The notes under the pieces are model-generated. The model was given only the letters and a program-made list of their open reading frames with translations, was not told where the DNA came from and searched no databases. Shown piece after piece: positions 1 to 64,000 of a stretch of 64,000 nt of DNA. The position numbers and the translations under genes were made by a program. How positions within the stretch are numbered: the first letter of the stretch is position 1; each line of letters opens with the position of its first letter. The DNA is from Patescibacteria group bacterium (GTDB lineage Bacteria > Patescibacteriota > JAQUNI01), in assembly GCA_028717685.1 (NCBI GenBank), contig JAQUNI010000001.1, positions 633,329-697,328 on the forward strand. Reading direction: 5' to 3'.

Positions 1-47
1 GCATAGGGGTGATTTATCCCCCACCTATACTATAGGTGGGGGGTGTA

Positions 48-899
48 CTAATTTTGCCTTCGGAAAAGGCGGTTTAAAAAAATTCTTGTTTGGAGAGGCA
101 GGAGGGGCACTCTTCTTTTTGTCTTTTCCATGATGGTTTGGGCGTTAAAAAGATGGTATTCATCCTGTCCCAATTTTAATCTTTGATTATAGAACTCTCT
201 GGCTTTTTGAGCAAACCTTTTTTGGATTTTAAGATTTTTAAAACTTAAAGAGCCGCGATAATAACGATATTTAATTAAGCATTGAGGCAGATTGGTAATT
301 TTTTCCCCTGCCGTTAAAAGGGTTAAGTAAAGGTCATAATCTTGGGCATAATAAAATTTTTCGCGATACATCCCCACACCAAAATTTTTGGTGTGGGGAT
401 AAACTCGTTTGTTGCGGAACATAATTGAAGGATGCAGGATACAGTTACGGCGGGTCAAGGTCTGTGCTGTCTTTTGGGGATTATCCTTTTTTAAATAATG
501 ACCGATTTTTTTACCTTGACCGTCAATAAATACAGCGGAACTGCCGATTAAAGACATTTCAGGGTGATTTTCCAAGTAAGAATATTGAATCTGCAAACGT
601 TCAGGCAAAGAGAGATCATCCGCGTCCTGCCGAGCGATGTATTTGCCGCGGGCGACCTTAAGCCCTTCATTTAAAGAACGGGTTAAGCCGAGATTGCGAT
701 TATTCTTGATGATCTTTATTCTTTTATCCTGACTCGCGAACTTTTTTACTATTGACGAAGAATCATCTTCTGAAGCATCGTCAATGATAATAAATTCAAA
801 GTTTGCGAAGCTTTGGTTTAAAATAGAAGAGATGCTGTCTTCTAGGTATTGGGCGCCATTGAAAACAGACATTATGATTGAGATTTGGGGAACTTTCAT
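48..899 (-). CDS. Glycosyltransferase family 2
   Basis: N-terminal ISIIMSVFNGAQYLEDSISSILNQS...IIIDDASEDDS and a DAD motif are typical of the GT2 GT-A fold. ORF of 283 aa. Confidence 0.8.
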   Translation of the reverse strand: MKVPQISIIMSVFNGAQYLEDSISSILNQSFANFEFIIIDDASEDDSSSIVKKFASQDKRIKIIKNNRNLGLTRSLNEGLKVARGKYIARQDADDLSLPERLQIQYSYLENHPEMSLIGSSAVFIDGQGKKIGHYLKKDNPQKTAQTLTRRNCILHPSIMFRNKRVYPHTKNFGVGMYREKFYYAQDYDLYLTLLTAGEKITNLPQCLIKYRYYRGSLSFKNLKIQKRFAQKAREFYNQRLKLGQDEYHLFNAQTIMEKTKRRVPLLPLQTRIFLNRLFRRQN

Positions 900-1048
900 T
901 CTTTTAACTTATAACTTGAAACTTGTAACCCAAGACTTGAGTTACAAGTTATAGGTTACAAGTTACAAAAACTTTTAATTGTTAGCTATCGTATTTAGTT
1001 TAGACTAAGTATATCAATATAATATAAGGTTATTCGTTTTTAGAATTT

Positions 1049-2914
1049 TTAGTTTTCTTTCATTTCAAATAATCTTACCCATTTTTCCGTTGCCCGATCT
1101 TTTTCTTCGTGGACGAGTTTTACTTTTTTCAATTCCCGTGGATGATAAACCATCTGCGCCAGAAAGGAGTTAGTCAATTCCTCTGTGCCCAGGGACTGTT
1201 CAAGCGCCCCGCGGAAACTGTAAGCGATTTTGTCTTGAGGCATTTTATAAATAGCAAAATCATCGGAATTAATGAGGAAATATTTGATTCCTTGTTCTTT
1301 CGCATAGGCTGTAGCTTCTTCCTCCCCTTGCCAGTAGATTTTGTTTTGGTCAAAGCCAGTTTTTGCCAGGCGATTTACGGGCGTGAGATTGGTCAAAAAG
1401 TCATAGTAAGGGGCTTCGCCCCAGTTTAAAAAGATTTTTTCTTGCGGCGGCGTATTCGCCTTCATCCATCGCGCCATTGTGTATTCGCCTTCGGTAAGCG
1501 CGGGTTTGATCCAATATTTATAAAGAAAAAGGGAGAAAAAAGAAGGGGCGAGAAGGAGAATTAAGAGAGCGGTGAGGTAGATTTTTTTGTTCACGATCTC
1601 CCTATATTTCTGAAAGTATTTTTTAAAAGCCCAAAGCAAAATTAAGGGCAAAAGAATAAAGATGACTTTATCCGGTGTTTTGAGCATTCCTGACCCGGGA
1701 TTCAAAATAAATAAGATGATTAAAGCTGAAGCCACAACATAATTAAGAAGATGGAATTTTTGGCGATACCAGAAGGCATAGCTAGCTAAAATGGCGGCGG
1801 CAATGTTGAGCAGGCGGGAGCCGCGGTCCATCGTGGTCGCGAGGAAGTAGCTCGCAATAAAGAAGGTCGGGGCAATCACCCTCCTTTTCTCGTAGGCGGC
1901 GTAAAAACCAAAAGGCAGAAAGAAACATAAAACATATAAATCCAAGAATTTTTTGTCTATATCCGTCGGCACAAGGTCTTTGGAATTTTGACCGAGGATA
2001 TAAAGAAGGTCAATGCCCTGCAGTTTGAGCAGTAGATGCTGAAGAAGCTGAAGAATTTGATCATAGAAGACATAACGGCTTAAAACCAAAGTCAGGAAAA
2101 CAAAAACATAAAGTAAAAGAACAGTACTTTTTTTTACCTTTTTGTGTTTTCGGTAGAGGATTTGGAAAATGGAATAAATTAAGAGAAAGGGCAGGGTGAG
2201 TAAAAAGACAGGATTGATATTGAATCCAAGGTAAGCTAAAAGTGAAGAAGCAGCCAAGTAGGGCCAATTTTTTTTCAGGCCAATTTGCCACTTCTCGGAA
2301 GCATTAAATCTTTTCCAGAAAGCGACGACGCAGGTCAAGAACCCCAACATAATAGGAAACTGGATAAGATCATGGGTAAAAGAAACAACTGACAGAGCTT
2401 GCGTTGAAGAGATACCCGTATAGAAAAAAGCGGCGGCGAGTGGAATAAAATAATCATCTTCTTTGGATTCCTCTTTGGTGTTGGGGAGGATGAGATTTTT
2501 CACTAAATAAAAGATCATCACCGCGGTAAGGCTGGAAAGAATAGCGGCGAAAATGCTGACCGCATGAAGCAGATAATCAAAAGGAAAAATTTTGCCGATG
2601 AGCCTTAATAAATAAAGCGTGATATCTTTGTTCTTGAAAGTTAAGGCTTGGGTCGCTTTTTGGCAGTAGATCCAGATTTCGGTGAGATGGGAGGCGTGCC
2701 AGCCGTATTTTTCCCAAAAAGCAATGTCCAAAATAACCCTTTGGAATAATCCGTAAACAAAGATGGTGACGGCCAGCAGCTTGGAATTTTTTAAAAAGTT
2801 TTGCATAAAGTAATAGCGTCGATATAAGGAAGACGCCTTTCTTATAATTAGGGGAGCAACAGGGTCGTCCCATTTTGTGATGATGATTATTTTTTGCGCC
2901 CCGATGTTTGCCAA
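1049..2914 (-). CDS. Polytopic membrane protein, GT-C-like (ArnT/PMT-type glycosyltransferase family), with C-terminal soluble domain
   Basis: Has more than 10 predicted TM helices followed by a hydrophilic C-terminal domain, inside a glycosylation gene cluster. Family assignment is by architecture only. The true start may be internal, since the 5' end overlaps the next ORF by 28 nt. Confidence 0.5.
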   Translation of the reverse strand: MANIGAQKIIIITKWDDPVAPLIIRKASSLYRRYYFMQNFLKNSKLLAVTIFVYGLFQRVILDIAFWEKYGWHASHLTEIWIYCQKATQALTFKNKDITLYLLRLIGKIFPFDYLLHAVSIFAAILSSLTAVMIFYLVKNLILPNTKEESKEDDYFIPLAAAFFYTGISSTQALSVVSFTHDLIQFPIMLGFLTCVVAFWKRFNASEKWQIGLKKNWPYLAASSLLAYLGFNINPVFLLTLPFLLIYSIFQILYRKHKKVKKSTVLLLYVFVFLTLVLSRYVFYDQILQLLQHLLLKLQGIDLLYILGQNSKDLVPTDIDKKFLDLYVLCFFLPFGFYAAYEKRRVIAPTFFIASYFLATTMDRGSRLLNIAAAILASYAFWYRQKFHLLNYVVASALIILFILNPGSGMLKTPDKVIFILLPLILLWAFKKYFQKYREIVNKKIYLTALLILLLAPSFFSLFLYKYWIKPALTEGEYTMARWMKANTPPQEKIFLNWGEAPYYDFLTNLTPVNRLAKTGFDQNKIYWQGEEEATAYAKEQGIKYFLINSDDFAIYKMPQDKIAYSFRGALEQSLGTEELTNSFLAQMVYHPRELKKVKLVHEEKDRATEKWVRLFEMKEN

Positions 2915-3933
2915 TATTTGAGAACCCCTACCCCTAATCCTAGAAGAGCGACATTGTTGCGCAAAATACTGATCGCGGGATAAAGCAGCATCACCCGATC
3001 ATTTTTGCGCCGCAGGGTCCAAATCATAGGAGGTAGGGTGGAGAGAAGGTAAAGCACGGCGAATAAAAAACAACCGAAAAAGAGCAGCGGGTCATTAAAG
3101 ATAACCGCGAAGAGCAGAATGACAGGGATTAAAAAAGCCAGAACAATTTGAAGCTTAATGATATAATCATAAGGATAAGGAGTAATACCTTTTAGATATG
3201 GCCGGAAACGGGCATAGGCATAGGAACGTTTTAAAAAAGCCGAGAGTGTGGGCTTGTAATGATGCCAGGCCTTCGCGCCGGGGTTATAAACCAGCCGACC
3301 GCCAACACGGATCACTCTTGAATTGAATTCTATATCAAAAGAGGAGTTTTTTAAATCAGCACGGAATTGACCAATTTTTCGGAAGATAGACGCGCGGTAA
3401 AGAACATTTGCCGAGGTAAGATGGATTGGACAGCGCGGTTGATGCGCCAGCTTGTATTCTATTTCGGAGCCTGCCAAGCGCGCAATCCACTTGTCTTTTC
3501 GGAATGGTTGTAAGCTACCTCCCACTCCCATTATAACAGGTCTTTGAAATACAGGGAGATTTTTCTGAAGCCACTCCCTTTCAATTTTTACATCCGCTTC
3601 CACGAGGGCGACAAAGTCGTAGCCTTGCGCCTTTTTGAGCCCAAAGTTTAAAGCCGCTGCCTGGCTTTGATGTTTCTGCTGCAGGATTTGGATTTCCGGA
3701 TATCGGCGCGCTAACTCTTGCACTTTTAGGACAGATTGATCACGGGAGCCGTCATTAATAACTAAAATCTTCTTCTGCCAAGCGCCTCTTTGGCTGATGA
3801 TTGCGGAAAGGGATTCTTGAATAAACTCCTCATTATTAAATAAACTTACGATAAAAAGAATTTTTGGGTCGGGAATATTTTTTAGTTGAAGCGGGGCAAT
3901 GTTGTTTTTTTGGTCAGGGATTGAGGGAAACAT
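2887..3933 (-). CDS. Glycosyltransferase family 2 with C-terminal TM segments
   Basis: LFIVSLFNNEEFIQESLSAIISQ...LVINDGSRDQS is GT2-like. Two C-terminal TM helices. Confidence 0.75.
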   Translation of the reverse strand: MFPSIPDQKNNIAPLQLKNIPDPKILFIVSLFNNEEFIQESLSAIISQRGAWQKKILVINDGSRDQSVLKVQELARRYPEIQILQQKHQSQAAALNFGLKKAQGYDFVALVEADVKIEREWLQKNLPVFQRPVIMGVGGSLQPFRKDKWIARLAGSEIEYKLAHQPRCPIHLTSANVLYRASIFRKIGQFRADLKNSSFDIEFNSRVIRVGGRLVYNPGAKAWHHYKPTLSAFLKRSYAYARFRPYLKGITPYPYDYIIKLQIVLAFLIPVILLFAVIFNDPLLFFGCFLFAVLYLLSTLPPMIWTLRRKNDRVMLLYPAISILRNNVALLGLGVGVLKYWQTSGRKK

Positions 3934-4186
3934 AGGGTTTTTTTGGGGATAACTTGCTTTTAGTAAATCGCGAACCCCCGATTTTTAATGGCAATGCCAT
4001 TACTCTTTAGAGACCGCCTTTCATTATAACAAGATCACTTTGTTGTTGCTAGATTTTTACCCTGTGTTATAATACTAGAAGGAAAACAAAATCAAAGAAA
4101 AAGTTTTAAAAAATCTATCATTTCACAGACTGGGAAAAATCATAAAGAGTTTTTTATGATTTATTCTCCGCATCTATAACATAGGT

Positions 4187-4549
4187 GTGGGGGTATATTT
4201 CCAATTTGTGACTCTAAAAAAAGTGGCCGAAAACACAAAGACCCCTCCTTCTCCTCAGGGAGGCAAAGATGTTGAGGAGAATAAAGTTTTAGCGGCAATC
4301 AGCTATCTCTGGATTATTAGTTTGGTAATCCTGCTGATAAAGAAAGAGAGCCCTTTCGCGAAATTTCACGCTAAACAAGGGTTGATTTTATGGATTGCTT
4401 CAGTCGTCTGTTGGATTATTCCAGTGGTGGGTTGGATTTTGAATTTGGTGATTTTCATCTTTATTGTCATTGGTTTTATTCAGGCTATGTCAGGAAAATG
4501 GTGGAAGGTGCCGGGGGTGGGTCAGCTTGCGGAAAAAATCAAAATTTAA
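4187..4549 (+). CDS. Small membrane protein (DUF4870-like)
   Basis: LAAISYLWIISLVILLIKKESPFAKFHAKQGLILWI matches the DUF4870-type two-TM family. The GTG start is uncertain. Confidence 0.5.
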   Translation: MGVYFQFVTLKKVAENTKTPPSPQGGKDVEENKVLAAISYLWIISLVILLIKKESPFAKFHAKQGLILWIASVVCWIIPVVGWILNLVIFIFIVIGFIQAMSGKWWKVPGVGQLAEKIKI

Positions 4550-4690
4550 ATTCTCAAAAATTGGCTTTTAGAATTGGAGAGGGTTCTCTTTTGAAAGAGG
4601 CGGATTTCTTGTTGGTTTTATTCCATCATATAATATTGTGGGTGTCAGCTCGTGACGATAAACATTTAAGTTATTCTAAAATTTTAATTT

Positions 4691-6145
4691 GTGTTGAAAA
4701 AGCAAACAAAAATTATCTGCACCATTGGACCAGCATCCAGCAGGATGGAGACTATTTTGACGATGCTGAAAGAAGGGATGGATGTGGCACGGGTTAATTT
4801 TTCCCACGGAACACATGAGGATAACGGCGCTTTGATTCGCAATGTGCGCGGCGCGGCGCGCACATTGGGGAAAGGAGTGGCGATTATCCAAGACCTTCAA
4901 GGGCCGCGCGTGCGCGTAAGCAACATCAAAAAGGGAGGTTTGACATTAAGGGAAGGTGAAACCGTAATTATTACTACCGCGCCCCTTACTCCGCAACAGA
5001 AAAAAAATCAAGATAAGCTCAAGGTTTTTCAGGTTACTTACAAGAAGCTGGATCAAGATCTAAAAAAAGGAAGAGTTATTTTGATTGATGACGGTCTCTT
5101 TAAATTTAAAGTCCTCGCCATTCGCAAGAAAGAGATTAAGTGCCGCGTTTTGATTGGCGGTTTGCTCACTTCCGGGCGAGGAATGAATTTTCCAGGGTCT
5201 GCTTTGGGTTTATCCGCCATCACCCCCAAGGACAGACAGGACTTAGAGTATGGGATCAAGATAGGAGTTGATTTTGTCGCCCTTTCTTTTGTGCAGAGCA
5301 CAGAGGATGTGTTGGCTCTAAGACGTTTGATTAAGGTCTATGAAAATAGGGAAACGCCTCGGACTAAGGTTATCGCCAAGATTGAAAAAGAAGAGGCTTT
5401 AAATAATTTAGAAGCGATTATTGAGGAAGCGGATGGTATTATGGTCGCGCGCGGAGATTTAGGCATTGAAATTGATCCTACGCGCCTGCCCTTAATTCAA
5501 AAAGAGATTATCAGCAAGTGTTTAGCCGCGGCGAAGCCGGTGATCGTGGCTACTCATATGTTGGATTCTATGCAGGATAATCCTCGGCCGACGCGAGCGG
5601 AAATTTCCGACGTTGCCAACAGCGTGATGGACCATGTCGACGCGGTAATGTTGTCCCAAGAAACGGCAACAGGCAAGTATCCTACAGAGGCGGTGAGGTT
5701 TATGGCTCGCACCTGCGCCGAGACCGAGCGCTCGCCCTACGATGATATTATTTATCCCTCTCATCCCACAAAGAAAGAGTTATCGCCGGTTTTAGCGATG
5801 AGTCAGGCGGCTTGCATCTTAGCTGCCAATATTCGCGCCAAGGCGATTTTGGTGACCACGCGCTCTGGTTTTTCCGGTCGGGCGCTTGTGAGCCACAGGC
5901 CGAACGCCGGTTCTATTATCGCCATAACTGGCAGCCCCAATGTTTACCGCGAACTTTTACTTTCTTGGGGTATCACTCCTTATCTTGTTCAGGATTTTCA
6001 CGATAGCCAGATGCTCATCCAGAAGAGCATAAAGACACTTCAGAAAGAAGAACTGGTAAAGGCAGGGGACAGGGTGGTAGTAATGACTGGATTTAAAGAG
6101 CGAGGCAATGGCTGGTCTACATCTTTACGCATCGTGACTGTTTGA
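4691..6145 (+). CDS. pyk: Pyruvate kinase
   Basis: TKIICTIGPAS...MDVARVNFSHG...IIQDLQGPRVR and MVARGDLGIEI are canonical PK motifs. GTG start, 484 aa. Confidence 0.9.
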   Translation: MLKKQTKIICTIGPASSRMETILTMLKEGMDVARVNFSHGTHEDNGALIRNVRGAARTLGKGVAIIQDLQGPRVRVSNIKKGGLTLREGETVIITTAPLTPQQKKNQDKLKVFQVTYKKLDQDLKKGRVILIDDGLFKFKVLAIRKKEIKCRVLIGGLLTSGRGMNFPGSALGLSAITPKDRQDLEYGIKIGVDFVALSFVQSTEDVLALRRLIKVYENRETPRTKVIAKIEKEEALNNLEAIIEEADGIMVARGDLGIEIDPTRLPLIQKEIISKCLAAAKPVIVATHMLDSMQDNPRPTRAEISDVANSVMDHVDAVMLSQETATGKYPTEAVRFMARTCAETERSPYDDIIYPSHPTKKELSPVLAMSQAACILAANIRAKAILVTTRSGFSGRALVSHRPNAGSIIAITGSPNVYRELLLSWGITPYLVQDFHDSQMLIQKSIKTLQKEELVKAGDRVVVMTGFKERGNGWSTSLRIVTV

Positions 6146-6413
6146 CTTTTTTTATTTTTATATTATAATTAAAGCACCGTCAGATATGGGTGTTTTTTGG
6201 TTTTTACACAACACCAATGAAAGGAGTGATAGGGTGAAAAGAAGCTTGTACTTCCGTGGGGACTCGTTCTTTGGCATACTGACAATCCATCGCTTTGGGA
6301 GGTGATGAATAAATGCGAGGGGATTGGTTTCGTTTTCCGACTTGAATTGTACCTTCAGTGTTTATGTTCTTGGTGCTATCCTAAAAATTTCCTATTATGG
6401 AGGGAAATAAGAA

Positions 6414-6667
6414 TGAATCGACAGATGTTTGAAGACAGCGTTAGAAGTATTATTAAACAGGCTTGCAAAGCGGTCAATTTTTCCTTGGGTGATTTCAAAG
6501 ATGTTGCCTTCTTCTTAAAAGCAGGTAGTACATTAAGGAAAATTGTGAAAATTCCACGCAAAATTGCTAACGCTATTGGTTTGTCGAGAGTTAGATTTGA
6601 GGGTAGTGCGAAATACATCATCGGATTGATCTTGAATGATGTTGGGCATTTACTGAAGGCTACATAA
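6414..6667 (+). CDS. Hypothetical small protein
   Basis: ATG at 6414 is preceded by GGAGGGAAATAAGA (SD-like). This is the shortened version of ORF 6302-6667. A terminator follows. Confidence 0.35.
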
Positions 6668-6696
6668 CCAGTTTTTCATTGTTCCAAAAAATCGTA

Positions 6697-6727
6697 GGGC
6701 GTCGACCTTAGACGCCCTTTTCTTTTT
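6697..6727 (+). terminator. Rho-independent terminator
   Basis: GGGCGTCGACCTTAGACGCCC hairpin followed by a T-run. Confidence 0.6.
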
Positions 6728-6884
6728 GGCTTAAATTGGGTAGAATAAAGAGGAAGGAAGCAGGGATTTAGAAATTACGAATTTTTGTTTTTGATTCCAT
6801 TATTCCCTATTTCTGATTCCATTTTTGGAGAGGTCGCATCGGCCCAAGGCCGACCAGCCTAGGGCTGGTAGTGGTCTAGTTAAT

Positions 6885-7145
6885 ATGTATTATGTATATA
6901 TATTATTTAGCACGAGGTTAAAAAAAATATACAAGGGTTTCACATCTAATCTTAAAAGAAGATTTTTAAAGCATAATCTAGGTGAAGTTAGATCAACTAA
7001 GAAAGGAATTCCATGGCAGCTGGTGTATTATGAGGCTTTTTTAAGTAAGAGAGACGCTAGGAGAGAAGAGTTATTTTTAAAGTCGGGTAAGGGTAGAGAA
7101 AGGGTGAAATATTTACTTAAGGATATTATGGAATTTAATAAATAA
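6885..7145 (+). CDS. GIY-YIG nuclease family protein (YhbQ/UPF0213-like)
   Basis: MYYVYILFS...KIYKGFTSNLKRRFLKHN...PWQLVYYEAF...AREELFLKSG matches the small GIY-YIG (YhbQ-like) family. Internal Met start at 6885, in frame with ORF 6825-7145. Confidence 0.8.
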   Translation: MYYVYILFSTRLKKIYKGFTSNLKRRFLKHNLGEVRSTKKGIPWQLVYYEAFLSKRDARREELFLKSGKGRERVKYLLKDIMEFNK

Positions 7146-7151
7146 TATTTT

Positions 7152-7239
7152 GGGAGAGGTCGCATAGTTGGTTTATTGCGCACGCTTGGAAAGCGTGTAT
7201 GCCGCAAGGCATCGCGAGTTCGAATCTCGCCCTCTCCGC
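7152..7239 (+). tRNA. tRNA-Ser (anticodon GGA)
   Basis: Manual fold: acceptor GGAGAGG/CCTCTCC; anticodon stem CACGC/GCGTG with loop TTGGAAA (anticodon GGA); long variable arm ATGCC-GCAA-GGCAT; T-arm GCGAG-TTCGAAT-CTCGC; discriminator G. CCA is not encoded. Confidence 0.85.
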
Positions 7240-7348
7240 CTTCGCCTCGCCGAAGCCCGTAATGGCGGAGGCGGGCTTCGCCACGCTGAAAGCTACGCCC
7301 TGCTGAAGGCGGGCTTCGCTCGGCTACGGCGTGATAAATCCGCCAAAT
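7237..7348. other. GC-rich structured trailer after tRNA-Ser
   Basis: CGCCTCGCCGAAGCCCG / GGCGGAGGCGGGCTTCGCC / GGCGGGCTTCGCTCGGC are repeated GC motifs forming hairpins. It shares CGCCTCGCC-GAAGC and GGCGGGC strings with the 58003-58128 island. Confidence 0.45.
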
Positions 7349-7368
7349 ATTGTCTATAATAAAAACAT

Positions 7369-7785
7369 ATGAAATTTAATAGTCTAAAACCTGAATTGTA
7401 TGTTTCTAACTTTCAAAAAAGTTTATATTTTTATACAAATTTATTAGGTTTTAAACTCGAATACCAACGCCCTAATCCTTTGTTTGCCTTTCTTTCATAC
7501 CAAGGTAGTCAAATTATGATTCAGCAAGAAGATAATGTTGAAGAATGGCATAATGGAAAACCAGAGTATCCTTATGGGCGAGGATTAAACTTTCAAATAG
7601 AGACAAATGATGTGCAAAGAATTATTGATTCACTTGCGAGCAGTAATTATCCACTAAAAAGAGGAATAAAAGACAGTTGGTACAAAGTGGATAATACATT
7701 ACATGGTTGTCGAGAAATTCTCGTGATGGATCCTGATGGGTATTTATTGAGATTTTCTCAAGGGATAGGCATAAAACAAGAATAA
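7369..7785 (+). CDS. VOC/glyoxalase-bleomycin resistance family protein
   Basis: About 138 aa with the pattern of paired beta-alpha-beta-beta-beta modules (LGFKLEY...GRGLNFQIETNDV...ILVMDPDGYLLRF). Confidence 0.6.
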   Translation: MKFNSLKPELYVSNFQKSLYFYTNLLGFKLEYQRPNPLFAFLSYQGSQIMIQQEDNVEEWHNGKPEYPYGRGLNFQIETNDVQRIIDSLASSNYPLKRGIKDSWYKVDNTLHGCREILVMDPDGYLLRFSQGIGIKQE

Positions 7786-7912
7786 AAAATTCTAACTTTG
7801 TCTCGCGCTCTCCGCCAAGTTGTGCTTTTAGCGAAATTGAAAGATGTTGCCTCGCACGCTCGAATTTTTATTCCGCCAAAGAAAAATTTAAAAATGGTTT
7901 GCACTATAAAAT

Positions 7913-8641
7913 ATGAGTGATAGACTAATTACAACTTTATTCATGCTTAGCTCTGTTGATGGAAAAATTTCCACTGGTGATACCGATAATATGGATACTG
8001 ATTCTGATTTTCGCAAGATAAAAGGAATAAAAGAGGGAGTTCAGCAGTATTATGATCTTGAAAAAACCACGGATATGCATTTTTTGATCACGGGCAGAGT
8101 GATGACAAAAAATTGCGAATCGTTAAATGTAAATAATAGAAAAGACGAGCCGGCTAAGCTTCCGGCTAACTGCATAATCGTAGACGGAGTTCATTTGCAA
8201 GAAAGTGGCATTCTATATCTTTTAAAAAAGTTTAATTCATTAACTGTCGTAACAGCCAATAGAAATCATCCAGCAGAAAAAGTCAAATCAAAAAATTTAA
8301 AAATAATTAGTTATCAAGATGAGATTAATTTTTTGGATTTATTGAGAAAACTAAAATCGGATTATGGCATTGAAAGATTAACTATCCAGTCTGGGAGCAC
8401 AATGAATGCCGCACTTTTGAGGGCTAATTTAATTGATCATATTTCACTCGTAGTTGCGCCTTGCTTGATTGGTGGGAAAGACACGGTTAGTTTGATTGGC
8501 GGAGAATCATTGCATTCTTTGAATGAGCTAAAACAGATTAAAGCGTTAAAACTCAAGCGGTGCGATGTATTAGAAAATTCGTACTTGCATTTGCAATATG
8601 ATGTTATTAACAAAACAGAAGTTGAAAAATTTGTTATGTAG
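7913..8641 (+). CDS. RibD C-terminal domain / DHFR-like reductase family protein
   Basis: LITTLFMLSSVDGKIS...IIVDG...LIDHISLVVAPCLIGG resembles bacterial bifunctional deaminase-reductase C-terminal (RibD_C/DHFR-like) proteins. Confidence 0.6.
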   Translation: MSDRLITTLFMLSSVDGKISTGDTDNMDTDSDFRKIKGIKEGVQQYYDLEKTTDMHFLITGRVMTKNCESLNVNNRKDEPAKLPANCIIVDGVHLQESGILYLLKKFNSLTVVTANRNHPAEKVKSKNLKIISYQDEINFLDLLRKLKSDYGIERLTIQSGSTMNAALLRANLIDHISLVVAPCLIGGKDTVSLIGGESLHSLNELKQIKALKLKRCDVLENSYLHLQYDVINKTEVEKFVM

Positions 8642-8702
8642 ACAGCAAGCGCAATAATCATCTATACCATAATTATAAAAAATATAACAAATAATAAAAA
8701 TT

Positions 8703-9026
8703 ATGAACCAAAAAAGTATTACCACGGCATTGGAATTGCCGGGCAAAAAGATAACCCAAAATTTGGGTTTGGTGCGGGGCATCACTGTTCGTTCAAGGTC
8801 AATTTTCGGCTCAATCGGGGGCTCATTGCAAACTTTGGTCGGAGGAAACATTTCGCTGTTCACTTCCTTGTGCGAGAAAACGCGCCAGCAGTCGTTTGAC
8901 TTAATGGTAAAACATGCCGAGGAAATGGGCGCCAATGCCATTATCGCGGTGCGCTATGATGCCAATGAAGTTATGTCCGGCGTAACTGAAGTGCTTTGCT
9001 ATGGCACGGCAGTGGTGGTTGAATAA
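8703..9026 (+). CDS. YbjQ/UPF0145 family protein
   Basis: [31 protein letters not shown]...[10 protein letters not shown] is the typical UPF0145 (DUF74) signature. Confidence 0.75.
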
Positions 9027-9144
9027 AAGGTTAGTAAAATAAATTTTTTCAATGGATTTCCAATAAATTGAACTTCAGATATCTCGGAACGTTATACGCC
9101 ATAATTAAAAGCCTTAATAAAAGTAGCCTTCAAAAAAACAATAT

Positions 9145-9477
9145 ATGAGCATGAAATCCGCTCAAGAACAAATCAAAAATATTTTTGACGAGATTCATAA
9201 AAAGAAAGGATTAAAACCAGATCCCTATTATTCTTTTGTCAGAATAGTGGAAGAGATTGGCGAGGTGGCACGACAGATTTTCAGTGAAAAAATTCGTCCT
9301 GAAAAGTATGACGGGGAAAACCTCAAAGAAGAGATTGTGGATGTGATCATAGAATTGTTGTACTATAGCTCTTTGCATGGCATTGAAGTAGAAAAAAAGA
9401 TTTTTGAGAAATTGGAAAAAATACGTCAAAATAATTTAAACAGCAAGACAAAAAATTTACATAACAGTGTGTATTAG
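9145..9477 (+). CDS. MazG-like nucleotide pyrophosphohydrolase domain protein
   Basis: Small all-alpha protein with the EE..E/EExxD motif arrangement (IVEEIGEVARQ...EEIVDVIIELL). Confidence 0.6.
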   Translation: MSMKSAQEQIKNIFDEIHKKKGLKPDPYYSFVRIVEEIGEVARQIFSEKIRPEKYDGENLKEEIVDVIIELLYYSSLHGIEVEKKIFEKLEKIRQNNLNSKTKNLHNSVY

Positions 9478-9530
9478 GCGTGGTTCAATTCACAAGAGTT
9501 GAATTATCAGCTTAATATTCATAAATCAAT

Positions 9531-9842
9531 ATGAAGCAGACAAAATTAATTTTTACAGGTTTTTTGGACGCGCTTGGTGTTGCTGCTTATGTGGTTGTGA
9601 TATCATTGATTCTGGGGCAGGGCGAAAAAATATTCGGCAAGATGGATAATTTTCTCGGGCCCGTGGCGCTTTTGCTGCTTCTCGTTTTATCCGCCGCGAT
9701 TACCGGAGCGCTCACGCTCGGCCGACCGATTATTCTTTATCTTCAAGGTCTGAAGAGAGAGGCGATCAAGCTTTTTCTCTATACTCTAGGCTGGCTTTTT
9801 TTAATGACCTTATTGGTTTTCACATTGCAAGTTTTAAAATAA
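9531..9842 (+). CDS. Small membrane protein, hypothetical
   Basis: Three predicted TM helices. No recognised domain. Confidence 0.4.
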   Translation: MKQTKLIFTGFLDALGVAAYVVVISLILGQGEKIFGKMDNFLGPVALLLLLVLSAAITGALTLGRPIILYLQGLKREAIKLFLYTLGWLFLMTLLVFTLQVLK

Positions 9843-9940
9843 AATTTATTTTAAGAAGTGGAAACCCCGCTAGCCTAGTCATCGCTACGCGAGATCTTTA
9901 GACTAGCGGCTCAGGTAATCCATTCTTAAAATATAAAAAA

Positions 9941-10693
9941 ATGTACATCGTCATTTTAGTCGTCCCTGTTATCATCGCTATGCTCTCCATCAAACAAATT
10001 AACCAATATCAGAAGGGGGTGAAGTTCACACTGGGGAAGTTTGCGGGTATTTTAAATCCGGGGTGGAGGATTGTAGTGCCGGTTTTTCAGAGTTGCCGCA
10101 AAGTGGATATGCGGATTAAAGCTGTGGATGTGCCTGACCAGGAAGCGATCACCAAAGACAACATCTCTGTAACGGTAAACGCGGTTATTTATTATAAAGT
10201 GCGCGACGCCCAGAAAGCGATTATTGAAGTAGAAGACTTTTTTTATGCTGTTTCCCAGCTTGCACAAACGACAATGCGCAACGTTGTAGGCGAAGTTAAT
10301 CTAGACGAGCTTTTATCCAATCGCGAGGCGATTGCGGAGAAGATCAGGGGGATTGTAGATAAGGCTACGGATGCCTGGGGGATTGAAGTGCAATCCGTAG
10401 AATTAAAGGACGTGACTTTGCCCGAACAGATGAAGAGAGTAATTGGCAAGCAGGCGGAAGCAGAAAGAGAAAGGCGCGCGGTGATTATCCAAGCTGAAGG
10501 AGAAGCGGCGGCGGCGACAAATTTGGCTAAGGCGGCGACAATTTTATCCGGAGCGAATGGCGCCTTGCATTTGCGGACATTGAACACTTTAAATGACTTA
10601 GGCGCGGATAAATCAAATACAGTGGTTTTTGCCATTCCAGTAGAAATTTTGCGGGCTTTGGAAAAAAGGGGGAGCGATTATCCAAATCAATAA
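9941..10693 (+). CDS. SPFH/band-7 (stomatin-like) protein
   Basis: N-terminal TM helix followed by an SPFH core (NISVTVNAVIYYKV...VQSVELKDVTLPEQMKRV...AEAERERRA). Confidence 0.85.
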   Translation: MYIVILVVPVIIAMLSIKQINQYQKGVKFTLGKFAGILNPGWRIVVPVFQSCRKVDMRIKAVDVPDQEAITKDNISVTVNAVIYYKVRDAQKAIIEVEDFFYAVSQLAQTTMRNVVGEVNLDELLSNREAIAEKIRGIVDKATDAWGIEVQSVELKDVTLPEQMKRVIGKQAEAERERRAVIIQAEGEAAAATNLAKAATILSGANGALHLRTLNTLNDLGADKSNTVVFAIPVEILRALEKRGSDYPNQ

Positions 10694-10719
10694 ATTACAT
10701 TTTTAACAAAAATAAAGAA

Positions 10720-11931
10720 ATGAAAATAGAAAGCAAAAAATTTCCGCAACAAGGTTTAGCGAAGCCATATGGAGTTCTTATTGTTTTTATAGTGATTTTA
10801 GGATTGGCGATTCTTGGCTATTTTATTTATAGGGGACCAGTCAAACCGGACGGGGTGATTTCAGAGAATGGTACGGGAGTAGTACCGGAGGGGAAAAATG
10901 GGCCCGCCGCGATTCCACAGAAGATTTTGGACAATAAATTTGGCTTTTTGTCCGCGGGATTTGACGATTATTTGTTTATGAATAGCGTGGGCGCAGGCTG
11001 GGTGAGGCCGCATCCGGGCGCGTTTCTGTGGGACGCCATGCAGAAAAACAAAAGTGCGGACTATAACTTTGCCAACACTGACCGCGCAGTGAAAAAATAC
11101 CAGGAGCATAATTTGGCGATTCTCGCTACGCTTTGGCCTTTCGCGGAATGGGATCAGAAAAGCAGGGACGGTTTTGACCTTTGCGCCGTGAGCGAGAATG
11201 ACGAGTTTTTACTGGATATAACCGGAAAAAGAGGCGAGGAATATATTGCCCAGCATAGATGCGCTCCTATGGATTGGACGGCTTATACGGCTTGGGTGAA
11301 AAATGTAGTAGAAAGATACGATGGCGACGGCAATGCTGATATGCCGGGACTCAAAATACCAATTAAATATTGGGAAGTAATGAATGAGCCGGATTTAGAC
11401 GGCAACGACAGATTGGATTTTTGGAAAGACAGCATAGCAGCATACGCGCAACTCTTAGTGCGCACAAGTGCGGCAATTAAAGAAGCGGATCCGGAAGCAA
11501 AAGTAGTAATTGCTGGAGCGGCAGGAGGGGACAAAAGATTTTTGGATTTTTACCGTTCAATTTTTAAGCAGAAGGAAGTGATAGAAATGTTTGATATTGC
11601 CAATATTCATTGCATTTCCAATGACACTTATGATTCCTTTAATGTTGAGCCATATAAAAAGATGCTAGCCGAATTCAAGATTAATAAACCGATTTGGGTG
11701 ACAGAGGCAGAGGCAATAGTATCAGCGGATATGGATGTCAATGCGACGCAGACTATGAAGAGCGCGGAGAAAGCGCTTTCGTTGGGGGCGGAGAGGATTT
11801 TTTTCACGCGTTACGATTTTGGGATACGCGGGGATTTGAATGATCGGCCGATGAAGAATATCCCTTTGATCAAGGCTGAAATTTTCGGCAAAGACCCAGA
11901 AGCAGCGTATAAGAAAATAATTAGTCAGTAG
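10720..11931 (+). CDS. Membrane-anchored glycoside hydrolase-like TIM-barrel protein (GH5-like)
   Basis: N-terminal TM helix. The YWEVMNEPD motif resembles the clan GH-A catalytic NEP acid/base motif. Confidence 0.5.
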   Translation: MKIESKKFPQQGLAKPYGVLIVFIVILGLAILGYFIYRGPVKPDGVISENGTGVVPEGKNGPAAIPQKILDNKFGFLSAGFDDYLFMNSVGAGWVRPHPGAFLWDAMQKNKSADYNFANTDRAVKKYQEHNLAILATLWPFAEWDQKSRDGFDLCAVSENDEFLLDITGKRGEEYIAQHRCAPMDWTAYTAWVKNVVERYDGDGNADMPGLKIPIKYWEVMNEPDLDGNDRLDFWKDSIAAYAQLLVRTSAAIKEADPEAKVVIAGAAGGDKRFLDFYRSIFKQKEVIEMFDIANIHCISNDTYDSFNVEPYKKMLAEFKINKPIWVTEAEAIVSADMDVNATQTMKSAEKALSLGAERIFFTRYDFGIRGDLNDRPMKNIPLIKAEIFGKDPEAAYKKIISQ

Positions 11932-11976
11932 ATAATTTACAAAATAAATTGATTTTATCAGTATCAACTAAATTTT

Positions 11977-12534
11977 ATGAAAAAATCACACGAAAATTTA
12001 TTAAAAGCAATCGCTGGCGAATCGATGGCACGGAATAAATACACCTATTACGCGGAAATCGCAATGAAAGAGGGGTTAGTTTGGATCGCGCGCGTTTTTG
12101 AGGAAACGGCTGACAATGAAAGAGCGCACGCGCAAGAGGAATTAGAAAAATTGCATGAAAAGACAGAGATGACAAATACTTACGATATTCATCCACTGGG
12201 GACGACTTTGGAAAATTTGCGTAATGCGGCAGCGGGGGAAACCTACGAATTTGGCACGATGTATCCTGATTTTGAGAAAGTCGCGCGCGAGGAAGATGAA
12301 GAAGGGATAGCGACTTTGTTTAAAGAAATCGCGGAGGTGGAAGAGAAGCATGCCGAGCGCTATAACATTTTAGCCGAGCGCCTAGAAAAAGGATTGCTTT
12401 TCAAAAGTGATGCCGAGATTGAATGGAAATGTTTAAATTGCGGGTATATCCACAAAGGAATATCGGCGCCTGAAAAATGCCCGCTTTGCCAAAAACCGCA
12501 AGGCTATTATATGGCTTTGGGCGCGGTTAGATAA
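11977..12534 (+). CDS. rbr: Rubrerythrin
   Basis: Ferritin-like diiron domain (EE...ERAH, E..H) plus a C-terminal rubredoxin-like CLNCG...CPLC. Confidence 0.85.
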   Translation: MKKSHENLLKAIAGESMARNKYTYYAEIAMKEGLVWIARVFEETADNERAHAQEELEKLHEKTEMTNTYDIHPLGTTLENLRNAAAGETYEFGTMYPDFEKVAREEDEEGIATLFKEIAEVEEKHAERYNILAERLEKGLLFKSDAEIEWKCLNCGYIHKGISAPEKCPLCQKPQGYYMALGAVR

Positions 12535-12607
12535 AATATGTTTTTTTGGATCTATTTAACAGGATTGTCGGCTGGCTTGATATCCGACATTCTATTGGTG
12601 CAAGATC

Positions 12608-13102
12608 ATGAAAGATTACAAAAGCTTATTTGGCAAGTATAGAACAGTTGTCGACCTCTCTGTCCATACTATTTTATCTTTTGGAATTTCAATCTGGCTA
12701 ATAGTTTTCCAGTTTCCCCTCGTTTATTTTGCTGCTTGTTTTTTAGCCGGATTATTATTAGATATGGATCATTTTTTGAACAGAACTATTGCTAGATTGT
12801 TAAGAGTAAAGAGCCACGAAGACAGCTTAATGTATGGATCTGGCGGTTGCGTAATTAAAATAGCGCACGGTTTTGACATTAGTTTTTTGTTTGGACTGTT
12901 ATATTTTTTAATAACGTCCGACCTTGTTTTTTCATTATTGATTTTTATGAGTTTGTGCGCGCATGAGTTTTGGGATTTCGTCGTTTATCCTCATACATGG
13001 AAAGAATTATTTTTGTTCACCAGGATTAGAAAGGGTTTTTATCCTGGGCAGAGAAAGAAATTTGTTGGAAGAATATTTGATTATAAGACATTAAAATTTT
13101 AA
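12608..13102 (+). CDS. Hypothetical membrane protein
   Basis: Multiple TM helices. An upstream out-of-frame 35-codon ORF encoding one TM helix raises the possibility of a frameshift. Confidence 0.4.
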   Translation: MKDYKSLFGKYRTVVDLSVHTILSFGISIWLIVFQFPLVYFAACFLAGLLLDMDHFLNRTIARLLRVKSHEDSLMYGSGGCVIKIAHGFDISFLFGLLYFLITSDLVFSLLIFMSLCAHEFWDFVVYPHTWKELFLFTRIRKGFYPGQRKKFVGRIFDYKTLKF

Positions 13103-13148
13103 GCTAACATAAAGGAAATAAAGCTATTTAAAAAAATAAATAAAAACC

Positions 13149-13634
13149 ATGGCTAAACCCACTACCTATGCCACGCCGATTTGCCTCGGCTTAACAGCGC
13201 TTTTGATCATTGGCGCCATAATCGGTGTTTGGAAAATGAGCCCTCTTATAATTATTCTGTTTTTATTACCAGCGGTTGCCTACGAGGTTTACCGCACTGA
13301 AGGGAGGTCCACGAAGTTGGCTTCTTGGGTAATGCTTTTGATTTTGTTAGCGGAGATTATTGCCGTTTCCTTCAAGATTAATTTTAATCTGGCGAAGTTT
13401 TTTGGAGAGGAAGGAGGATATGTTGGCGGTTATTATGTTCCTTTCGGTGATTTGAGGGTTATTTTTCCGGCCATTGTCGCTGTCCTATCTATTATCCTCT
13501 TTGTGAGGACTTACGGCGTTTACACCAAGTGGCTGGCAGTTTTAATTTTTATCGGCGCTTTTGTAATCATTTATGTCTTGGATCCAGCAGTACTAAAGAT
13601 GCTTTTAATAGATAACATACGGAAAGTTTTTTAA
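13149..13634 (+). CDS. Hypothetical membrane protein
   Basis: Four to five predicted TM helices. Confidence 0.45.
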   Translation: MAKPTTYATPICLGLTALLIIGAIIGVWKMSPLIIILFLLPAVAYEVYRTEGRSTKLASWVMLLILLAEIIAVSFKINFNLAKFFGEEGGYVGGYYVPFGDLRVIFPAIVAVLSIILFVRTYGVYTKWLAVLIFIGAFVIIYVLDPAVLKMLLIDNIRKVF

Positions 13635-13693
13635 TAGCGCATCACATAAAAAAGCCTAGCAGAATTGTCTTTATTTTAATAAATTTAAAAACT

Positions 13694-14119
13694 ATGAGGA
13701 CAAAAATTCTTCTTGCCCTTACCCTGATTTTTTTCCTGGGTGGGGTAAGCGCGGCAATGGCGAAAGCCACAGCCGCGGCGCAAAATTCTGGCAAGGTTAA
13801 TACTGCCTGCATCCAGAGCGCGGCGGAAAAGAGAGAAAGCGCGATTATTGCTGCCTATGCTAAAAAGACGGATGCGATTAAAGCCGCTTTAGAGACGAGG
13901 AAAGCGGCTCTGAAGGAGGCTTGGGGAAAAGCCACAGTGCGGGAGAGAGTGCAAGCGCGAGCGCAGGCATGGAAGACCTTTAAGGCGGCGGAAGTGAAAG
14001 CGCGGCTTACTTATAATCGGGAATTAAAAGCGGCGTGGGCTACTTTTAATAAGGAGCGGAAGGCCTGCAAGATTACGGAAACTAATGATGAAAATGGCGC
14101 CACGGATACGGGGTTGTAA
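13694..14119 (+). CDS. Secreted alpha-helical protein, hypothetical
   Basis: Signal peptide followed by a K/A/E-rich repetitive helical sequence. Confidence 0.45.
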   Translation: MRTKILLALTLIFFLGGVSAAMAKATAAAQNSGKVNTACIQSAAEKRESAIIAAYAKKTDAIKAALETRKAALKEAWGKATVRERVQARAQAWKTFKAAEVKARLTYNRELKAAWATFNKERKACKITETNDENGATDTGL

Positions 14120-14144
14120 AATATTATCAGTTCACCAACGCGCA

Positions 14145-14178
14145 AAGGCGAGGTTTTTTCAAACCTCGCCTTTTTTGT
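14145..14178 (+). terminator. Rho-independent terminator
   Basis: AAGGCGAGGTTTTTTCAAACCTCGCCTT followed by a T-run. Confidence 0.7.
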
Positions 14179-14237
14179 TCTTTTTGCTTATGATAAGAAT
14201 ATTAGTTGTTAATCCTTTATAACTGAAGTCCATTTTT

Positions 14238-15908
14238 ATGCGATTTTTAAGCCGTCTTTCGCGCAAAGAGCAATATATCAGTTTGGGGGTAGTTTTTGTT
14301 TTGACCACGATTTCCATTTTTGCCTTTAATCCATATGAATATGGCTTATCAGACCACGCGATTACTATTCCTTTTTTGAAATCGATAGCAAATCCCAGCC
14401 TATACCCTAATGATTATTTAGTAGCAGAAAAGTCTTATTATTATAGTTACTTCTGGCAAGCTTTGGGTTTTATCGGCCGTTACTTCCCGCTTAATATCCC
14501 CCTTTTATTTTTTGTTCTTTATTATGTTTCCCTGTTTTTCTTTTTCTGGGGGATTTACTTAATTGCCAAACTCATTTTTCAAAAACAGGAGGTGGCGTAT
14601 CTATCTCTCTTTTTCCTTTTGTTTTTCAAGCCGACCTTAGGCGGAATGTCCACCTTTGACCGCGCTTTTTTGACGCGGGTGGCGGTTCTACCCATTCTGG
14701 TTTTTGCTTTTTATTTTTTTCTCAAAAAGAAGTTTTTGTGGTCTTTTGTTTTGCAGGGATTGGGTTTTCTGATGCACCCTTTAAGCGCGGCGCATATGAT
14801 TGCTATTCTATTTTTAGCGTCAATCATTTGGATACGGGAGATGGGCTGGAAAAGATTATTGGTTTATTTAATTATTTTGGCAAGCATGGCAAGTCCAATT
14901 TTTATTTGGAAGATTATTTCCTCGCCTCCTTCCGTGAGCCTTTTGCACGCGAACGCAGATTGGTTAGAACTGCTTCGCTTGCGGTCCGCTGATGAAATTT
15001 TCCCCTTTTCTTGGTCTCGGGTAGTTTTTTTGGAGGCGGGATTAGTCTTTTTAGCTTTTTTAGCAAGTTGGAAATACAAGCCGCAAGCCCAATACCATCG
15101 GATCATCATTGGCGCCGCCTTTTTAATAATTGGTTTTTGCATTTTGGGCACAATCTTTTCGGAAATTTATTCCTTCCCTCTGGCGCTGAATTTACAGCTC
15201 TTCCGCAGTTTTCAGTGGTTAGTTTATTTAGCTTTCATCTATTTTGCCAATTATGTTTTTCAGGAACTTCGAAGCGGCAGGGGATTATGTAAATTATCAG
15301 CAGTTCTTCTCGCTCTCGGCATTTTTTATGGAGCAAGCAACTGGGTTTATGGTTACGCGGCTTTTTTGATTTTAGCGTTGCTCTTGGTTTTAAAAAAGAG
15401 AGGAACAGATTCTAAATTACCGCGCTATTTTGTCCACGCTCTTTTGGCTGTGGTTCTAATTTTAGGCAGTATTTTTTACTTTCAGGGAGAAAGATTTTCT
15501 TGGGGTAATCATCAAGAGAAATTTTGGCTGGATGTGGCGAAAAAAGCGAAGGCAGAGACAGGACAAAGGGATGTGTTCATTGTGCCGCCTCATTTAGAGG
15601 GTTTTCGTATTGAATCGGAGAGAACAATCTACGGCGACTGGAAAGACGGGACTTTGACTTTTTACAATCCGGCTTTTGGCAAGGAGTGGCTTATGAGGAT
15701 GCAAAGACTGGGTTATCAGAGGGATGTTCCTTTGAAAGAGAGTTTTTTTGTTCTTTCGGAAGCAGATTTTCGCGCCATCGCGAAAGAAACGCGGCAAAGA
15801 GCGGGGGAGAAATCTCGGGTTTTTCTGGTAACTTTCCGCAATGGGAAACAACTTAATTTTCCCTTGGCTTATGGGAATGAGAAGTTTTTGGTTTATGAAA
15901 TTAAGTAG
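14238..15908 (+). CDS. Large polytopic membrane protein with C-terminal soluble domain (possibly GT-C-like)
   Basis: More than 10 TM helices then a roughly 150 aa hydrophilic domain. The architecture parallels CDS 1049-2914. Confidence 0.5.
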   Translation: MRFLSRLSRKEQYISLGVVFVLTTISIFAFNPYEYGLSDHAITIPFLKSIANPSLYPNDYLVAEKSYYYSYFWQALGFIGRYFPLNIPLLFFVLYYVSLFFFFWGIYLIAKLIFQKQEVAYLSLFFLLFFKPTLGGMSTFDRAFLTRVAVLPILVFAFYFFLKKKFLWSFVLQGLGFLMHPLSAAHMIAILFLASIIWIREMGWKRLLVYLIILASMASPIFIWKIISSPPSVSLLHANADWLELLRLRSADEIFPFSWSRVVFLEAGLVFLAFLASWKYKPQAQYHRIIIGAAFLIIGFCILGTIFSEIYSFPLALNLQLFRSFQWLVYLAFIYFANYVFQELRSGRGLCKLSAVLLALGIFYGASNWVYGYAAFLILALLLVLKKRGTDSKLPRYFVHALLAVVLILGSIFYFQGERFSWGNHQEKFWLDVAKKAKAETGQRDVFIVPPHLEGFRIESERTIYGDWKDGTLTFYNPAFGKEWLMRMQRLGYQRDVPLKESFFVLSEADFRAIAKETRQRAGEKSRVFLVTFRNGKQLNFPLAYGNEKFLVYEIK

Positions 15909-16173
15909 AATATAAAGAATAAAGCATTTTTTATTTATTTAAGAAATCCGTAAAACAAGAAACAAAAAATAAGAAATGAGCAAGAAACAAAAAATACCAA
16001 ATAATAAATATTGAAAGGCGAAAGTATAGCACAGCGAATACCGTAGTCTAAATTTCAGGGCATTGTTTCATAAATTATTAATTAATCTTTATCTTACAAT
16101 TCAGATAGACTATAATTTAAAGACTAATGCTCTAAATTCTACATTCTACATTCCAAATTCTAAATTTTAACCT

Positions 16174-17964
16174 ATGAATGAGGTTGAAGAAATTAAAAAT
16201 CGGCTTAATGTTGCCGATGTAATCGCGGACTATATCCAATTGACGCCGGTCGGCGCCAATTTCAAAGCCCGTTGTCCTTTTCACAGCGAGAAAACGCCAT
16301 CTTTTTATGTTTCGCCGGAAAAGCAGATTTGGCATTGTTTCGGGTGTGAAGCGGGCGGTGACATTTTTACTTTTGTCCAAAAAATGGAGGGGCTTGAATT
16401 TCGGGAGGCGCTCAAGATTTTGGCCGATAAGGCGGGCGTAAAGTTGGAAGCGCGCGATCCGAATTTGGAAACAGAACGCGATAGACTGGTTAGCCTTTGC
16501 GAGTGGGCGGCGCGCTTTTTTCACCAGGCTCTTTTGCGTTCCCGTGAGGGGAAGATCGCCAGGGATTATCTGGTTTCGCGCAAGGTTGGAGAAAAAATGA
16601 TCCAGAAATTTCTGCTTGGCTATTCTCCTTTTTCCTGGAATCTCACTATGGATTTTCTGCGCAAGAAAGGGTTTTCCGCGGCGGAGATTTTCGCCGCAGG
16701 GCTTGCGAGCCAAAAAACCCCGGGCAGATTTTATGATCGTTTTCGGGGACGACTGACATTCCCTTTGCGCAACATCCACGGTCAGACAGTTGGTTTTGGC
16801 GCACGGGTTTTAAATGAAGAGAGGGATCATTTGGGCAAGTATATTAATTCTCCTCAAAGCCTGATTTATGATAAAAGCGGCTTGCTTTACGCCTTGGATC
16901 AAGCGAAACAGATGATTAAAAAAGAAAATCTCTGCATCGCAGTGGAAGGATATTTGGATGTGATCTCCTCCCATCAGGCAGGGGTCACCAACGTGGTGGG
17001 CGTTTCGGGTACTGCTCTTACTTCCGCTCAACTTGCTTTAATGAAAAGGTATACCCATAATCTTGCGCTTTGCTTTGACGCGGACATGGCTGGAGTCGGA
17101 GCCGCCAAGCGCGGCATTGAAAACGCAATCGCGGCTGGCTTAGCTGTCCGCGTCATTATTTTACCTAAAGACGAGGATCCCGATTCTTTGATCAGGAAAA
17201 ATCCAGAGCTTTGGCGTGAAGCCACCAAGCGAGCAGTCGGAATTATGGAATTCTATTTTGATCTAGCTTTAAAGCGTTACAACCCAGAGGATCTTGCGGG
17301 AAAGAAAATGATTGCCGCTGAAGTTTTACCAACAGTTAAAAAAATACCAGACCAGATTGAACAAGCCTATTATTTACAAAAGTTGTCATCTCTCATTAAC
17401 ATTCGCGAGGAATCTTTGCGCGAGGCAATGGCTAGAATAGATTTAACTTTTCAATATTCTCAAAATCCTGATCGCAATACTGTCGCACCGCCAGCGGATT
17501 TTAGCCCTGCGCCCGCGGATATCGTAGGCCGCCGTCTTTTAGGTCTCGGCTTAAAATACCCCCGTTTTTTAGGGGAAATTTTAGAGGAATCCAAACCCTC
17601 TATTTTATCCTCCGAATGGCAGGATATTTACAAAGTCTTAAGCGAATATTATAATAAGAGAAGGAGCTTTGATTTTATTCATTTTAAGCGAAAAATTCAG
17701 ACTTCCCATCCGCAGTATGTCACGCGTTTAGAAGTGGCTATTTTAGATGTGGAAAAAGATTTAGAAGAAAATGACCAAAAGGAGGACATTATCGCTTTAG
17801 AGGTGCAACAGGCTTTAAAAAGGCTTAAGGAGCAGTATTATAGACAAAAATTAGAAGCGATTGAACTTCAAATGCAGAGAGCGGAAAATATCAAAGATAG
17901 AATTCTCTTACAGAGTTTGACTAAACAACTTCAATCTTTCACCCAAAAATTGGGGAAATTATAG
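16174..17964 (+). CDS. dnaG: DNA primase
   Basis: CHC2 zinc finger (CPFHSEKTPSFYV...WHCFGC) and a Toprim domain (EGYLDVIS...). Confidence 0.9.
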   Translation: MNEVEEIKNRLNVADVIADYIQLTPVGANFKARCPFHSEKTPSFYVSPEKQIWHCFGCEAGGDIFTFVQKMEGLEFREALKILADKAGVKLEARDPNLETERDRLVSLCEWAARFFHQALLRSREGKIARDYLVSRKVGEKMIQKFLLGYSPFSWNLTMDFLRKKGFSAAEIFAAGLASQKTPGRFYDRFRGRLTFPLRNIHGQTVGFGARVLNEERDHLGKYINSPQSLIYDKSGLLYALDQAKQMIKKENLCIAVEGYLDVISSHQAGVTNVVGVSGTALTSAQLALMKRYTHNLALCFDADMAGVGAAKRGIENAIAAGLAVRVIILPKDEDPDSLIRKNPELWREATKRAVGIMEFYFDLALKRYNPEDLAGKKMIAAEVLPTVKKIPDQIEQAYYLQKLSSLINIREESLREAMARIDLTFQYSQNPDRNTVAPPADFSPAPADIVGRRLLGLGLKYPRFLGEILEESKPSILSSEWQDIYKVLSEYYNKRRSFDFIHFKRKIQTSHPQYVTRLEVAILDVEKDLEENDQKEDIIALEVQQALKRLKEQYYRQKLEAIELQMQRAENIKDRILLQSLTKQLQSFTQKLGKL

Positions 17965-17983
17965 GTATAAATTTTTAAACTTT

Positions 17984-18027
17984 CATTCCTGCCTGCCTAT
18001 CGGCAGATAGGTCTGCCAGCAGGCATG
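17984..18027. repeat. CCTGCCTGC nested hairpin (family D copy 1) between dnaG and rpoD
   Basis: CATTCCTGCCTGCC-TATCGGCAGATAGG-TCTGCCAGCAGGCATG with an inner palindrome CTATCGGCAGATAG. Confidence 0.5.
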
Positions 18028-18050
18028 ATTTAACTTTTAATTTAACCTTC

Positions 18051-19391
18051 GTGCCTCGTCGTAAAAAAACAACAGTGAGGCGCAAATCGCGCCGCAAGAA
18101 ATCTTACAAGCGGAGTCCGCAGCCCAAAAAAATGGGAATAAAGAAGAGGAAAAAAAATAAGCCTAAAACTAAAAGAACGGCTTGGCAGAGAGCTCGCCCC
18201 GCAAGGAAGAGAAAACCTCTTTATTTTTCGCGCGCGAAAAAAAGCGCCGCTAGGCGCAAAAAGACCCGTCGTCCAGTCAGGCGGACGAGGCGGAAAAGCG
18301 CGGTTTCGCAAACGAAATTAGATTATCTTTTTCATAAAGGCAAAGAGCAGGGTTTTATCACGGTGAACGAGATTTTAGCAGCAATTCCTGAGATTGAAGA
18401 TTACGAAGAAGCTCTAGACGATTTTTTATCTAAATTAGAAGAAGAGGGAGTGAGTATAGAAGAAACCAAAGGGGATTTAATTGAGAAGGCAGAAGAGAGC
18501 GGGGAGGAAGAAGGGGAGAAGTCTCCGAAAGAAATAGGATTTTGGGAGGGTCTGGATCTTGGCGATATCTCTTCAGATTCGGTTCAGATGTATTTGCGGG
18601 AGATCGGCAAAGTACCCCTTCTGACTTCTCAAGAAGAGGTTGATTTATCCAAGCGCAAAGAAAAAGATGACCAGGAAGCGAAGAATAAGCTTATTGAAGC
18701 TAATTTGCGCCTCGTTGTTTCTATAGCTAAAAAATACACCGGACGTTCTCTTTCTCTTTTAGATTTAATTCAAGAAGGCAACATTGGTCTTTTCCGGGCG
18801 GTAGAAAAATTTGATTACCGCAGGGGCTATAAATTTTCCACTTATGCCACTTGGTGGGTTCGTCAGGCAATCACGCGGGCGCTCGCCGACCAATCGCGCA
18901 CGATTCGGATTCCCGTGCATATGGTGGAAACGATTAATAAATTCACCCAGACGGAAAGACGTTTAGTGCAGGATTTGGGACGAGAGCCGATGCCTGAGGA
19001 AATCGCGGCGGAAATGGGCATTCCCTTGGAAAAAGTGCGGCAGATTTTAAAGGTGTCGCAGGAAACTGTTTCTTTGGAAACGACCGTGGGTGAAGATGAC
19101 GAAGATTCAACCCTTGGCGATTTTATTGAAGATGAAAAGACGCCTACCCCGGACCGCTTGGCGGGTCAGGAACTCTTAAGAAACCATATTAAGGACGTAA
19201 TTCGGGATTTAAACCCCAGGGAGCAGAGGATTTTAAATATGCGTTTTGGTTTAAGCGATGGCATCTCTCATACCTTGGAAGAGGTGGGGCAGGAGTTCGG
19301 CGTCACCCGTGAGCGGATCCGCCAAATTGAAGCGAAAGCTTTGGAAAAGATTCGGGATCATACGTTGATTAAGAAGTTGAAGGATTATTAG
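18051..19391 (+). CDS. rpoD: RNA polymerase sigma-70 factor RpoD with K/R-rich N-terminal extension
   Basis: Region 1.2 ([11 protein letters not shown]), region 2 ([16 protein letters not shown]...LIQEGNIGL...[13 protein letters not shown]), region 3 and region 4 ([12 protein letters not shown]). GTG start. Confidence 0.9.
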
Positions 19392-19397
19392 AGTAGC

Positions 19398-19428
19398 AAT
19401 CGGTAATCAGTAACTGGTAATCGGTAAT
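19398..19428. repeat. Left arm of inverted repeat flanking the four-helix-bundle gene
   Basis: AATCGGTAATCAGTAACTGGTAATCGGTAAT. Its reverse complement recurs at 19817-19850 (GTAATCAGTAA...TCGGTAAT shared). Confidence 0.6.
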
Positions 19429-19809
19429 ATGAATATTATAGATAAAAAGATCGTCAAATTTTATGATCTGGAGGCTTGGCAGAAGGCTTATGAATTGGTC
19501 TTGGAAATTTATAAGATTACAAAGTTATTTCCCAAGGAAGAATTGTTTGGGATGACAAGCCAATTAAGAAGAGCGGCGGCTTCAATAGTAGCTAATATCG
19601 CAGAAGGTTTTGCGAGATACCATTATAAAGATAAGGTAAAGTTTTATTACCAAGCACGCGGTTCGGTTGCCGAGGTTCAAACCTTTTTGTTATTAGCCAA
19701 AGATTTAAAATATATTGATTTAAAAATTTGTAAATATTTAGGGGAAAAGTGCAATGAGGTAGGAAAGCTGATTAATGGTTTGATTCGTTCCATTGAGAAA
19801 CAAAAATAG
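19429..19809 (+). CDS. Four-helix-bundle protein (23S rRNA intervening-sequence protein family)
   Basis: The sequence features EAWQKAYELVLEIYKITKLFPKEELFGMTSQLRRAAASIVANIAEGFAR...ARGSVAEVQTFLLLAKDL are diagnostic of the PF05635 family. Confidence 0.75.
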   Translation: MNIIDKKIVKFYDLEAWQKAYELVLEIYKITKLFPKEELFGMTSQLRRAAASIVANIAEGFARYHYKDKVKFYYQARGSVAEVQTFLLLAKDLKYIDLKICKYLGEKCNEVGKLINGLIRSIEKQK

Positions 19810-19816
19810 TTTATGA

Positions 19817-19850
19817 ATTACTAATTACTAATTACCGATTACTGATTACG
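19817..19850. repeat. Right arm of inverted repeat flanking the four-helix-bundle gene
   Basis: ATTACTAATTACTAATTACCGATTACTGATTACG is the imperfect reverse complement of 19398-19428. Confidence 0.6.
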
Positions 19851-19857
19851 AATATAT

Positions 19858-19931
19858 TCCGCGATAGCTCAATGGTAGAGCAACTGGCTGTTAACCAGTG
19901 GGTTGCAGGTTCGAGTCCTGCTCGCGGAGCC
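19858..19931 (+). tRNA. tRNA-Asn (anticodon GTT)
   Basis: Manual fold: acceptor TCCGCGA/TCGCGGA; D-arm GCTC-AATGGTA-GAGC; anticodon stem ACTGG/CCAGT with loop CTGTTAA; T-arm GCAGG-TTCGAGT-CCTGC; discriminator G. Confidence 0.85.
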
Positions 19932-20021
19932 GACAAAAATATGGCTTAACAAATCCATATTTTTTATACCCCTTCGTGGACGTTAGAACTTTTTAATGAT
20001 ATAATGAAGTTATGAAAAAAT

Positions 20022-20173
20022 ATCCTCTTATTCTATATGCGGTGGCGATGGCAGCCGTCATAGTCGGTGTAGATTTAGTGTTCTTCAGAAATCATCCCTG
20101 GGAACGGCTGATAGTGAACATTGGCATTGTCTTGGTGTTCGCAGCTTTCTACTTGAGATTCCTTTATCGGTAA
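20022..20173 (+). CDS. Small two-TM membrane protein (50 aa), hypothetical
   Basis: ATG at 20022 (MKKYPLILYAVAMAAVIVGVDLVFF...). It is below the ORF-track cutoff. Confidence 0.3.
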
Positions 20174-20373
20174 AAATAAACAACCATTGGCGGCGCGCTA
20201 ACGAAGTTGGCACAAAAAATTGCGGCGGCGGAAAAAGAAGCGGCGAAAGCTTGGGCGATCTAAAAGTTTTTCAAAATTCAGCGTTCGGCCCCGAAGGAAA
20301 GCCTTCGGCTTCCGACGGGATAAAATTTTCGCTAAAAAAAGTTCGGATTTCGTTCAGCGTTTGGAGCTCATAT

Positions 20374-20406
20374 AAAAAAATGGCTTATTTAAGCCATTTT
20401 TTGGTT
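20374..20406. promoter_or_regulatory. Family-A palindrome copy 1 (AAAAAAATGGCTTATTTAAGCCATTTTTTGGTT) upstream of TTGATA -35-like boxes
   Basis: Perfect A/T-flanked palindrome. TTGATA hexamers follow at 20424 and 20455. Confidence 0.6.
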
Positions 20407-20537
20407 AAAATTAGTAAAAATGATTGATAAAGTGTTGCTAAATATTACGTCTCTTTGATAAATTAGTAAAAAGTTATAAAATACATAGATCTTAATAATT
20501 TAAAGATAACTAAAAAGAAAGTATAAGAAGAAAGGAA

Positions 20538-21908
20538 GTGATAAAGATGGAGATGTTTAGTGGTTTTGATTTTTCGGAATACGGGTCACTCTCCAAGTTT
20601 GGGCAGCATCCGAAATTTGAAAGCTCGTTTAAAAAATGGCGGCGAAGGTTGCTCAATGGGCAATCCTCTAATGTTGTCAAATTAGCTGATATTCCGAAAT
20701 TAGGGAGTGTTTATCTTATCCCAAGGGATCAATATATAGAGATTGTTGATGGATTCGGGGATACGATCGCTATTGGAAGTCCTGGTAATGCTATGTTTCC
20801 ATTTAGCTCTTACGATTTTTTTGGAGACATCTATGAGGATGAGTATTTCCAGGAGCTTCTTCTGCAACCGTTCTTCCGCTTAGGAAAAATCAGTCAGCTC
20901 GGATATCTAGTTCCACCAAAGCCTGAGAGTTGGAAACTAAACGTTTCCATAATTTATCCCGCTCCTTATTTTGTCCATACCAGGTGGGCCCATTCAAGAT
21001 TAGTTGCCTTTTTAATGGAGGTGATTCTTGCTAAGCATGGCTATACAGAGAAAGAGCGGCTTCCTGTTGTTTTAACTGCTGCTTATCATGATGTTGCTAC
21101 GCCGGCGGGTGGGGACTCGGTCAAAAGAGTGGATGCTGAAGGTCTTAATGAAGAAGAGAATTTTGAATCGGTGCTAAGGCATTATGATTTGGTCCAAAAA
21201 TGGTCTGATAGGTATGGGTTTGATATAGAAAAAGCAAAACAATGGGTAAAGGGTATCGGGCTCTTTGGCAGACTCTTGGATATTATAGATAGAGTAGCCT
21301 ATACGGCATTGGACTGTTATTACGTGGGGTCTAGTCGTCCTTGTAAGCTTAGATTCTTTGGGCTAGAAAATCCTTTAACTCTGGACGTGTGGCAAGATTT
21401 AAAATTTAATGATGATCGCAATGACTTTGCTTTTACGGACCCAAACAGATTGTTCAAATTTTTACTCTTTAGGGCGTATGAGCACGAAGAGCTATTGATG
21501 AATCCGTATTCTAGGGCATTGGATTTTTTCCTGCAAAAGCTAGTCCAACCTCTATATAAAACGGGAATGATTATCCGGGAACAGCTTCTTTTGGGGGATG
21601 ATGAGTGGTTATATGGAGTACTTAAAAAACATTATCCAAATAAAAATTTGTGGGCCTTTATTGAGCCAGAGATTGTAATCTGGAAAAAGTTTGACAGTTC
21701 AGAGGGGCTTTGGAGGTTTTGTTTTGGAGATGAAACGATAGATCACGTAGAGCAGATCAAAGGTTTTGATACTGGTTTGGGTCTTGGAGTATACAGCGGC
21801 GCGGAGATTTTGCCCGTCAGAGAATTGCTGGCGGATGATCAGATTGAGGAGTTGGAAGAAATCAATAAGCAGGTAAAAGGATATTATGCTTATTGGATAA
21901 AAGAGTGA
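20538..21908 (+). CDS. HD-domain protein, divergent dGTPase/SAMHD1-like dNTP triphosphohydrolase family
   Basis: FFRLGKISQLGYL...HTRWAHSRLVAFLMEVI...LTAAYHDVATPAGGDSV aligns with the dGTPase motifs FRRLQ..KTQV / RLTHSLEV / AALLHDIGHPPFGH. Confidence 0.6.
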   Translation: MIKMEMFSGFDFSEYGSLSKFGQHPKFESSFKKWRRRLLNGQSSNVVKLADIPKLGSVYLIPRDQYIEIVDGFGDTIAIGSPGNAMFPFSSYDFFGDIYEDEYFQELLLQPFFRLGKISQLGYLVPPKPESWKLNVSIIYPAPYFVHTRWAHSRLVAFLMEVILAKHGYTEKERLPVVLTAAYHDVATPAGGDSVKRVDAEGLNEEENFESVLRHYDLVQKWSDRYGFDIEKAKQWVKGIGLFGRLLDIIDRVAYTALDCYYVGSSRPCKLRFFGLENPLTLDVWQDLKFNDDRNDFAFTDPNRLFKFLLFRAYEHEELLMNPYSRALDFFLQKLVQPLYKTGMIIREQLLLGDDEWLYGVLKKHYPNKNLWAFIEPEIVIWKKFDSSEGLWRFCFGDETIDHVEQIKGFDTGLGLGVYSGAEILPVRELLADDQIEELEEINKQVKGYYAYWIKE

Positions 21909-22028
21909 AAGGTTGGGACAGTGCTAAGGGAAACAAAATTTGTTTCCCTTTTTATTGACTTTTAGAAAAATTGGTTTAATATGAGGGTTAGTTTAATTAG
22001 TTCATTAAACTTGGTTTAATAAGAGAAG

Positions 22029-22829
22029 GTGACAAATATGAACCTACGAGCTTGGTTTCAGAGAAGATATGTAAATGAGATAGTAAAAGTTTTAGTTGAG
22101 GATGATAGAAAATGCCAAGAACTCATCAGGAGAGTAGAGGCGGATTATGAGGTCAAAGTAAAACTACCGGACTCAAACAGCATACCAAGTTGTTTTCTCG
22201 TTGATATGCTGGAAAGAGCCTTTACAACTGGAAAGATTGTTTTGCCTCCGAAGATTACCGTCCTTGATTTCGGGTGTGGCGATTGGTTCTATGCTCCCTT
22301 TTTACTGGGTTTTCTAAAACATTGGCAAGGATTCAGGGAGGTTTGTCTGGAGGGGATTGATTTTCCCAGTCGGAAAAATAAAAGGTCCCTACGCCGATTG
22401 CAGAAAGGAGAACCTGATTTAAGAGTCCATTGGGGCGACATTATGAATTTGTCCCAAGAGAACAAATACGACATAATTTTTGCAAGCCATATGGTGGCTT
22501 CGCCCCATCATTGTAAAATGTGGGGGGTTCCTTATTACAAGCCCAGTATGTTGTTCTCTTATTTACAATCTTTAGGAAAGCCCGACTGTTTGTTCGTTGT
22601 AATAGCTTATGAATATGCTGGAGAAGACGCGATTTTTCGTTGCTTTAAATCAAAGTTAACAGAATTTTTCTATCAACCTTTGGTCGAAAAAAAGTTTAGT
22701 TCCTTTCTTTATAATCGTCGCGGCTTTCATGACAACTCAATTTGTATCAGTAGATCTCCATTTGTGGACCTAGAAGCATGCGCGAGATATGAAGAGAAGA
22801 ATGAGGAAATGGACGCAATACTTTATTAA
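22029..22829 (+). CDS. Class I SAM-dependent methyltransferase
   Basis: Motif I VLDFGCGDW and an acidic post-I/II pattern (DIIFASHMV). ORF of 266 aa. Confidence 0.65.
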   Translation: MTNMNLRAWFQRRYVNEIVKVLVEDDRKCQELIRRVEADYEVKVKLPDSNSIPSCFLVDMLERAFTTGKIVLPPKITVLDFGCGDWFYAPFLLGFLKHWQGFREVCLEGIDFPSRKNKRSLRRLQKGEPDLRVHWGDIMNLSQENKYDIIFASHMVASPHHCKMWGVPYYKPSMLFSYLQSLGKPDCLFVVIAYEYAGEDAIFRCFKSKLTEFFYQPLVEKKFSSFLYNRRGFHDNSICISRSPFVDLEACARYEEKNEEMDAILY

Positions 22830-22831
22830 AC

Positions 22832-22864
22832 AAAGGACGGCTCTATCGGGAGCGTCCTTTTATA
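22832..22864 (+). terminator. Terminator-like hairpin
   Basis: AAAGGACGGCTCTATCGGGAGCGTCCTTT followed by T-rich sequence. Confidence 0.5.
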
Positions 22865-22908
22865 ATCTTAAGGATTACCGTTATCCGCTCCGTCTAAGAT
22901 ATAATGAG

Positions 22909-22977
22909 TAGCAGACCACGTCGCTCGCGAGCCCCGTCGCTCTTGAGCGACAGGGCGAGCGGCGTGGCAGGGCAAGG
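22909..22977 (+). other. GC-rich structured 5' leader element
   Basis: GTCGCTCGCGAGCCCCGTCGCTCTTGAGCGACAGGGCGAGCGGCG forms interlocking stems. It is preceded by a TATAAT -10 at about 22900. Confidence 0.45.
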
Positions 22978-23049
22978 TAAAATATGATAAACTAAGCTTG
23001 CGGGTTTAAATCAGGAGATATTTTCACTAAAAATATTAAAACAAAAAAT

Positions 23050-25020
23050 ATGAAATGGCGCGTGATTTTATTTATTGTTTTTTTCTGGTCAATCGCGGGA
23101 AAAATAGAGGCCGCTCAAGTGACCATCAATGCAACCGCGGATACCTATGTGAACTCTTATGCACCGACCCAAAATTTTGGCAGCGTTAATACTCTGGAGG
23201 TGCGCTCGCGCGATATTTCCCGCTCGAGTTTTCTCCAGTTTAATCTTTCCCACTTTATTCCCTTAGATGCGACGGTGACCAGGGCTTACTTGAAACTATA
23301 TCTTTTTGACAATTTTTGTTATACCAATGCCACCGCGCCGATGAATATCCGCATCTATCGGGTGAGCGGTCGTTGGTCTGAACAGAGCATTACTTACCAG
23401 AGCCAGCCTGATGCTTCCACCGTGGACGGCGCAAGCCTTACGCTTCCTCTAAATTCTGCCGCGGGATATAAAACTTGGGATGTTACGAATATTGTTAAGG
23501 GTTGGATTGATAACCAATATCTTAATTATGGTTTGCGCACATATTATTATTCAGAAAATAATTGTCAAGCCACATTTTATGCCCGTGAGGCAGGGGAAGG
23601 AATGAAGCCTCAGTTAGTTGTTGAATATACGCCGCCTCCGGACCGCACCCCGCCGCAGATTAGGGAAGTTTCAGCCGAAGTAACGGCGACGACAGCGACC
23701 ATTCGTTGGAAGACATACAATGACCCCTCTTCAAGCACGGTTGCTTACCGGCGGCCGGGAGCACAGCTCTGGCCAATCCAGAGCGCCGGGGGTTTAACAG
23801 TTGATCACAGTGTAACTTTAACCAATTTACAACCCCAAACACTATATCAATACACGGCGAAATCCAGAGACGCGGCAGGCAATGAAGCGGTTTCCGCGGT
23901 TTTAGAATTTACCACGGCAGAGGCCGAAGATCTGACTGCGCCGGATATTTCCAATCTGAGCGTTAATCACCTTTCAAGCCGCGCGGTAGAAATTATTTGG
24001 AGCTCGCAGGAAGAGGGGACAGGAGAGGTACGCTATAGCACAGATCGCCAACGCGTATCCATTGCCACCCAGGCGGGGCTCAAGACCAATCATACTGTGC
24101 GGTTGGAGCCGTTATTACCCGCCACAACTTACTATTTTGTGATTGACTCGGAAGATGCTCACGGGAACAGGACAGTCCGCGAGGAGGATCAATTTACTAC
24201 GCAGGCAGACGCTGCCGCTGAAGAAGAGGATGGAGAGGAACAGGATGAGGAAGAGAATTATAATCCTCTTTCCGTTTACAATATTGTTTCAGATGTTTTG
24301 AGCCCGACTAGTATGCGGTTCAGGTGGTGGAGCACAATTGACGGCACCTCTTGGGTTTTTGCTTCGGCAGACGCGGATGACGCGACATCGATTGAAGATT
24401 ATGAGTTTGTCGCGGGGCGCAATGATGGAGTAGATATGCACGAGGTTGTCTTGAACAATCTCGCGCCCGCCACAACCTATAGCTATCGCGTTCTAACGCG
24501 CGGCGCGGATGATCAAGTGGGTCTTTCAGAACTTAAAACTTTTCGCACTGACGCCCAATCTGCTCCCGAGGCCGCGGATGAGCAGCCCGAGGCACCTCCC
24601 CCGCTGCCGGCTGAACCCGATGGCACTCCGCAAGGTCAAGTCCCAGAACAAGTTACTGATCCGGCGGTGATTGAAGAGATTCGGCACCAGGCTCAAGAGG
24701 TAGTAGAGAAAAAAGAGAGTCCGGAGCCTGCCGTGAAAGAAAGTGAAAATTTGGAAGATGAGGGTCAAAAACCAGCCAACTTGGGCTCAAAGTTTTTATT
24801 TATTTTATCGCGCTTCTGGGTTTGGATTATTCTGGGGGGCGTTTTTTTCCTTGCTTTGCTGGGCATATTACTGTATTTATTATTACGCAAGAAAAAAGGC
24901 GGTGAAAATAGGGAGGCAAATCCCATCGCGTCGCAGCCAAGCAAGACAGTACCGAGCCAGATAGCGGCAGGGCAAACAGGCACGCAGACCCCCCAGCCCC
25001 AAAAGACCAAAAAGAGCTAA
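23050..25020 (+). CDS. Cell-surface protein: signal peptide, DNRLRE-like domain, fibronectin-III-like repeats, acidic linker, C-terminal TM anchor
   Basis: ATADTYVNSYAPTQNFGSVNTLEVRSRD...SFLQFNLS (DNRLRE-like). Repeated T-x-T-IRW/IIWSS...TLTNLQP..YQY segments (Fn3-like). Hydrophobic helix then a basic, P/Q-rich tail. Confidence 0.7.
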   Translation: MKWRVILFIVFFWSIAGKIEAAQVTINATADTYVNSYAPTQNFGSVNTLEVRSRDISRSSFLQFNLSHFIPLDATVTRAYLKLYLFDNFCYTNATAPMNIRIYRVSGRWSEQSITYQSQPDASTVDGASLTLPLNSAAGYKTWDVTNIVKGWIDNQYLNYGLRTYYYSENNCQATFYAREAGEGMKPQLVVEYTPPPDRTPPQIREVSAEVTATTATIRWKTYNDPSSSTVAYRRPGAQLWPIQSAGGLTVDHSVTLTNLQPQTLYQYTAKSRDAAGNEAVSAVLEFTTAEAEDLTAPDISNLSVNHLSSRAVEIIWSSQEEGTGEVRYSTDRQRVSIATQAGLKTNHTVRLEPLLPATTYYFVIDSEDAHGNRTVREEDQFTTQADAAAEEEDGEEQDEEENYNPLSVYNIVSDVLSPTSMRFRWWSTIDGTSWVFASADADDATSIEDYEFVAGRNDGVDMHEVVLNNLAPATTYSYRVLTRGADDQVGLSELKTFRTDAQSAPEAADEQPEAPPPLPAEPDGTPQGQVPEQVTDPAVIEEIRHQAQEVVEKKESPEPAVKESENLEDEGQKPANLGSKFLFILSRFWVWIILGGVFFLALLGILLYLLLRKKKGGENREANPIASQPSKTVPSQIAAGQTGTQTPQPQKTKKS

Positions 25021-25100
25021 GGATGTATTATTGCCTTCTTCTTAATTAGTTTTGCTCCTTTTTTGAGGGCATTCTTCTAAACACAGTTAAAATTGGAAAG

Positions 25101-26066
25101 ATGAAAAAGATTTTAATAATTGGATTGATTGCAGGTATTTTAGTAATTGGAATTATTGCCTTTTTCTTATTACATTTTTCTTCAGAAGAGGAGAATAATG
25201 TGGGCCAAGAATCAGAAATTTTTTGCGCAGATTACGATGGAAATCAACAAGAATGTTTATCCTATTCAGAATGCAAGTGGAGTTCAGATATAAATGAATG
25301 TGATTCAACAGATATGGTTGATGAAAATTATGAAGGATTGAACCAAGAATTAGAAAATATTGCTGTTCCAAATAATCCCTCAAATACTCTTTGCAAAAAA
25401 ATACCTTTGTCAGGTAAACCTCCTTATGGTGAAAGATATTACTGTTTGGCAGTTGTAAATCATGATGAAAGATTTTGTGAAGGGATTGATGAAGAAAAGG
25501 GGAAAAATATTTGCCTAGCCCATGCAAAAGCAGACCCCTCTTATTGTAAAAAAATCCAAGAAGATTCAGCTAAACATGTTTGTTATTATATGCTTGCGGT
25601 ATCAAGCAAAAATGCTGATTTTTGTAGTGATATTAGTTATAGCCAACATGAAAAAGAACAATGCTATTTTAATTTTATGAGTAATTTATATCAGTGGGAT
25701 AAATCTGATGAGATAAAAACAGAATACTGTAATCAACTTGGTACTCCAGATAAAAATACTTGTCTTGCGTTAAAGGCGAGAGATATTTCTCTTTGCGGAG
25801 ATAATCCTCATTGTTTGACTTTTTTTGGGCAAGATTTGTCTTTTTGTGATGAACATCCTGAAATAGATGGTTGCATAAAAGATAGGGCAAAGACAAGTAA
25901 AAATGTGTCAATTTGTGAATTACTTCCCCAGCCAGATAGAGATAGCTGTGTCGGGGTTTATTGCACCCACACAGAGCTTGATGTTAATATTTGTGATAGG
26001 ATTGAGGGTATTAAAGAAAGGCAAGACAGGTATATAGAACTTGCAATGAATTTAGGTAATTGGTAA
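25101..26066 (+). CDS. Membrane-anchored cysteine-rich protein, hypothetical
   Basis: N-terminal TM helix. More than 30 Cys in a repeating C..C pattern. Confidence 0.5.
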   Translation: MKKILIIGLIAGILVIGIIAFFLLHFSSEEENNVGQESEIFCADYDGNQQECLSYSECKWSSDINECDSTDMVDENYEGLNQELENIAVPNNPSNTLCKKIPLSGKPPYGERYYCLAVVNHDERFCEGIDEEKGKNICLAHAKADPSYCKKIQEDSAKHVCYYMLAVSSKNADFCSDISYSQHEKEQCYFNFMSNLYQWDKSDEIKTEYCNQLGTPDKNTCLALKARDISLCGDNPHCLTFFGQDLSFCDEHPEIDGCIKDRAKTSKNVSICELLPQPDRDSCVGVYCTHTELDVNICDRIEGIKERQDRYIELAMNLGNW

Positions 26067-26159
26067 AAATTTAATGCCGCAAAATCCTAAAAGTTTATTT
26101 TGTTTTTTTTATTCATTCTGATTCAAAATTAAAATCCAGTAATTTTTTCCTAGGGGAAA

Positions 26160-26197
26160 TTGGGGTCAGATCTTGTATCTTGACCTCTTTTTATTTT
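26160..26197 (+). terminator. Family-B conserved terminator copy 1
   Basis: TTGGGGTCAGATCTTGTATCTTGACCTCTTTTTATTTT. Confidence 0.6.
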
Positions 26198-26238
26198 AAA
26201 GCGGTTCATAACTTGGTCCGCCTTGGAGGAATTTATAT

Positions 26239-26269
26239 AAAAATGGCTTATTACAGCCATTTTTTGGTT
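26239..26269. promoter_or_regulatory. Family-A palindrome copy 2 upstream of TTGACA/TATCAT promoter
   Basis: AAAAATGGCTTATTACAGCCATTTTTTGGTT, then TTGACA at 26277 and TATCAT 17 nt later. Confidence 0.6.
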
Positions 26270-26619
26270 AAATAATTTGACAAAATAATTCAACTGTTTT
26301 ATCATTATATTTTATAACTCATAATTTACTGAAAGAGGCGATTTTTTGAAACACGAACATTGTTTTTTGGAAGATAGACTTTTTCAGTAGAATAGAGAGT
26401 TTCAATCTCTATCCTAGTAATGATAATGATTTATAAGTTCTACTGTTCATTCACAATTGAATAAGGTTAGAAAATCTTGAAATTTCTGTGAGGAGGAAAT
26501 GATGAAATCAAAGAATTATAATAAGAGATGGTTGGAAAAGTAGAGGTTATTTTTTAGCTATCTTTAGTTACGCTTGATTAGTAGGATACAAGGGTGTGAA
26601 AATCAAGAAGGAGAAAAAA

Positions 26620-29600
26620 ATGGTAAAAGGTGATGTTGATAGAGTGAAGGGGTATATTGATAGTGGTCTGATTGATCCTGTCAAAATAGCTCAAGAAATT
26701 GAAGGGTTGCCAGCATTACAGGTGGCTTATATTATTGATACGTATGACTTGATGCCGTCTACAATTGAACGTGGTGAGCTATATGAATCTGATAGTTTTA
26801 TTGACTTAGCTATGAAAACCCCTGGAATTCTTGAGGATACTCGTTTTGAAATACTTGCGCGATTTCATGAAAATTATGCTGCTAAGCTTTTTGCAGAAGG
26901 GCTGAAACTTTATCTTGATAGTCAAGAGGGAACTATTTTCGAATTTAATAAAGATACTGAAATAGATCCTACCAAGCCAATATCTTTTGTGAGGATTACT
27001 TACCGTCCTAATAAAGGAATAGAGCTGAAATATCTAAATGGAAATGCGCCTAGTAAGGGGTTTTATACCGTTTATTTGGGGAATAATTACACGGTTGTGT
27101 TTGATAACTCGGTTTTTAATAATAGGAAGGCAGTTTTTGAAGAACTTAGCTCAATTTTTTTATCTCGCAAAATTACATTTGTGGACTGTTCTCAGGAAGA
27201 GTTAAATGTGGTACAGCAATTAGAATCCGCTTTCTTATTAGCTTCAGTTGGCAGGACTCCGGTCTCTTGTCGATTTAAAGAGTCTTTCTTAATTGAGTGG
27301 TTGTCTTGGCAGGGCAAGCGGCAATTAGCCCGTGAGGAGGTAAAGCTTTTAGCCCGCCTCCTAAGGGAGAAAAATTTGTCTATCATGACTCCGGCAAGAA
27401 TTAAGCTTTATAAAGCTTCAAAAGGGCAATATGATAGAAGGCTTTTGACGGATATATTCTTTAGGAAGGAGGAGCCCAAAAAAATGGTTTCTAATATAAA
27501 TTGCCTAATGAATTTTAATATGGATTTAGCAGGCATTAAAGGTCCTATTGAAAAAGCGCCATTTCATATTTTAGCTCAAGACGTACCGATTAAGGTTGCT
27601 CCATTAAAAGGGTCGATTTCTTGCGCTTCTTATCTCATGAAATTTTATCCAGGGTATGGGGTATTAGACCAAAGTAAATCCATAATGGTATTAGATGAAC
27701 TTTCGCGCGAGAAGCGCTCTCGTTTGTATCTTAGCTTCTTTTATGATCCCGAGAGTCCGCTTTACAAAGCGCATTCCGCTTTTAGTAATGAAGTTAGCAA
27801 ACAGCTCAGAGAAAGAGGATTAGATAATGCCCGAAAGCTAATCCAGGCTTATATTGTTCGAAATAAGATGAGGATTGAAGATATAAAAGCCGAGGATATA
27901 GCTTTTCTATTTTCAGGTGGTTCTACTTTTTCTTTGTGCGGGATAAAAATACCTCATAGGACGAGACTTATTATGAATAAGATCTTTCCTGACGAATACG
28001 GACGGCTTTCTTTAGAAAGCGGTGAGGAATTATTTTCGCTTGATAATGAAGGCTTAATAGGTATTCGCAAAAGAGCTTATTTTGACGATGGTGCTGATGA
28101 TGCCGATATTTATACATCGGATGAGTTAAAGAGAATCAAGGAACGTTTTCGAGAAAATAGCAAAATGGCAATTAAATGCTATCTTGCTTTGCATCCCGAA
28201 AAAAGCTTAGATCTATTAAGCCAAGGAGATTTGACCGCTATTTCAGCTAAAATGTTGAGAATTTTGGGCGGTAGTTCTGTAAGGGTTTGTTTGAATAGAT
28301 TGATGCCTGATCAGTTCTTAATCCTTGATGAGGAAAAATCCCTTCATTATCTCATGGCAAAAGATAGGGATAAATTTTCTTTAGCCAGAAGATACATTCC
28401 GGATTATTACCATATCGTAGAGGAGGAGCCAGATAATTCCCAAATTTTATATGATGAGCATGATATAGCAGTGATTCGTGAAAGAACTATTGAGAATCTG
28501 AGAACTCTTGTTAAAACTCTTTTAAAATTCAAAGGATTTAGGTTTGTAGAGGAATTGGGCAGGCATAATACTGAAGGGCTGATTGATTTGCGCATTTTAG
28601 GCAATGCTTTCCCTAGTAGAGTTGATGGCAGTAATAATTTTATTGCTTCCACGAGAAAACTTTTCTTTAATGATTACGGTGTTTTAACTGAAGAAAAGTA
28701 TAGATATTGGAAGCATCAGGCAACGGGTCCAAAGAAACGTTATTTAAGCAATGTTTTTTTTATGGATCCAGACCTTGAAGATGGCTGGACTAAAGAAGAA
28801 ATTGAGGTAATCAAGTCACAATCTAAGAAAAATGCTATATTAGCCCTTAAGCTTTATATGCAAGAAGAAGGTATATTAGATATTCATAATATAACCAAGG
28901 AGATGCTGATAAAAGGAGTTGGGAAGCAGCCATTACTTCGTATCCTTGGTGTTTCTAGCTTTAGGAGCATTTTGAATGAAATATTCCCGGATGATTTTGC
29001 TGTTTTAACCCAAAACGGAGTTAAAAATTATTTTTCTTCTTCAACTACCCAGAAGCAGGCTCTTAATTATTCCTACTTTGGGACAAATGCTGACGGAGGG
29101 CTTGAACGGTATGCTGAAATTTCTGGCTTGAATAAAAAGTGGGTTTCTAATGCTATTGTGATGTTTCTTGAATTTCTAAGGGTAAATAGACTGTCATGGA
29201 AAGTATTCGGAGATGATGGGAGTTTACATTCTGATATTACTTTTACTCTTCCGGACAGTGTTTTTAGGATATTCAAGACCGATAACCATCACTTCATGTG
29301 GATTAAGGAGCAAATCGCGCCATTCCTTCATCCCATTGAAGATACAGAAGCTTTCTATTGGATCAATCTTGCTGAAACTGTAAATTTAGTAAAATTTTGG
29401 CAGTTAGATGATCTAAAAAATACTAATAGAATTCAAGACGTTCCTCTGCAGTTAAGAGCTAGAATCGCCGCAAAGGTTTTTGAGCATGGATATCCTTTTA
29501 TTTCTAATCAAAGAAACATGCTCGCAGCTGATTCAAAGGCGCTATTGCTTGCTAACCTTGATTCAATATCGGATCAACTTGATGGGATTGAAAAAGTTTT

Positions 29601-30228
29601 ATCGTTAGCTTGTTCCGACAGGTATGCCAATGTTAAAAAAGCTAGTTGGCAATCAATTTACTTGCTTAATCGCCACAATCCAGCGAAAGCAGAGGAAAGC
29701 ATTGCAATCTTGATGCGTTCCCGCAATCTTTCTGATGCTGAGGTAAAAAATATTCCGTCTGAATTACTAAAGGTAGTGAGCATTACGGCTGGAAAAGTTA
29801 ACAGCGATTTAGTTGACTTGCTTAAAATTTTTGGGCAAGAGCTAGATCTTGATCAAAATTGGCATAGCGACCAAATCAAGCTTATCAAGGGTGCGATTGC
29901 TGCGATAGATCATTTGGCCAAGGGTGAAATAGATCAATTGTTAAGATTGGCAAAGTTGGTTATAGAAAAGAATTTTTTTCTTTTTTATAATAGGGTTTTT
30001 AGGATTTTGGCAAAAAATATCAAATTTTTAACCGTTGATCATTTTGGAAGTTTAGCGCCAATAATTCCGGATTTAGTCTTTGATTCCAATGATGTGACGA
30101 AACAAGTCGGAATGATGCTGGTTGAAAATTTGCGTTTAGCTTACCCTGTTTTAGGAGAAACGAATCAAGCTATGACAGGGAATGTTTTACAAGATGTTAA
30201 GAATAGGATAATCACTGGAAATTTTTAG
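26620..30228 (+). CDS. Large hypothetical protein (about 1200 aa) with internal repeats; no recognised catalytic motif
   Basis: ATG at 26620 preceded by AAGGAG, in frame with ORF 26596. At least four copies of an RILG-SS-R..LN.IFPD-F..L-like module. No Walker A motif found. Confidence 0.6.
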   Translation: MVKGDVDRVKGYIDSGLIDPVKIAQEIEGLPALQVAYIIDTYDLMPSTIERGELYESDSFIDLAMKTPGILEDTRFEILARFHENYAAKLFAEGLKLYLDSQEGTIFEFNKDTEIDPTKPISFVRITYRPNKGIELKYLNGNAPSKGFYTVYLGNNYTVVFDNSVFNNRKAVFEELSSIFLSRKITFVDCSQEELNVVQQLESAFLLASVGRTPVSCRFKESFLIEWLSWQGKRQLAREEVKLLARLLREKNLSIMTPARIKLYKASKGQYDRRLLTDIFFRKEEPKKMVSNINCLMNFNMDLAGIKGPIEKAPFHILAQDVPIKVAPLKGSISCASYLMKFYPGYGVLDQSKSIMVLDELSREKRSRLYLSFFYDPESPLYKAHSAFSNEVSKQLRERGLDNARKLIQAYIVRNKMRIEDIKAEDIAFLFSGGSTFSLCGIKIPHRTRLIMNKIFPDEYGRLSLESGEELFSLDNEGLIGIRKRAYFDDGADDADIYTSDELKRIKERFRENSKMAIKCYLALHPEKSLDLLSQGDLTAISAKMLRILGGSSVRVCLNRLMPDQFLILDEEKSLHYLMAKDRDKFSLARRYIPDYYHIVEEEPDNSQILYDEHDIAVIRERTIENLRTLVKTLLKFKGFRFVEELGRHNTEGLIDLRILGNAFPSRVDGSNNFIASTRKLFFNDYGVLTEEKYRYWKHQATGPKKRYLSNVFFMDPDLEDGWTKEEIEVIKSQSKKNAILALKLYMQEEGILDIHNITKEMLIKGVGKQPLLRILGVSSFRSILNEIFPDDFAVLTQNGVKNYFSSSTTQKQALNYSYFGTNADGGLERYAEISGLNKKWVSNAIVMFLEFLRVNRLSWKVFGDDGSLHSDITFTLPDSVFRIFKTDNHHFMWIKEQIAPFLHPIEDTEAFYWINLAETVNLVKFWQLDDLKNTNRIQDVPLQLRARIAAKVFEHGYPFISNQRNMLAADSKALLLANLDSISDQLDGIEKVLSLACSDRYANVKKASWQSIYLLNRHNPAKAEESIAILMRSRNLSDAEVKNIPSELLKVVSITAGKVNSDLVDLLKIFGQELDLDQNWHSDQIKLIKGAIAAIDHLAKGEIDQLLRLAKLVIEKNFFLFYNRVFRILAKNIKFLTVDHFGSLAPIIPDLVFDSNDVTKQVGMMLVENLRLAYPVLGETNQAMTGNVLQDVKNRIITGNF

Positions 30229-30254
30229 GTTTCCAGTGATTCAGGAGGTTTAAG

Positions 30255-31136
30255 ATGGGCAGCACAATAATGAGCGGTTCTTTGATGAAATTAATTGATG
30301 CAACACTGGAAGAGGCAGAAAGAAGAAATGCGCTTTTAAAGTTTCGGGGGGAACATGGATTGGGAATAAAGCTAGTAAAGAGGAAATATTTACTTGAAGC
30401 TTTAGAAAGCTTAAATGCAAATGCAATGTCGGTTGTTCTTAACGAACAGCTGTTAGAAATTATTAAGTCATTTTGGGCGTGCATTATAGATCCTTTAATG
30501 AGAACAGGGTCTATTCTAGGCCACCATTTGGACTTTTTGCGCAATGAAGTAAAGCTTACAGCTACGATCGGCATCAAGGCTATATGTTTTATTCAAGAAA
30601 AATATGAACCACCAGAAGTTTTAGTGGACTTATATTTCAATGAAAAAAACAAAGAAGGCGTAGAAGCTAAGATCAATAAGCTCGGCGAATTGGTTTTTAT
30701 TGACCCTGATATTAATAGGTTGTGGCCAATAAATATTCGCAGGGTTATCCAGGCTTCGGTCTTAGCTTATTATCTTGTATTAGTTTGTCCTGGAATATGC
30801 AAAGAGTCACCTAGCGGCGATGATGATGAAAAGGACAATGAAAAACGAGAGCAAAAAAAGAAACGGAAGGGAGTAATAAATTTCCGAAGGGCGCATTTAC
30901 GCACATTGCCAGAAGGTTATGTCGCCTCAGCACGCCAGTTGGCACTAGCTATCTCTTCTGGAAAATATAGCGAAGAAGAGATTGAACATATAGTGCAAGA
31001 GGGAAGGCACCAAACTTTTGTGAAGGAATTTTCAAAAGAGGATAGCGACCTTCCGAATATAGATCCTAGAAAGTTATTTAGTAAAATTTCCCCAATAAAA
31101 TTTCTAAATGCTTATTTAGATTTAACGGGAGGTTGA
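30255..31136 (+). CDS. Hypothetical protein (293 aa), co-operonic with the 1210-aa gene
   Basis: Starts 27 nt after the upstream stop with GGAGG upstream. K/E-rich linker. No recognised domain. Confidence 0.5.
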   Translation: MGSTIMSGSLMKLIDATLEEAERRNALLKFRGEHGLGIKLVKRKYLLEALESLNANAMSVVLNEQLLEIIKSFWACIIDPLMRTGSILGHHLDFLRNEVKLTATIGIKAICFIQEKYEPPEVLVDLYFNEKNKEGVEAKINKLGELVFIDPDINRLWPINIRRVIQASVLAYYLVLVCPGICKESPSGDDDEKDNEKREQKKKRKGVINFRRAHLRTLPEGYVASARQLALAISSGKYSEEEIEHIVQEGRHQTFVKEFSKEDSDLPNIDPRKLFSKISPIKFLNAYLDLTGG

Positions 31137-31419
31137 GTTTTCTGGGTTATTCTGAAAAAGAATAACCCTTTTTATTACTAAAATTTTAAAACAGACCGTG
31201 CTTTTTTTGTATTTATTTTTAATTGTTTAAATATATTTAGCTTCCACGAAAGAAAGATTTTTGAATTCTCCTGTAATTTTGTCCCAATCCGTCAAAATAG
31301 AGGAGGTTTAGAATAGTTTTTTTGTTTGCCGAAAGTAGGTTATAATAAAAAAGATATCCCCTTCAAGTTTGCTGCGGCTGGGTAATTTGTTAGTATATTG
31401 GAGACAAAAATCAAGGTGT

Positions 31420-32772
31420 ATGAAACAACAATTAGCAAAATTAATTCCGGCTGGCAGCGTAATTTTGGGAATTACTACTTTAATCTCGTATTTATTAGGA
31501 TTGGTTCGCGATCACTATTTCGCTCAAATCTTTGGCGCTTCAAGGGCTCTTGACGCTTATAACGCCGCTTTTTTGATTCCTGATTTGTTATTTAATATTT
31601 TGGTGGCGAGCGGGATTGCCGCGGCTTTTATCCCGATTTTTACCGAGCTTTTGAAACTTGACGCGGAGCGGGCTTTAAAATACGCAAACTCAGTTATTAC
31701 CGCCGCTATCGGATCAATGATCATTATTTCGGTAATTATTATTATTTTTGCCGGTCCGATTAGCGCGTTAGTGGTCCCGGGGTTTAATCTGACGGATCGC
31801 GCGCTGGTGGCTAAAATTCTTCGCCTCTTGGCTCTATCGCCCATATTTTTTGGAGTCTCAAACGCTATCGGCGCTATGTTAGTAACTAAACGGCGTTTTC
31901 TTTTTTATGGCTTGTCTCCGGTTTTATATAATTTAGGAATAATCGGCGGCACAATTTTTCTCGCGCCGCATTTCGGAATTATGGGCGTGGCATTAGGCAC
32001 TGTCGGCGGCGCATTTTTACATCTCGCAGCCAGATTTTTTGACGCGCGGCGGTCAGGTTTTGTTTTTAGTTTAAAATATTCTTTTGGGACCGCGGAGTTT
32101 AAACAAACTCTCAAATTAATGTTGCCGAAAATGCTTGGCCATCCGATGGAGCTCATTACTTTTTGGGCGTTTACAGCTATTAGTTCTACTTTAATTCCCG
32201 GTTCGGTAGCGGTGATGAGTTTTGCCCGAAATTTTGAAAGTGTTCCAGTTAGTTTAATTGGTATTACTATTGCCACAACCACCTTCCCGATTTTAGCGAT
32301 GACGATTGCCGACCGTTCGATTGAACGTTTCCGCAAAATTTTAAGAAATTCTTTTTTGTTAATATTTTTTACCAGTATCGCCGCCGCCTGCGCTACCTTT
32401 TGGATAAAAGAACCCTTGGTTCGGATTGCTTTGGGAGGGGGAGCGTTTCAGGCGAGTGATATTGCCAGAACCTCGGCGACTTTAGGGATGTTTGCTTTAG
32501 CCATACCGACCGAAGCCTCGATTCAGCTTTTGGCGCGCGCTTTTTACGCTACAAAAAACACGATCATTCCGGTCGCGTTAAGTATTGTCGGGCTTATTAT
32601 TTCAGTTGGCGGCGCCTATTTATTGGTTCCGCGCTATGAGATTTTAGCTTTGCCTTTAGGATTTTTTATCGGCAGCGCGGTAGAATTAATTTTGTTGATC
32701 TTCTTAATTTTGATTAGGACTCGGCAATTATTCAGCCATATTCCCAAAAATGAACAACCGTTGTTGCAGTAA
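31420..32772 (+). CDS. murJ: Lipid II flippase MurJ
   Basis: LGLVRDHYFAQIFGASRALDAYNAAFLIPDLLFNILVAS... is the MurJ/MviN N-terminal signature. 14 TM helices. ATG at 31420 after AAGGTG. Confidence 0.85.
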   Translation: MKQQLAKLIPAGSVILGITTLISYLLGLVRDHYFAQIFGASRALDAYNAAFLIPDLLFNILVASGIAAAFIPIFTELLKLDAERALKYANSVITAAIGSMIIISVIIIIFAGPISALVVPGFNLTDRALVAKILRLLALSPIFFGVSNAIGAMLVTKRRFLFYGLSPVLYNLGIIGGTIFLAPHFGIMGVALGTVGGAFLHLAARFFDARRSGFVFSLKYSFGTAEFKQTLKLMLPKMLGHPMELITFWAFTAISSTLIPGSVAVMSFARNFESVPVSLIGITIATTTFPILAMTIADRSIERFRKILRNSFLLIFFTSIAAACATFWIKEPLVRIALGGGAFQASDIARTSATLGMFALAIPTEASIQLLARAFYATKNTIIPVALSIVGLIISVGGAYLLVPRYEILALPLGFFIGSAVELILLIFLILIRTRQLFSHIPKNEQPLLQ

Positions 32773-32775
32773 GTT

Positions 32776-33576
32776 TTAGTTCGGGTAAACAACTATAATG
32801 GCTTTGCGGCCAGTGGGGATATCTTTCTCTAATTCTAAATTGTTTAATTCGCCGCCGCCAAAAGGCGCGTCGTGAACAGCGTTATATAGAACATTAGCGT
32901 TGTAAACATAATTGTAGCCTCTTCTTGTGCCGACATCATTGGTAATAAAGTTGCCATCTTTAGTTATACCTTTAACCACGATCATATGATAAATCGGTCC
33001 GGGTTGGCGATAAAACGGATTGTTGACCATGCGGCCAGCTAAGGGCACGATGACTGGACGGCCGGCAATTATTTGCGTTTTAATATCTTCCAGAGAAATA
33101 TCATAATCGACATCTACCCGTTTATAACCAAAATATTCTTTTAGTATTTGTCCGGTTTCTTTGGCGGTGGTATGTTCGTAATAGCCAAAGGTTTTATTTT
33201 CCCAATCTACTATTTTAAGAATTTCTTGTTTGGCAATTGCCGGAGTAAGCTTTTCGTGTTTGTAAAAGCGGTCAACTAAAAGAGCCGAGGTTTCTTCGCA
33301 GGCTTCTCCATATGGCAAACTCCAATCTTTATATGGCGCTTGGGCGGAAAAGGGCACAGCTAAGTTTATGCCGGCAAATTTAGTGGAGGTGGCGGCAATG
33401 GGCGACGTTGAAACATTTTCAACCTCTGTTGGCAATTGGCGTTTCTCCAATTCCAGAATAAGGTCTCGAATATTGCTGCGAAAATAAAAAGCCGAAATCC
33501 CGACAACTATCAATGCCCCCGCGGTTATTAATATTTTTTTCATACTATTTATTATACAATATTTATATAATATCAA
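32776..33576 (-). CDS. Membrane-anchored peptidase C39-like domain protein
   Basis: N-terminal TM helix. C39-like (PF13529-type) pattern with Cys (EACEETSALLV) and His (PIYHMIVVKG) segments. Confidence 0.55.
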   Translation of the reverse strand: MILYKYCIINSMKKILITAGALIVVGISAFYFRSNIRDLILELEKRQLPTEVENVSTSPIAATSTKFAGINLAVPFSAQAPYKDWSLPYGEACEETSALLVDRFYKHEKLTPAIAKQEILKIVDWENKTFGYYEHTTAKETGQILKEYFGYKRVDVDYDISLEDIKTQIIAGRPVIVPLAGRMVNNPFYRQPGPIYHMIVVKGITKDGNFITNDVGTRRGYNYVYNANVLYNAVHDAPFGGGELNNLELEKDIPTGRKAIIVVYPN

Positions 33577-33641
33577 ACAATATTAAGCCCACGCATTTCG
33601 CATTCTGATGCCGTTATGATAAAGGCAATCGCAGAATCAAA

Positions 33642-34169
33642 ATGCGTAGCCCCAATAACCTTATTATGAACAAGCATTTAAAAGTTAAATCTTTCCAGGA
33701 AACTTTAAACGCTGGCATGTGCGGGCCGGCTAGTTTAAAGATATTATTTAGTTATTATGGGATAAATAAGACAGAAAAAGAATTAGCCAAGATGATTGGA
33801 TGGGATAAAGATCTAGGGGTAGATGATAAAGGAATCAAACAGGTGGCAGAAACACTGGGTTTTAAGGTAAAAATAAAGAATAATAGCAGCTTCGGAGATA
33901 TTGAGAACTGGCTAAATAAAGGCGTGCCAGTTATTGTGGACTGGTTCACGCGAGGCAGATCTGACTATCCTGATTCGGAAACAGCCGATGGACATTATTC
34001 GGTTGTAGCCGGTTTGGATAATAAATTTATTTATCTTCAGGATCCGGAGATTGGAAAAATAAGAAAAATAAAAAGGTATGATTTTATGAGAGTATGGTTT
34101 GATTTTAAAGGGGACTATATTCAGAAAAATAAATTGATAATTAGACAGTTAATAGTAATTTATCGCTAA
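33642..34169 (+). CDS. Peptidase C39-like domain protein
   Basis: NAGMCGPASLKILFSYYG...DGHYSVVAGLD are classic C39-like Cys and His motifs. Confidence 0.7.
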   Translation: MRSPNNLIMNKHLKVKSFQETLNAGMCGPASLKILFSYYGINKTEKELAKMIGWDKDLGVDDKGIKQVAETLGFKVKIKNNSSFGDIENWLNKGVPVIVDWFTRGRSDYPDSETADGHYSVVAGLDNKFIYLQDPEIGKIRKIKRYDFMRVWFDFKGDYIQKNKLIIRQLIVIYR

Positions 34170-34262
34170 TAAGATGTTTGGAAAGTATCGTTTTTCCGAG
34201 AGCGCAAATATAGTAACTCCCAAAATACTAGGACCTAAATCCGAAGAACTATTAAGAATAAA

Positions 34263-34301
34263 TTTGGGGTCAAGTCTTAAAGCTTGACCTTTTTTTATTT
34301 T
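34263..34301 (+). terminator. Family-B conserved terminator copy 2
   Basis: TTTGGGGTCAAGTCTTAAAGCTTGACCTTTTTTTATTTT with a perfect 7-bp GGTCAAG/CTTGACC stem. Confidence 0.7.
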
Positions 34302-34373
34302 AAATTATAAAATCGCCAGAAGGGCGATTTTTTGGTAAAATAAAAAAGAGTTCATTAAAATAAAAACAAATTT

Positions 34374-34832
34374 ATGCATTTAAAAGTAAGATACATTTTT
34401 ATCCTTGCCCTTTCGGTCATTTTTATAGGAATTGGCATATATATTTTGTTTTCAAAGACAAAAAAGGAGTCTTCTAAAACTCCAGAGAGGACTCAAATTA
34501 TTTGGGTATTGGAAAAAGCGGGCGAAGATAAGGAGACAGGAGCGCCGCTTACGAGAGTAAAAGTAGATTTCAAAGGTGAAATCAATAAAGGATATGACGC
34601 GGGGGTTTATGCCGGAAACTGTTTTGAGATTGCCAAATCTGAATGGGAACTCTTAGAAAATGAAGTTTCGGGAGTGATTTGCTGGTGGGCAGGCGGGGGA
34701 GATGAAATCGGTATTTTTCAGGAGGATGACAAATTGGTTATCAAACACGGGACACTGAGCGCGGGTGGTCCTGCCACAGAAGATGAGCCAGCCATACCGA
34801 ATTTTAGAGGCGACTTTGAAAAACTTTTTTGA
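34374..34832 (+). CDS. Membrane-anchored hypothetical protein
   Basis: N-terminal TM helix then a roughly 120 aa soluble domain. Confidence 0.4.
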   Translation: MHLKVRYIFILALSVIFIGIGIYILFSKTKKESSKTPERTQIIWVLEKAGEDKETGAPLTRVKVDFKGEINKGYDAGVYAGNCFEIAKSEWELLENEVSGVICWWAGGGDEIGIFQEDDKLVIKHGTLSAGGPATEDEPAIPNFRGDFEKLF

Positions 34833-34882
34833 AATGAAAGTAAGACCTGTTTTTTAACCCCAATAAAAAGAAGCATTATTTT

Positions 34883-35626
34883 ATGAAGAGAATTTATCTT
34901 TTATTTTTTTTAGTTATTATAATTGCCGTCATTGTTTTATTAGTTTATATTTTTTTTCAAAAGCCAAAATCATCCTTGCCGCAAAACAATCTCCCCACGG
35001 TTTCAACCAGCGAGCCAAGGCAGAAAAATAATTCGCCATCAGTTTCAAACACAGAGCCAGCGCCGCAACAAACCCAACCCAAAAATGCAAATGTCGGAGA
35101 TACTGGCAAAGGAAGTGCAAGTATTTTTCAACCTCCTTTGGATAGAGCAGGGGAAAGGGTACTTAAGAAAAAGTTTGGTATGTATATCACTCCTCAAAAT
35201 TCGCCAGTGCAGCCGGAAAGATTTCAAGGATATCACACGGGAGTTGACTTTGAAATTTTTCCCGAGGAGTTAAACGCAGAGGTCCAAGTCCACGCGGTTT
35301 GTTCAGGAGAACTCAAGCTGAAAAAATACGCGTCTGGTTATGGAGGAGTCGCAGTTCAGGCTTGCGAATTAGATAAAGATCCGATAACTGTGGTCTATGG
35401 ACACTTGAAATTGTCTGGTATCGCTGCTGATGTTGAAACAAATATTAATGTTGGCGAAATAATTGGGATTCTAGGAGCTAATAGAAGCGTGGAGACAGAT
35501 GGTGAACGCAAACATTTACATTTAGGTTTTCATAAAGGAACAGCGATAGATATTCGAGGTTATGTGAGTTCGGAGGCAGAACTCGCTAACTGGATTGATC
35601 CCTGCCTTTATGTTTGTCATAATTAG
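34883..35626 (+). CDS. Peptidase M23 (LytM-type) family protein
   Basis: HTGVDFEI...GYGGVAVQ...VVYGHLKL...HLHLGFH are M23 metallopeptidase motifs. N-terminal TM helix. Confidence 0.8.
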   Translation: MKRIYLLFFLVIIIAVIVLLVYIFFQKPKSSLPQNNLPTVSTSEPRQKNNSPSVSNTEPAPQQTQPKNANVGDTGKGSASIFQPPLDRAGERVLKKKFGMYITPQNSPVQPERFQGYHTGVDFEIFPEELNAEVQVHAVCSGELKLKKYASGYGGVAVQACELDKDPITVVYGHLKLSGIAADVETNINVGEIIGILGANRSVETDGERKHLHLGFHKGTAIDIRGYVSSEAELANWIDPCLYVCHN

Positions 35627-35644
35627 AGCTATAAATTTTAAAAA

Positions 35645-35684
35645 GTTTGGGGTCAGGTCTAAAAAATTTAACCTCTTTTTTATT
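35645..35684 (+). terminator. Family-B element copy 3 (stem degenerate)
   Basis: TTTGGGGTCAGGTCTAAAAAATTTAACCTCTTTTTTATTT. The sequence is conserved but the 3' arm is mutated (TAACC for TGACC). Confidence 0.5.
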
Positions 35685-35742
35685 TGTTGGCTCCACAGCC
35701 TTCGCTAACGCTTAAGACTATGGAGCCAACAACTGACATCTA

Positions 35743-35771
35743 AAATGGCTTACTTAAGCTATTTTTGGTTT
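35743..35771. promoter_or_regulatory. Family-A palindrome copy 3 upstream of a TTGACA promoter
   Basis: AAAATGGCTTACTTAAGCTATTTTTGGTT, then TTGACA at 35785. Confidence 0.55.
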
Positions 35772-35995
35772 TGAATAGTAAATATTGACAAAAAGTAGAT
35801 AGTATGCTATTCTATGAGCATAGTTCTTTGTAAATGAGACTTACCGAAATTTTACCGATTTTCCTTATTTTACCTCTGCTATTTCAGAGATTTAATTATT
35901 TTAGATGCCTGAAATGGCAGAGGTTAGTTTTGTCCATCTGTTGTCGCGTAAATTTAGTTGTAATAGTAAATGGGATAAAACCCAAGGAGAGAAAG

Positions 35996-36292
35996 ATGAA
36001 GATATTAAAGTTTTTAGCAATAGCAGTGACATTTTTGTTGGGTATTGTTTTTGCGATTTTTACAGTATTATTAGGGATAGGATATTTATCCATGGTTTTT
36101 ACTGGTACCCACTTATCTGCCGAAGAGCAGACAGAAATCTTGCTTATGGGTCTGCCAATATCTGCTTCCTGTTTGGGATTGGGGTATGTCTCTTATGGAT
36201 TTTTCTCTTTTTTCCACTGGTTGCGGAAACGTTGGTTTCAGGTGAACAGAGAGGAGAAATTTGGGGTCAGGACATTTGGGGTCAGGTTTTGA
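35996..36292 (+). CDS. Small membrane protein, hypothetical
   Basis: ATG at 35996 after GGAGAGAAAG, in frame with ORF 35834. Three TM helices. The 3' end overlaps family-B copy 4. Confidence 0.4.
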   Translation: MKILKFLAIAVTFLLGIVFAIFTVLLGIGYLSMVFTGTHLSAEEQTEILLMGLPISASCLGLGYVSYGFFSFFHWLRKRWFQVNREEKFGVRTFGVRF

Positions 36293-36313
36293 AACTTGAC
36301 CTCTTTTTTTATT
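36259..36313 (+). terminator. Family-B conserved terminator copy 4 with internal duplication
   Basis: ATTTGGGGTCAGG occurs twice in tandem, then TTTTGAAACTTGACCTCTTTTTTTATTT. Confidence 0.6.
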
Positions 36314-36498
36314 TCTAAATTTCATTATCCCTTCGGTAAACTTAGGGTAAGCACCTTCGGCTTCACTCAAGGCAAGCATCATTTATCCAAGCGGGAAAAG
36401 TTTTACAAACCGAGCTATCTGTTCGGAAGTTTTTTTATAAAGCGAATTGCCAAAAAGGCGAATTTTTTGTAAAATAAAATAAAATAATACAAATATTT

Positions 36499-38940
36499 AT
36501 GTTATCAGGAGGATTAAGCGAAAAACAAGTTTTAGAATTAAGAGAGAAATTTGGCGAGAATTTGATTCTATCTAAAGAGAAAACCACTTGGCTTTCAATT
36601 TTATTATTTCAACTTAAGAGCCCCTTAATTTATATTTTAATTGTTATCGGGTTTATTTCCCTATTTTTTAAAGAATACTTTGATCTGATTTTAATTTGGT
36701 CCGTGATCGTCCTTAATACCCTGATGGGTTTTTTCCAAGAATACCATGTTAAAAAAACCCTCGCTGCTTTTAGAAAACTTTTAAAGCCTAAGGCGCTAGT
36801 TGTCCGAGAAGGCAAAAGGAAGGAGATTGAAGCAAGGGAATTAGTGCCGGGCGATTTGGTTGTTTTAAATTCTGGAGATAAAGTCCCGGCTGACGGAAAA
36901 ATCATCGAAGGAGTAAATTTGTTAATTAATGAAGCAATTTTAACCGGCGAAGAGGAGGCGGTGGCGAAAACAACAGAGAAAGAAAACAGTCTTGCTTTTA
37001 TGGGCACGATGGTGATTTCCGGCAGGGGAATCATAAAAGTTTTAAATATCGGGAAAGAAACAGCAATTGGAAAGATTGAGCAAAAATTAGCCGACATAAA
37101 AGAAAGGAAAACGCCGATTCAGCTGAAACTTGACGAATTTTCAAAAAGTTTAGGGAAGATTATTTTAATCGTTTGCGTAATTGTTTTTTTAGTAGGATTG
37201 TTCTATCGGGTAGACGCTTGGGAAATGTTTAAGTTCGCCGTTATCCTGGCGGTGGCGGCAATACCCGAGGGTTTGCCGATAGCGATAACCGTGATTTTAG
37301 CCCTCGGGGTGAGGAGAGTATTAAAAAGAAACGGGCTGGTTAAAAGGTTAATTTCAGTTGAGACCCTAGGTTCAACCTCGGTTATTTGCACCGATAAAAC
37401 CGGAACCCTGACAGAAGGAAAAATGAAAGTCGTAAAAACAGATTTTTTAGATAAGGGAAAAACATTGCTTGCTTTAACTTTGAATAATGAGCAAAGGAGC
37501 GGTTTGGAGGCTGCTATTTGGGATTATGTAAAAAAGGAAAAGAGATTTAACCCCCAAGATATTTTTGATAAAGCGGAAAGAATTTATGAGGAGCCATTTG
37601 ATAGCGAAAAGAAATATTCAATGACTATAAATAAAGTTGAAAATAAGGAAATTGCTTTTTTGAAAGGGGCTCCAGAAATTATTCTTTCATTTTGCCAGAT
37701 TTTTGATGAAGAGAAAAATAAAATTTTGAGAGAAATTGAAAAATGGGCGGACGAGGGATTGAGAATTTTAGGGGTAGCTTTTAAAGAGAAAGGAAATTTA
37801 AAGGAGAAGAAAGGATTTTCTTGGCTTGGCTTAGTCGGTATTATTGATCCGATCAGGAAAGATGTGAGAGAGGCAATTTTGAGCGCTCAAAAAGCCGGGA
37901 TAGAAATTAAAATAGTGACCGGCGACTATCGAAAAACAGCCGAAAGATTAGCAGCCAATCTCGGATTTAAACTCGCGCCAAAAAATATTTTAGAAGGTCA
38001 GATGCTGGAAGCTATTTCAGAGGAAGAACTTGAAAAGAAAATAGACGACATTGTTGTATTCAGCAGGGTTGCCCCCCATCAAAAACAAAAAATAGTAAAA
38101 GTGCTTCAGGAAAAAGGAGAGATAGTGGCGATGACAGGAGATGGCGTAAATGATGTCCTTGCCTTAAAAAAAGCCGATATTGGCGTCGCGGTAGGAAGCG
38201 CTTCCGAGGTAGCCAAGGAAGCGGGAGATTTAATTTTACTGGACAATAATTTTACGACGATTGTCGCGGCAGTGGAGGAAGGCAGATTAATTTTTTCAAA
38301 CATTAAAAAAGTTGTAAGTTATGTTCTCTCCAATTCTTTTGTGGAGATTTTTTTGATTTTCGGCTCCATAATTTTAGATTTGCCCTATCCTCTTATAATA
38401 GTTCAAATTTTGTGGCTTCACCTTATTTGCGACGGACCACCCGATATTATATTGGGCTTTGAGCCTAAAGAAAAAGATCTTATGAAAGAAAGACCAGAAA
38501 ATCTTCGGAAAGAAAGCATTCTCTCTAACGCAATGAAATTTTTAATCTTCGGAATCAGTTTTATTATCGGATTCCTCTGTTTATTTCTCTTCTGGTATAT
38601 TCTGGAAAAAACAGGGGATCTAATTTTTGCTCGCACCATTATTTTTACAACAGTCGCCATAGTTGATTTAATTTATATTTTTTCTTTTAAGAATTTGAAA
38701 AAACCCATTTTCAAAACCGAGAATTTTTTCAAAAATAAGCTTTTGTTTTTAGGCGTGCTTTATGGACTTTTACTTACTTTCGCCGCCATTTATTTGCCTG
38801 TTTTGAATCGAATTTTAGGCACAGAGCCTCTCAAACCAATTCATTGGTTATTAGTTTTAAGCGTTGCTTTAATTGCTACCCTTTGGGCTGAATTAGTTAA
38901 AATTGTATATAATCGAAAACATAGGCTTAATAATAATTAG
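36499..38940 (+). CDS. P-type cation-transporting ATPase (P2/P3-type, Ca2+/Mg2+-like)
   Basis: DKTGTLT phosphorylation motif, TGDGVNDVLALKKADIGVAVG hinge and TGES-like region. 8 to 10 TM helices. Confidence 0.9.
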   Translation: MLSGGLSEKQVLELREKFGENLILSKEKTTWLSILLFQLKSPLIYILIVIGFISLFFKEYFDLILIWSVIVLNTLMGFFQEYHVKKTLAAFRKLLKPKALVVREGKRKEIEARELVPGDLVVLNSGDKVPADGKIIEGVNLLINEAILTGEEEAVAKTTEKENSLAFMGTMVISGRGIIKVLNIGKETAIGKIEQKLADIKERKTPIQLKLDEFSKSLGKIILIVCVIVFLVGLFYRVDAWEMFKFAVILAVAAIPEGLPIAITVILALGVRRVLKRNGLVKRLISVETLGSTSVICTDKTGTLTEGKMKVVKTDFLDKGKTLLALTLNNEQRSGLEAAIWDYVKKEKRFNPQDIFDKAERIYEEPFDSEKKYSMTINKVENKEIAFLKGAPEIILSFCQIFDEEKNKILREIEKWADEGLRILGVAFKEKGNLKEKKGFSWLGLVGIIDPIRKDVREAILSAQKAGIEIKIVTGDYRKTAERLAANLGFKLAPKNILEGQMLEAISEEELEKKIDDIVVFSRVAPHQKQKIVKVLQEKGEIVAMTGDGVNDVLALKKADIGVAVGSASEVAKEAGDLILLDNNFTTIVAAVEEGRLIFSNIKKVVSYVLSNSFVEIFLIFGSIILDLPYPLIIVQILWLHLICDGPPDIILGFEPKEKDLMKERPENLRKESILSNAMKFLIFGISFIIGFLCLFLFWYILEKTGDLIFARTIIFTTVAIVDLIYIFSFKNLKKPIFKTENFFKNKLLFLGVLYGLLLTFAAIYLPVLNRILGTEPLKPIHWLLVLSVALIATLWAELVKIVYNRKHRLNNN

Positions 38941-39020
38941 CAGATATAATGATAAAATTCCATTTTACCTCTTTTTTATTTGAATCCTCACAGGAGTTAT
39001 CTTTCAATTACTATAAAGAG

Positions 39021-39058
39021 GAGGGGTCGAGTCTAAAAAGCTTGACCCTTTTTTATTT
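39021..39058 (+). terminator. Family-B conserved terminator copy 5
   Basis: GAGGGGTCGAGTCTAAAAAGCTTGACCCTTTTTTATTT. Confidence 0.65.
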
Positions 39059-39154
39059 CTATATTCTAGCAAAGCAGATGATTATTTTTTAATACCCACA
39101 TTAGATAGCAAGAAATTTTGTGATATAATGAATGTGATTTTTAAAAACAAAACT

Positions 39155-39757
39155 ATGAAAAAAATTGCCATTATCGTGGGTGCGATGTTGCTTTTTTCGG
39201 GTTGTAGTATTGGTGCGAATAAAGCATCCGAATCTGATACCAGCCAAGTCCAAAAAGGGAAAGAGGGAGAAGTTTGCAGCGCCAGCAAGATTTGCGAGGA
39301 GGGACTGAAATGTATCAGTAATATCTGTTCTTCGGGGGTCGTTGGTTCGGCATGCGCGACTTATAAAGATTGTCAAACGGGGTTGTACTGCATTAAAGCG
39401 GTCTGCTCTAATCCGCCTTCTTATACCCAATACTTTAACAAAATTCAGATCGGTAAAATGAAACCAGAACCGCCAGGGCCAAAAAATATTCCCGTTCCTG
39501 CCACCGAATTTACCTCGGCTGACACTCTGGAAATTGATGTGCAGACCAAAACCGGCGTGACAGGCACTTTGCATTATGAACTCATCAATGCCACGACAGG
39601 TCAAACCGAAATGTCTAGCGCGGACAACAAACAGAAAGTAGCGCCAGGATCGTGGGGGACAGGGTTCATGATCCCTGCAGGATTGTCGGGGCAATACGAT
39701 TTGAATATCTATTTTAATGACGAGCTTATTTACACGACTACTATTACTGTGACCTAA
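39155..39757 (+). CDS. Lipoprotein with Cys-rich N-terminal region, hypothetical
   Basis: Signal peptide with lipobox LFSGC. Repeated C..C.SNIC/KAVC motifs then a beta-rich C-terminal domain. Confidence 0.55.
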   Translation: MKKIAIIVGAMLLFSGCSIGANKASESDTSQVQKGKEGEVCSASKICEEGLKCISNICSSGVVGSACATYKDCQTGLYCIKAVCSNPPSYTQYFNKIQIGKMKPEPPGPKNIPVPATEFTSADTLEIDVQTKTGVTGTLHYELINATTGQTEMSSADNKQKVAPGSWGTGFMIPAGLSGQYDLNIYFNDELIYTTTITVT

Positions 39758-39763
39758 TAGTAA

Positions 39764-39794
39764 ACCCCGTTAGAGAGTCGTTCTCTAATGGGGT
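39764..39794 (+). terminator. Family-C conserved hairpin copy 1
   Basis: ACCCCGTTAGAGA-GTCGT-TCTCTAATGGGGT, starting 7 nt after the stop codon. Confidence 0.65.
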
Positions 39795-40009
39795 AAATAA
39801 CGAAATCGCAGAACCATAAGGAGGTGTGCATTTTGACTACACTTTTTTTGAGCTGACTAATTAAACAGGTTCTAACCCTTCGGCTTAGTTCGATAGGTAT
39901 GACGGTGAGCCCGTCGAACCGATAACTATAAATTGCTTGAGGGCAGGCGTTCGTCCCGAGAGGACTTGAGCCCCGAGGGGCTATTGTCTACGATGCGGAG
40001 TTTATATTA

Positions 40010-40043
40010 AAAAAATGGCTTAAATAAAGCCATTTTTTGTTTC
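40010..40043. promoter_or_regulatory. Family-A palindrome copy 4 upstream of a TTGACT promoter
   Basis: AAAAAATGGCTTAAATAAAGCCATTTTTTGTT, then TTGACT at 40049. Confidence 0.6.
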
Positions 40044-40217
40044 CAGTATTGACTTATCCGACAAAATAGGAAATAATGATGTTTATAGGATTTATTTTTT
40101 TTATTGAGATGGTTCTTTTTTACTAAAATTAATCTAGTATATTAAGCGGCAGAAGCGACCTTTGAGATGTATATAATATTTTTTGAAGTAATCATTATTT
40201 TTTGTGGAGGTGAAGAT

Positions 40218-41165
40218 ATGCAAGGAGGGCAGCATTGGAATATTCTGAAAGAGATCCCTGTTTCCATTAATAATATTATTGGTGACCCCTTCGTTCCAGC
40301 GCAGATAGAAGACACTTTTTATAAGTTATCTAGCTTACGGGCATCCGGTCATAAAGGGCCGATTTCCATCATCACTAAATCCAAATTTGATACCGCGATG
40401 TTGGAGAGGCTCTCCCTTTATGGCGATATGACCAACTTGATCATTTTCTACACATTAACAGGAATGAAAGAAGGAGGCATCCCGTTTCCGGAAAGAATTC
40501 AGACTTATAAAGAACTGGCACAGCTTAAATCTCACACTGTCTTGCTCTATCGCCCGATTATTCAGGGCCATAATGATTCCCCGGAAATAATTAAGACTAT
40601 GGTGGACCTTTGCAAAGTGACAGGAACCCGTCTTGTTTATACCGGATTTTATAACCAGAAGAAAGAGAAGTTTCTTAATCCTGTAACAGAAAATAAAATT
40701 GTTCAATATGCTAGGGAAATGGGCGTTGGGAATTTTCCCAAATCAGCCTGCGCAACAAGCGATATTTTAGGTGATGTTTGTTTCGCGCATGTGAACGAGG
40801 GGTCCATGAACTTAAAGTTGATCAGGGAACTTTACGATATAGAGGACCAAGATGGGAAGATTATCCTTGCTTATGGTACGCCCGGTGATCGTAATTTCAT
40901 TCGTTTCATCACCCATGCCAATGTTACTATCAACAAGAGTGAGCCTTACCATTTTTTATCTCTTCAGACAGAGATCCCTTTATTATGTTCATCAAGCTGG
41001 TTTAGCTGGAGCCAGATTGTGCCTTGCAGTATAGGATGCTGGTACTGCTCAACAGAATATGTGTTTCCGGAATGCAAGGAGCCGAAACAAATTGGATGCA
41101 ACCCCGTAGAAATCCCGCATCTTGTTTCAGATAACATCGTTATGCCCGTTGGCGCATTATCTTAA
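40218..41165 (+). CDS. Hypothetical protein with C-terminal CxxxCxxC (PCSIGCWYC) cysteine cluster
   Basis: ATG at 40218 after GGAGGTGAAG. The C-terminal 50 aa carry six Cys including CSIGCWYC, a radical-SAM-like spacing but at an atypical position. Confidence 0.45.
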   Translation: MQGGQHWNILKEIPVSINNIIGDPFVPAQIEDTFYKLSSLRASGHKGPISIITKSKFDTAMLERLSLYGDMTNLIIFYTLTGMKEGGIPFPERIQTYKELAQLKSHTVLLYRPIIQGHNDSPEIIKTMVDLCKVTGTRLVYTGFYNQKKEKFLNPVTENKIVQYAREMGVGNFPKSACATSDILGDVCFAHVNEGSMNLKLIRELYDIEDQDGKIILAYGTPGDRNFIRFITHANVTINKSEPYHFLSLQTEIPLLCSSSWFSWSQIVPCSIGCWYCSTEYVFPECKEPKQIGCNPVEIPHLVSDNIVMPVGALS

Positions 41166-41244
41166 ATTATGCTTAAAACGGGCTTTTTATTTTTAACTTG
41201 AGAAAAGCGTCAAAGCAGGGTAAAATTAAAAAAGAGATAAAATT

Positions 41245-41961
41245 ATGTGTAAAAAACCAATTGCCATTGCCACAATTTCTTTAAATAGGACCCCCGAAGA
41301 AGGAGAAACAGTTTTAGAGACAGTGAAAATTCTGAATAGTCTTGGTATCCCCATAGTAATAGCAGATGGCGGTTCCCCAATAAAACAAAAGAAAATAATG
41401 AAATCATTTTCCAATGTTACTTTTTTGGAAGCAGAAGGACTGACCAATGAAATAAAGACCACTTTTTGGCAGGGCGCGGCAATGGCTGATTCTCTTTTCT
41501 ATCTTCATTTGGATAAATTGGATTTTGTCAGGAAATATGTTCCGAAGTTGATTCAACACTACCTCGCTTGCAAAAAGAAAAAGATGCTTGTTGTTGCGCG
41601 GACTAAAAAGTCCTTCCAAACTTATCCTCCCTACCAAAGGAAAGTGGAGGAATATTTGAATTATGTTCTCGGAGACTATTGCGGTTTAAGGTCGGATTAT
41701 TATTATGGTCCGAAGATTTTTTCCTCAATGCTTGTCCCATATCTTAAAGCGCTCAAAGGGGATGTGGCTTTTGGCATTGAAGCCTATTTTTATGTTTTAA
41801 ATCACAGACTCTCTCTGCCTATGGAATTCTATCCCGTGGAGATTACCGCCCCTGCCGAGGTGCTTGCAGACGAGCTCGAATTCAAACAATATCGTTTGAA
41901 AGGTCTTTCGCAACAGGTAGAAGGTTTTTTACAGGGGCAGAAAGTGGAAGTCGCAGGGTAA
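41245..41961 (+). CDS. GT2-like (GT-A fold) protein, divergent
   Basis: IAIATISLNRTPEEGETVLETVKILNSLGIPIVIADGGS resembles the N-terminus of GT2/Dpm1-like enzymes. Weak similarity. Confidence 0.4.
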   Translation: MCKKPIAIATISLNRTPEEGETVLETVKILNSLGIPIVIADGGSPIKQKKIMKSFSNVTFLEAEGLTNEIKTTFWQGAAMADSLFYLHLDKLDFVRKYVPKLIQHYLACKKKKMLVVARTKKSFQTYPPYQRKVEEYLNYVLGDYCGLRSDYYYGPKIFSSMLVPYLKALKGDVAFGIEAYFYVLNHRLSLPMEFYPVEITAPAEVLADELEFKQYRLKGLSQQVEGFLQGQKVEVAG

Positions 41962-42146
41962 TTCCCATCTTAAAAAGATGGCTCATTTAACAGCCTATAT
42001 TAAAAATGGTTCCTATTGCGTTATTTTTCAATGGCAAAATTTCCAAGGGCATTGTCCAGAAATACTGTAACTTTTAGCGATTTTATATTATAATATTAAT
42101 GAAGGGTAATAAAATAAATTAAATAAAAAATAAAGAGGAGGTAAGA

Positions 42147-42614
42147 ATGAAAAAGTATATTTACATCTTGGTTATTCTAGTTGTGATCGTGGTGGGTTTA
42201 GGAGCTTATTTTTTGTGGAAGCGGTCAAATGCGCCGCAAGCCGCGCCTTCTGTTGGTCCGCAGAGCGTTTCGCAGGTGCTGTCGGAGGTGGAAAAGATCT
42301 CCGGGTTGCCCAGCGCAAAGCCAGTAAAAGTGAAACAGGATTTTGGCAGCACAGAGAATTTGCTGGACGCTCAAGGCTTTACCTTTACAGCAAAGTTGGG
42401 TGCGCCGGAAATTCAGCAAAAAGTTGACTCTACAGATGAGTGGCTCAAAAATCAGGGATTTACGGCACAAGAATTCAAGCAACCCGAATCAGACAGTGTG
42501 GGTAATCGGTTTATAAAATACAAAAAAGGCTCCACGGAGTGCGTTTTGGAAAAAACGGACATTGAAAGCCAAGACACAAGCGAAGTCTCTTTTGGTTGTC
42601 GTGAATTAAAGTAG
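42147..42614 (+). CDS. Secreted or membrane-anchored hypothetical protein
   Basis: N-terminal hydrophobic helix. AAGGAGG RBS. Confidence 0.4.
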   Translation: MKKYIYILVILVVIVVGLGAYFLWKRSNAPQAAPSVGPQSVSQVLSEVEKISGLPSAKPVKVKQDFGSTENLLDAQGFTFTAKLGAPEIQQKVDSTDEWLKNQGFTAQEFKQPESDSVGNRFIKYKKGSTECVLEKTDIESQDTSEVSFGCRELK

Positions 42615-43025
42615 AGGGAAGGCGAAGCCGCATAAAAAACAGACACGCGAGGCAACTCTAGAGAGGTGAAACTTGAGAGATTTCTGTTTAAAAAAATCAA
42701 AACAAAAAAATATAAGGATGGAATATGGTCATTATTCTATATTTTGCCTAGGCTAGTCTTGGGTATATTTTTTGTTTTTAGCTGATAAAGAAAAAGGGGA
42801 ATAGTTTTGCGCGCGTCAAAATATCAGGGTGATAGTATGAGCGCACTAAATTACACATAAAATTTTGCCCTTTTGGAAAAATATGCTAAAGTAGTTTGAT
42901 GTTTTCGGGAAGGAGGGAAACATCAAAAAGTTTTGTTTTTTCGTTCTTTCATAAATAAGAGCCGCGCGCGGCGGAATATTGGGATAGGCTCTTTTTTGTT
43001 TATTAGTTAAGGGAGGAATTGTGGT

Positions 43026-44195
43026 ATGGATAAGAGAAAGGTCAACATAGGTTTAATTGGTTACAAATTTATGGGCAAGGCGCACAGCCACGCTTATCTG
43101 GATATGCCTAAATTTTTTCCGGATACAAGTGGTGTGCCGGTAATGCAGGCTGTGTGCGGAAGGAACGCAAGTGATCTTATTACTTTTGCGCGACAATGGG
43201 GATGGAAAAATTCATGTACGGATTGGCGCGATCTTATAGAACGGGATGATATTGATCTCGTGGACATTACCGCACCGAACAATAGTCACGCAGAAATCGC
43301 TATTGCAGCTGCGAAAGCAGGTAAACATGTGTTCTGTGAAAAACCGCTAGCAATGAACGTCATTGAAGCACGAGATATGCTAGGAGCTGTAAAAGAAGCT
43401 GGTGTCAAGCACATGATCAACTTTAATTATCGTAAAGCTCCAGCAATCGCACTTGCGAAGAAGATGATTGACGAGGGAAAGCTTGGTAAAATCTATCACT
43501 TCCGCAGCGTCTATCTGCAGGACTGGATAATTAACCCTGATTTTCCGATCGTATGGCGCCTAGATAAGACTGTTGCCGGTTCGGGCTCTCTTGGAGACCT
43601 TGGCGCTCATATAGTGGACCTTGCCAGATACCTCATTGGTGAGTTCAAGTTCGTTGTTGGTATGGGAGAGACTTTTATTAAGGAACGTCCATTGACCGAG
43701 ATCGGCACTACCGGCGGATTAGCGGCAAAAGCGACTGGTGGCAAGGGCGAAGTTACTGTTGACGATGCTACGCTATTCCTCGCGAGGTTTGTAAATGGTG
43801 CTGTGGCGACTTTTGAGGTAACAAGGTTCGCCACAGGAAGGAAGAATTATAACAGATTTGAGATTAACGGCAGTAAAGGCAGTATAGTATTCAACCTTGA
43901 AAGAATGAATGAGCTGGAATACTACAATGTTGATGATCCTGAAGGTTTGCAGGGATTCAGAGTAATTCAGGTCACCGATCCATCACATCCATATATGCAA
44001 GCTTGGTGGCCGCCAGCCCACATCATCGGGTATGAACATACCTTTATACATCAGGTCTATGACTTGATGCAGGCTATAGCCAGTGATAAACAGGCATCTC
44101 CAAACTTTGAAGATGGCTTGGAATGTCAAAGAGTGTTGGAAGCAGTAAAGTGTTCGATAGAGGATGATAAATGGGTTCAGATATATTACATGTAA
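43026..44195 (+). CDS. Gfo/Idh/MocA family NAD(P)-dependent oxidoreductase
   Basis: VNIGLIGYKFMGKAHSHAY...VDITAPNNSHAEIAIAAAKAGKHVFCEKP is the Rossmann N-terminal domain of this family. Local GC is higher than surroundings. Confidence 0.85.
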   Translation: MDKRKVNIGLIGYKFMGKAHSHAYLDMPKFFPDTSGVPVMQAVCGRNASDLITFARQWGWKNSCTDWRDLIERDDIDLVDITAPNNSHAEIAIAAAKAGKHVFCEKPLAMNVIEARDMLGAVKEAGVKHMINFNYRKAPAIALAKKMIDEGKLGKIYHFRSVYLQDWIINPDFPIVWRLDKTVAGSGSLGDLGAHIVDLARYLIGEFKFVVGMGETFIKERPLTEIGTTGGLAAKATGGKGEVTVDDATLFLARFVNGAVATFEVTRFATGRKNYNRFEINGSKGSIVFNLERMNELEYYNVDDPEGLQGFRVIQVTDPSHPYMQAWWPPAHIIGYEHTFIHQVYDLMQAIASDKQASPNFEDGLECQRVLEAVKCSIEDDKWVQIYYM

Positions 44196-44237
44196 CCCAT
44201 TGGGTTATTGAAAAAAACAAGAAAGGAGAAAAGAAAA

Positions 44238-45251
44238 ATGGCAAGACCAGTGACTCTTTTTACAGGACAATGGGCAGATTTACCCCTAGAAAAACTTGCA
44301 ATCATGGCAAAAAAGTTTGGCTATGATGGGCTTGAACTTGCGTGTTGGGGCGATCACTTTGACGTGAGTGCCGCATTAAAGGTTAATTACTGTAGAGACA
44401 GATATTCAATTCTGCGTAATCAGGGGCTTGGAGTTTGGGCAATAAGTAATCACCTTGCTGGACAGGCAGTATGTGATAACATAGATCAGCGACATCAATC
44501 AATTCTTCCACCGCATATATGGGGTGATGGAAATCCTGAAGGTGTAAGACAAAGGGCGGCAGAGGAAATGAAAAATACAGCGAGAGCCGCTAGAATATTT
44601 GCTGATATAGTGGGTCACGAAATAGTCGTCTGCGGGTTTACTGGTTCAGGTATATGGCATCTGCTTTATTCATTCCCGCCTGTTTCACCAGATATGATTG
44701 ATGCTGGATACAAGGATTTCGCAGATAGATGGAATCCGATTCTTGACGTTTTTGACGAGGTTGGAGTGAAATTCGCTCTGGAGGCGCACCCAACGGAGAT
44801 AGCATTTGACGCATGTTCAGCAGCGAGAGCAGTTGAGGTATTAGATGGACGCAAAGCTTTCGGCTTCAACTATGACCCCAGCCATCTTGTGTATCAGGGG
44901 GTTGACTACATTAAATTCCTTGAAATGTTTGGCGATAGAATCTATCACGTACATATGAAGGATGCGTGGAAATCTGACAAACCAACCCTCGCTGGCACAT
45001 TTGGGGGGCACACTAACTTTGGCGATGTGAGACGCAATTGGGATTTCAGGTCGCTGGGGCGCGGAAGTGTTGATTTTGAGGAGATCATTCGTATGCTCAA
45101 CAGGGTCAATTATCAAGGTCCATTGAGTGTGGAATGGGAAGATTCAGGCATGGATCGTGAGCATGGCGCCGTTGAAGCCTGCGAGTTTGTGAAGGCATTG
45201 GATTTTCCGCCTTCAACTACAGCCTTTGATGCTGCTTTTGAGAAGAAGTAA
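44238..45251 (+). CDS. Sugar phosphate isomerase/epimerase (xylose-isomerase-like TIM barrel)
   Basis: ATG at 44238 after AAAGGAGAAAAG. AP-endonuclease-2/xylose-isomerase-like TIM pattern (LELACW..., EAHP, HVHMKD, VEWED). Confidence 0.8.
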
Positions 45252-45265
45252 ATTTTCATTGATAC

Positions 45266-45302
45266 CCTGCAATCGTTCGATTGCAGGTTTTTTATTTTTT
45301 TT
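45266..45302 (+). terminator. Rho-independent terminator
   Basis: CCTGCAATCGTTCGATTGCAGG followed by a T-run. Confidence 0.7.
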
Positions 45303-45380
45303 GGAATTGTGTTAAAATAAACATAAAGCTACAAACAAGCCGTCTGTAAAAATAAAGATCAAAAAATAACTTAAAAAAAT

Positions 45381-47756
45381 ATGCCTAAGAAAAAATTATT
45401 ACTCGGGATTTTGATTCCAGTTGGCGTTTTGATTTTAATCATTGTCGGCTTGTGGGTCTGGGGTTTTAGAGTACGTAAAAGTTTTTCCGCGAGGCAAAAC
45501 ATTACTGTTGATTTGCCGCAAGGAATGGATTACCAAAATTTGAATTCGGATGACCAAAAGAAACTTTTGCAGGATATTAAAAAGCACCTTCCAAATAAGA
45601 TTGTAGTTCCTAATGAAGAAGGGCAGCCGGTGCGGATTGTGCAGGATGTGATATTGACTCAAAATCAAAAAGCGCTGCCTGCGGGATTAAAGTCGCTTAG
45701 CGGCGACAAAATTCTGGAGAGCACGCCTGCTCAAACTCTTCCTCTTTTCAGTCAACCTCAAGCCGCATCCGAGAAAACAGATATTAAGGGAGCTTCTCGC
45801 GTGAAACAAGTTCAAGGGAGGAAGATAGCGGCTAGTGAGAGCGGCTCGGAACAGGAAGAAGAAATTAACTGGCCGGCGCTTGCCTATTCTTATAATGTGC
45901 CGCCGGGCGGTCAGGATAAGGGCGTGGAGTACAAGGAAATGGTGAAGATTATGGAGCTCACTAAAAAATATTATCCCACACTGGTCAAATATTATGGCGA
46001 GCCTTTTAATGTTAAAAATCGGTTTCTGATGTTTGTTTATGACCCTGCGGCTGAATCTTCCGTTTTCCTTCCCCAATACGATACGATTATCTTAGCAAGT
46101 TCCAGACCTTGGGAAGTGATTCCCGCTTTTGTCGCCGCGTTTCAAAGCAATTTTTACTCTGTGATTCCGGAAACTTGGAGAGACGGCATGGTTTATGCCG
46201 TAGCGCAACTCGCGATTCGGCAATTTCCAGAGGATTGGCCTCGCGATCCAATGATGGATATAATCGTTCAGGGTGTGGAAGGCAGTTATGAAAAATATAA
46301 TGTGGCGGCTTATCCTATCTTGGGCGCGAAGACCACTTATCTTAATGATTTTCCTGATTTTGCTTGGAAACGTCCTTTTTTGGCAGCCGCGGCGTGGCTC
46401 AAAATTTATCAATATGACAGAGAGTTCTTCCGCCGAATGAATATTGAGCTTTATGGCAATTCCTTGGACAGCGAAATCTGGCAGGATGAAATGAAGGTCT
46501 TTCTGCGCACCAAGAATATTTTTTATCCCGAGATTGAAAAGTTTACACCGGACTCTTGGTATAATAATCAGCATGTTTTACATCAAACACAAACCAATCC
46601 CATTGTTTTTTTAATGTGGGCGCTTTTTGGCAGCACCTTTGTGGTGGAGGACAATGGGATTCATCTGTATGAATTTAAAACTGCGAATGCCGGGCAAGGG
46701 ACGCGTTTTGAGCCCCGCCAGAATCGTTCGCATATGCTCCAAATTCACAATGACCGCGCTTTACTTCAAACTATCAGCCGGAATACAGACAGCCGTGGTC
46801 AGATTGACATTCCTCTCGCGGAAGCAGGGACTTTAAGCAACGGTCGCTATGAAGTGAGATATAGCGAGGAAGTCATTCCCATTAACTATGCCTACTTTAC
46901 GGAAAAACCGTATGCCTTATATGGAAGCGTGGATAATTTCGGGGAAGGGAAGATTTTAGCTTATGACCAGAACCAAAATCTGTTGGGAGAGGCGCCGATT
47001 TCCGCAGGCGCTTTTCGTTTTGAGAGACACTTTCAGGGCGTGATTAAATTAGATATTCAGGACTACTTGGGTGATATTCCTTTACATAAGGAGCTTTCCA
47101 AACCTGAAGGTCCATATTATGCCGCCCTCGCTTCGCGCTCCTCCTCTTATGAGCCGGAGGGACCAGGCTCGCGCGGCGCTCCGCCGATCGGCGAAGGTGA
47201 GACAACCGCACCGGAGAGCGAGGACACTTCTCCCGCTCCTCGCAATGTAGCGCCTCCAGCGCCGCAGACAGAAGGACTGCCGAATACTTTTATTTCCGAC
47301 AAGTATAAATTTAAGATTAATTATCCAGATGATTTTGACGCGACGGACACCACTAAATTACAGGGACCAAACCTGACTCCTGATATTCCTATTAAAAGCG
47401 AACAAGCGGCGCAGTTTACGGAAAAGAATAAGCAAATCGGCGCGAAAGAGGTGGGGATTATTTGGCATTCCAATCCGGATAAATCGTTGAAAAGTTTTGC
47501 GGAAGATTATACGTCTATAACAGCAACAGAGGCGCAGTATGGCGCCCTGACCATTAACGGTCGGGAGGTAGTTACGGCGAAGTATAAAGTGACGCCGGGG
47601 GCGCCCGGTAATCCAGCCGCGCGGCTCCCCGAGGTGGAAATGAAAAGTTATTTTATAAACAGGGGGACTGATGTTTTTATTTTTGGTTGCACTCTAGATA
47701 AAGAGAGCCAGGATTTGCTCAATAAAATGATTCAGACCTTTGATTTTGTGCAATAA
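45381..47756 (+). CDS. Large membrane-anchored hypothetical protein with Pro-rich linker
   Basis: N-terminal TM helix. Roughly 790 aa. Low-complexity P/E/A/G segment near residues 590-640. Confidence 0.5.
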   Translation: MPKKKLLLGILIPVGVLILIIVGLWVWGFRVRKSFSARQNITVDLPQGMDYQNLNSDDQKKLLQDIKKHLPNKIVVPNEEGQPVRIVQDVILTQNQKALPAGLKSLSGDKILESTPAQTLPLFSQPQAASEKTDIKGASRVKQVQGRKIAASESGSEQEEEINWPALAYSYNVPPGGQDKGVEYKEMVKIMELTKKYYPTLVKYYGEPFNVKNRFLMFVYDPAAESSVFLPQYDTIILASSRPWEVIPAFVAAFQSNFYSVIPETWRDGMVYAVAQLAIRQFPEDWPRDPMMDIIVQGVEGSYEKYNVAAYPILGAKTTYLNDFPDFAWKRPFLAAAAWLKIYQYDREFFRRMNIELYGNSLDSEIWQDEMKVFLRTKNIFYPEIEKFTPDSWYNNQHVLHQTQTNPIVFLMWALFGSTFVVEDNGIHLYEFKTANAGQGTRFEPRQNRSHMLQIHNDRALLQTISRNTDSRGQIDIPLAEAGTLSNGRYEVRYSEEVIPINYAYFTEKPYALYGSVDNFGEGKILAYDQNQNLLGEAPISAGAFRFERHFQGVIKLDIQDYLGDIPLHKELSKPEGPYYAALASRSSSYEPEGPGSRGAPPIGEGETTAPESEDTSPAPRNVAPPAPQTEGLPNTFISDKYKFKINYPDDFDATDTTKLQGPNLTPDIPIKSEQAAQFTEKNKQIGAKEVGIIWHSNPDKSLKSFAEDYTSITATEAQYGALTINGREVVTAKYKVTPGAPGNPAARLPEVEMKSYFINRGTDVFIFGCTLDKESQDLLNKMIQTFDFVQ

Positions 47757-47786
47757 ATTGGTTAACTTTCTAAAAAGGAGGTTAAA

Positions 47787-48677
47787 ATGAAAATTAGACA
47801 TTTGGTTTTAATTCCTATCCTACTCGGGTCATTAGCGATTTTGCCCGGTTGCACTGGTTATGAAATTTTAGATGTTGCTTTTGAAATTGCGGATGACATG
47901 TTTCATTTAAGTGGCGATGATGACCACGATGGCTTGACTAATCATCAAGAAGAGAGTGCGCATACCAATCCTGATGATCCTGATACGGATCATGATGGGC
48001 TGGACGATTATCAAGAGGTGAGGATTTACAAAACTGACCCCAATAATCCGGATACAGACGGTGATGGAATGATGGATGGTCCAGAGGTATATGCGGGACG
48101 CAATCCCCTCGTGCCTGATAATCCTGAACCGGGTACGGTTAGCCGTGGAGGGTCGGAGGAAGAGGATACAACGCCGCAAGCAGACCAGGACAGCGCGCCA
48201 CCCGCCGAGACTCCTACCGAACCCCGCGAGAGCAGTGAGGCGCCGGTTTTGACAGGGGGGCATACCTATCTTAATGAAGCCTGCCGTTTTTCTTTTCATT
48301 ATCCTAATGATTGGGAGATTCAAAGCGCAGAATTTTATACAATGTTAGATGGGACCAAAGCAGATTTTCCGACGGTAATTTTAGTAAGAGATGAAGCTCC
48401 TAATGACAAGATTGCCTTGAATATGCGCCAGGCTTTTTGTATGACCGTGGAGCCATATGACAAGAAGACAGAGAGCGCCGGCGCGAGAAAAGTGAATGTT
48501 TACACTTATTATAGCGCTGATCGCAAAACAAAAATTGGCGGCTGTTTGGAAGCAGAAGTAGAGGCGCTTAATATGAAGGGCAAAACAGTGACCTATACCT
48601 TTATTTCGCAATCCGATGATTCCATAGTTCTATCCGCTTTTAAAGAAGCAGTCAAAACATTCCAAGTGATAAAATAA
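47787..48677 (+). CDS. Lipoprotein with thrombospondin type-3-like Ca-binding repeats
   Basis: Lipobox LPGCTG. Repeated DxDxDGxxD units (DDDHDGLTN, DPDTDHDGLDD, DTDGDGMMDG). Confidence 0.6.
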   Translation: MKIRHLVLIPILLGSLAILPGCTGYEILDVAFEIADDMFHLSGDDDHDGLTNHQEESAHTNPDDPDTDHDGLDDYQEVRIYKTDPNNPDTDGDGMMDGPEVYAGRNPLVPDNPEPGTVSRGGSEEEDTTPQADQDSAPPAETPTEPRESSEAPVLTGGHTYLNEACRFSFHYPNDWEIQSAEFYTMLDGTKADFPTVILVRDEAPNDKIALNMRQAFCMTVEPYDKKTESAGARKVNVYTYYSADRKTKIGGCLEAEVEALNMKGKTVTYTFISQSDDSIVLSAFKEAVKTFQVIK

Positions 48678-48711
48678 TCAAGACTGGAAAATATTCAATT
48701 AATATAAAAAA

Positions 48712-48915
48712 ATGCGCACTGAACAAGAGATTCAAACCAAACTTTCTGAACTTGAAAAAGAGTTAGCAGAAATAGAAGAAGGTTTTGATGATGAGATTGA
48801 AATGGCGGAGGATGATGATAATACAAAGGAAGCAGAAAATTTGGAAGGTGAAAAGGAGATTAAGATGGAAAAATTAGAGAAGCAGGTGGAAATTCTAAGG
48901 TGGGTTTTAAGCTAA
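48712..48915 (+). CDS. Small acidic coiled-coil protein, hypothetical
   Basis: 67 aa, E-rich heptad-like sequence. Confidence 0.3.
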   Translation: MRTEQEIQTKLSELEKELAEIEEGFDDEIEMAEDDDNTKEAENLEGEKEIKMEKLEKQVEILRWVLS

Positions 48916-48927
48916 TATGAATAAAAT

Positions 48928-48960
48928 AAACCTCGGCAAAACTTGCGCCGAGGTTTATTG
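48928..48960. terminator. Bidirectional terminator between convergent genes
   Basis: AAACCTCGGCAAAACTTGCGCCGAGGTTT with A/T runs on both sides. Confidence 0.6.
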
Positions 48961-48983
48961 TCTTTAAATAAAAGGACTCTAAT

Positions 48984-49688
48984 CTAGAATTCTTTCACTG
49001 TGCCAAATAAAAAACTCTCCATTATTTTTTGCCAGATGCGCGGCAATACTTGGAGGGACAATGTTTCTGAATCTTGGTTCCAGTCAATTTTAGCTTGCTC
49101 CACGTTTTTTTTGTCCAAAATAATACCGTACACTTCACTCTCTTCAGTAATACTACCCGAGTAAGGAGAGATATTGGCCATATAAGCATGGAGGGTGACC
49201 GTAGCAATATGCTCATTGCTGGTATAAATCGTTTTTAAGATTTCGCCCATCTTGAGCAGAGTATTCCTTTTAGCAGTTTTAGTGTCTAAATAGTAGTCAG
49301 TGTTAAATTCCAAGCTGACGCCATAATTTTCCTCCTTGGTCATTTGGCGGACAACGAGCAGAGAGGAGATGCGCAGATAAGGCTGCCCTACATTATTATT
49401 GCCAGCCAAGACATTTTTGATTTTAGACTCAATGTCGTGGATTGTTGCCTCTTCTTGTGCTTTTTCTCTGGCCGAACGTTGCTCTAATTCTTCAGCCGTT
49501 TCGGCGATTTTTTCCTCCTGTCTGGAAACTGGTCCGTATTTTTCTTGAATCTTTTTGCGGTGGAGATATTTGGGAATGATCACGGCTAATATAATTATCA
49601 TCACGATAAAGATAATCACTCCTATGATAATAACCTTTTTATTTTGCATCAATTTTTGGAGCATAGATTTGTTTTTATTTTTTTGCAC
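48984..49688 (-). CDS. Membrane-anchored hypothetical protein
   Basis: N-terminal TM helix. 234 aa. Confidence 0.5.
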   Translation of the reverse strand: MQKNKNKSMLQKLMQNKKVIIIGVIIFIVMIIILAVIIPKYLHRKKIQEKYGPVSRQEEKIAETAEELEQRSAREKAQEEATIHDIESKIKNVLAGNNNVGQPYLRISSLLVVRQMTKEENYGVSLEFNTDYYLDTKTAKRNTLLKMGEILKTIYTSNEHIATVTLHAYMANISPYSGSITEESEVYGIILDKKNVEQAKIDWNQDSETLSLQVLPRIWQKIMESFLFGTVKEF

Positions 49689-49776
49689 CTTTATTATAGT
49701 TTATTCCACCCAAGATAACAACGGAAGGGTTTACCCCTATTTTTATTGATGCTATAATATTTAATACTAATCAAAT

Positions 49777-50178
49777 ATGTTTAATGATATGCCTAAAATT
49801 ATCGTTGTTTCCGGACCGGTGATTGTGGAAGATGGCAAAGTCCTGTTAAATCAACACGGCGAGGATAATTTTTGGAAATTCTGCGGCGGCAGGGTAGAGG
49901 ATTATAATGCTGATTTAGTGGAAAACGCGCGGCGCGAGGCTAAAGAGGAAATGGGGATTGATATAGAAGTGATTAATGAAAATCCTTTTATTACTCATCT
50001 CCAAAAAGAAACAGCGGAAGGCAAGGTTGATGTTATTTTGGCGCATTTTTTAGTAAAAAGGATAGGCGAAGTGAAACCTGATGTTGAAATCAGGGAGTGG
50101 AATTGGTTTTCTGTAGATAACCTTCCTGAAAATACGGCGCCAAATGTGAAGCCAGCCTTGAAGCATTTTGGATTTTAA
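49777..50178 (+). CDS. NUDIX hydrolase
   Basis: Nudix box GGRVEDYNADLVENARREAKEEMGI. Confidence 0.8.
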   Translation: MFNDMPKIIVVSGPVIVEDGKVLLNQHGEDNFWKFCGGRVEDYNADLVENARREAKEEMGIDIEVINENPFITHLQKETAEGKVDVILAHFLVKRIGEVKPDVEIREWNWFSVDNLPENTAPNVKPALKHFGF

Positions 50179-50241
50179 GCCGTCTATTAGCGAGCGAACT
50201 TCAATATCCTTTATTTTACAAAAATGAGAGATGAGTGGGGG

Positions 50242-50350
50242 AACGAAGCAATTTTATTGATGACTATGTTCAAAGTCATTCCAATAATTTTTTAAAGCTC
50301 AATGAATATTGAGTTTTATGAAATTGCTTCGTTGTCCGCCTGGGGCGGAC
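50242..50350 (+). other. Structured intergenic element (13-bp perfect inverted repeat enclosing two hairpins, plus GC hairpin)
   Basis: AACGAAGCAATTT at 50242 pairs with AAATTGCTTCGTT at 50321. Internal hairpins GATGACT/AGTCATT and CTCAAT/ATTGAG. GTCCGCC-TGG-GGCGGAC at 50334-50350. Confidence 0.5.
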
Positions 50351-50365
50351 TCCTCGCAATAACAA

Positions 50366-50815
50366 ATGGATAATACTAAAAAACCCGGAGTGGGCGTAGG
50401 AGTAATGCTTTTGAAAGAGGGTAAGGTCTTGCTCGGCAAACGGCATTTTGATGCGGCGCGAGCGGACAGCGAGCTCCACGGCGAAGGCACTTGGACTATG
50501 CCCGGCGGCAAATTGCATTTTCACGAAGAATTAGAGGGCGCGGCGTATCGCGAGGTTTTGGAGGAAACAGGGGTGACCATTAATCAAAAAAAACTAAAGA
50601 TGTTTAGTGTCACCAATGATATTGTGAAAGATGCGCATTTTGTGACCATTGGTTTTTTATGCGAAGATTTTCAAGGCGAACCAAAGGTAATGGAACCCGA
50701 TGAAATTACAGAATGGCGCTGGTTTGCTTTAGACAAGCTCCCTCGCCCCATTTTCTTCCCGAGTAGAAAGATTTTAAATCAATACCAAAATTTTATAGAC
50801 TTGAATCACAAGTAA
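50366..50815 (+). CDS. NUDIX hydrolase
   Basis: Nudix box GGKLHFHEELEGAAYREVLEETGV. Confidence 0.8.
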   Translation: MDNTKKPGVGVGVMLLKEGKVLLGKRHFDAARADSELHGEGTWTMPGGKLHFHEELEGAAYREVLEETGVTINQKKLKMFSVTNDIVKDAHFVTIGFLCEDFQGEPKVMEPDEITEWRWFALDKLPRPIFFPSRKILNQYQNFIDLNHK

Positions 50816-50884
50816 GTAATTTCGGTGATTTCTAAACTATCAAATCTTTCGTTTTAATTTAGGTTTGGCAGTTTAAAAAATGGT

Positions 50885-51913
50885 ATGCGGTTTGTTAAAT
50901 ATTTTTTAGTAATGATCTTTATTCTGATTGCGGTTTTTGTGATTTATCCGAAATTAAAGATTTCTTTTCATGAGATCCCTTTGTTATTTCAAGAGGCAAA
51001 TAAGTTTTTGATTCTACTTCTTTTAGGGCTTCAGGTCGTTGTTTATTTAGGGGATGGTTGGCTCTCTAAATTACTTTTAGGAATAGCGGGTTTTCCCTTA
51101 AGCATCAGAGATACTTTGAAGGTGGCAATTTTAGGCAATTTAGGCAACCAAACAATACCTGTTACGGGGGGGCCGGCTGCGACTTACTATTTTTATCGTA
51201 AACTCAAGGTCCCTCCTGAAGGGATTTTTTTCTTGGTTTGGACTTGGTTCATTTCTGTCTGGGGCGTAAATCTTTTTTTCTTTCTTGTGGCGCTTTTTTT
51301 TCTGCCGGGCTCAATCTTGGGCTTAATTCAGCAAAAATTTTTCTTTGTTTTTTTGGTTCTTTTTGCGACACTTTTATTTATGAGTTATTTTTTATTGAGA
51401 AACCAGGGAAAGAGCCTCTTTTTTATTCTCCGTCCGTTGCTTGCGTTCGCGAATAAAATCGGTAGGCATTTTCACAATAAAAATTTCATCACGCCAAAAC
51501 GGTTAAAAAGATTTGTGGCTGGAATGAGCGGAGGTTTACGCTTTTTGTGGTCTAATAAAAGCAAACTTCCTAAGATTATCCTCGCTTCCTCTATATTTTA
51601 TCTAGGGACGATTGCCACCCTTTATTCTGCTTTTTTAGTTTTTGGTTTTAGACCCAATCCTTTCTATGTGATTTTTGGCTTTACGGTTTCTTCTATTTTA
51701 GCTCTTTTAACCTTTATGCCCGAGGCGCCAGGCGTTATAGAGGCTTCTCTTAGCGGGGTGTTTGTGGGTTTAGGTTTTCCCGCTCACATTGCTTTATTTG
51801 CGGCGATTTTATTTCGTTTTTTTTCTTACTGGATTTTTTTCCCTTTGGGACTCCATCTTTTTTTGACTTTGAGAAGAAAAAATAAACAAACTAACGATGT
51901 CAGAGAGCCTTAA
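50885..51913 (+). CDS. Polytopic membrane protein (flippase-like / LPG-synthase-TM-like), hypothetical
   Basis: Eight predicted TM helices. Adjacent to a membrane GT2. Confidence 0.45.
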   Translation: MRFVKYFLVMIFILIAVFVIYPKLKISFHEIPLLFQEANKFLILLLLGLQVVVYLGDGWLSKLLLGIAGFPLSIRDTLKVAILGNLGNQTIPVTGGPAATYYFYRKLKVPPEGIFFLVWTWFISVWGVNLFFFLVALFFLPGSILGLIQQKFFFVFLVLFATLLFMSYFLLRNQGKSLFFILRPLLAFANKIGRHFHNKNFITPKRLKRFVAGMSGGLRFLWSNKSKLPKIILASSIFYLGTIATLYSAFLVFGFRPNPFYVIFGFTVSSILALLTFMPEAPGVIEASLSGVFVGLGFPAHIALFAAILFRFFSYWIFFPLGLHLFLTLRRKNKQTNDVREP

Positions 51914-53318
51914 AGAAAAACTAGCCCTGGTCCTGATCGCATATTGGGCGACTATCTTGGCGGCGCGCAGTTTTATTTTTTATTACGGGAACAAAAATCT
52001 AGCCGCACCTTTGATTATGATTGGCGGATTTCATATTTACCACTTTATTATTGGTCTTTTTTTGATTTTAATTTTTGGTGGCTTATTTTATCTATTGGGT
52101 TTGCAAAGAAATTTTTTTTCCCTTACTTTTTTGGGCATAGGACTTGGGCTTTTGTTTGATGAATTGTCTTTTTTATTTAGTTTGCGGTTCAACGACTATT
52201 GGGGGGTGCGCAATTTTCTGGCTATTGCGATTTTGGGACTCCCTTTGTCTTTATTTGTGTTTTGGCCAAAGAGGAAGCGGACAGAAGAGACTCCTGTTTC
52301 TAAAAGAATGTTTAATCGCAAGTCGGGCAGGCATTTTATTTCCGTAGTGATTCCAGCATTTAATGAGGAGAAATTTTTAGCAAGGAGCCTTCAAAGCCTT
52401 GCACGCCAAAGTTATCAAGATTTTGAACTTATTGTAGTAGATAACAATTCACAAGATAAAACGCGGGAGATTGCCGAAAGTTTCGGCACCAAAGTTATTT
52501 TTGAACCAAAAAGGGGGGTAGAGTGTGCGCGGCAGGCAGGGTTTCAGGCTGCCCAAGGGAAAATTATCGCGACTACTGACGCAGATACAGTTTTACCGCG
52601 AGATTGGCTGGAGCGCATTGTGCTGGAATTTAAAAAAGATAAGAATTTAGTTGCCTTTGGTGGTCTTTATATCCTTGATTCAGGGACATTTCCAGCTAAG
52701 TTAGGTGTATATTATTTTCTTTACCCAATCTGGATTTGGGACCGGTTAATCTCTGGTGGTTGGAGTTTGGCTGGAGCTAATTTGGCGGTGTGCAAAAGAG
52801 CTTTCTTAAAGGTTGGCGGTTTTACGCCAGAGATCAAACTGGGTGAAGATATCAATCTTGCTCGGAAACTCAAGGCCGTTGGCAGGGTGAAGCTGGACCC
52901 TCATTTTCGAGTACGCACCTCGGGACGGCGTTTTAAGGATGGTCTTTTAAGGGCGCTTTTTACTTATGCGCCCAATCGTATCGCGAGCACAGTTTTTGCC
53001 CGAGAAAAATTTCATCACCATTTTCCCACTATTCGCACGGAAACATCGTTGTTTCAGAGATCATTTTTGCTTCCCCTTTTGTTCGCTACTCTCTTTCTTT
53101 TCTTTTTATTTTATTTTTCGAACCCCTTAATTTCCGAAGCCAAGGGCGTGAAGCTCATCAAACGAGGCGTTGCTTCTCCTGTGCGAGAGGTAAAGAAAAA
53201 TAGCAAAGAGATGAAGAATTTTTTCGTGAAAGCCGAAAAGGGCATCAAGAGCGGGAAAAGATTGCAACACTATAAAATATGGAAATTTCCAAAATTACAT
53301 CACCTCAAGTTTTCTTGA
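51897..53318 (+). CDS. Membrane glycosyltransferase family 2
   Basis: N-terminal four-TM domain then GT2 (ISVVIPAFNEEKFL...ELIVVDNNSQD...TDADT). Confidence 0.75.
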   Translation: MSESLKEKLALVLIAYWATILAARSFIFYYGNKNLAAPLIMIGGFHIYHFIIGLFLILIFGGLFYLLGLQRNFFSLTFLGIGLGLLFDELSFLFSLRFNDYWGVRNFLAIAILGLPLSLFVFWPKRKRTEETPVSKRMFNRKSGRHFISVVIPAFNEEKFLARSLQSLARQSYQDFELIVVDNNSQDKTREIAESFGTKVIFEPKRGVECARQAGFQAAQGKIIATTDADTVLPRDWLERIVLEFKKDKNLVAFGGLYILDSGTFPAKLGVYYFLYPIWIWDRLISGGWSLAGANLAVCKRAFLKVGGFTPEIKLGEDINLARKLKAVGRVKLDPHFRVRTSGRRFKDGLLRALFTYAPNRIASTVFAREKFHHHFPTIRTETSLFQRSFLLPLLFATLFLFFLFYFSNPLISEAKGVKLIKRGVASPVREVKKNSKEMKNFFVKAEKGIKSGKRLQHYKIWKFPKLHHLKFS

Positions 53319-53869
53319 CCTTTGATGACGGACCGAGCGCGCCTTTCACCAATGAGATTTTAGATATTTTAGCAGGGTTTCAAGTGCTGGCTTCTTTTTT
53401 TGTTTGCGGCAAAAATGTAGAGCGGCATCCCGAAATTGCCAAAAGGATTGCGGCGGGCGGGCATACGCTTGGCAATCATAGTTATTCCCATTCTCGTTTT
53501 TTATCTTTGACTGGCTGTTTATCTTCCGAAATAGAAAAAACCCAATCCATTATCCAAGAAGTTACGGGAGTGAGGGTAAAATTTTTTCGGCCTCCTTGGG
53601 GGTATGTTCGTCCTTGGCTTGCAAGTTATCTCAAAAAGCAAGGTTACCAATTAGCGCTTTGGGATATAAAAGTTTATGATTGGCAAAAGCCGGCTGCCGC
53701 CATTATTGCTAAGCGAGTTTTACAAAAAGTGAAACCGAACGCTGTTATTCTTCTGCATGATGGCGATAGAACCCGCCTTTCCTGTGACCGTTCCCAGACC
53801 GTTCTTGCCCTTCCTATGATTATTCAGAACTTAAAAGAAAAAGGTTATACATTCGGTAAAATTGTTTAG
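53279..53869 (+). CDS. Polysaccharide deacetylase (NodB homology domain)
   Basis: LTFDDGPS...HTLGNHSYSH...FFRPPWG...ILLHDG motifs. Confidence 0.8.
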   Translation: MEISKITSPQVFLTFDDGPSAPFTNEILDILAGFQVLASFFVCGKNVERHPEIAKRIAAGGHTLGNHSYSHSRFLSLTGCLSSEIEKTQSIIQEVTGVRVKFFRPPWGYVRPWLASYLKKQGYQLALWDIKVYDWQKPAAAIIAKRVLQKVKPNAVILLHDGDRTRLSCDRSQTVLALPMIIQNLKEKGYTFGKIV

Positions 53870-53900
53870 CACTCATTTTTAAGATTCTGTTACAATAAAA

Positions 53901-53964
53901 ACGCCCTTGGTTAATTCTAAGGGTGTTTTTTACCCCGTTAGAGAACAAAGTTTTCTAATGGGGT
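53901..53964 (+). terminator. Tandem hairpins: terminator plus family-C hairpin copy 2
   Basis: ACGCCCTTGG-TTAATTCT-AAGGGTGT then T-run, followed by ACCCCGTTAGAGAAC-AAA-GTTTTCTAATGGGGT. Confidence 0.6.
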
Positions 53965-53990
53965 TTATCTGATAATTTTTTAATCCAGAT

Positions 53991-54530
53991 TTATGGGTTG
54001 GGCGGATGATGAAAGCGGGCAACTAAATCCATAATTACCTTTTTGATTTTTTGCGGATGGGGGAGGGCATTAAAATAAAATTTATCCTGCTCCGCGCCAG
54101 CGGATTCAATCTCAATATCGCCATAGTCTAAAAATGCGGCAAGGATGCCAAACATTTTAATGGAAATGTCCTGAATGTTATATAATTTTAATTCATTCAA
54201 ATTATATTTAAAAAATCCTTTTTGTTCATTTTCCATAACCCTCTTGTTGGTTATAATCACCGTGTTTAGGGTATAAATCATAATATTGTAAAAAGCGATC
54301 ATCCATAAAATAAAAAGATAAACCGCCGCTAAAAACCAATAGACAGAGGAGAAGATTTCATACCAGCCGCTTGCTGCGATTAAAAAATAAATCCAGAAAG
54401 GAATTAAAGCAAAGAGGGCAAGGACGAAAAGAGGTCCGAATAATCTAATCCAGTGCCGGCGAGTGAGCAAAATAACTGTTTCATCTGGCTGGCGGCCGCG
54501 GAAATTATTTGTGGAAGAAAAGATAGGCAT
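53991..54530 (-). CDS. Membrane protein with bacterial PH (bPH_2/YdbT-like) domain
   Basis: Two N-terminal TM helices then a bPH-like domain (ETVILLTRRHW...; FFKYNLNELKLYNIQDISI...DIEIESAG). Confidence 0.6.
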   Translation of the reverse strand: MPIFSSTNNFRGRQPDETVILLTRRHWIRLFGPLFVLALFALIPFWIYFLIAASGWYEIFSSVYWFLAAVYLFILWMIAFYNIMIYTLNTVIITNKRVMENEQKGFFKYNLNELKLYNIQDISIKMFGILAAFLDYGDIEIESAGAEQDKFYFNALPHPQKIKKVIMDLVARFHHPPNP

Positions 54531-54567
54531 AAAATTAAGTCAAAACTCAAATCTCAAAAGTCAAAAC

Positions 54568-54804
54568 TTAGAAGATATTTTGGGAAATTTCGTCCCAGTT
54601 GATTTGGCGATAAAGGATAAGAATAATGGCGAAAAAGAAAAAAGAACCCAAGAAGAAACACAGGGCTAAAATCTTAGGTTTACCCCCCACGCCAAACCGA
54701 ATGAAATGATAGATAACGCAAAAGGCGTACCAAAAATAGATGGCAAGGAATATCAAGAAAACAATTAAGGGAAGATTGAAGCCATTTTCAAGAATAGAAC
54801 CCAT
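54568..54804 (-). CDS. Small membrane protein, hypothetical
   Basis: 78 aa with two TM helices. No RBS evaluated. Confidence 0.3.
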   Translation of the reverse strand: MGSILENGFNLPLIVFLIFLAIYFWYAFCVIYHFIRFGVGGKPKILALCFFLGSFFFFAIILILYRQINWDEISQNIF

Positions 54805-54926
54805 ATTTTATGTTAAGTATAATTAAATCTATTTTAGCAGGAATCAGATAAATTGGCAAAGAGTTTTCCCGCGTTTCTAATTATGTTAGAATAGAATCAA
54901 TTAAAAAATAAAATAATATTCGTTTT

Positions 54927-55469
54927 ATGCCACTCAAAAAGTTTGGAAACAAAAAAATAAGGGTGCGCAAGTTAAATAAAAGGGATTTAGAACAGCCAAA
55001 GAAATTTCAGGATTTTATTAATTCTTTAGTGAAAGAAGACGTAATGATTTTGATGAATAGCAAAAAGACGCAAAAAGAAGAAAAGGATTGGGTTAAAGAA
55101 CAGTTAGATAAAATCGCCAGAAAGAAAAAGATTTCTTTAGTAGCTGAATGCGAAGGGCGGATTGTGGGAGGCGCGAATCTAGAATTATGGAGAGAGCGCA
55201 AAAACCATATCGCGGAATTCGGGATTACGATTCGGGATGGCTATCGCGGGATTGGTTTAGGGCAGTACTTAATGGCTAAAATTATTCAGTATGCTAGGTG
55301 CGACTTGCAACCTTGTCCAAAGATCATCCGTTTAAGTGTTTATGAAGGAAACGATCCGGCAATAGGGTTGTATAAAAAAATGGGTTTTCGGGAAGCCGCG
55401 CGCATCCCGAAACAAATCCAATTTCAAGGAAAACTTATTGATGAAATTGTGATGCTTTTGGAATTGTAA
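54927..55469 (+). CDS. GNAT family N-acetyltransferase
   Basis: Acetyl-CoA binding motif RGIGLGQYLMAKIIQYAR and C-terminal GFRE. Confidence 0.8.
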   Translation: MPLKKFGNKKIRVRKLNKRDLEQPKKFQDFINSLVKEDVMILMNSKKTQKEEKDWVKEQLDKIARKKKISLVAECEGRIVGGANLELWRERKNHIAEFGITIRDGYRGIGLGQYLMAKIIQYARCDLQPCPKIIRLSVYEGNDPAIGLYKKMGFREAARIPKQIQFQGKLIDEIVMLLEL

Positions 55470-55678
55470 ATATCCATAGGTTAAAAGTCCGCTCCGTTGA
55501 AGTAGTCTTCGGTGGAGTAGGCTAAGCCCGTGAGGCTTCATTTACAAGCTGCGGAGGAAAAGACCGTAGCCTTGTTTTTTTATTGAAGATTTGCTAAGCT
55601 ACCTTGTTTTACAGATTAAGTATAAAATCAGTTATTGGTAGAAATATAGATTGATGGCTTTTTCAACAAAGGAGATGA

Positions 55679-57922
55679 GTGATGGAAGAAGTTAATGTAT
55701 TTATTCCCGGGAAGATTGTGCGGTTGTCGGTAGAAGATATAGAAGGTAATCAAAGCGAGGAACGCTTTAAGGTTCAAAGGAGACTCGGCACGGGTTACGC
55801 TGGCGAAGTCTATCTCTTGACCCATCAGGATTCAAAAGAGAAGGTGGTCTTGAAAATTCTGCGTTCGGGCAATTTTTTAAAGAGAATTATCGCGCTCTTG
55901 GCGCGGCTATTCGCCACTTCTGATTTTGCTTGGTGTGAGGCGGAGGTAAAGATGGCGGTTTTGCACCGTACGCTTTTACCCCTTGCAGTTAAAAAGAGGA
56001 TAGGAAGAGATTATCTCATCCCTTCTTGGCGCCGCAGTTATACTCGGATTCCAGAAAAGAAGGCGTGGGGAATTTTTTTAGAGTATGATGATCTCCGTTC
56101 TGCCTATCACGGGACATTGTCCGGAGTAGATGATCTAGAGGTTAAAGAGCGGGCGAGGACAGCCCATATTTTGATTGATTATTTCAAGGGGATTGGCGCC
56201 CTTGCCTTTGCTTGGCAGTTTAATCATTTTAAGCGCGAGCCGAGAGGCAAATGGTATGTTTGGTGCACTTTGTTTTGCGCCTTAGCCGTTCTTCTTCTCA
56301 CCATCTTTCTAAATCTTCCTTATGACCCGAAAGTGAATATGCTGGGGGTTTTGTGCCTCTTTTTCGGTCTCGCGGGCGCCTCTTGGTTATCCGCAGATAA
56401 TCTGAAGAAAAGTGAAAAGCACGGATTTTTCCGCGGTCCGGATTTAGAGCTTGGAATGCCGCACATTGGATTCTGTCTGCCTGTAGGGTTTCTGGTTGTG
56501 TCAGCTCTCTTCCTGATGCATAAATTTTGGGGACTTTCTCCCTCTTGGGCGATTTTTTTAGCCTTACTCTTTTCTCCGGGCTATCTTTTCTTGTTCGAGT
56601 TGCCCTTGTTTTGGGAGAATATCAAGAAGGGTTACCCTATTCCTTTCGGACAATTAGAGATAGAGGAATTTGCTTATGCTTTTGGGGGTGATCCGGAATT
56701 AAAAGAAGATATTGAGCAATATCGCTCTCTGCTTTATCAGTTTGAGTCGGGAAGGCTTAATCCGATTAATCGTTTGTTCGCTTTGTTGGTTTTAAGGCGG
56801 CTTTTGCCTTTTTCCGGGCGGGAATGGCGGCGGCGCACTATTGAACGTTGGGGACTAAAGGGAAAAAACACTTCAGGGCAAGCGCAGAAGATGTGGGAAA
56901 GTTTTGCTTATTATTTTTTCTTTCTGGCGGTAAGTTTGTTTGGTATAATCCCTTGGCGTTTTATGCTGGACCGTGCTTTTCGCCAGAGGCAAATCGTTTA
57001 TTGGAAGATGAGGCGGCTGGAAAAGATGTTGCAAAAAGGACAGATAAGCCGTCGGACAGCGAGAGAATTAGCTCTAGATAGAGTAAGCTTATTTTCTTTT
57101 TTCCTAAGCTCCGTTTTAATTCGGAAGTTTTATCGCCTTGCTTTTGAGCGGCATTATCGGAGGCTTTTTCTGCGCAATACTTTCAAGATTTTCTGGAACA
57201 GAGAGTTTCTGAAAAGGCGGGCGGTCGCTCGTTTTCAGCGCTATCTGACGAATCAAAGGCGCGATGGCCGCATCACAGACCAATATTATTACAGGATAAA
57301 GCGTTTGCAAGAAGTAACCGCTATTCACTGGTGGTTAATCCTGTATTTTAGCTTGCTTGCCCCTAAGTCAATCACCTGGTCTGTGCGCATCGCGGCAATT
57401 TCAGGGTTTTTGATGGCTCGGAAGTTATTAGACATAATGCCGGGATTGCCTAACTGGCTTGCCGAGATCATCAGGTATGATATTGTTCCGCACGTGCCGG
57501 GCTGGCTTGCCGTCATTCTTTTAGCGATGGGGATTACAGCCTTATATGAGATTGTGGCCACACTAATCTTCGGAGCGTTTTTTCTCCTGCGGCTTATTCC
57601 GCGGCTGAAGATGGAGAGGTTTCTAGCGGGTCGAGTTATCGTGGCTTTGTTGAATTTTTTCCTGTATGTTATTTTCGCTTGCCTAAACGGCATTCCCGGG
57701 TTTTCTATCGTGGGAGTGCCGTTGGCTGTGTCTTCAACCCCTTACCGCTCTCCCTTTTGGCTGTTGACGATAATCCGTTGGCAGTCATTGTTCTTGGGAT
57801 TTATCCGTCTCATATCCCTTGGGATGTGGGATAAAGGAGGACTGGGGGAATTCTATTTTGCCGAGCTTGGCGTTAACAGCCAAGCCCGTATTATCCTTAA
57901 ACTTTGTGCCCTGCCTGCTTGA
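55679..57922 (+). CDS. Large polytopic membrane protein with N-terminal soluble domain, hypothetical
   Basis: Roughly 150 aa soluble N-terminal region then more than 12 TM helices. R-rich cytoplasmic loops. Confidence 0.5.
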   Translation: MMEEVNVFIPGKIVRLSVEDIEGNQSEERFKVQRRLGTGYAGEVYLLTHQDSKEKVVLKILRSGNFLKRIIALLARLFATSDFAWCEAEVKMAVLHRTLLPLAVKKRIGRDYLIPSWRRSYTRIPEKKAWGIFLEYDDLRSAYHGTLSGVDDLEVKERARTAHILIDYFKGIGALAFAWQFNHFKREPRGKWYVWCTLFCALAVLLLTIFLNLPYDPKVNMLGVLCLFFGLAGASWLSADNLKKSEKHGFFRGPDLELGMPHIGFCLPVGFLVVSALFLMHKFWGLSPSWAIFLALLFSPGYLFLFELPLFWENIKKGYPIPFGQLEIEEFAYAFGGDPELKEDIEQYRSLLYQFESGRLNPINRLFALLVLRRLLPFSGREWRRRTIERWGLKGKNTSGQAQKMWESFAYYFFFLAVSLFGIIPWRFMLDRAFRQRQIVYWKMRRLEKMLQKGQISRRTARELALDRVSLFSFFLSSVLIRKFYRLAFERHYRRLFLRNTFKIFWNREFLKRRAVARFQRYLTNQRRDGRITDQYYYRIKRLQEVTAIHWWLILYFSLLAPKSITWSVRIAAISGFLMARKLLDIMPGLPNWLAEIIRYDIVPHVPGWLAVILLAMGITALYEIVATLIFGAFFLLRLIPRLKMERFLAGRVIVALLNFFLYVIFACLNGIPGFSIVGVPLAVSSTPYRSPFWLLTIIRWQSLFLGFIRLISLGMWDKGGLGEFYFAELGVNSQARIILKLCALPA

Positions 57923-58002
57923 AAAACAGCGCAGGGTTTTTTTATTTTGTATTTTGAATTACGAAATATATTTTGTCATTGTGGGCGATTTTTTCTCCTC
58001 TT

Positions 58003-58128
58003 GACCTGCGGGAGGTGGGGAGGGGTCTAATTTATAGATAGATGACTATTCTCCCACCCCCTCCCCGCCCGCCTCGCCTGAAGCGAAGCGATGGCGGGCA
58101 GGCATCTCCCCCTCGGGCAGGGGGAGTG
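58003..58128. other. GC-rich structured island (G-tract/C-tract hairpins)
   Basis: GGGAGGTGGGGAGGGG...CTCCCACCCCCTCCCCGCCCGCCTCGCC...GGCGGGCAGGC...CTCCCCCTCGGGCAGGGGGAG. GC content is far above the local background. Confidence 0.5.
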
Positions 58129-58169
58129 GATACATTTCGTAATTCAAGCTTTTGTAATATAATGGGGTT

Positions 58170-58847
58170 ATGATAAACAATAGAATTTCCCGAGCCGTCA
58201 TTCAAAAAATAGAAAAAGAAGCTAAAGCATATTTTCGCGGCGCGAGCGGCTGCCACGACTGGAGTCATGTGGAAAGGGTCTTAAAGCTTGCGCTTCATTT
58301 GGGTCGCAGAGAAAAAGCGGATTTAGGCATTTTAGAGGTCGCGGCTTTATTGCATGATATCGGACGGCGCGAAGAAATGAAGGCGAAAGGCGCTTTCTGC
58401 CATGCTGAAGCTGGGTCTGCCTTGGCGCAAAAAATTCTAGGGAAGTATAAATTTAATAAAGACACGGTGAGGAATATTATTCATTGCATCAGGACTCACC
58501 GTTTTCGCGACCGCCGGAATGTTCCGAAAACCATTGAAGCTAAAGCGCTGTTTGACGCAGATAAACTGGATTCGATCGGCGCGGTGGGTTTGGGACGCGC
58601 CTTTCTCTTCGCGGGTGGTCCGGGTTCGGGCAATCTTTATACGGGCAATGAGAGACATTTAGCGAAAACAGGACGCGACTACTCTTTTACCAAAGAGGAC
58701 TCTGCTTTTCTGGAATACGAAATTAAACTGAAAAAAATTAAAGATGTAATGCTTACTGCAAGCGGCAGGAGGATTGCCCTTGGCCGGCATCGTTTTATGG
58801 TTAATTTTTGGCAGCAGTTTTGGCAGGAGGTAGAGGGGAGAAAATAA
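58170..58847 (+). CDS. HD-domain phosphohydrolase
   Basis: H..H...HDIGR motifs (CHDWSHVERV...AALLHDIGRRE...D). Confidence 0.8.
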   Translation: MINNRISRAVIQKIEKEAKAYFRGASGCHDWSHVERVLKLALHLGRREKADLGILEVAALLHDIGRREEMKAKGAFCHAEAGSALAQKILGKYKFNKDTVRNIIHCIRTHRFRDRRNVPKTIEAKALFDADKLDSIGAVGLGRAFLFAGGPGSGNLYTGNERHLAKTGRDYSFTKEDSAFLEYEIKLKKIKDVMLTASGRRIALGRHRFMVNFWQQFWQEVEGRK

Positions 58848-58861
58848 TTTTATAAAAATTT

Positions 58862-59422
58862 ATGCACAAATGGAAATGTCAAAAATCAGAACTCATTTTG
58901 GATACGAAATATTTTAAAGTGCGCAGGGATACTGTCAAATTACCGAATCAAGAAATAGTAGAATGGATTTATTGGGACAGCAAAGATTCGGCAATGGTTT
59001 TAGGTATGACTTTTGATAAAAAGCTGGTAATGATTCAGCAGTACCGTTATTTAGCGGACAGAGAGGTATTGGAATTTCCCTCCGGCGGCTTGCATAACAA
59101 TGAGAATATTGAGGAATGCGCGCGGCGGGAATTTGAAGAAGAAAGCGGGTATAGGTGCGGTCAACTAATTAAACTTGGTTCATTTTATGAAACCTATGGC
59201 CAGCTCAATCGCAAAATCCATTTCTTTTTCGCGCCGCAAGTGCAAAAAACCAAACAGAATCTGGATCAAGGCGAAAAAGGTTTTGAAGATATCAAGGTAG
59301 AGCTCGTGGAGTTTAAGGACGCGGTGCGGATGGCATCCGACAATACTATTGTCGCTATGGGCTCGGCTTTGGCAATTTTGTTGCTAAAGGAGAAGATAGA
59401 AAATAAGGAGATTAAAATTTGA
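58862..59422 (+). CDS. NUDIX hydrolase (ADP-ribose pyrophosphatase-like)
   Basis: Nudix box GGLHNNENIEECARREFEEESGY. Confidence 0.8.
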   Translation: MHKWKCQKSELILDTKYFKVRRDTVKLPNQEIVEWIYWDSKDSAMVLGMTFDKKLVMIQQYRYLADREVLEFPSGGLHNNENIEECARREFEEESGYRCGQLIKLGSFYETYGQLNRKIHFFFAPQVQKTKQNLDQGEKGFEDIKVELVEFKDAVRMASDNTIVAMGSALAILLLKEKIENKEIKI

Positions 59423-59434
59423 AACTATTCATTT

Positions 59435-60088
59435 ATGGCGAGTTTTAAAACCCATATTTCCTTTGGGATCATTTTAGGTATTGTAGCGATGGTTGCGGTT
59501 TTGTTTTACACCTCGCTTGCTAGCGGTTTTTTGTTTTCCGTTTTATTTTTTTTAGCCATTGTTTTAGGTTCCTTTCTGCCTGATTTTGACAGTGATGAAA
59601 GTATGCCCTTTCAAATTGTTTTCGGATTAGCGGCTTTGGTTTCCGCAGCGATCATTTTGATTTATTTTTATAAGCAAGATCCGCATAACTTTAAATTTTT
59701 AATCGGCGCGCCCCTTGCCGTTTTTATTTTTGTCCGATTTATTTTGGGCGCGATTTTTAAAAAGTTTACCCACCACCGCGGTATTTTTCATTCATTGCCG
59801 ATGATGGGTGCGGCGGCGCTCTCTGCGCTTTTAATCTTCAGCCAATTTAATTTTTCGCCCCGCGAAAAGATTCTGCTCGCAGGCGGGGTGGGCTTGGGAT
59901 TTTTAGGGCATCTTATTTTGGATGAACTGAAATCAGCTACACGCTTCAGAGGGATTTTTTTGATTCCGAGCCATTCCTTGGGGAGCGCTTTGAAACTGGT
60001 ATCGCGATCGCGGATTGCAACTGTTTTTCTTTATTTAATTTTAGCGGTTTTAATTGGTTCAAACTGGCCAATCCTGAAGCAATTTTGA
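59435..60088 (+). CDS. Polytopic membrane protein (possibly YdjM/DUF457-like membrane hydrolase)
   Basis: Six predicted TM helices. The N-terminal MASFKTHISFG resembles the DUF457 start. Weak similarity. Confidence 0.45.
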   Translation: MASFKTHISFGIILGIVAMVAVLFYTSLASGFLFSVLFFLAIVLGSFLPDFDSDESMPFQIVFGLAALVSAAIILIYFYKQDPHNFKFLIGAPLAVFIFVRFILGAIFKKFTHHRGIFHSLPMMGAAALSALLIFSQFNFSPREKILLAGGVGLGFLGHLILDELKSATRFRGIFLIPSHSLGSALKLVSRSRIATVFLYLILAVLIGSNWPILKQF

Positions 60089-60181
60089 ATGGATTAGCGA
60101 CAGCCCTTGAAGAGACTACTATATAAGACCATCTTTAAGATGTCGTTCTGGGAGATTATGTGGTAAAATAGAAATAGAAAT

Positions 60182-60336
60182 AGGACTTTCGCGTTGGGTA
60201 ATAATTAAATTGAATATACTTATTGTCATTCCCGCCCCGTAATAAATACGGGGTAAACTCCAGCGGGAATCCAGGATTAGTGCTATCAATCTGGATCCCC
60301 GATCGGGTCGGGGATGACATTAAACGCGAAAGTCCT
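60182..60336 (+). other. Structured element with 14-bp perfect terminal inverted repeats (candidate cis-regulatory RNA, ncRNA or MITE)
   Basis: AGGACTTTCGCGTT...AACGCGAAAGTCCT enclose three hairpins (TTCCCGC[CCCCGTAATAAATACGGGG]...GCGGGAA; CCAGGATT...AATCTGG; TCCCCGA-TCGGG-TCGGGGA). It ends 17 nt upstream of the ATG at 60354. Confidence 0.5.
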
Positions 60337-60353
60337 GAAATTAAAATAAAAAT

Positions 60354-62405
60354 ATGGAGAACAATCAAAATTTAGAGGCCTTACTTCCGGAAAACCGAAA
60401 GCCATCTCCGAAGAAAAAAAAGCGAGCTAGTAAAGTAGTAGCTATTATTATTGCCGTTCTTCTTTTGGGAATAATGGTTATCTTAGGTATTCAGAGACTG
60501 ACTTTCAAACCGACTTCGATTCTTACCCCTTCTCTTCCCTCCGTCACTCGTAAGACCGAGGAGGTGAAAAAATTTGAGGGGGCGCAGGATTTCAAAGCTT
60601 ATCTGGAAAAGGGGGCTATGCTTTCCGACAGCAGCTACTATCCTTCCGGCGCGGGTTTAGGGGGCAATCTTTTAAGGGAGGGAATGCCGACTTCAGAAGC
60701 AGCCGCGCCTACTGCCGCGCCTACTGATCTTGCCAAAGAGACTCCTTCTTCCGAAAGAGCTTCCGAAACCAATGTTCAGGTGGCGGGAATTGATGAGCCG
60801 GATATTGTCAAAACCGACGGCAAGGAGATTTATTATTCCGGAACGAACCGCTATTATCCTCTATATAGTGAAGGATCAGAGAGCGTTCCTCCCTACAGCG
60901 AGGCAAAAACACGGATTTTGAGGGCTTTTCCACCTGAAGATTTAGCCAAGAAATCCGAAATTGACAAGACAGGCAATTTACTTTTGGATAAAGATATTTT
61001 GATTGTCTTTTCGGAGCCGAATATCATAGGCTACAATGTCGCCGACCCGGAGAAGCCGGAAAAGAAATGGGAGCTTGCGCTGGAAGAGAGCACTGCTCTA
61101 GTAGCGGCGCGTTTATATCAAGACAAAATCTATTTAGTAACCCGCAATCAAATTAACGGAAATGAGCCTTGTCCGATTAAACCCTTGAGCGTGAACGGGG
61201 TCGCTTTAGAGTTTTCTTGCGGAGATATTTATCATCCTTCTGAAGTTATTCCCGTGGATGTGACTTTTATGGCGATGACTATTGATCCCGACTCGGGCAA
61301 GGTGGAGGATAAAATTTCCTTTGTGGGTTCTTCAGGCTCTTCGGTAGTTTATATGTCTTCCGGCGCGCTCTATGTGACCTATACTTATTACTCGAGCGTG
61401 GCGGGATTTTTATTTGACTTTTATAAAAACAAAGCCTCGGATTTAATTTCCGAAGACGCTTTAAAGAAGTTGGAGAAAATTAAGGATTATGACTTGAGCG
61501 AGCGGGCGCGCCTCACGGAAATTGAGGTTATTCTGGCTAATTATGCGGCGTCGCTCGCGTCTGATGAAGCTTTAAGAATAGAGAATGAAACCACAAACCG
61601 TATGGCGGCTTACCAAAAAGAACATCAAAGGGAATTGGAAAAAACAGGAATTGTGAAGATAGGACTAGATAAAGGTTTAGAAGTGCAGGCGGCGGGGGCA
61701 GTGGCGGGTCGTCCCTTAAATCAATTTGCCCTGGATGAATATGAAAGCAATTTGCGCGTTGCCACGACGGTGGGCGGGCGAAGCGGATTTATAGGACAAG
61801 CAGAGAGCGCCAATGATGTTTATATTCTAGATAAAGAATTAGAGCCGAAAGGTCAAGTCCATGATTTGGGGGTTAGCGAGCGGATTTACGCGGTGCGGTT
61901 TATTGAAGACAAGGGTTATGTGGTGACCTTTAAAGAGACTGACCCTTTTTATGTTTTAGACTTAAGTAATCCCGAAAAGCCAGTGATGGCTGGAGAGCTT
62001 AAAATCCCGGGTTATTCTGGTTATTTGCATCCCATTACCAAGGATAAAATTTTAGGCATTGGCGAAGAAAATGGCAAAGTCAAAATTTCTTTTTTTGATG
62101 TTTCTACTGCCGCCAATCCCAAAGAATTGGACAAGTACCTTTTAGATGAATATTACTCCGCTGTTCTGGAAACGCATCATGCCTTCCTTCTGGATAAAAA
62201 GCATAATGTCTTTTTTCTGCCCGGGGAAAAGGGGGGATATATTTTTTCTTACGGGGATGAAAAGTTGAAACTGGTGAAAGCGGTTTCGGAATTTAATGTG
62301 GAACGCGCGATCTATCTTGATGACTATCTGTATATTATCAGCAACAGCAAGATCACCGTGCTCAATGAGACGAATTGGGAAACGGTCAAAGAATTGTCAT
62401 TTTAA
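60354..62405 (+). CDS. Beta-propeller domain-containing secreted/anchored protein (PF09826-like)
   Basis: N-terminal TM helix. VQVAGIDEPDIVKTDGKEIYY matches the conserved E(A/P)DIVKTDG motif of the Beta_propel family. Confidence 0.65.
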   Translation: MENNQNLEALLPENRKPSPKKKKRASKVVAIIIAVLLLGIMVILGIQRLTFKPTSILTPSLPSVTRKTEEVKKFEGAQDFKAYLEKGAMLSDSSYYPSGAGLGGNLLREGMPTSEAAAPTAAPTDLAKETPSSERASETNVQVAGIDEPDIVKTDGKEIYYSGTNRYYPLYSEGSESVPPYSEAKTRILRAFPPEDLAKKSEIDKTGNLLLDKDILIVFSEPNIIGYNVADPEKPEKKWELALEESTALVAARLYQDKIYLVTRNQINGNEPCPIKPLSVNGVALEFSCGDIYHPSEVIPVDVTFMAMTIDPDSGKVEDKISFVGSSGSSVVYMSSGALYVTYTYYSSVAGFLFDFYKNKASDLISEDALKKLEKIKDYDLSERARLTEIEVILANYAASLASDEALRIENETTNRMAAYQKEHQRELEKTGIVKIGLDKGLEVQAAGAVAGRPLNQFALDEYESNLRVATTVGGRSGFIGQAESANDVYILDKELEPKGQVHDLGVSERIYAVRFIEDKGYVVTFKETDPFYVLDLSNPEKPVMAGELKIPGYSGYLHPITKDKILGIGEENGKVKISFFDVSTAANPKELDKYLLDEYYSAVLETHHAFLLDKKHNVFFLPGEKGGYIFSYGDEKLKLVKAVSEFNVERAIYLDDYLYIISNSKITVLNETNWETVKELSF

Positions 62406-62444
62406 CCGTGGTTTATATCTAATCAATTTTCTTGAAGAAATTTT

Positions 62445-62777
62445 ATGCTTGAATCCGATTCGCGAAGAGCGGAGTTTCAAGGTTCTTCCCATGAGGAGGA
62501 GGCAGAAGCGCCGAAGAAGAAACCCTACAAATTAGTGGGTAATCTTAGCGGACAGAATGTAGAAATTTATACCCACGCTCACGATTTAGGCGAGGCAATC
62601 CATAACGCTGGATACCAATTGGAAGAAAAATATCGTGAACCGGAATATAGCCGCATTCCATATTTAAAAAAAAGATTTATGGAAAAGGTGATAGTGTATT
62701 GTCAGGAAGACGCAGATTCCGATTGGACTAAGATTGATTCCGGGGAAGTGAATAAGATACTAACTTGGAGGAAATGA
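62445..62777 (+). CDS. Hypothetical small protein
   Basis: 110 aa, soluble. No recognised motif. Confidence 0.4.
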   Translation: MLESDSRRAEFQGSSHEEEAEAPKKKPYKLVGNLSGQNVEIYTHAHDLGEAIHNAGYQLEEKYREPEYSRIPYLKKRFMEKVIVYCQEDADSDWTKIDSGEVNKILTWRK

Positions 62778-62848
62778 GAAAGGAAGGGATAATTTAACGC
62801 CCTTTAATTTAACCCGAATATTATCAATAATTAAAATTGCTTGGCACT

Positions 62849-62873
62849 CCTGCCTGCGTTCGTGGCAGGCAGG
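62849..62873. repeat. CCTGCCTGC hairpin (family D copy 2)
   Basis: CCTGCCTGC-GTTCGTG-GCAGGCAGG. Related to 17984-18027 (CATTCCTGCCTGCC...TCTGCCAGCAGGCATG). Confidence 0.5.
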
Positions 62874-62893
62874 TTAATGCGGGCTAAAAAATT

Positions 62894-63532
62894 ATGGCAC
62901 AAGTTCAAGCACCTTCCGCTCCTTCATCAGGGGGGAACAAAAAAACAATTATTTTGATTGTGGTGATTGTTATCGTTGTGTGCGTTGTCGGCGCGGGGGT
63001 CGGCGGCTATTTGATTTTCAGAAAAATTAAGACAGCGGCGAAGAACAAAATTGAACAGACACTTACCAATCCTGCCGAGAATGGAGATTTATTGAATAAG
63101 CTTTCTGAAGAGGCAGATAACAGCGATGAGGCGGCGGAAGATTTTAAAAGGGTGGAAGATGTGGAAATAGCTGACAGTTATTTGAAGACATTGGATTCAA
63201 GCTTTCGCCCTGTACTCACGAGCGTTTTCGGCGAAGTAAAAATTACCAACTATCAGACTGATTATTTAGGTTTGGACATGGGTCAACAATTCTTGGAATA
63301 CACAGTGAGCCGCAATATCGTGGCGCGTGATCTAAATGCTATTTTGAGCAGTTTAAAACAAGCCGGTTACACGGTAGGAAGCAGCAACCAAGATAAAGAT
63401 GGGGCGAGTATATTGGCGGAGAAAAGTGGAGTCTCTTTAGAAATTACTTACTGGCATGATGATTCCACAATTGGCGTGGTCATAACACCCGTTGTTAAAG
63501 ATGAAACTAACGGGGACGGAACAGCGGAGTAA
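62894..63532 (+). CDS. Membrane-anchored hypothetical protein
   Basis: N-terminal TM helix (IILIVVIVIVVCVVGAGVGGYLIF). 212 aa. Confidence 0.45.
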   Translation: MAQVQAPSAPSSGGNKKTIILIVVIVIVVCVVGAGVGGYLIFRKIKTAAKNKIEQTLTNPAENGDLLNKLSEEADNSDEAAEDFKRVEDVEIADSYLKTLDSSFRPVLTSVFGEVKITNYQTDYLGLDMGQQFLEYTVSRNIVARDLNAILSSLKQAGYTVGSSNQDKDGASILAEKSGVSLEITYWHDDSTIGVVITPVVKDETNGDGTAE

Positions 63533-63537
63533 TTTTA

Positions 63538-63577
63538 ACCCGTTAGAAATAAATTCTAACGGGGCATAACGGGGTTT
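63538..63577 (+). terminator. Family-C conserved hairpin copy 3
   Basis: CCCGTTAGAA-ATAAA-TTCTAACGGG then a second AACGGGGTTT. Starts 6 nt after the stop codon. Confidence 0.6.
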
Positions 63578-63629
63578 ACACCACTGGCGGCTTGCAGTAA
63601 AATAAAACTAGAAACTAAATATAAAATTT

Positions 63630-63950
63630 ATGACCAAAAAGAAAAAAGATTCCAGTAATTCCTTGGAAGATTTTATTATTAATTTATTAAAAGACAAGGG
63701 TTTAGCGGGCGAAGACAAGATGGTTTTTGAGCAATTAAAAAGCGATTTGATGGGTGATTTAGAAGAAAGGATTAATGCAGCAATCTTGGCGGCGATGCCC
63801 GAAGAAAGGCTTGCTAGTTTTGAGAAGATATTAGACACGGGCAGCGCGGCTGAAATCCAGAAATTTTGTATGGAAAATGTGCCTAATTTATCTGAAATTA
63901 CGGCTTTGGAAATGCTTAATTTTCGCAAGACCTATTTGACCGCCATTTAA
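63630..63950 (+). CDS. Hypothetical small helical protein
   Basis: Charged helical 106 aa. Preferred over the overlapping minus-strand S/L-rich ORF. Confidence 0.4.
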   Translation: MTKKKKDSSNSLEDFIINLLKDKGLAGEDKMVFEQLKSDLMGDLEERINAAILAAMPEERLASFEKILDTGSAAEIQKFCMENVPNLSEITALEMLNFRKTYLTAI

Positions 63951-64000
63951 GAGGAAAGATAAAGATATGAAGGGGAGTGAGAATATTGGTTTTTTGCCTG

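Follow-up and report, generated by a model that had tools for sequence, protein, structure and literature searches.

What does a gene of the rRNA intervening-sequence type do in the spacer between rpoD and a tRNA gene, where it lies complete and tightly bracketed by inverted repeats? The locus that raises this question is located in a 64-kb stretch of DNA from a Patescibacteria group bacterium, which was analysed as a whole (hereafter the window), and the gene belongs to the four-helix-bundle (4HB) family. Intervening sequences (IVSs) have so far been treated as curiosities of rRNA genes, where they occupy helix 25 or 45 of the 23S (or 16S) gene. We know of no function or context rule for the abundant 4HB genes that are found outside rRNA.

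Table 1. Position and nature of the features of the window that are discussed in the text.
Feature	Position	Strand	Description
Empty heptamer hairpin	899..971	.	GTAAC/GTTAC type, 36-nt arms, short loop, no gene inside
dnaG, directly 5' of rpoD	16174-17964		Pfam
rpoD, upstream host gene	18051..19391	+	Sigma70 regions r1.1 to r4 (Pfam)
5' arm	19395..19428	+	4-5 heptamers, AGCAATC GGTAATC AGTAACT GGTAATC GGTAAT; Tandem Repeats Finder, inverted repeats
4HB gene	19429..19809	+	23S_rRNA_IVP / TIGR02436 family, 126 aa; start ATG at 19429, stop TAG at 19807-19809
3' arm	19816..19853	+	~5 heptamers, AATTACT AATTACT AATTACC GATTACT GATTAC; complementary to 5' arm
tRNA-Asn(GUU), downstream host gene	19858..19931	+	ARAGORN; Rfam RF00005, 74.9 bits

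The product of the gene matches the PF05635 '23S_rRNA_IVP' model (E=1.8e-39, 134.7 bits, cutoff 33.8) and the TIGR02436 'four helix bundle protein' model (E=1.2e-37, 128.5 bits, cutoff 24), in both cases above the curated threshold. Its nearest solved relative is a Xanthomonas protein (PDB 2GSC, E=5.9e-18). The gene is under purifying selection, with dN/dS values of 0.07-0.23 (0.10 in the comparison with locus L001), which points to a functional protein. It is the only ORF inside the arms. No rRNA was found in the 64-kb window by Rfam search, and a location in a 23S or 16S gene, at helix 25 or 45, is ruled out by the position of the cassette (gene plus arms) between rpoD and tRNA-Asn. There is no Shine-Dalgarno sequence upstream of the 4HB ATG; Shine-Dalgarno use is low genome-wide. 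A scan confined to sigma-70 and intrinsic-terminator consensus sequences detected nothing resembling a promoter or a terminator from the end of rpoD to this ATG.

Both flanks of the gene have a period of 7 in Tandem Repeats Finder, with 4.4 copies at 19398-19428, where the sequence is AATCGGTAATCAGTAACTGGTAATCGGTAAT, and 5.4 copies at 19816-19853, a stretch that includes ATTACCGATTACTGATTAC at 19831-19849. The two arrays are mutually inverted and can pair in three registers lying 7 nt apart, over 27, 26 and 19 nt, with 84-85% complementarity. The best ungapped stem reaches z=8.5 when compared with shuffles of the 3' flank, and a ranking, over the whole 64 kb, of inverted repeats within 2.5 kb places the cassette stem among the top two in length. 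The 5' arm begins 3-6 nt past the rpoD stop codon and runs to the ATG, whereas the 3' arm begins 7 nt past the TAG and stops 4-7 nt short of tRNA-Asn, of which it forms the 5' leader. Arms and gene together take up the entire spacer between rpoD and tRNA-Asn. The calculated arm-arm duplex has an energy of -34.8 kcal/mol. Folding of the transcript from 19390 to 19860, proposed as a check in the first-pass annotation of this DNA, closes the long stem in a minimum free energy structure of -119.6 kcal/mol (z=-4.5, 0/100 shuffles being as good). This annotation had described a complete PF05635-type gene enclosed by imperfect, heptamer-built inverted repeats, lying between rpoD and tRNA-Asn and outside rRNA. 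On re-reading the window, gene and arms have the coordinates and sequences that it gave; the profile matches, the period of both flanks and the complementarity of the arms agree with its description, and Pfam, ARAGORN and Rfam place the cassette where it did.

GGTAAT-type sequence occurs in the window at the cassette locus only. Arrays of period 7 but of other sequences are present in other intergenic regions (16131-16170, 54540-54568 and 15953-15976), the first of which runs up to the dnaG start codon. The longest inverted repeat of the window is the empty hairpin listed in Table 1, in which Tandem Repeats Finder detects arrays at 901-929 and 940-968 and whose fold has an energy of -30.5 kcal/mol for the minus strand (z=-7.2), against -23.5 kcal/mol for the plus strand. 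The arms of this hairpin are made of TTATAAC TTGAAAC TTGTAAC and GTTACAA GTTATAG GTTACAA, and it is flanked by two minus-strand genes.

A protein search returned thousands of homologues of the 4HB protein, mostly from Patescibacteria. Sixty homologous genomic loci were taken and their flanks read. In nearly all of them an array of the form (N-GTAA-Y-N)n abuts the ATG and an array of the form (N-R-TTAC-N)n follows directly past the stop codon; the N-GTAA-Y-N logo, which the 5' arm of the window fits, is common to 40/42 loci. The flanks form an inverted repeat with z>4 in 48/59 homologous loci (median arm 25 nt), as against only 3/106 neighbouring genes submitted to the same procedure, generously applied. 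Complementary period-7 arrays were also all paired up in 398 kb. Forty-one such pairs enclose a 4HB gene, and their inner ends are mostly 364-423 nt apart. Six others are empty hairpins whose loops measure 2-27 nt, and none in the 398 kb surrounds another type of gene alone. The cassette of locus L031 has a second small ORF inside. In a given locus, the 5' arm pairs better with its own 3' arm than with the arms of other loci (16.9 versus 10.8), and this holds when the comparison is restricted to GTAAY-type loci (19.3 versus 14.3). Genes for divergent proteins are flanked by different yet complementary heptamers (GATACTN, AAGNGCA, GGAAGGA or a GC-rich unit), and two paralogues of one genome have different arm heptamers, each pair still being complementary. 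The 7-nt period is kept in every clade while the units differ (NGTAAYN, GACRGAN, AGTCAGR, GGGTGTA, GGAGATA, AAGGTTY), and 57/76 arms contain 4-5 units. The GTAA core is conserved at 1.3-1.8 bits per position, with drifting flanking positions, in lineages whose synonymous sites are saturated.

The same anatomy is found in an rRNA gene. In Azospirillum lipoferum 4B (L079), a 4HB ORF is located within the 23S rRNA gene (RF02541, 923 bits) and is flanked by inverted GACRGAN heptamer arrays. IVS anatomy therefore appears to be the general packaging of the 4HB gene family in three or more phyla. The proposal of the first-pass annotation that an IVS-like cassette had moved into an intergenic site stands as far as the IVS-like anatomy outside rRNA is concerned. 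It does not stand as a one-off transposition, because the layout is the norm of the family, in 48/59 Patescibacteria loci and in cyanobacterial and Bacteroidota genes.

These data also bear on the possibility that generic heptamer spacers gave rise to the inverted repeats by chance, without any specific link to the enclosed gene. Heptamer arrays of many sequences are indeed common: period 7 dominates the tandem-repeat spectrum of the loci, with 132 arrays, and away from 4HB genes there are still 88 arrays with a period of 7, 14 or 21, besides the additional arrays of the window. GTAAY arrays are moreover widespread without 4HB genes. Among the matches listed, 0/87 (GTAAYNN)5 arrays in 80 metagenome loci, a small arbitrary sample of mostly non-Patescibacteria, lie beside a 4HB gene, so that GTAAY arrays are not exclusive to the cassette. 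Complementary enclosure, however, is specific to 4HB genes, and it was in this respect that the generic low-complexity spacer envisaged in the first-pass annotation failed to account for the locus. The neighbour control in practice refutes such an accidental origin, enclosure of a single gene was seen for no other gene type, the arms within a cassette fit each other more closely than they fit those of other cassettes, and the anatomy recurs in four phyla and inside a real rRNA IVS. We thus regard a chance origin as extremely improbable.

The cassettes are tightly packed into operons. The cassette shares its strand with the upstream neighbour in 56/61 loci and with the downstream neighbour in 48/55 loci, with median gaps of ~38 and ~46 nt, respectively, which is roughly one arm length. 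Recurring spacers are those between rpoD and tRNA-Asn, pheS and pheT, rsmI and metG, pepA and ruvA, RNR and ATR, between hydrogenase subunits and before a PrgI-like gene. No rRNA was found within 3 kb of the homologous loci (0/60). Homologues were also detected by tblastn in plasmid records from cyanobacteria, Riemerella and others, where the cassettes are again wedged between co-directional genes with gaps of ~35 nt. Two of these cassettes occupy the cmr2-cmr3 and the cas6-cas4 spacer. The rRNA-borne L079 was a hit of this search as well. Membership of the cassette in a defence system was considered and rejected; spurious 'CRISPR-associated' calls for the 4HB family may be explained by the cassettes that sit within cas operons. 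Complementary arrays are present on both sides of the gene in L073, L074, L077, L078, L081 and L084, and arrays in direct, non-inverted orientation in L075 and L080.

The best explanation of this arrangement, to which we give an even chance, is that of an IVS-like cassette transcribed together with the operon around it, closed by its stem and probably excised by RNase III. The promoterless cassette of the rpoD-tRNA-Asn spacer would be read through from the dnaG-rpoD operon, with rpoD as the probable source of transcription. In the transcript, pairing of the arms over ~27-31 bp (about -35 kcal/mol) would loop out the ORF from ATG to stop and bring the 3' end of rpoD beside the tRNA precursor. 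The stem of rRNA IVSs is cleaved by RNase III without religation and, by analogy, this enzyme would most likely excise the 4HB mRNA from the operon transcript. Excision would make the insertion nearly harmless to the host genes and would release a 4HB mRNA with a short leader. The anatomy and its conservation are observed here, whereas co-transcription, pairing of the arms in vivo and RNase III cleavage are inferred.

If the stem were selected in the mRNA, G:U mismatches should outnumber A:C mismatches in the arms and the sense duplex should be the more stable one. We observed 46 G:U versus 50 A:C mismatches, and arm duplexes of -37.6 kcal/mol (sense) versus -37.4 kcal/mol (antisense), the sense duplex being the more stable one in 25 loci and the antisense duplex in 23 (p=0.79). 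RNA-level selection on the sense strand is not demonstrated, because neither the mismatch nor the duplex-energy test showed it. Nor do the heptamer variants of the 3' arm follow an order that mirrors the 5' arm more closely than expected by chance, since 1350/2000 permutations reach the observed value; this implies that selection does not maintain one register base by base. Rather than forming one fixed helix, the arms behave as arrays that tolerate slippage. All three results count against an RNase III-processed stem, as do the direct arrays of L075 and L080 and the antisense position, relative to the host operon, of at least one cassette, that of L051. A stem alone, moreover, leaves unexplained why the arms are always made of 7-nt repeats with a conserved GTAA core, whose information content is not predicted by pure pairing.

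Conservation of the GTAA core and of the 7-nt period past the needs of pairing indicates that the arms are more than a stem. It suggests that the arms are recognized by their sequence, and the pentameric protein may be the reader; alternatively, the arrays may be under a DNA-level constraint. A first alternative to the excised cassette, which we hold to be rather unlikely, is that the arrays serve primarily to bind a multimeric factor in a sequence-specific manner. The most economical candidate would be the encoded 4HB pentamer, with about one heptamer per subunit. The array at the ATG would then autoregulate translation or protect the mRNA, and the complementarity of the arms would be secondary. 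A constant period combined with clade-specific sequences fits such a role, as do the predominance of arms with 4-5 units and the paralogue-specific heptamers within one genome. Homologues are homopentamers: 2GSC has 5 chains, and homologues of the Coxiella IVS protein are pentameric toroids (cited in PMC4990558). The DGR accessory protein Avd is likewise a pentameric, positively charged barrel that binds RNA. Arrays occur on both sides of the gene without complementarity in L075 and L080, and they end at other start codons, both at dnaG in the window and in the case of the TAACTGA repeats (PMC4679880). Binding sites would nevertheless leave unexplained the inversion and complementarity seen in ~80% of loci. 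Clade-specific heptamers could result from shared ancestry of gene and arms alone, and the metagenome arrays mentioned above, among the matches listed, do not adjoin 4HB genes.

The cassettes vary in presence, orientation and integrity. In L205, whose RpoD is 95% identical, the rpoD site lacks the 4HB gene, and the spacer of 85 nt contains no more than an empty heptamer hairpin; in L208-L210 (75-76% identical) it carries one heptamer array and no gene. The cassettes of relatives with 83% and 78% identity carry frameshifts or are truncated; decayed copies are those of L046, L052, L206 and L207. L016 and L017 are identical copies located 4.6 kb apart on one contig, and their identity stops inside the arms. 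At the same RNR-ATR site, the cassettes of L048 and L051 are in opposite orientation. The protein tree does not follow the insertion site: paralogues of one MAG cluster, and simple vertical inheritance at each site is ruled out by the cassettes of the rpoD and pheS-pheT sites, which form no clades. These comparisons indicate that cassettes have been gained, lost and inverted over evolutionary time.

Such variation is expected if the cassette behaves in the main as a selfish or mobile entity at the DNA level, the inverted arrays acting as recombination substrates (through a hairpin, a cruciform or homology to heptamer hairpins in other places). Recombination or gene conversion between arrays would then bring about the spread, inversion and loss of the gene. 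The presence or absence of the gene at one site, the twin copies whose identity ends within the arms, the opposite orientations, the clustering of proteins by genome rather than by site, and the decayed copies and empty hairpins (the latter in 6 loci) all agree with this, and the lack of strand asymmetry fits a DNA-level constraint. On the other hand, no recombinase is evident, there being no transposase, integrase or reverse transcriptase in or beside the cassettes. No target-site duplication is seen at the ends of the window arms, where the outer flanks AGAGTAGC and GAATATAT are not direct repeats; with the 4HB gene as the only ORF inside, the window cassette does not qualify as a transposon or MITE, although a transposase might act on it in trans. 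Mobility could not be read from identical proteins in different contexts, as the identical protein P0078 has a single fixed context over 24 contigs. A dN/dS of ~0.1, finally, argues for a protein that is useful to the host or to the element and not for a decaying passenger. An origin of the arrangement in mobility is, on balance, unlikely.

As an excised cassette, the 4HB gene would offer a mechanism by which a gene can reside inside a compact operon without polar effects. Given the anatomy that the family shows across phyla, rRNA IVSs become a special case of a general packaging of 4HB genes. Two testable predictions follow, namely cleavage by RNase III and binding of the pentamer to heptamer arrays. 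It is also conceivable, though improbable in our estimation, that PF05635 4HB proteins and heptanucleotide arrays form a cognate pair in many phyla. The pentamer would read about five units of a clade-specific heptamer 'code', and its gene would lie between arrays of its own that serve in autoregulation or processing. On this view, rRNA IVSs would simply be those cassettes that came to rest in rRNA helices, and arrays in front of other genes, such as the TAACTGA repeats, the STRRs of cyanobacteria and the arrays preceding dnaG, would be trans targets. For the heptamer repeats of cyanobacteria, Beggiatoaceae and Bacteroidota, which have long lacked an explanation, the 4HB protein offers itself as a candidate partner.

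Several known systems resemble the cassette in part. The 126-aa protein has an Avd-type fold (PF22296, 2.8e-10; phrog_3206, 6e-18), but its identification as a DGR Avd was rejected: it scores 48.9 bits with NF033474, below the cutoff of 80, its neighbours are rpoD and tRNA-Asn, and no reverse transcriptase, template repeat or variable repeat was found near the cassette. A genuine avd gene (L082) has neither heptamer arrays nor an inverted repeat around it. REP and MITE-like palindromes are, like the cassettes and hairpins studied here, short, imperfect, intergenic and multicopy, and the empty hairpins (899-971, L046, L056, L205) resemble them. Our elements differ from them in being made of tandem 7-mers, in the conserved protein gene present in some loops and in that no cognate RAYT or IS transposase was seen.

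The STRR heptamers of cyanobacteria are comparable heptamer repeats. Direct repeats of the heptamer TAACTGA are found in intergenic regions of Beggiatoaceae, Cyanobacteria and Bacteroidetes (MacGregor 2015, PMC4679880), phyla that are also rich in 4HB genes. Like the 5' arm, they consist of 2-6 heptamers that end a few nt from a start codon. The 5' arm is similar to these elements in position, copy number and unit (TAACTGG, TAATCAG, TAATCGG); exact TAACTGA is absent, TAACTGG, TAACTAG or TAATCAG being found instead, and the arm belongs to an inverted pair. Whereas TAACTGA repeats are direct and lie upstream of many unrelated genes, the arrays described here form an inverted pair exactly around one gene family. 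The study of these repeats contains no mention of 23S, IVS or four-helix proteins (PMC4679880).

The closest parallel is provided by the rRNA IVSs themselves. Those with an S23p/IVP ORF also occur in Leptospira, and IVP ORFs are present in rRNA insertions of CPR bacteria too (PMC11270868). The helix-45 IVS of Coxiella burnetii has a 28-bp terminal stem that is cut in its middle by RNase III, and GACAGAT heptamers, in a strain-variable copy number, precede its start codon (PMC4990558). In the literature searched, inverted heptamer arrays around PF05635 genes are described for no case other than this Coxiella IVS. The anatomy of the latter was known before; what appears to be new is the IVS-type cassette of operon spacers and its generality across phyla. 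The window cassette has, as an IVS does, terminal inverted repeats that yield an enclosing stem of ~20-30 bp and, as the Coxiella IVS does, tandem heptamers directly 5' of the start codon (period 7, 4.4 copies, ending at the ATG). It shares with rRNA IVSs a PF05635 protein in the loop, a stem of ~28 bp formed by terminal inverted repeats, heptamers at the start codon, the absence of an own promoter or Shine-Dalgarno sequence and the embedding in a host transcript. The two differ in their heptamers, which are NGTAAYN in the window cassette and GACRGAN in the rRNA IVS, and in the fate of the ORF, which is under purifying selection here and is reported to be decaying and probably untranslated in the Coxiella IVS. 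They also differ in their host, which is a protein/tRNA operon (rpoD-tRNA-Asn) in one case and rRNA in the other. Judged by its architecture, the window cassette is the same thing as an rRNA IVS, with an mRNA/tRNA operon as its host.

The inverted heptamer arrays that enclose the four-helix-bundle (4HB) gene were compared between homologous loci from other genomes. Two of these, L016 and L017, lie 4.6 kb apart on contig CAZLVG010000002.1 and encode proteins that are 100% identical. The two loci share the inner parts of their arms but have different outer units and different neighbouring genes, which suggests a recent duplication or gene conversion event whose endpoints fell within the arrays. 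The cassettes of L048 and L051 occupy the same host pair, a ribonucleotide reductase gene and a cob(I)alamin adenosyltransferase-like gene, in opposite orientations, the outcome expected from recombination between inverted arms. At a further homologous locus (L031:2946–3746), the arms are about 750 nt apart and surround the 4HB gene together with a second small ORF, whose sequence, as judged by eye, resembles a tRNA-binding domain.

Heptamer hairpins are also found with a short loop and no gene inside. No other local inverted repeat in these 64 kb is as long as the "empty" hairpin of the window (see table). Its minus strand, the transcribed one, gives the more stable predicted fold, at −30.5 kcal/mol (z = −7.2) against −23.5 kcal/mol for the plus strand. 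A further inverted repeat, at 50242–50333, is not heptameric; its 31-nt arms are 74% complementary and are separated by a 30-nt loop. In a relative whose RpoD is 95% identical to that of the window, the rpoD-tRNA-Asn spacer (L205:3258–3342) is 85 nt long and lacks the 4HB gene; in its place is a hairpin of (ATGAATC)n units, whose heptamer phase matches that of the 5′ arm of the window cassette. This spacer is either an empty site or one from which the gene has been lost. Single heptamer arrays of unrelated sequence occur at three positions in the window, where seven is the most frequent tandem-repeat period.

Heptamer features and promoter-like site in the window
Feature	Position	Strand	Description
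"Empty" hairpin	899–971		GTAAC/GTTAC-type heptamers; 36-nt arms; flanked by two minus-strand genes
Single array	15953–15976		
(TCTAAAT)5.7 array	16131–16170		ends 3 nt upstream of dnaG ATG
(GTTTTGA)4 array	54540–54568	minus	ends 9 nt short of ATG of ORF 53991–54530
Promoter-like site	19977–20005		TGGACG, 17-nt spacer, TATAAT with TG extension; 10/12 matches

The promoter-like site, the strongest such match in the region, lies directly 3′ of tRNA-Asn and 5′ of a small ORF (20012–20173), and fits an operon end at tRNA-Asn. This tRNA gene is uninterrupted in the window. In several relatives, a group I intron seems to split the tRNA-Asn that follows either rpoD or the cassette (RF00028 matches of 69–96 bits at L206:3913–4131, L039:3436–3777 and L045:3688–3958), and ARAGORN made no tRNA-Asn call in these three loci.

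Finally, 4HB cassettes are present within cas operons on two plasmids, between cmr2 and cmr3 in Picosynechococcus (L074) and between cas6 and cas4 in Pseudanabaena (L075). "23S rRNA IVP" has been included among CRISPR-linked proteins (PMC10910872), and the 4HB protein of the window weakly matches the PADLOC "Cas4a2" model (E = 0.002). Insertions of this kind may account for that listing, and may likewise account for the Cas4a2 match.

What the first reader, a model, noticed from the sequence alone, without database searches (positions are those of the whole stretch)
19858..31420. Roughly 11.5-kb tRNA-Asn-adjacent accessory block of unusual genes between core genes rpoD and murJ
Everything between tRNA-Asn and murJ is non-housekeeping. 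The block holds a dNTPase-like HD protein, a methyltransferase, a DNRLRE/Fn3 surface protein, a Cys-rich anchored protein and an uncharacterised 1210-aa plus 293-aa operon. All of it is transcribed on the same strand. Conserved terminator and palindrome modules (families A and B) punctuate it. tRNA 3' flanks are classic insertion points for genomic islands. No integrase is present, so this would be an old or degraded island, or a variable region maintained by other means.
Basis: inference. Interest (0 to 1): 0.6.

Follow-up and report, generated by a model that had tools for sequence, protein, structure and literature searches.

The report
Shuffled gene cassettes beside tRNA-Asn
The stretch after tRNA-Asn in this ultra-small (Patescibacteria) bacterium is not one inserted island but part of a longer patchwork. 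Single genes or small operons, each ending in a conserved hairpin, are gained, lost and reordered between close strains, and the supposedly core cell-wall gene murJ is one of the travelling pieces.

Summary
The described layout is real: dnaG, rpoD, a four-helix-bundle gene, tRNA-Asn (19858-19931), six co-directional non-housekeeping genes, then murJ (ATG 31420). There is no integrase and no tRNA-derived repeat.

It is not a single tRNA-bounded island:
- The nearest relative, R (90-96% nt identity), keeps HD, methyltransferase, DNRLRE and Cys-rich genes in order. It has an 11-kb insertion between the first two.
- The window-specific unit is 26148-34309: the 1210-aa and 293-aa genes, murJ, a convergent C39 peptidase and a second C39 gene. 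A 44-bp direct repeat of a terminator-like hairpin (module B) flanks it. R carries two other genes there, and a third strain carries three other genes plus murJ-C39.
- murJ-C39 is a sharply bounded 2.2-kb module. It is 81-88% nt identical across lineages whose rpoD is only 53-62% identical, so it moves horizontally.
- W and R differ by 11 indel or replacement events over 35 kb, on both sides of the tRNA.
- Junctions fall at hairpin/T-run modules, and cassettes such as DUF998 occupy different positions in different strains.

Best fit: an integrase-less, additive-type flexible region. The mechanism is inferred, not shown. The 1210/293 pair is a very rare conserved operon of unknown function.

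The parts
19858..19931 (+). tRNA-Asn(GTT). The rpoD->tRNA-Asn adjacency is conserved in many Patescibacteria.
   Evidence: ARAGORN and Rfam, 74.9 bits. The adjacency is seen in L002, L006, L024, L083, L087-L090 and L172.
19933..19964 (+). Hairpin A' plus T-run directly after the tRNA. It forms the left boundary of a window-only 400-bp mini-cassette.
   Evidence: Inverted repeat I1; junction sequences.
19963..20363 (+). Window-only mini-cassette. It holds a 53-aa ORF with two hydrophobic segments (20012-20173) and is absent from relative R.
   Evidence: blastn gap between R 9858 and R 9819; hydrophobicity; junctions.
20374..20405 (+). Hairpin module A (AAAAATGGCTTATTTAAGCCATTTTTT, followed by GGTTAAAAT). 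Further copies lie at 26242, 35744 and 40014.
20547..21908 (+). HD-domain protein (453 aa). It is backbone: 96.5% nt identical in relative R.
21926..21957 (+). Terminator hairpin plus TTTTTATT. This is the exact site where relative R carries an 11-kb, 10-gene insertion that ends in module B plus TTTTTTATT.
22038..22829 (+). Class I SAM-methyltransferase-like protein (263 aa). Backbone, shared with R.
22858..23011 (+). Repeated leader/promoter-type module upstream of the DNRLRE gene. The same sequence precedes the unrelated DUF998 cassette in R and in L175/L176.
   Evidence: blastn at 87-91%.
23050..25020 (+). DNRLRE/CBM96 + Fn3 surface protein (656 aa) with a C-terminal membrane anchor. Backbone, shared with R.
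25101..26066 (+). Cys-rich (6.9% Cys), N-terminally anchored protein (321 aa). Backbone, shared with R (95.5% nt) and with L175.
26148..34309 (+). The window-specific 8.2-kb segment. In R it is replaced by 2 kb (a 245-aa methyltransferase and a 269-aa gene). In L175/L176 its place is taken by NYN, 186-aa and DUF998 genes followed by murJ-C39.
   Evidence: blastn maps; gene tables.
26157..26200 (+). Module B hairpin plus T-run. Left copy of the 44-bp direct repeat that flanks the 8.2-kb segment.
   Evidence: Self-blastn at 84%.
26596..30228 (+). 1210-aa all-cytoplasmic protein: an N-terminal alpha/beta domain, repeated helical modules and a C-terminal alpha-solenoid. It belongs to a very rare family.
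   Evidence: Only itself among 5.8 G clusters. Six other representatives among 1.84 G. AF2 pLDDT 78.8, pTM 0.42. Only generic solenoid fold hits.
30255..31136 (+). 293-aa partner of the 1210-aa gene. The pair is conserved and adjacent in L180 (47% and 38% identity).
   Evidence: The model has no significant fold match.
31394..33609 (.). murJ-C39 module: murJ (31420-32772, +) and a convergent Peptidase_C39_2 gene (32776-33543/33576, -) with its promoter. It is sharply bounded and horizontally shared.
   Evidence: 88%, 84% and 81% nt identity to L162, L164 and L168/L166, and 94.7% to L175. Identity matrix. Module ends.
33642..34169 (+). Second C39-family peptidase gene (175 aa). It is the last gene of the window-specific segment and is 72% nt identical to a C39 gene inside R's 11-kb insertion.
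34261..34333 (+). Module B (right copy of the flanking repeat) followed by hairpin module C and TGGTAAAAT. Homology with R resumes here.
35650..35673 (+). Module B copy at the left junction of the next replaced segment (35644-36371).
36279..36301 (+). Module B copy (partly duplicated) at the right junction of that segment.
39024..39047 (+). Module B copy after the P-type ATPase gene, at the junction where 39068-41140 is replaced in R.

Best explanation
The interval is a section of an integrase-less flexible ('additive'-type) genome region in a Patescibacteria lineage. It is not a discrete island inserted at tRNA-Asn. The region is an array of co-directional transcription units (cassettes). Each cassette is one to a few genes ending in a conserved terminator-like hairpin plus T-run (modules A, B, C). 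Close strains differ by whole-cassette insertion, deletion, replacement and re-ordering, and the breakpoints lie at or immediately after these hairpin/T-run modules.

- The proximal four genes (HD, methyltransferase, DNRLRE surface protein, Cys-rich anchored protein) are genus-level backbone.
- The distal 1210-aa/293-aa operon belongs to an 8.2-kb strain-specific segment (26148-34309). This segment also carries murJ, its convergent C39 peptidase and a second C39 gene, and is flanked by direct repeats of module B.
- murJ-C39 is itself a 2.2-kb cassette that has spread horizontally among deeply diverged Patescibacteria.

Shown: the variability, its boundaries, the repeats at the junctions, and the phylogenetic discordance of murJ-C39.

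Inferred: the mechanism. Cassettes probably arrive by DNA uptake and are fixed by recombination, either homologous recombination in shared flanks or short-homology recombination at hairpin/T-run modules. Recombination between directly repeated modules would delete cassettes. Selection would tolerate junctions only just downstream of terminators.
For: 1. Nearest relative. R (L172/L170/L174; dnaG 96% and rpoD 94% aa identity) aligns at 90-96.5% nt identity over W 12537-15898, 16173-19963, 20363-26148, 34309-35644, 36371-39068, 41140-42773 and 44215-48071. The alignment is interrupted by 11 indel or replacement events.

2. Further strain states. L175/L176 run Cys-rich | NYN, 186 aa, DUF998 | murJ, C39 | 269 aa | 160 aa | 158 aa. 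L177 runs DUF998 | 160 aa | 158 aa | 1067 aa | GFO. DUF998 therefore occupies three different positions.

3. Independent assemblies. Each arrangement is reproduced in two assemblies. W matches L173 and L081 at 100%. L172 matches L170 at 100% over 7.9 kb. L175 matches L176 at 100% over 5 kb.

4. Flanking repeat. A 44-bp direct repeat of module B lies at 26157-26200 and 34261-34304. Module B copies sit at W 35650, 36279 and 39024, at R 22372, 30102, 31050 and 33788, at L175 1720 and at L177 921. All of these are at variable junctions.

5. Junction anatomy. Each inserted unit ends in its own hairpin plus T-run and lies directly after a resident hairpin plus T-run. This holds for R's 11-kb insert, W's 400-bp insert and W's 8.2-kb segment.

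6. murJ-C39 discordance. Between the W/R, L162 and L164/L168 lineages, rpoD is 53-62% and dnaG 35-42% identical. Across the same lineages plus L166, murJ is 84-90% identical. murJ is only 62% identical to the equally distant L087. DNA homology is confined to W 31394-33609, and the flanking genes differ in every genome.

7. Island hallmarks are absent. There is no integrase or transposase, no tRNA-Asn partial repeat, and no defence or phage signature.

8. The pattern matches published additive flexible islands, which show cassette number and order independent of phylogeny and near-identical cassettes in divergent backgrounds (PMC4898812). HGT among Patescibacteria is documented (PMC12455944).
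Against: - Only four strain states are available, and two come from contigs under 9 kb.
- All data are metagenome assemblies. Strain mixtures could in principle be mis-joined at repeated hairpins, although each state is seen in two assemblies.
- Insertion versus deletion is not polarised for any event.
- No recombination enzyme is identified, so the mechanism is inference.
- Terminators are where whole-gene indels must end anyway, so the hairpin-junction association is partly trivial. Nearly every intergenic region between 20 and 45 kb is a junction in some comparison.
- Whether this mosaic density exceeds the genome average is unknown, because only 35 kb could be compared.
- Whether W or R has another murJ elsewhere is unknown.
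Confidence: 0.7

Rival explanations
1. A classical, old or degraded genomic island integrated at the 3' end of tRNA-Asn and spanning 19.9-31.4 kb.
For: The block starts right after a tRNA. Its genes are non-housekeeping. Gene content downstream of rpoD-tRNA-Asn differs in every distant relative.
Against: There is no integrase. No tRNA-Asn 3' repeat exists anywhere in the 64 kb. GC and codon usage lie within the window's spread. The tRNA-proximal half is conserved in order in the nearest relative. The actual variable boundaries are 26148 and 34309, not the tRNA and murJ. Distant relatives also share nothing in the tRNA-Ser-to-dnaG interval, so non-synteny at that distance is not specific to this slot.
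Confidence: 0.05
2. A lineage-specific but stable (core) gene cluster: ordinary Patescibacteria 'dark matter' genes that only look accessory because they lack annotation.
For: HD, MT, DNRLRE and Cys-rich genes are present, in order, at 93-96% nt identity in R. The DNRLRE C-terminal part and the Cys-rich gene are also present in L175. Composition is native.
Against: The 1210/293 operon is absent from R and from L175/L176 at this locus. R has 11 kb inserted between HD and MT. W has a 400-bp insert after the tRNA. So the block as a whole is not conserved even at about 93% nt identity.
Confidence: 0.1
3. A site-specific cassette system analogous to an integron (or a hairpin/terminator-targeting element). 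Module B/A/C hairpins would act as recombination sites recognised by a recombinase encoded elsewhere in the genome.
For: Cassettes are co-oriented. A conserved ~45-nt hairpin sits at cassette ends. Direct repeats of the hairpin flank the inserted units. Cassettes are re-ordered between strains. Breakpoints lie within or right after the hairpin/T-run.
Against: No tyrosine, serine or HUH recombinase was found in 64 kb. Module B is a perfect 10-11-bp stem plus T-run, i.e. a textbook intrinsic terminator, without the attC-type bipartite R''-L''/L'-R' structure. Several junctions have no module: 13678, 15898/16173, 41140 and 42773. The murJ-C39 module ends carry no hairpin or inverted repeat.
Confidence: 0.1
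4. An assembly or binning artefact: the window is a chimera of strains or lineages joined at repeats, which would produce the apparent mosaic and the murJ discordance.
For: All sequences are metagenomic, and short repeats sit at the junctions.
Against: The W arrangement from HD to murJ is reproduced at 100% identity in separate Logan assemblies of two runs (L173 from SRR22315506, L081 from SRR22315509). R is reproduced in JGI and ENA assemblies. L175 and L176 come from two runs. L175/L176 independently link backbone genes (Cys-rich, 269-aa, 160-aa) to murJ-C39.
Confidence: 0.05

Closest known systems
Additive flexible genomic islands (fGIs) of Alteromonas and other free-living bacteria (Lopez-Perez & Rodriguez-Valera; PMC4898812)
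   Same: Both occupy an equivalent location in related strains. Both hold varying numbers and kinds of gene cassettes. Cassette order does not follow phylogeny. Near-identical cassettes occur in widely divergent genomic backgrounds (here murJ-C39 and DUF998). Both are often next to a tRNA gene.
   Different: Here there are no integrases and no partial tRNA repeats marking cassette additions. Junctions lie at terminator-like hairpin modules. The host is an ultra-small Patescibacteria genome. Variation also extends upstream of the tRNA.
Classical tRNA-integrated genomic or pathogenicity islands
   Same: Both sit immediately 3' of a tRNA gene and carry accessory-looking cargo.
   Different: This block has no integrase, no att direct repeat and no compositional anomaly. 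It is not gained or lost as a unit, and half of it is conserved in the nearest relative.
Integron cassette arrays
   Same: Both are arrays of co-oriented cassettes, each ending in a conserved imperfect or perfect palindrome. Cassette content and order vary between strains.
   Different: No IntI is present. The hairpins are short terminators with T-runs, not attC sites. The cassettes appear to have their own promoters, and some junctions lack the hairpin.
Minimal mobile elements of Neisseria and hypervariable regions of streamlined genomes such as Prochlorococcus islands and SAR11 HVRs (recalled from my own knowledge; not checked here)
   Same: Alternative gene cassettes lie between conserved flanking genes. 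They carry no mobility genes and are exchanged by transformation and homologous recombination.
   Different: Natural transformation is not demonstrated for this lineage. Here cassettes are also re-ordered, and conserved hairpin modules mark the junctions.

Membership tests
Classical tRNA-integrated genomic island | Tyrosine/serine integrase (or a remnant) adjacent to the tRNA or inside the island | tested here: not met
   There is no recombinase, integrase or transposase Pfam hit for any block protein, nor for about 45 other window ORFs.
Classical tRNA-integrated genomic island | Direct repeat of the tRNA 3' end at the distal boundary | tested here: not met
   22-nt and 17-nt probes from the tRNA-Asn 3' end, allowing up to 3 mismatches, matched only the tRNA itself.
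Classical tRNA-integrated genomic island | Atypical base composition or codon usage relative to the host | tested here: not met
   Four of the six genes lie within about 1 SD (|z| <= 1.4). The outliers are DNRLRE (GC z +2.0) and the Cys-rich gene (GC3 z -3.1). Genes outside the block are equally extreme.
Classical tRNA-integrated genomic island | Presence or absence as one unit between the tRNA and the distal repeat in related genomes | tested here: not met
   The relative keeps 20363-26148 and lacks 26148-34309. It has its own 11-kb insert at about 21950.
Additive flexible genomic island | Same genomic location in related strains, with different combinations of cassettes | tested here: met
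   Four strain states (W, R, L175/L176, L177) lie between shared backbone genes.
Additive flexible genomic island | Cassettes disconnected from the core phylogeny, with highly similar cassettes in divergent backgrounds | tested here: met
   murJ is 84-90% identical where rpoD is 53-62%. The DUF998 cassette is about 90% nt identical in three different positions.
Additive flexible genomic island | Site-directed integration hallmarks (integrases, tRNA partial repeats after added cassettes) | tested here: not met
   None were found. Hairpin/T-run repeats flank the inserts instead.
Integron | IntI-type tyrosine recombinase with attI next to the array | tested here: not met
   It is absent from the 64-kb window. 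The rest of the genome was not available.
Integron | attC sites (57-141 bp, bipartite imperfect palindromes with conserved core sites) | tested here: not met
   Module B is about 45 nt with a perfect 10-11-bp stem, a short loop and a T-run. This was judged by inspection only.
MurJ lipid II flippase (for 31420-32772) | Score above the TIGR01695 equivalog cut-off | tested here: met
   241.3 bits against a cut-off of 235.55. Pfam MurJ E-value 4.5e-67.
HD phosphohydrolase superfamily (for 20547-21908) | HD Pfam domain above the gathering score, and an H...HD...D metal-binding motif | tested here: inconclusive
   20.7 bits against a cut-off of 22. An 'AAYHDVATP' HD dyad follows upstream His residues. 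There is no PDB sequence relative. A 'dNTPase-like' function is not supported by any test.

The most novel reading that the evidence does not exclude
The conserved hairpin/T-run modules (A, B, C) are not merely terminators. They would be the recombination sites of a cassette-shuffling system specific to these Patescibacteria, using an unknown recombinase or a recombinase-independent, hairpin-directed mechanism. The system would move single transcription units, including an essential-type cell-wall gene pair (murJ-C39), within and between deeply diverged lineages. It would be a functional analogue of integrons without IntI or attC.
Probability: 0.12. Interest if true: 0.75.

Novelty: new member of a known kind. 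Interest (0 to 1): 0.42.

Why it matters
Patescibacteria (CPR) have tiny genomes with few recognisable mobile elements, yet HGT among them is reported to be common. How genes move between them is unclear. This locus gives a concrete, base-pair-resolved example. Close strains differ by whole transcription units whose junctions sit at conserved hairpin/T-run modules, with no integrase present. A gene normally treated as core (murJ, with a C39 peptidase partner) behaves as a mobile cassette across lineages whose sigma factors are only about 55-60% identical. That cautions against using such genes as island anchors or phylogenetic markers in CPR. It also points to cell-envelope functions (MurJ, C39, M23 and M15 peptidases, DNRLRE and Cys-rich surface proteins) as the fast-turnover compartment of these episymbionts. 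The locus also isolates a very rare, conserved 1210-aa/293-aa operon for future study.

Tried and rejected
- Synteny through 80 GTDB species representatives and 80 JGI metagenome loci around rpoD. The best rpoD identity was only 61-68%, and nothing beyond dnaG-rpoD(-tRNA-Asn) is shared. This is too distant to judge island status.
- att-site search with the tRNA-Asn 3' end: negative.
- GC and codon-usage test: not discriminating.
- Rfam at gathering threshold: only the two tRNAs were found.
- PADLOC and PHROGs on the block proteins: there is no defence or prophage signal, only DNRLRE-domain hits to PHROGs of unknown function and one sub-threshold tail-protein hit (phrog_6977, E 0.0084).
- PDB sequence searches for the HD and 1210-aa proteins: nothing.
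I went through cluster look-ups instead.
- A DUS-like (uptake-sequence) reading of the hairpin half-sites was considered but not pursued. Copies are too few (5 in 64 kb) and are confined to 26-39 kb.
- The event tally printed ('4 upstream') double-counts one event. The correct counts, are 3 upstream and 8 downstream of the tRNA.


Full report
OBSERVATION

- tRNA-Asn(GTT) is at 19858-19931.
- Upstream lie dnaG (16174-17964), rpoD (18051-19391) and a 23S-IVP/Avd-like four-helix-bundle gene (19429-19809).
- Downstream, all on the + strand, lie six genes:
  - an HD-like protein (20547-21908; Pfam HD 20.7 bits, just below the cut-off);
  - a 263-aa class I SAM-methyltransferase-like protein (22038-22829; no Pfam hit, VLDFGCG motif, NCBI name);
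  - a DNRLRE/CBM96+Fn3 protein with a C-terminal anchor (23050-25020);
  - a 321-aa protein with 22 cysteines and an N-terminal anchor (25101-26066);
  - a 1210-aa gene (26596-30228) and a 293-aa gene (30255-31136), 26 bp apart.
- murJ follows, with its ATG at 31420.
- No integrase or transposase domain occurs in any block protein or in about 45 other window ORFs.

The same-strand argument is not specific to the block. About 51 of 59 ORFs in the window are on the + strand, and cumulative GC skew rises monotonically.

WHERE IT COMES FROM

Exact-sequence look-ups identify the source as an NCBI 'Patescibacteria group bacterium' MAG with a 722,217-bp contig (proteins MDD5626990-MDD5627028). Two Logan assemblies of sibling runs reproduce HD through murJ at 100% identity (L173, L081).

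1. Partial tRNA repeat. Probes of 22 and 17 nt from the tRNA-Asn 3' end, allowing 3 mismatches, match only the tRNA itself.

2. Composition. Block genes lie inside the window's own distribution. Only the DNRLRE gene (GC z +2.0) and the Cys-rich gene (GC3 z -3.1) are outliers, and genes elsewhere in the window are equally extreme.

3. Synteny.
- Species-representative genomes and JGI metagenomes contain only distant relatives (rpoD at most 68% identical). In them nothing beyond dnaG-rpoD(-tRNA-Asn) is shared. This also holds for the tRNA-Ser-to-dnaG interval in L087, so at that distance non-synteny says nothing specific about this slot.
- Close relatives were reached through murJ homologs and 90% clusters.

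THE DECISIVE COMPARISON

Relative R is a 'Ca. Doudnabacteria' MAG, covered by L172, L170 and L174, which overlap at 100% identity. Its dnaG is 96% and its rpoD 94% identical to the window's. It aligns with the window at 90-96.5% nt identity in collinear blocks, interrupted by 11 events. In window coordinates these are:

| Position in W | Event |
|---|---|
| 13678 | R has an extra 0.4 kb |
| 15898-16173 | R has an extra 1.8-kb gene |
| just before tRNA-Asn | R has a ~330-bp GIY-YIG element |
| 19963-20363 | W-only 400 bp holding a 53-aa membrane ORF |
| ~21950 | R has 11 kb with ten genes, between HD and MT |
| 26148-34309 | 8.16 kb in W replaced by 2.0 kb in R |
| 35644-36371 | replaced |
| 39068-41140 | replaced |
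| 42773-42865 | R has an extra 3.5 kb |
| 42865-44235 | a divergent allele (77% nt) |
| ~44225 | R has an extra 0.45 kb |

Three points follow.
- HD, MT, DNRLRE and the Cys-rich gene are conserved backbone.
- Events are no rarer upstream of the tRNA (3 in 7.3 kb) than downstream (8 in 28 kb).

Two further strains add more states.
- L175/L176: Cys-rich | NYN, 186 aa, DUF998 | murJ, C39 | 269 aa | 160 aa | 158 aa.
- L177: DUF998 | 160 aa | 158 aa | 1067 aa | GFO.

The DUF998 cassette therefore sits in three different contexts. It lies before the ATPase in R, before murJ in L175 and before the 160-aa gene in L177.

JUNCTION ANATOMY

The 8.2-kb window-specific segment is flanked by a 44-bp direct repeat (84% identical) at 26157-26200 and 34261-34304. 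This is 'module B', a 10-11-bp-stem hairpin plus T-run with consensus ttGGGGTCAgGTCTtgAAaCTTGACCtcTTTTTtATTT.

Other module B copies lie at W 35650, 36279 and 39024, at R 22372, 30102, 31050 and 33788, at L175 1720 and at L177 921. Every one of them is at a variable junction. Modules A and C are hairpins followed by TTTTTTGGT(T/A)AAAT, and they occur only between 20 and 40 kb of the window.

Each inserted unit ends in its own hairpin plus T-run and lies directly after a resident hairpin plus T-run.
- R's 11-kb insert follows '...TTTCCC-TTTTTATT' and ends in module B plus 'TTTTTTATT'.
- W's 400-bp insert lies between hairpins A' and A.

Some junctions have no module (13678, 15898/16173, 41140, 42773). 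Whole-gene indels must end in intergenic DNA in any case, so the association is suggestive rather than proof of a hairpin-directed mechanism.

murJ IS NOT A CORE ANCHOR

DNA homology to four other genomes is confined to W 31394-33609. That stretch runs from about 25 nt upstream of the murJ ATG, through the convergent Peptidase_C39_2 gene, to about 45 nt beyond its start codon. Identities are:

| Genome | nt identity to W over the module |
|---|---|
| L162 | 88% |
| L164 | 84% |
| L168 and L166 | 81% |
| L175 | 94.7% |

The neighbours differ in every genome. Upstream of murJ they are the 293-aa gene in W, DUF998 in L175, tRNA-Asn plus a 124-aa ORF in L162, a C39 paralog in L164/L168, and an acyltransferase in L166.

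Protein identities are discordant. W/R, L162 and L164/L168 are mutually distant, with rpoD 53-62% and dnaG 35-42% identical. The W-L162 tRNA-Asn is about 75% identical. Yet murJ is 84-90% identical among all of them, and 62% identical to L087, whose rpoD is equally distant. The simplest reading is horizontal spread of a two-gene murJ-C39 cassette among deeply diverged Patescibacteria. The module has no terminal repeats.

THE UNCHARACTERISED OPERON

- The 1210-aa protein matches only itself in the indexed 5.8-billion-cluster search. In the exhaustive 1.84-billion-representative search it has six other representatives, the best at 38% identity.
- The 293-aa protein has five other clusters at 41-78% identity.
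- In L180 the two homologs (38% and 47% identical) are again adjacent, downstream of an M15 peptidase gene. The pair is therefore a conserved but very rare operon.
- AlphaFold gives a locally confident model of the large protein (pLDDT 78.8, pTM 0.42). It shows an N-terminal alpha/beta domain, four or five repeated helical modules and a C-terminal solenoid, and has only generic HEAT/ARM-like matches.
- The 293-aa model (pLDDT 67.8) has no significant fold match.
- There are no defence or phage signatures. Function remains unknown. Neither protein has a signal peptide, so a cytoplasmic scaffold-type role is the most that can be inferred.

INTERPRETATION

The best-supported description is an integrase-less flexible region of the 'additive' kind (PMC4898812) in a phylum where intra-phylum HGT is already documented (PMC12455944). 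It consists of an array of co-directional transcription units, each ending in a conserved terminator-type hairpin. These units are gained, lost, replaced and re-ordered between strains.

The mechanism is inferred. DNA uptake would be followed by homologous recombination in shared flanks, or by short-homology recombination at hairpin/T-run modules. Cassettes would be deleted by recombination between directly repeated modules.

The rival readings rank as follows.
- A classical tRNA island is essentially excluded.
- A stable core cluster is excluded for the block as a whole, though it is true of the block's proximal half.
- An integron-like site-specific system remains possible but lacks an enzyme and attC-like sites.
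- An assembly artefact is unlikely, because each arrangement is seen in two independent assemblies.

VERDICT

The region is variable and integrase-less, but the boundaries are wrong, half of the block is conserved, murJ lies inside the variable unit, and the tRNA has not been shown to be the integration site. Novelty: a new member of a known kind (a flexible genomic region). Two features are worth follow-up: hairpin-delimited cassettes, and a mobile murJ-C39 pair.

Noticed in passing
window 6823-7240; L172 9415-9825; also L089 869-1189 and L162 16924-17311: Small GIY-YIG ORFs (80-106 aa) sit immediately upstream of tRNA genes, each preceded by a partial copy of the tRNA 5' part and a GC-rich hairpin. 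In W, 'GGAGAGGTCGCAT' (the first 13 nt of tRNA-Ser) lies at 6828-6840, followed by the GIY-YIG ORF and then the intact tRNA-Ser at 7153. In relative R, a tRNA-Asn 5' half (up to the anticodon, interrupted by a 46-nt hairpin) is followed by a GIY-YIG ORF and then the intact tRNA-Asn. W lacks that insertion. This looks like a family of ~330-bp homing-type elements that target tRNA genes.
   Followed up: partly
window 19395-19428 and 19817-19849: The 23S-IVP/Avd-like four-helix-bundle gene between rpoD and tRNA-Asn is bracketed by inverted arrays of GTAATC/GATTAC-type heptads (85% complementary). The gene is conserved in relative R. No DGR reverse transcriptase was seen in the window.
   Followed up: no
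window 18051-18310: The rpoD product carries an N-terminal extension of about 85 aa that is extremely rich in Arg and Lys ([15 protein letters not shown]...). It is conserved in relative R (445 aa). The rpoD genes of L162, L164 and L168 encode proteins of only 399-415 aa, so they probably lack most of it.
   Followed up: no
window 26277-26595: A strong sigma-70-like promoter (TTGACA-17-TATCAT, 11/12) lies about 290 nt upstream of the 1210-aa gene. The leader contains a 14-codon ORF (26500-26544, MMKSKNYNKRWLEK) behind a GAGGAGG Shine-Dalgarno sequence.
   Followed up: no
window 22858-23011; R (L170) 16654-16759; L175 3547-3644: A ~100-150-nt upstream module is shared at 87-91% between unrelated cassettes: the DNRLRE gene in W and R, and the DUF998 gene in R and L175/L176. 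Promoter/leader modules therefore appear to be re-used or co-mobilised, as the hairpins are. A similar case: W 60175-60338 matches R L174 14887-15049 next to a different gene.
   Followed up: partly
window 42865-44235: The Gfo/Idh/MocA oxidoreductase gene is only 77% nt (72% aa) identical to the relative's copy, while its flanks are 90-96% identical. This suggests allelic replacement by recombination with a more distant donor.
   Followed up: no
L162 9254-13492; L164 and L168: In other Patescibacteria lineages dnaG-rpoD and murJ-C39 are also neighbours (0.9-4.3 kb apart), but murJ-C39 is inverted relative to rpoD. In L162, tRNA-Asn lies 670 bp upstream of murJ. The rpoD / tRNA-Asn / murJ-C39 neighbourhood is therefore ancient, yet its orientation and filling change repeatedly. 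The L002 contig ends exactly at tRNA-Asn.
   Followed up: partly
L180 251-6475: The only moderately close homolog pair of the 1210-aa/293-aa operon (38% and 47% identical) lies downstream of a Peptidase_M15 (VanY/D-Ala-D-Ala peptidase-like) gene. This echoes the cell-wall gene neighbourhood in the window (murJ, C39, M23).
   Followed up: partly

Follow-up and report, generated by a model that had tools for sequence, protein, structure and literature searches.

The palindrome that recurs in this stretch of DNA is most likely a terminator hairpin that was duplicated from the 3' end of a tRNA gene, and not a shared binding site for a regulator. Judging from sequence, we consider it probable that its copies, which we call family A, are paralogous, Rho-independent and potentially bidirectional terminators, whose founder is the terminator of tRNA-Asn and whose other members were recombined to the edges of gene blocks. 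The host is an uncultured, tiny bacterium of the Patescibacteria (CPR) with a genome of 722 kb, of which a stretch of 64 kb, called the window below, was analysed; ~65 kb of a close relative were compared with it, close relatives being those with 90-96% nucleotide identity. The finding itself is an ordinary one, and its link to gene-block junctions is modestly interesting. Its main value is a correction: in a compact A/T-rich genome, a conserved palindrome beside -35 boxes is easily mistaken for an operator, and it is the comparison with close relatives that points to a copied terminator. If the link to block junctions were true genome-wide, it would give some insight into the reshuffling of strain-specific surface-protein genes in very small CPR genomes, and a sequence marker for variable regions in metagenome assemblies.

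The original prediction placed four core copies in the window, and these are borne out by their fold, by the repeat family that they form and by the excess of an 11-mer. The four are near-identical (20377, 26240, 35742 and 40012), all on the + strand and all intergenic:

20363..20409, + strand: family A copy 1, with GGAGC, A-tract, hairpin, T6 and GGTTAAA
26225..26272, + strand: family A copy 2, with GGAG, hairpin and TTTTTTGGTTAAA
35722..35771, + strand: family A copy 3, with GGAGCCAAC, a hairpin with a G:U wobble, and TTTTTGGTT
39982..40039, + strand: family A copy 4, a 58-nt unit

Their consensus is AAAATGGCTTA-loop-(T)AAGCYATTTTT(T)GKTT, and the exact 11-mer AAAATGGCTTA occurs five times at four loci against 0.17 expected, a count matched by none of 100 shuffles. 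In a repeat search the four copies cluster together, with 69-100% identity over 35 nt. In each module, of ~45-58 nt, 9-19 nt separate GGAG from an A-tract, which is followed by a GGCTTA/TAAGCC stem of 7-8 bp, T5-6 and GGTT; similarity among the copies stops ~10 nt past the T-run. All four fold (-9.8 to -12.8 kcal/mol, z -3.1 to -5.0) into an A/T-rich stem with just three G:C pairs in its core and loops of 4, 6, 4 and 5 nt, and in all four a run of T5-T6 follows the stem immediately on its 3' side. The right arm of the copy at 26239 is altered by a loop-proximal mutation; in the copy at 35743, which is preceded by a 9-bp stem (TTGGCTCCA/TGGAGCCAA), the change in the arm is a G:U wobble that pairs only in the RNA of the + strand. 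Covariation amounts to one compensatory and one G:U change, which 60 of 500 shuffles equal; the copies are too similar to reveal covariation. Outside 19.9-40.1 kb, neither a covariance model nor a search for the 11-mer found a copy in the remaining 44 kb of the window. The segment 41972..42008 (+ strand), proposed as a degenerate relative, folds no better than shuffles (z -0.35) and is rejected as a member: the family covariance model gave no match there even at E<=10.

The founding locus lies at the left end of the repeat-bearing region:

19858..19931, + strand: tRNA-Asn (GTT), found by ARAGORN; 74.9 bits with the Rfam tRNA model
19935..19964, + strand: diverged family A hairpin AAAAATATGGCTTAACAAATCCATATTTTT, directly 3' of tRNA-Asn; fold -7.2 kcal/mol, z -3.8
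19964..20362, + strand: window-specific insert, absent from L146, L148 and L137 by blastn

In four close relatives (L137, L146, L148 and L149) an identical hairpin begins 7 nt after tRNA-Asn and is therefore taken to be that tRNA's intrinsic terminator; the HD-domain gene comes next, and hairpin and adjoining gene are 96-97% identical to the window. Copy 1, being identical to this hairpin, would thus be the original tRNA-Asn terminator. The hairpin at 19935, suggested earlier to be a diverged relative, is indeed one: it aligns to the single hairpin of L146 and L148 (89% over window 19856-19963), and a matched AT insertion in both arms preserves the palindrome. Between the two lies a 430-nt insert, whose breakpoints by blastn are 19963 and 20363 in the window and 9852 and 9813 in L148. 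It is bounded by direct, diverged copies (19935 on the left, 20363/20377 on the right), homology restarting at GGAGC, and it holds a promoter-like site (19977-20005), an ORF for 53 hydrophobic amino acids (20012-20173) and ~190 nt of non-coding DNA, part of it rich in G+C.

A GGAG stands upstream of all family A copies and matches the last bases of tRNA-Asn (GCGGAGCC); examples are GCGGAG at 39995 and GGAGCCAAC at 35722. This pattern was noticed after the fact. Since the extra copies carry GGAG as the tRNA end does, they look like copies of the junction between tRNA and terminator, although a tRNA covariance model run upstream of the copies not linked to the tRNA detected no remnant beyond GGAG(CC).

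More distant relatives show how this hairpin evolves after tRNA-Asn or a neighbouring tRNA: its sequence drifts and its structure is preserved. In L133, tRNA-Asn is followed by 8 nt and then AAAATGGCTTACTATAGCCATTTTTTGTTT, with different genes downstream; in L127, AAAATAGGCTAATATTAGCCTATTTTTT follows the tRNA 3' end; and in L125 a hairpin made only of A and T follows tRNA-Asn. It had been argued that the palindrome is conserved beyond the requirements of a terminator; recent common descent of the copies accounts for this. Relatives whose MurJ proteins are 85-90% identical have no family A copies in the 21 kb surveyed in each.

Family A shares the architecture, size and folding energy of intrinsic bidirectional terminators (A-tract, stem-loop, U-tract), and also their position, directly after tRNA genes or protein genes of the same strand, with sequence that drifts while structure stays. 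It has a stable stem-loop containing G:C pairs, a 3' T-run and a location at the end of a same-strand transcription unit; in the window it sits after + strand genes or after terminators of a second family, B. A T-run-anchored scan recovered all four copies among the window's terminators; a simple terminator scan missed every one, because the A-tract pairs with the T-run. Searched at low stringency, Rfam yields matches only to terminators at the 3' ends of unrelated sRNA and leader models. The identical hairpin is found, once per locus, in unrelated phyla (>120 loci), and of 136 sites 7 lie directly 3' of tRNAs; so scattered, it must be a generic terminator shape. Unlike ordinary terminators, however, the copies within this one 20-kb stretch share stem, flanks and the last bases of the tRNA, and we therefore regard them as paralogues and not as terminators that evolved independently. 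A further difference is that two of them come after another terminator. The family B terminators are:

26161..26195, + strand: TGGGGTCAG...CTTGACCTCTTTTT, 44 nt upstream of family A copy 2
34265..34299, + strand: family B terminator, from repeat search and fold
35648..35683, + strand: family B terminator, right arm degenerate; equivalent in a relative at L150 8842
36277..36311, + strand: family B terminator, its left arm tandem-duplicated just upstream, from repeat search and fold
39018..39054, + strand: family B-like terminator, 3' of the P-type ATPase gene and shared with a relative

Against the terminator reading stand the A/T-rich stem and the family B terminator that both 26240 and 35742 already have 44-58 nt upstream, which makes the need for a second one less than obvious.

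From these features we infer both termination and the route by which the copies spread. The founding copy would be the intrinsic terminator of tRNA-Asn, and the extra copies would derive from the tRNA-end/terminator junction, the last bases of the tRNA included. Recombination may then have placed them at the edges of strain-specific blocks as blocks were gained or exchanged in a highly mosaic region. The RNA hairpin and its U-run would end transcripts arriving from upstream, family A acting as a second, back-up terminator where family B precedes it, and would insulate the next block, which would have its own, unrelated promoter of sigma-70 type.

The mosaic is apparent when the window is compared with 43.7 kb of contiguous sequence from a close relative (L148 and L150), which has only two family A copies. 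The copies at 26240 and 35742 are window-specific, as are their downstream genes: copy 2 lies at the left border of a segment that the relative lacks (26149-34308), and copy 3 heads a block with a 152-aa gene that the relative lacks. The 58-nt unit of copy 4 matches L150 15756-15811 (alignment score 48 vs 20.6 +/- 2.3 for shuffles), but flanks and genes on both sides differ from those of this positional equivalent, which has another promoter and another gene downstream. The blocks had been described as non-housekeeping, which is true only in part, because the lipid II flippase MurJ belongs to the one after 26239.

The best promoter-like sites downstream of the copies are the following, with distances counted from the element as first delimited:

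20455..20482, + strand: TTGATA-16-TAAAAT, before the HD-domain gene, 48 nt after the element
26277..26305, + strand: TTGACA-17-TATCAT, before the operon for proteins of 1210 and 293 aa, 7 nt after it
35785..35813, + strand: TTGACA-17-TATTCT (TG-extended), 13 nt after it
40049..40077, + strand: TTGACT-17-AATAAT, 5 nt after it

The original prediction had a -35 and a -10 box downstream of every copy. This holds at 26277, 35785 and 40049, but at 20374 no -10 box goes with the TTGATA 17 nt downstream. The -35 box of copies 2 to 4 lies 11, 17 and 9 nt after the T-run; for copy 1 the distance is 20 or 52 nt. A scan of the window for promoters gave no excess over shuffled sequence (53 vs 51; 10 vs 9.6), and every intergenic gap here carries a promoter-like site, hence adjacency to a promoter is not specific to the hairpin. 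Similarity between copies ends ~10 nt past the T-run; the promoters are therefore unrelated and outside the repeat. Consequently, of the proposed terminator-promoter insulator module spread by duplication, the terminator module related by descent stands and the promoter does not belong to it.

The palindrome was first read as the operator of a dimeric transcription factor, overlapping an UP or -35 region and uniting accessory genes in a regulon. The near-perfect symmetry of ATGGCTTA-N2-3-TAAGCCAT invites such a reading, as do the three copies with a good -35 hexamer 5-13 nt past their end, but we hold it to be highly improbable. The founding copy is a tRNA terminator, whose position in L146, L148 and L133 is not linked to a promoter; the relatives' orthologous loci have the hairpin after tRNA-Asn and, at the equivalent of copy 4, a different promoter and gene. 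Neither the spacing of the half-sites (loops of 4, 6, 4 and 5 nt) nor the position relative to the promoter (T-run to -35 box, 9-20 nt, or 52) is fixed; the downstream promoters are not homologous to one another; changes in the arms preserve RNA pairing and not DNA symmetry (the G:U at 35743, the mutated loop-proximal arm at 26239); and identical hairpins are dispersed singly in unrelated phyla. A Pfam scan of 60 ORFs of the window found no DNA-binding regulator. A less improbable alternative, possible but still unlikely, makes the tRNA-Asn 3' end and terminator hairpin an att-like crossover point for the integration or exchange of blocks, through a recombinase encoded elsewhere or through short-homology recombination, the copies being scars of tandem islets beside the tRNA; it is compatible with the hairpin doubling as a terminator. 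In tRNA-linked genomic islands, the direct repeats attL and attR contain the tRNA 3' end. Here, likewise, direct repeats that overlap the tRNA 3' end (19935, 20363) flank strain-specific DNA and the variable region starts at the tRNA: both copies around the 430-nt insert start with GGAGC, and, as attL/attR would predict, it is the distal one that matches the relative's exactly. In window and relative alike, the variable region is bracketed by the tRNA-Asn copy and a distal copy (40012; L150 15786) whose 58-nt unit is conserved though genes on both sides differ. The distance from tRNA-Asn to MurJ is 0.7 kb in L125 vs 11.5 kb in the window, G+C falls to 0.35-0.38 over the window-specific segment at 26-32 kb, and at one locus family B repeats also bound gene blocks that differ between the two strains. 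Unlike such islands, however, the overlap with the tRNA is of only a few bases (4-6 nt), the repeat is mostly terminator, and the cleanly flanked insert has only 430 nt; no gene for an integrase, a transposase or another recombinase turned up in the 64 kb of the window, nor any recombinase in the Pfam lists of the relative's loci (L146, L148, L150). Two breakpoints lie elsewhere, 26148 before family B and not at A, 21956 in the T-run of an unrelated terminator; conserved genes for a P-type ATPase, an M23 peptidase and MurJ are inside the supposed islands; and searches of viral contigs and phage families gave no match.

A broader version, in which family A and B hairpins would be recombination joints that diversify surface and secreted proteins of CPR bacteria with no recombinase encoded nearby, we judge decidedly unlikely; the 58-nt A unit conserved between non-homologous genes of two strains would be such a joint. 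Imperfect palindromes between exchangeable gene blocks are known from integron attC sites and from the Xer-type pdif sites of Acinetobacter plasmids, and family A is alike in this respect, but it has no inverse core, IntI or Xer-type core, and its blocks carry their own promoters; the attC cores R''/R' (RYYYAAC/GTTRRRY) are absent in three of the four copies, only the one at 26239 having GTTAAAT. REP and BIME elements are short extragenic palindromes that occur repeatedly and may have a role in terminating or stabilising transcripts. That family A is a palindrome of this kind, or MITE-like, mobilised by a RAYT, a single-strand transposase of IS200/IS605 type or a similar enzyme, is very unlikely. 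It too is short, extragenic and repeated, with a conserved GGAG that precedes the hairpin by a more or less constant distance; yet there are only five copies, in one orientation and confined to 20 kb, against none in the other 44 kb of the window and two in 43.7 kb of the close relative. Neither a RAYT nor a Y1 or other transposase was seen in the window or in the relatives' loci examined, and the tRNA terminator is an evident source. The most disfavoured reading, to which we give hardly any credence, is a small peptide started at the ATG of ATGGCT with GGAG as ribosome-binding site. Three copies do read alike (MAYLSHFLVK..., MAYYSHFLVK* and MAYLSYFWF*), but the copy at 40012 reads MA*, GGAG is too far from the ATG at 13-19 nt, and the GGAG of the tRNA-linked copy belongs to the tRNA itself.

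Read from the sequence at the six places named by the original prediction, the family A unit consists of AAAATGGCTTA, a centre of 2-3 nt, (T)AAGCYAT, T5-6 and GKTT. The recurrent element was recovered in four copies, each forming a hairpin: a repeat search of the window groups them as one 35-nt repeat family, 69-100% identical, and folding yields energies of -9.8 to -12.8 kcal/mol, with z from -3.1 to -5.0. An exact 11-mer of the family occurs five times at four loci, versus 0.17 times expected from shuffles. Two further places had been proposed as degenerate relatives: comparison with close relatives establishes the one after tRNA-Asn as a true diverged member, and the one at 41972 drops out, its fold being no better than shuffles and the family covariance model missing it even at E<=10. 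There is too little variation among the copies for a covariation test.

tRNA-Asn and family A hairpins in the window
19858-19931: tRNA-Asn
19935: diverged family A copy, directly after tRNA-Asn
20377, + strand: family A copy 1, intergenic
26240, + strand: family A copy 2, intergenic
35742, + strand: family A copy 3, intergenic
40012, + strand: family A copy 4, intergenic

The origin of the family can be read in closely related genomes. Scanning metagenome contigs with the extended motif produced L137 (Ga0265296_1000111), which is 97% identical to positions 20363-21563 of the window. In this contig, the hairpin starts 7 nt past the 3' end of tRNA-Asn, ahead of the HD gene that also follows it in the window; the arrangement was confirmed in L146, a longer sequence from the same strain, and in a near-identical strain, L148 plus L150, contiguous over 43.7 kb. 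Since the hairpin of the relatives lies 7 nt after tRNA-Asn, the copy at 20377 is the putative original intrinsic terminator of this tRNA. About 430 nt now separate the two in the window: homology with the relative ends at 19963 and resumes at GGAGC (20363), and the insert carries a promoter-like site, a hydrophobic ORF of 53 aa, non-coding DNA, and its own diverged hairpin, the copy at 19935, placed beside tRNA-Asn.

In a more distant contig, L133, tRNA-Asn is followed by 8 nt and then AAAATGGCTTACTATAGCCATTTTTTGTTT, but neither the HD gene nor any of the other window proteins tested has a homologue on it: the hairpin thus goes with the tRNA. Among still more distant relatives, with 85-90% MurJ protein identity, L127 has AAAATAGGCTAATATTAGCCTATTTTTT, a hairpin of different sequence, after the 3' end of a tRNA, and L125 has a hairpin made only of A and T after tRNA-Asn. 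A drifting sequence with a conserved structure after the tRNA is, across these relatives, the pattern of a presumed terminator.

In every family A copy, GGAG precedes ATGG by 11-19 nt; GCGGAG at 39995 and GGAGCCAAC at 35722 can be set against GCGGAGCC at the tRNA end. Most simply read, the repeat is a unit of about 45-58 nt that would have been copied from the junction between the tRNA end and its terminator. Short-window searches with Rfam covariance models, including that of tRNA, reveal no tRNA remnant upstream of copies 1 and 3, and Rfam searches for known RNA families, at the gathering score and at permissive E-values, return only two tRNAs. Local alignments of the 120-nt flanks on either side of the copies give no significant similarity past the element, except for a terminator of a second hairpin family, family B, common to copies 2 and 3.

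Predicted family B terminators, TGGGGTCAGG-loop-CTTGACCTCTTTTT
Window 26161-26195
Window 34265-34299
Window 35648-35683
Window 36277-36311
Window 39018-39054
L150 (close relative), about 1128
L150, about 8842
L150, about 9790
L150, about 12528

A family B terminator stands 44-58 nt upstream of family A at 26240 and 35742; at these two places the upstream gene meets another terminator before family A. In the gap between the M23 and ATPase genes, B repeats flank different genes in each strain, a 152-aa gene in the window and DUF998 in the relative. A tandem duplication of the left arm of family B, with TTTGGGGTCAGG appearing twice, lies at 36258-36290, where the 152-aa ORF ends.

The 43.7 kb of the close relative hold only two family A copies. 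The first follows the tRNA; the second, at L150 15786, is the positional equivalent of the copy at 40012. These two equivalents share a conserved unit of 58 nt (score 48 versus 20.6 +/- 2.3 for shuffles), around which neither the flanks nor the downstream promoter nor the genes on either side are related. The relative lacks the copies at 26240 and 35742 and, with them, the genes that lie behind these copies, a pair for 1210 and 293 aa and the gene for 152 aa. A comparison of the window with L148 and L150 reveals, between tRNA-Asn and about 43 kb, a mosaic in which shared genes (HD, methyltransferase, CBM96/fn3, M23 peptidase, ATPase) are interleaved with strain-specific ones. The window ORFs of 1210, 293, 152 (at 35834), 209, 332 and 53 aa have no counterpart in the 43.7 kb, where we find instead genes for 1003-aa, 1085-aa, Band_7, DUF998 and other proteins; MurJ and the C39 peptidase are inside the variable region in the window, and not in the relative. 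The breakpoints are located in intergenic regions that hold terminators; in one case, the break is exactly in the T-run after a terminator. Contig L152, being 100% identical to the window, provides no third strain. No family A or B copy occurs in 21 kb of each of L125, L127 and L129, and these contigs share little gene order with the window; the distance from tRNA-Asn to MurJ is 0.7 kb in L125 versus 11.5 kb in the window. The gene content of the window, with a 23S-rRNA-intervening-sequence protein, many ORFs without family and a run of + strand genes, points to Patescibacteria (CPR), and the homologues of MurJ, the HD-domain protein and the P-type ATPase all come from CPR assemblies.

The original prediction placed a -35 box beside every hairpin, which holds for three copies (boxes at 26277, 35785 and 40049) but not for the first, whose nearby TTGATA lacks a -10 box and whose best promoter-like site starts at 20455. 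The sigma-70-like promoters start 5-13 nt past the end of the repeat, and 48 nt past it at the first copy. A scan finds promoter-like sites no more numerous in the window than in shuffled sequence, and since every intergenic gap of this compact genome has one, adjacency alone says little. The interpretation first preferred, an operator through which a dimeric regulator would control a regulon, drew on this adjacency; it is hardly credible, given the variable spacing inside the palindrome, the variable distance to the -35 box, the non-homologous promoters, a founding copy in terminator position, and the absence of any regulator gene among the window ORFs scanned.

We consider it fairly probable that the family A hairpins are paralogous intrinsic terminators, possibly bidirectional, descended from the tRNA-Asn terminator. 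They would stop read-through into the following gene block, each block using its own unrelated sigma-70-like promoter beyond the repeat, and the copies would have arrived by recombination accompanying the gain or exchange of gene blocks. In the features that sequence can test, family A resembles a Rho-independent terminator, and would work like one. The main rival reading is that the unit could itself be a recombination site, an att-like joint, which is compatible with the terminator reading: the 430-nt insert is cleanly flanked by copies, the tRNA-linked and distal copies bracket the variable region in both strains, and the 58-nt unit is kept between non-homologous genes. Family A has one tested feature in common with the att repeats of tRNA-linked islands: its copies are direct repeats containing the tRNA end, on either side of strain-specific DNA; however, family A comes without an integrase, no recombinase was found in the window or among the loci of the relative, and breakpoints do not always coincide with family A. 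We hold this reading to be unlikely. That terminator modules are the joints through which blocks are exchanged in CPR genomes is quite doubtful. A mobile palindrome of the REP or MITE type is highly improbable, with very few copies and no transposase found in the window or the fetched loci. By the features tested, family A is not an integron attC and is unlikely to be a REP element, and a check by eye found neither attC nor Xer/dif-like cores in it. As paralogous terminators, the hairpins would be ordinary elements whose copies mark block junctions in a CPR genome; a literature search on CPR genomic islands and terminator repeat families found nothing relevant.

Two other candidates were rejected. 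A small ORF running through the hairpin is excluded, copy 4 reading MA*, and, with regard to a phage or mobile origin, scans of viral contigs for families A and B gave 0 hits. No phage match was obtained for the 1210-aa protein, nor any PHROG match for ten block proteins.

The core motif is found at at least 120 loci of a genome collection, almost all single copies among the matches listed, in Clostridia, Acholeplasmatales, Campylobacter, Saccharibacteria and many other CPR lineages. Single copies across unrelated phyla indicate that an A-tract, a ATGGCTTA stem and a T-tract form a predicted generic terminator shape, arising independently. A tRNA is directly upstream in 7 of the 136 sites among the matches listed, which, with no baseline rate, is not counted as enrichment. 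What is particular to this genome region is the presence of several related copies in one place.

Other repeats and tRNA-associated features were observed along the way.

Hairpin C (AAAATCGCC-N5-GGCGATTTTTTGGTAAAAT)
Window 34303-34346
Window 36447-36480
L150 7474-7520
L150 9956-9990
L150 12566-12606
L148 19267-19317
G+C-rich long hairpin
Window 22906-23011
L150 2097-2200
L150 8894-8999
L150 9836-9890, truncated
Small GIY-YIG endonuclease ORFs
Window 6825-7145, adjoining tRNA-Ser (7153-7240)
L146 9502-9744, adjoining tRNA-Asn
L127 7332-7844

Hairpin C, the third recurring hairpin, overlaps a promoter-like site (TCGCCA or TTGCCA, 17 nt, TAAAAT, often TG-extended) and this hairpin and the gene downstream of it are conserved together; in the relative, GGGGGAGCAAAT stands before one copy, as in family A. 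The G+C-rich long hairpin, of about 21 pairs (GCCACGTCGCTCGC...GCGAGCGACGTGGC enclosing GTCGCTC-TTGA-GAGCGAC), lies just past the -10 box, in the 5' leaders of CBM96 in both strains and of DUF998 and the ATPase in the relative. Rfam has no match for it; a cis-regulatory RNA is one possibility, a repeat element another. G+C-rich repeats with GGCGGGCTTCG follow tRNA-Ser (window 7241-7330 and 58064-58109; L150 15623-15669, inverted), and the relative has an inverted, 98% identical version of the 47-nt stretch at 58064-58109 in the non-coding gap before its A-like copy.

The GIY-YIG ORFs lie directly upstream of tRNA genes: that of L146 is an insertion relative to the window, and that of L127 directly precedes a group I intron (Rfam, 86 bits) interrupting a tRNA gene. 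Between a 23S-IVP-like gene and tRNA-Asn, positions 19818-19852 hold five tandem 7-nt units (ATTACTA ATTACTA ATTACCG ATTACTG ATTACGA). For the 126-aa protein at 19429-19809, there is a match of 135 bits to the 23S rRNA intervening-sequence protein family and a marginal one to the DGR accessory protein bAvd; there is no reverse transcriptase among the window ORFs scanned. Finally, the leader at 26306-26595, between the promoter-like site and the 1210-aa ORF, is unusually long (about 290 nt); a short ORF within it (MMKSKNYNKRWLEK) has a strong ribosome-binding site, GAGGAGG.
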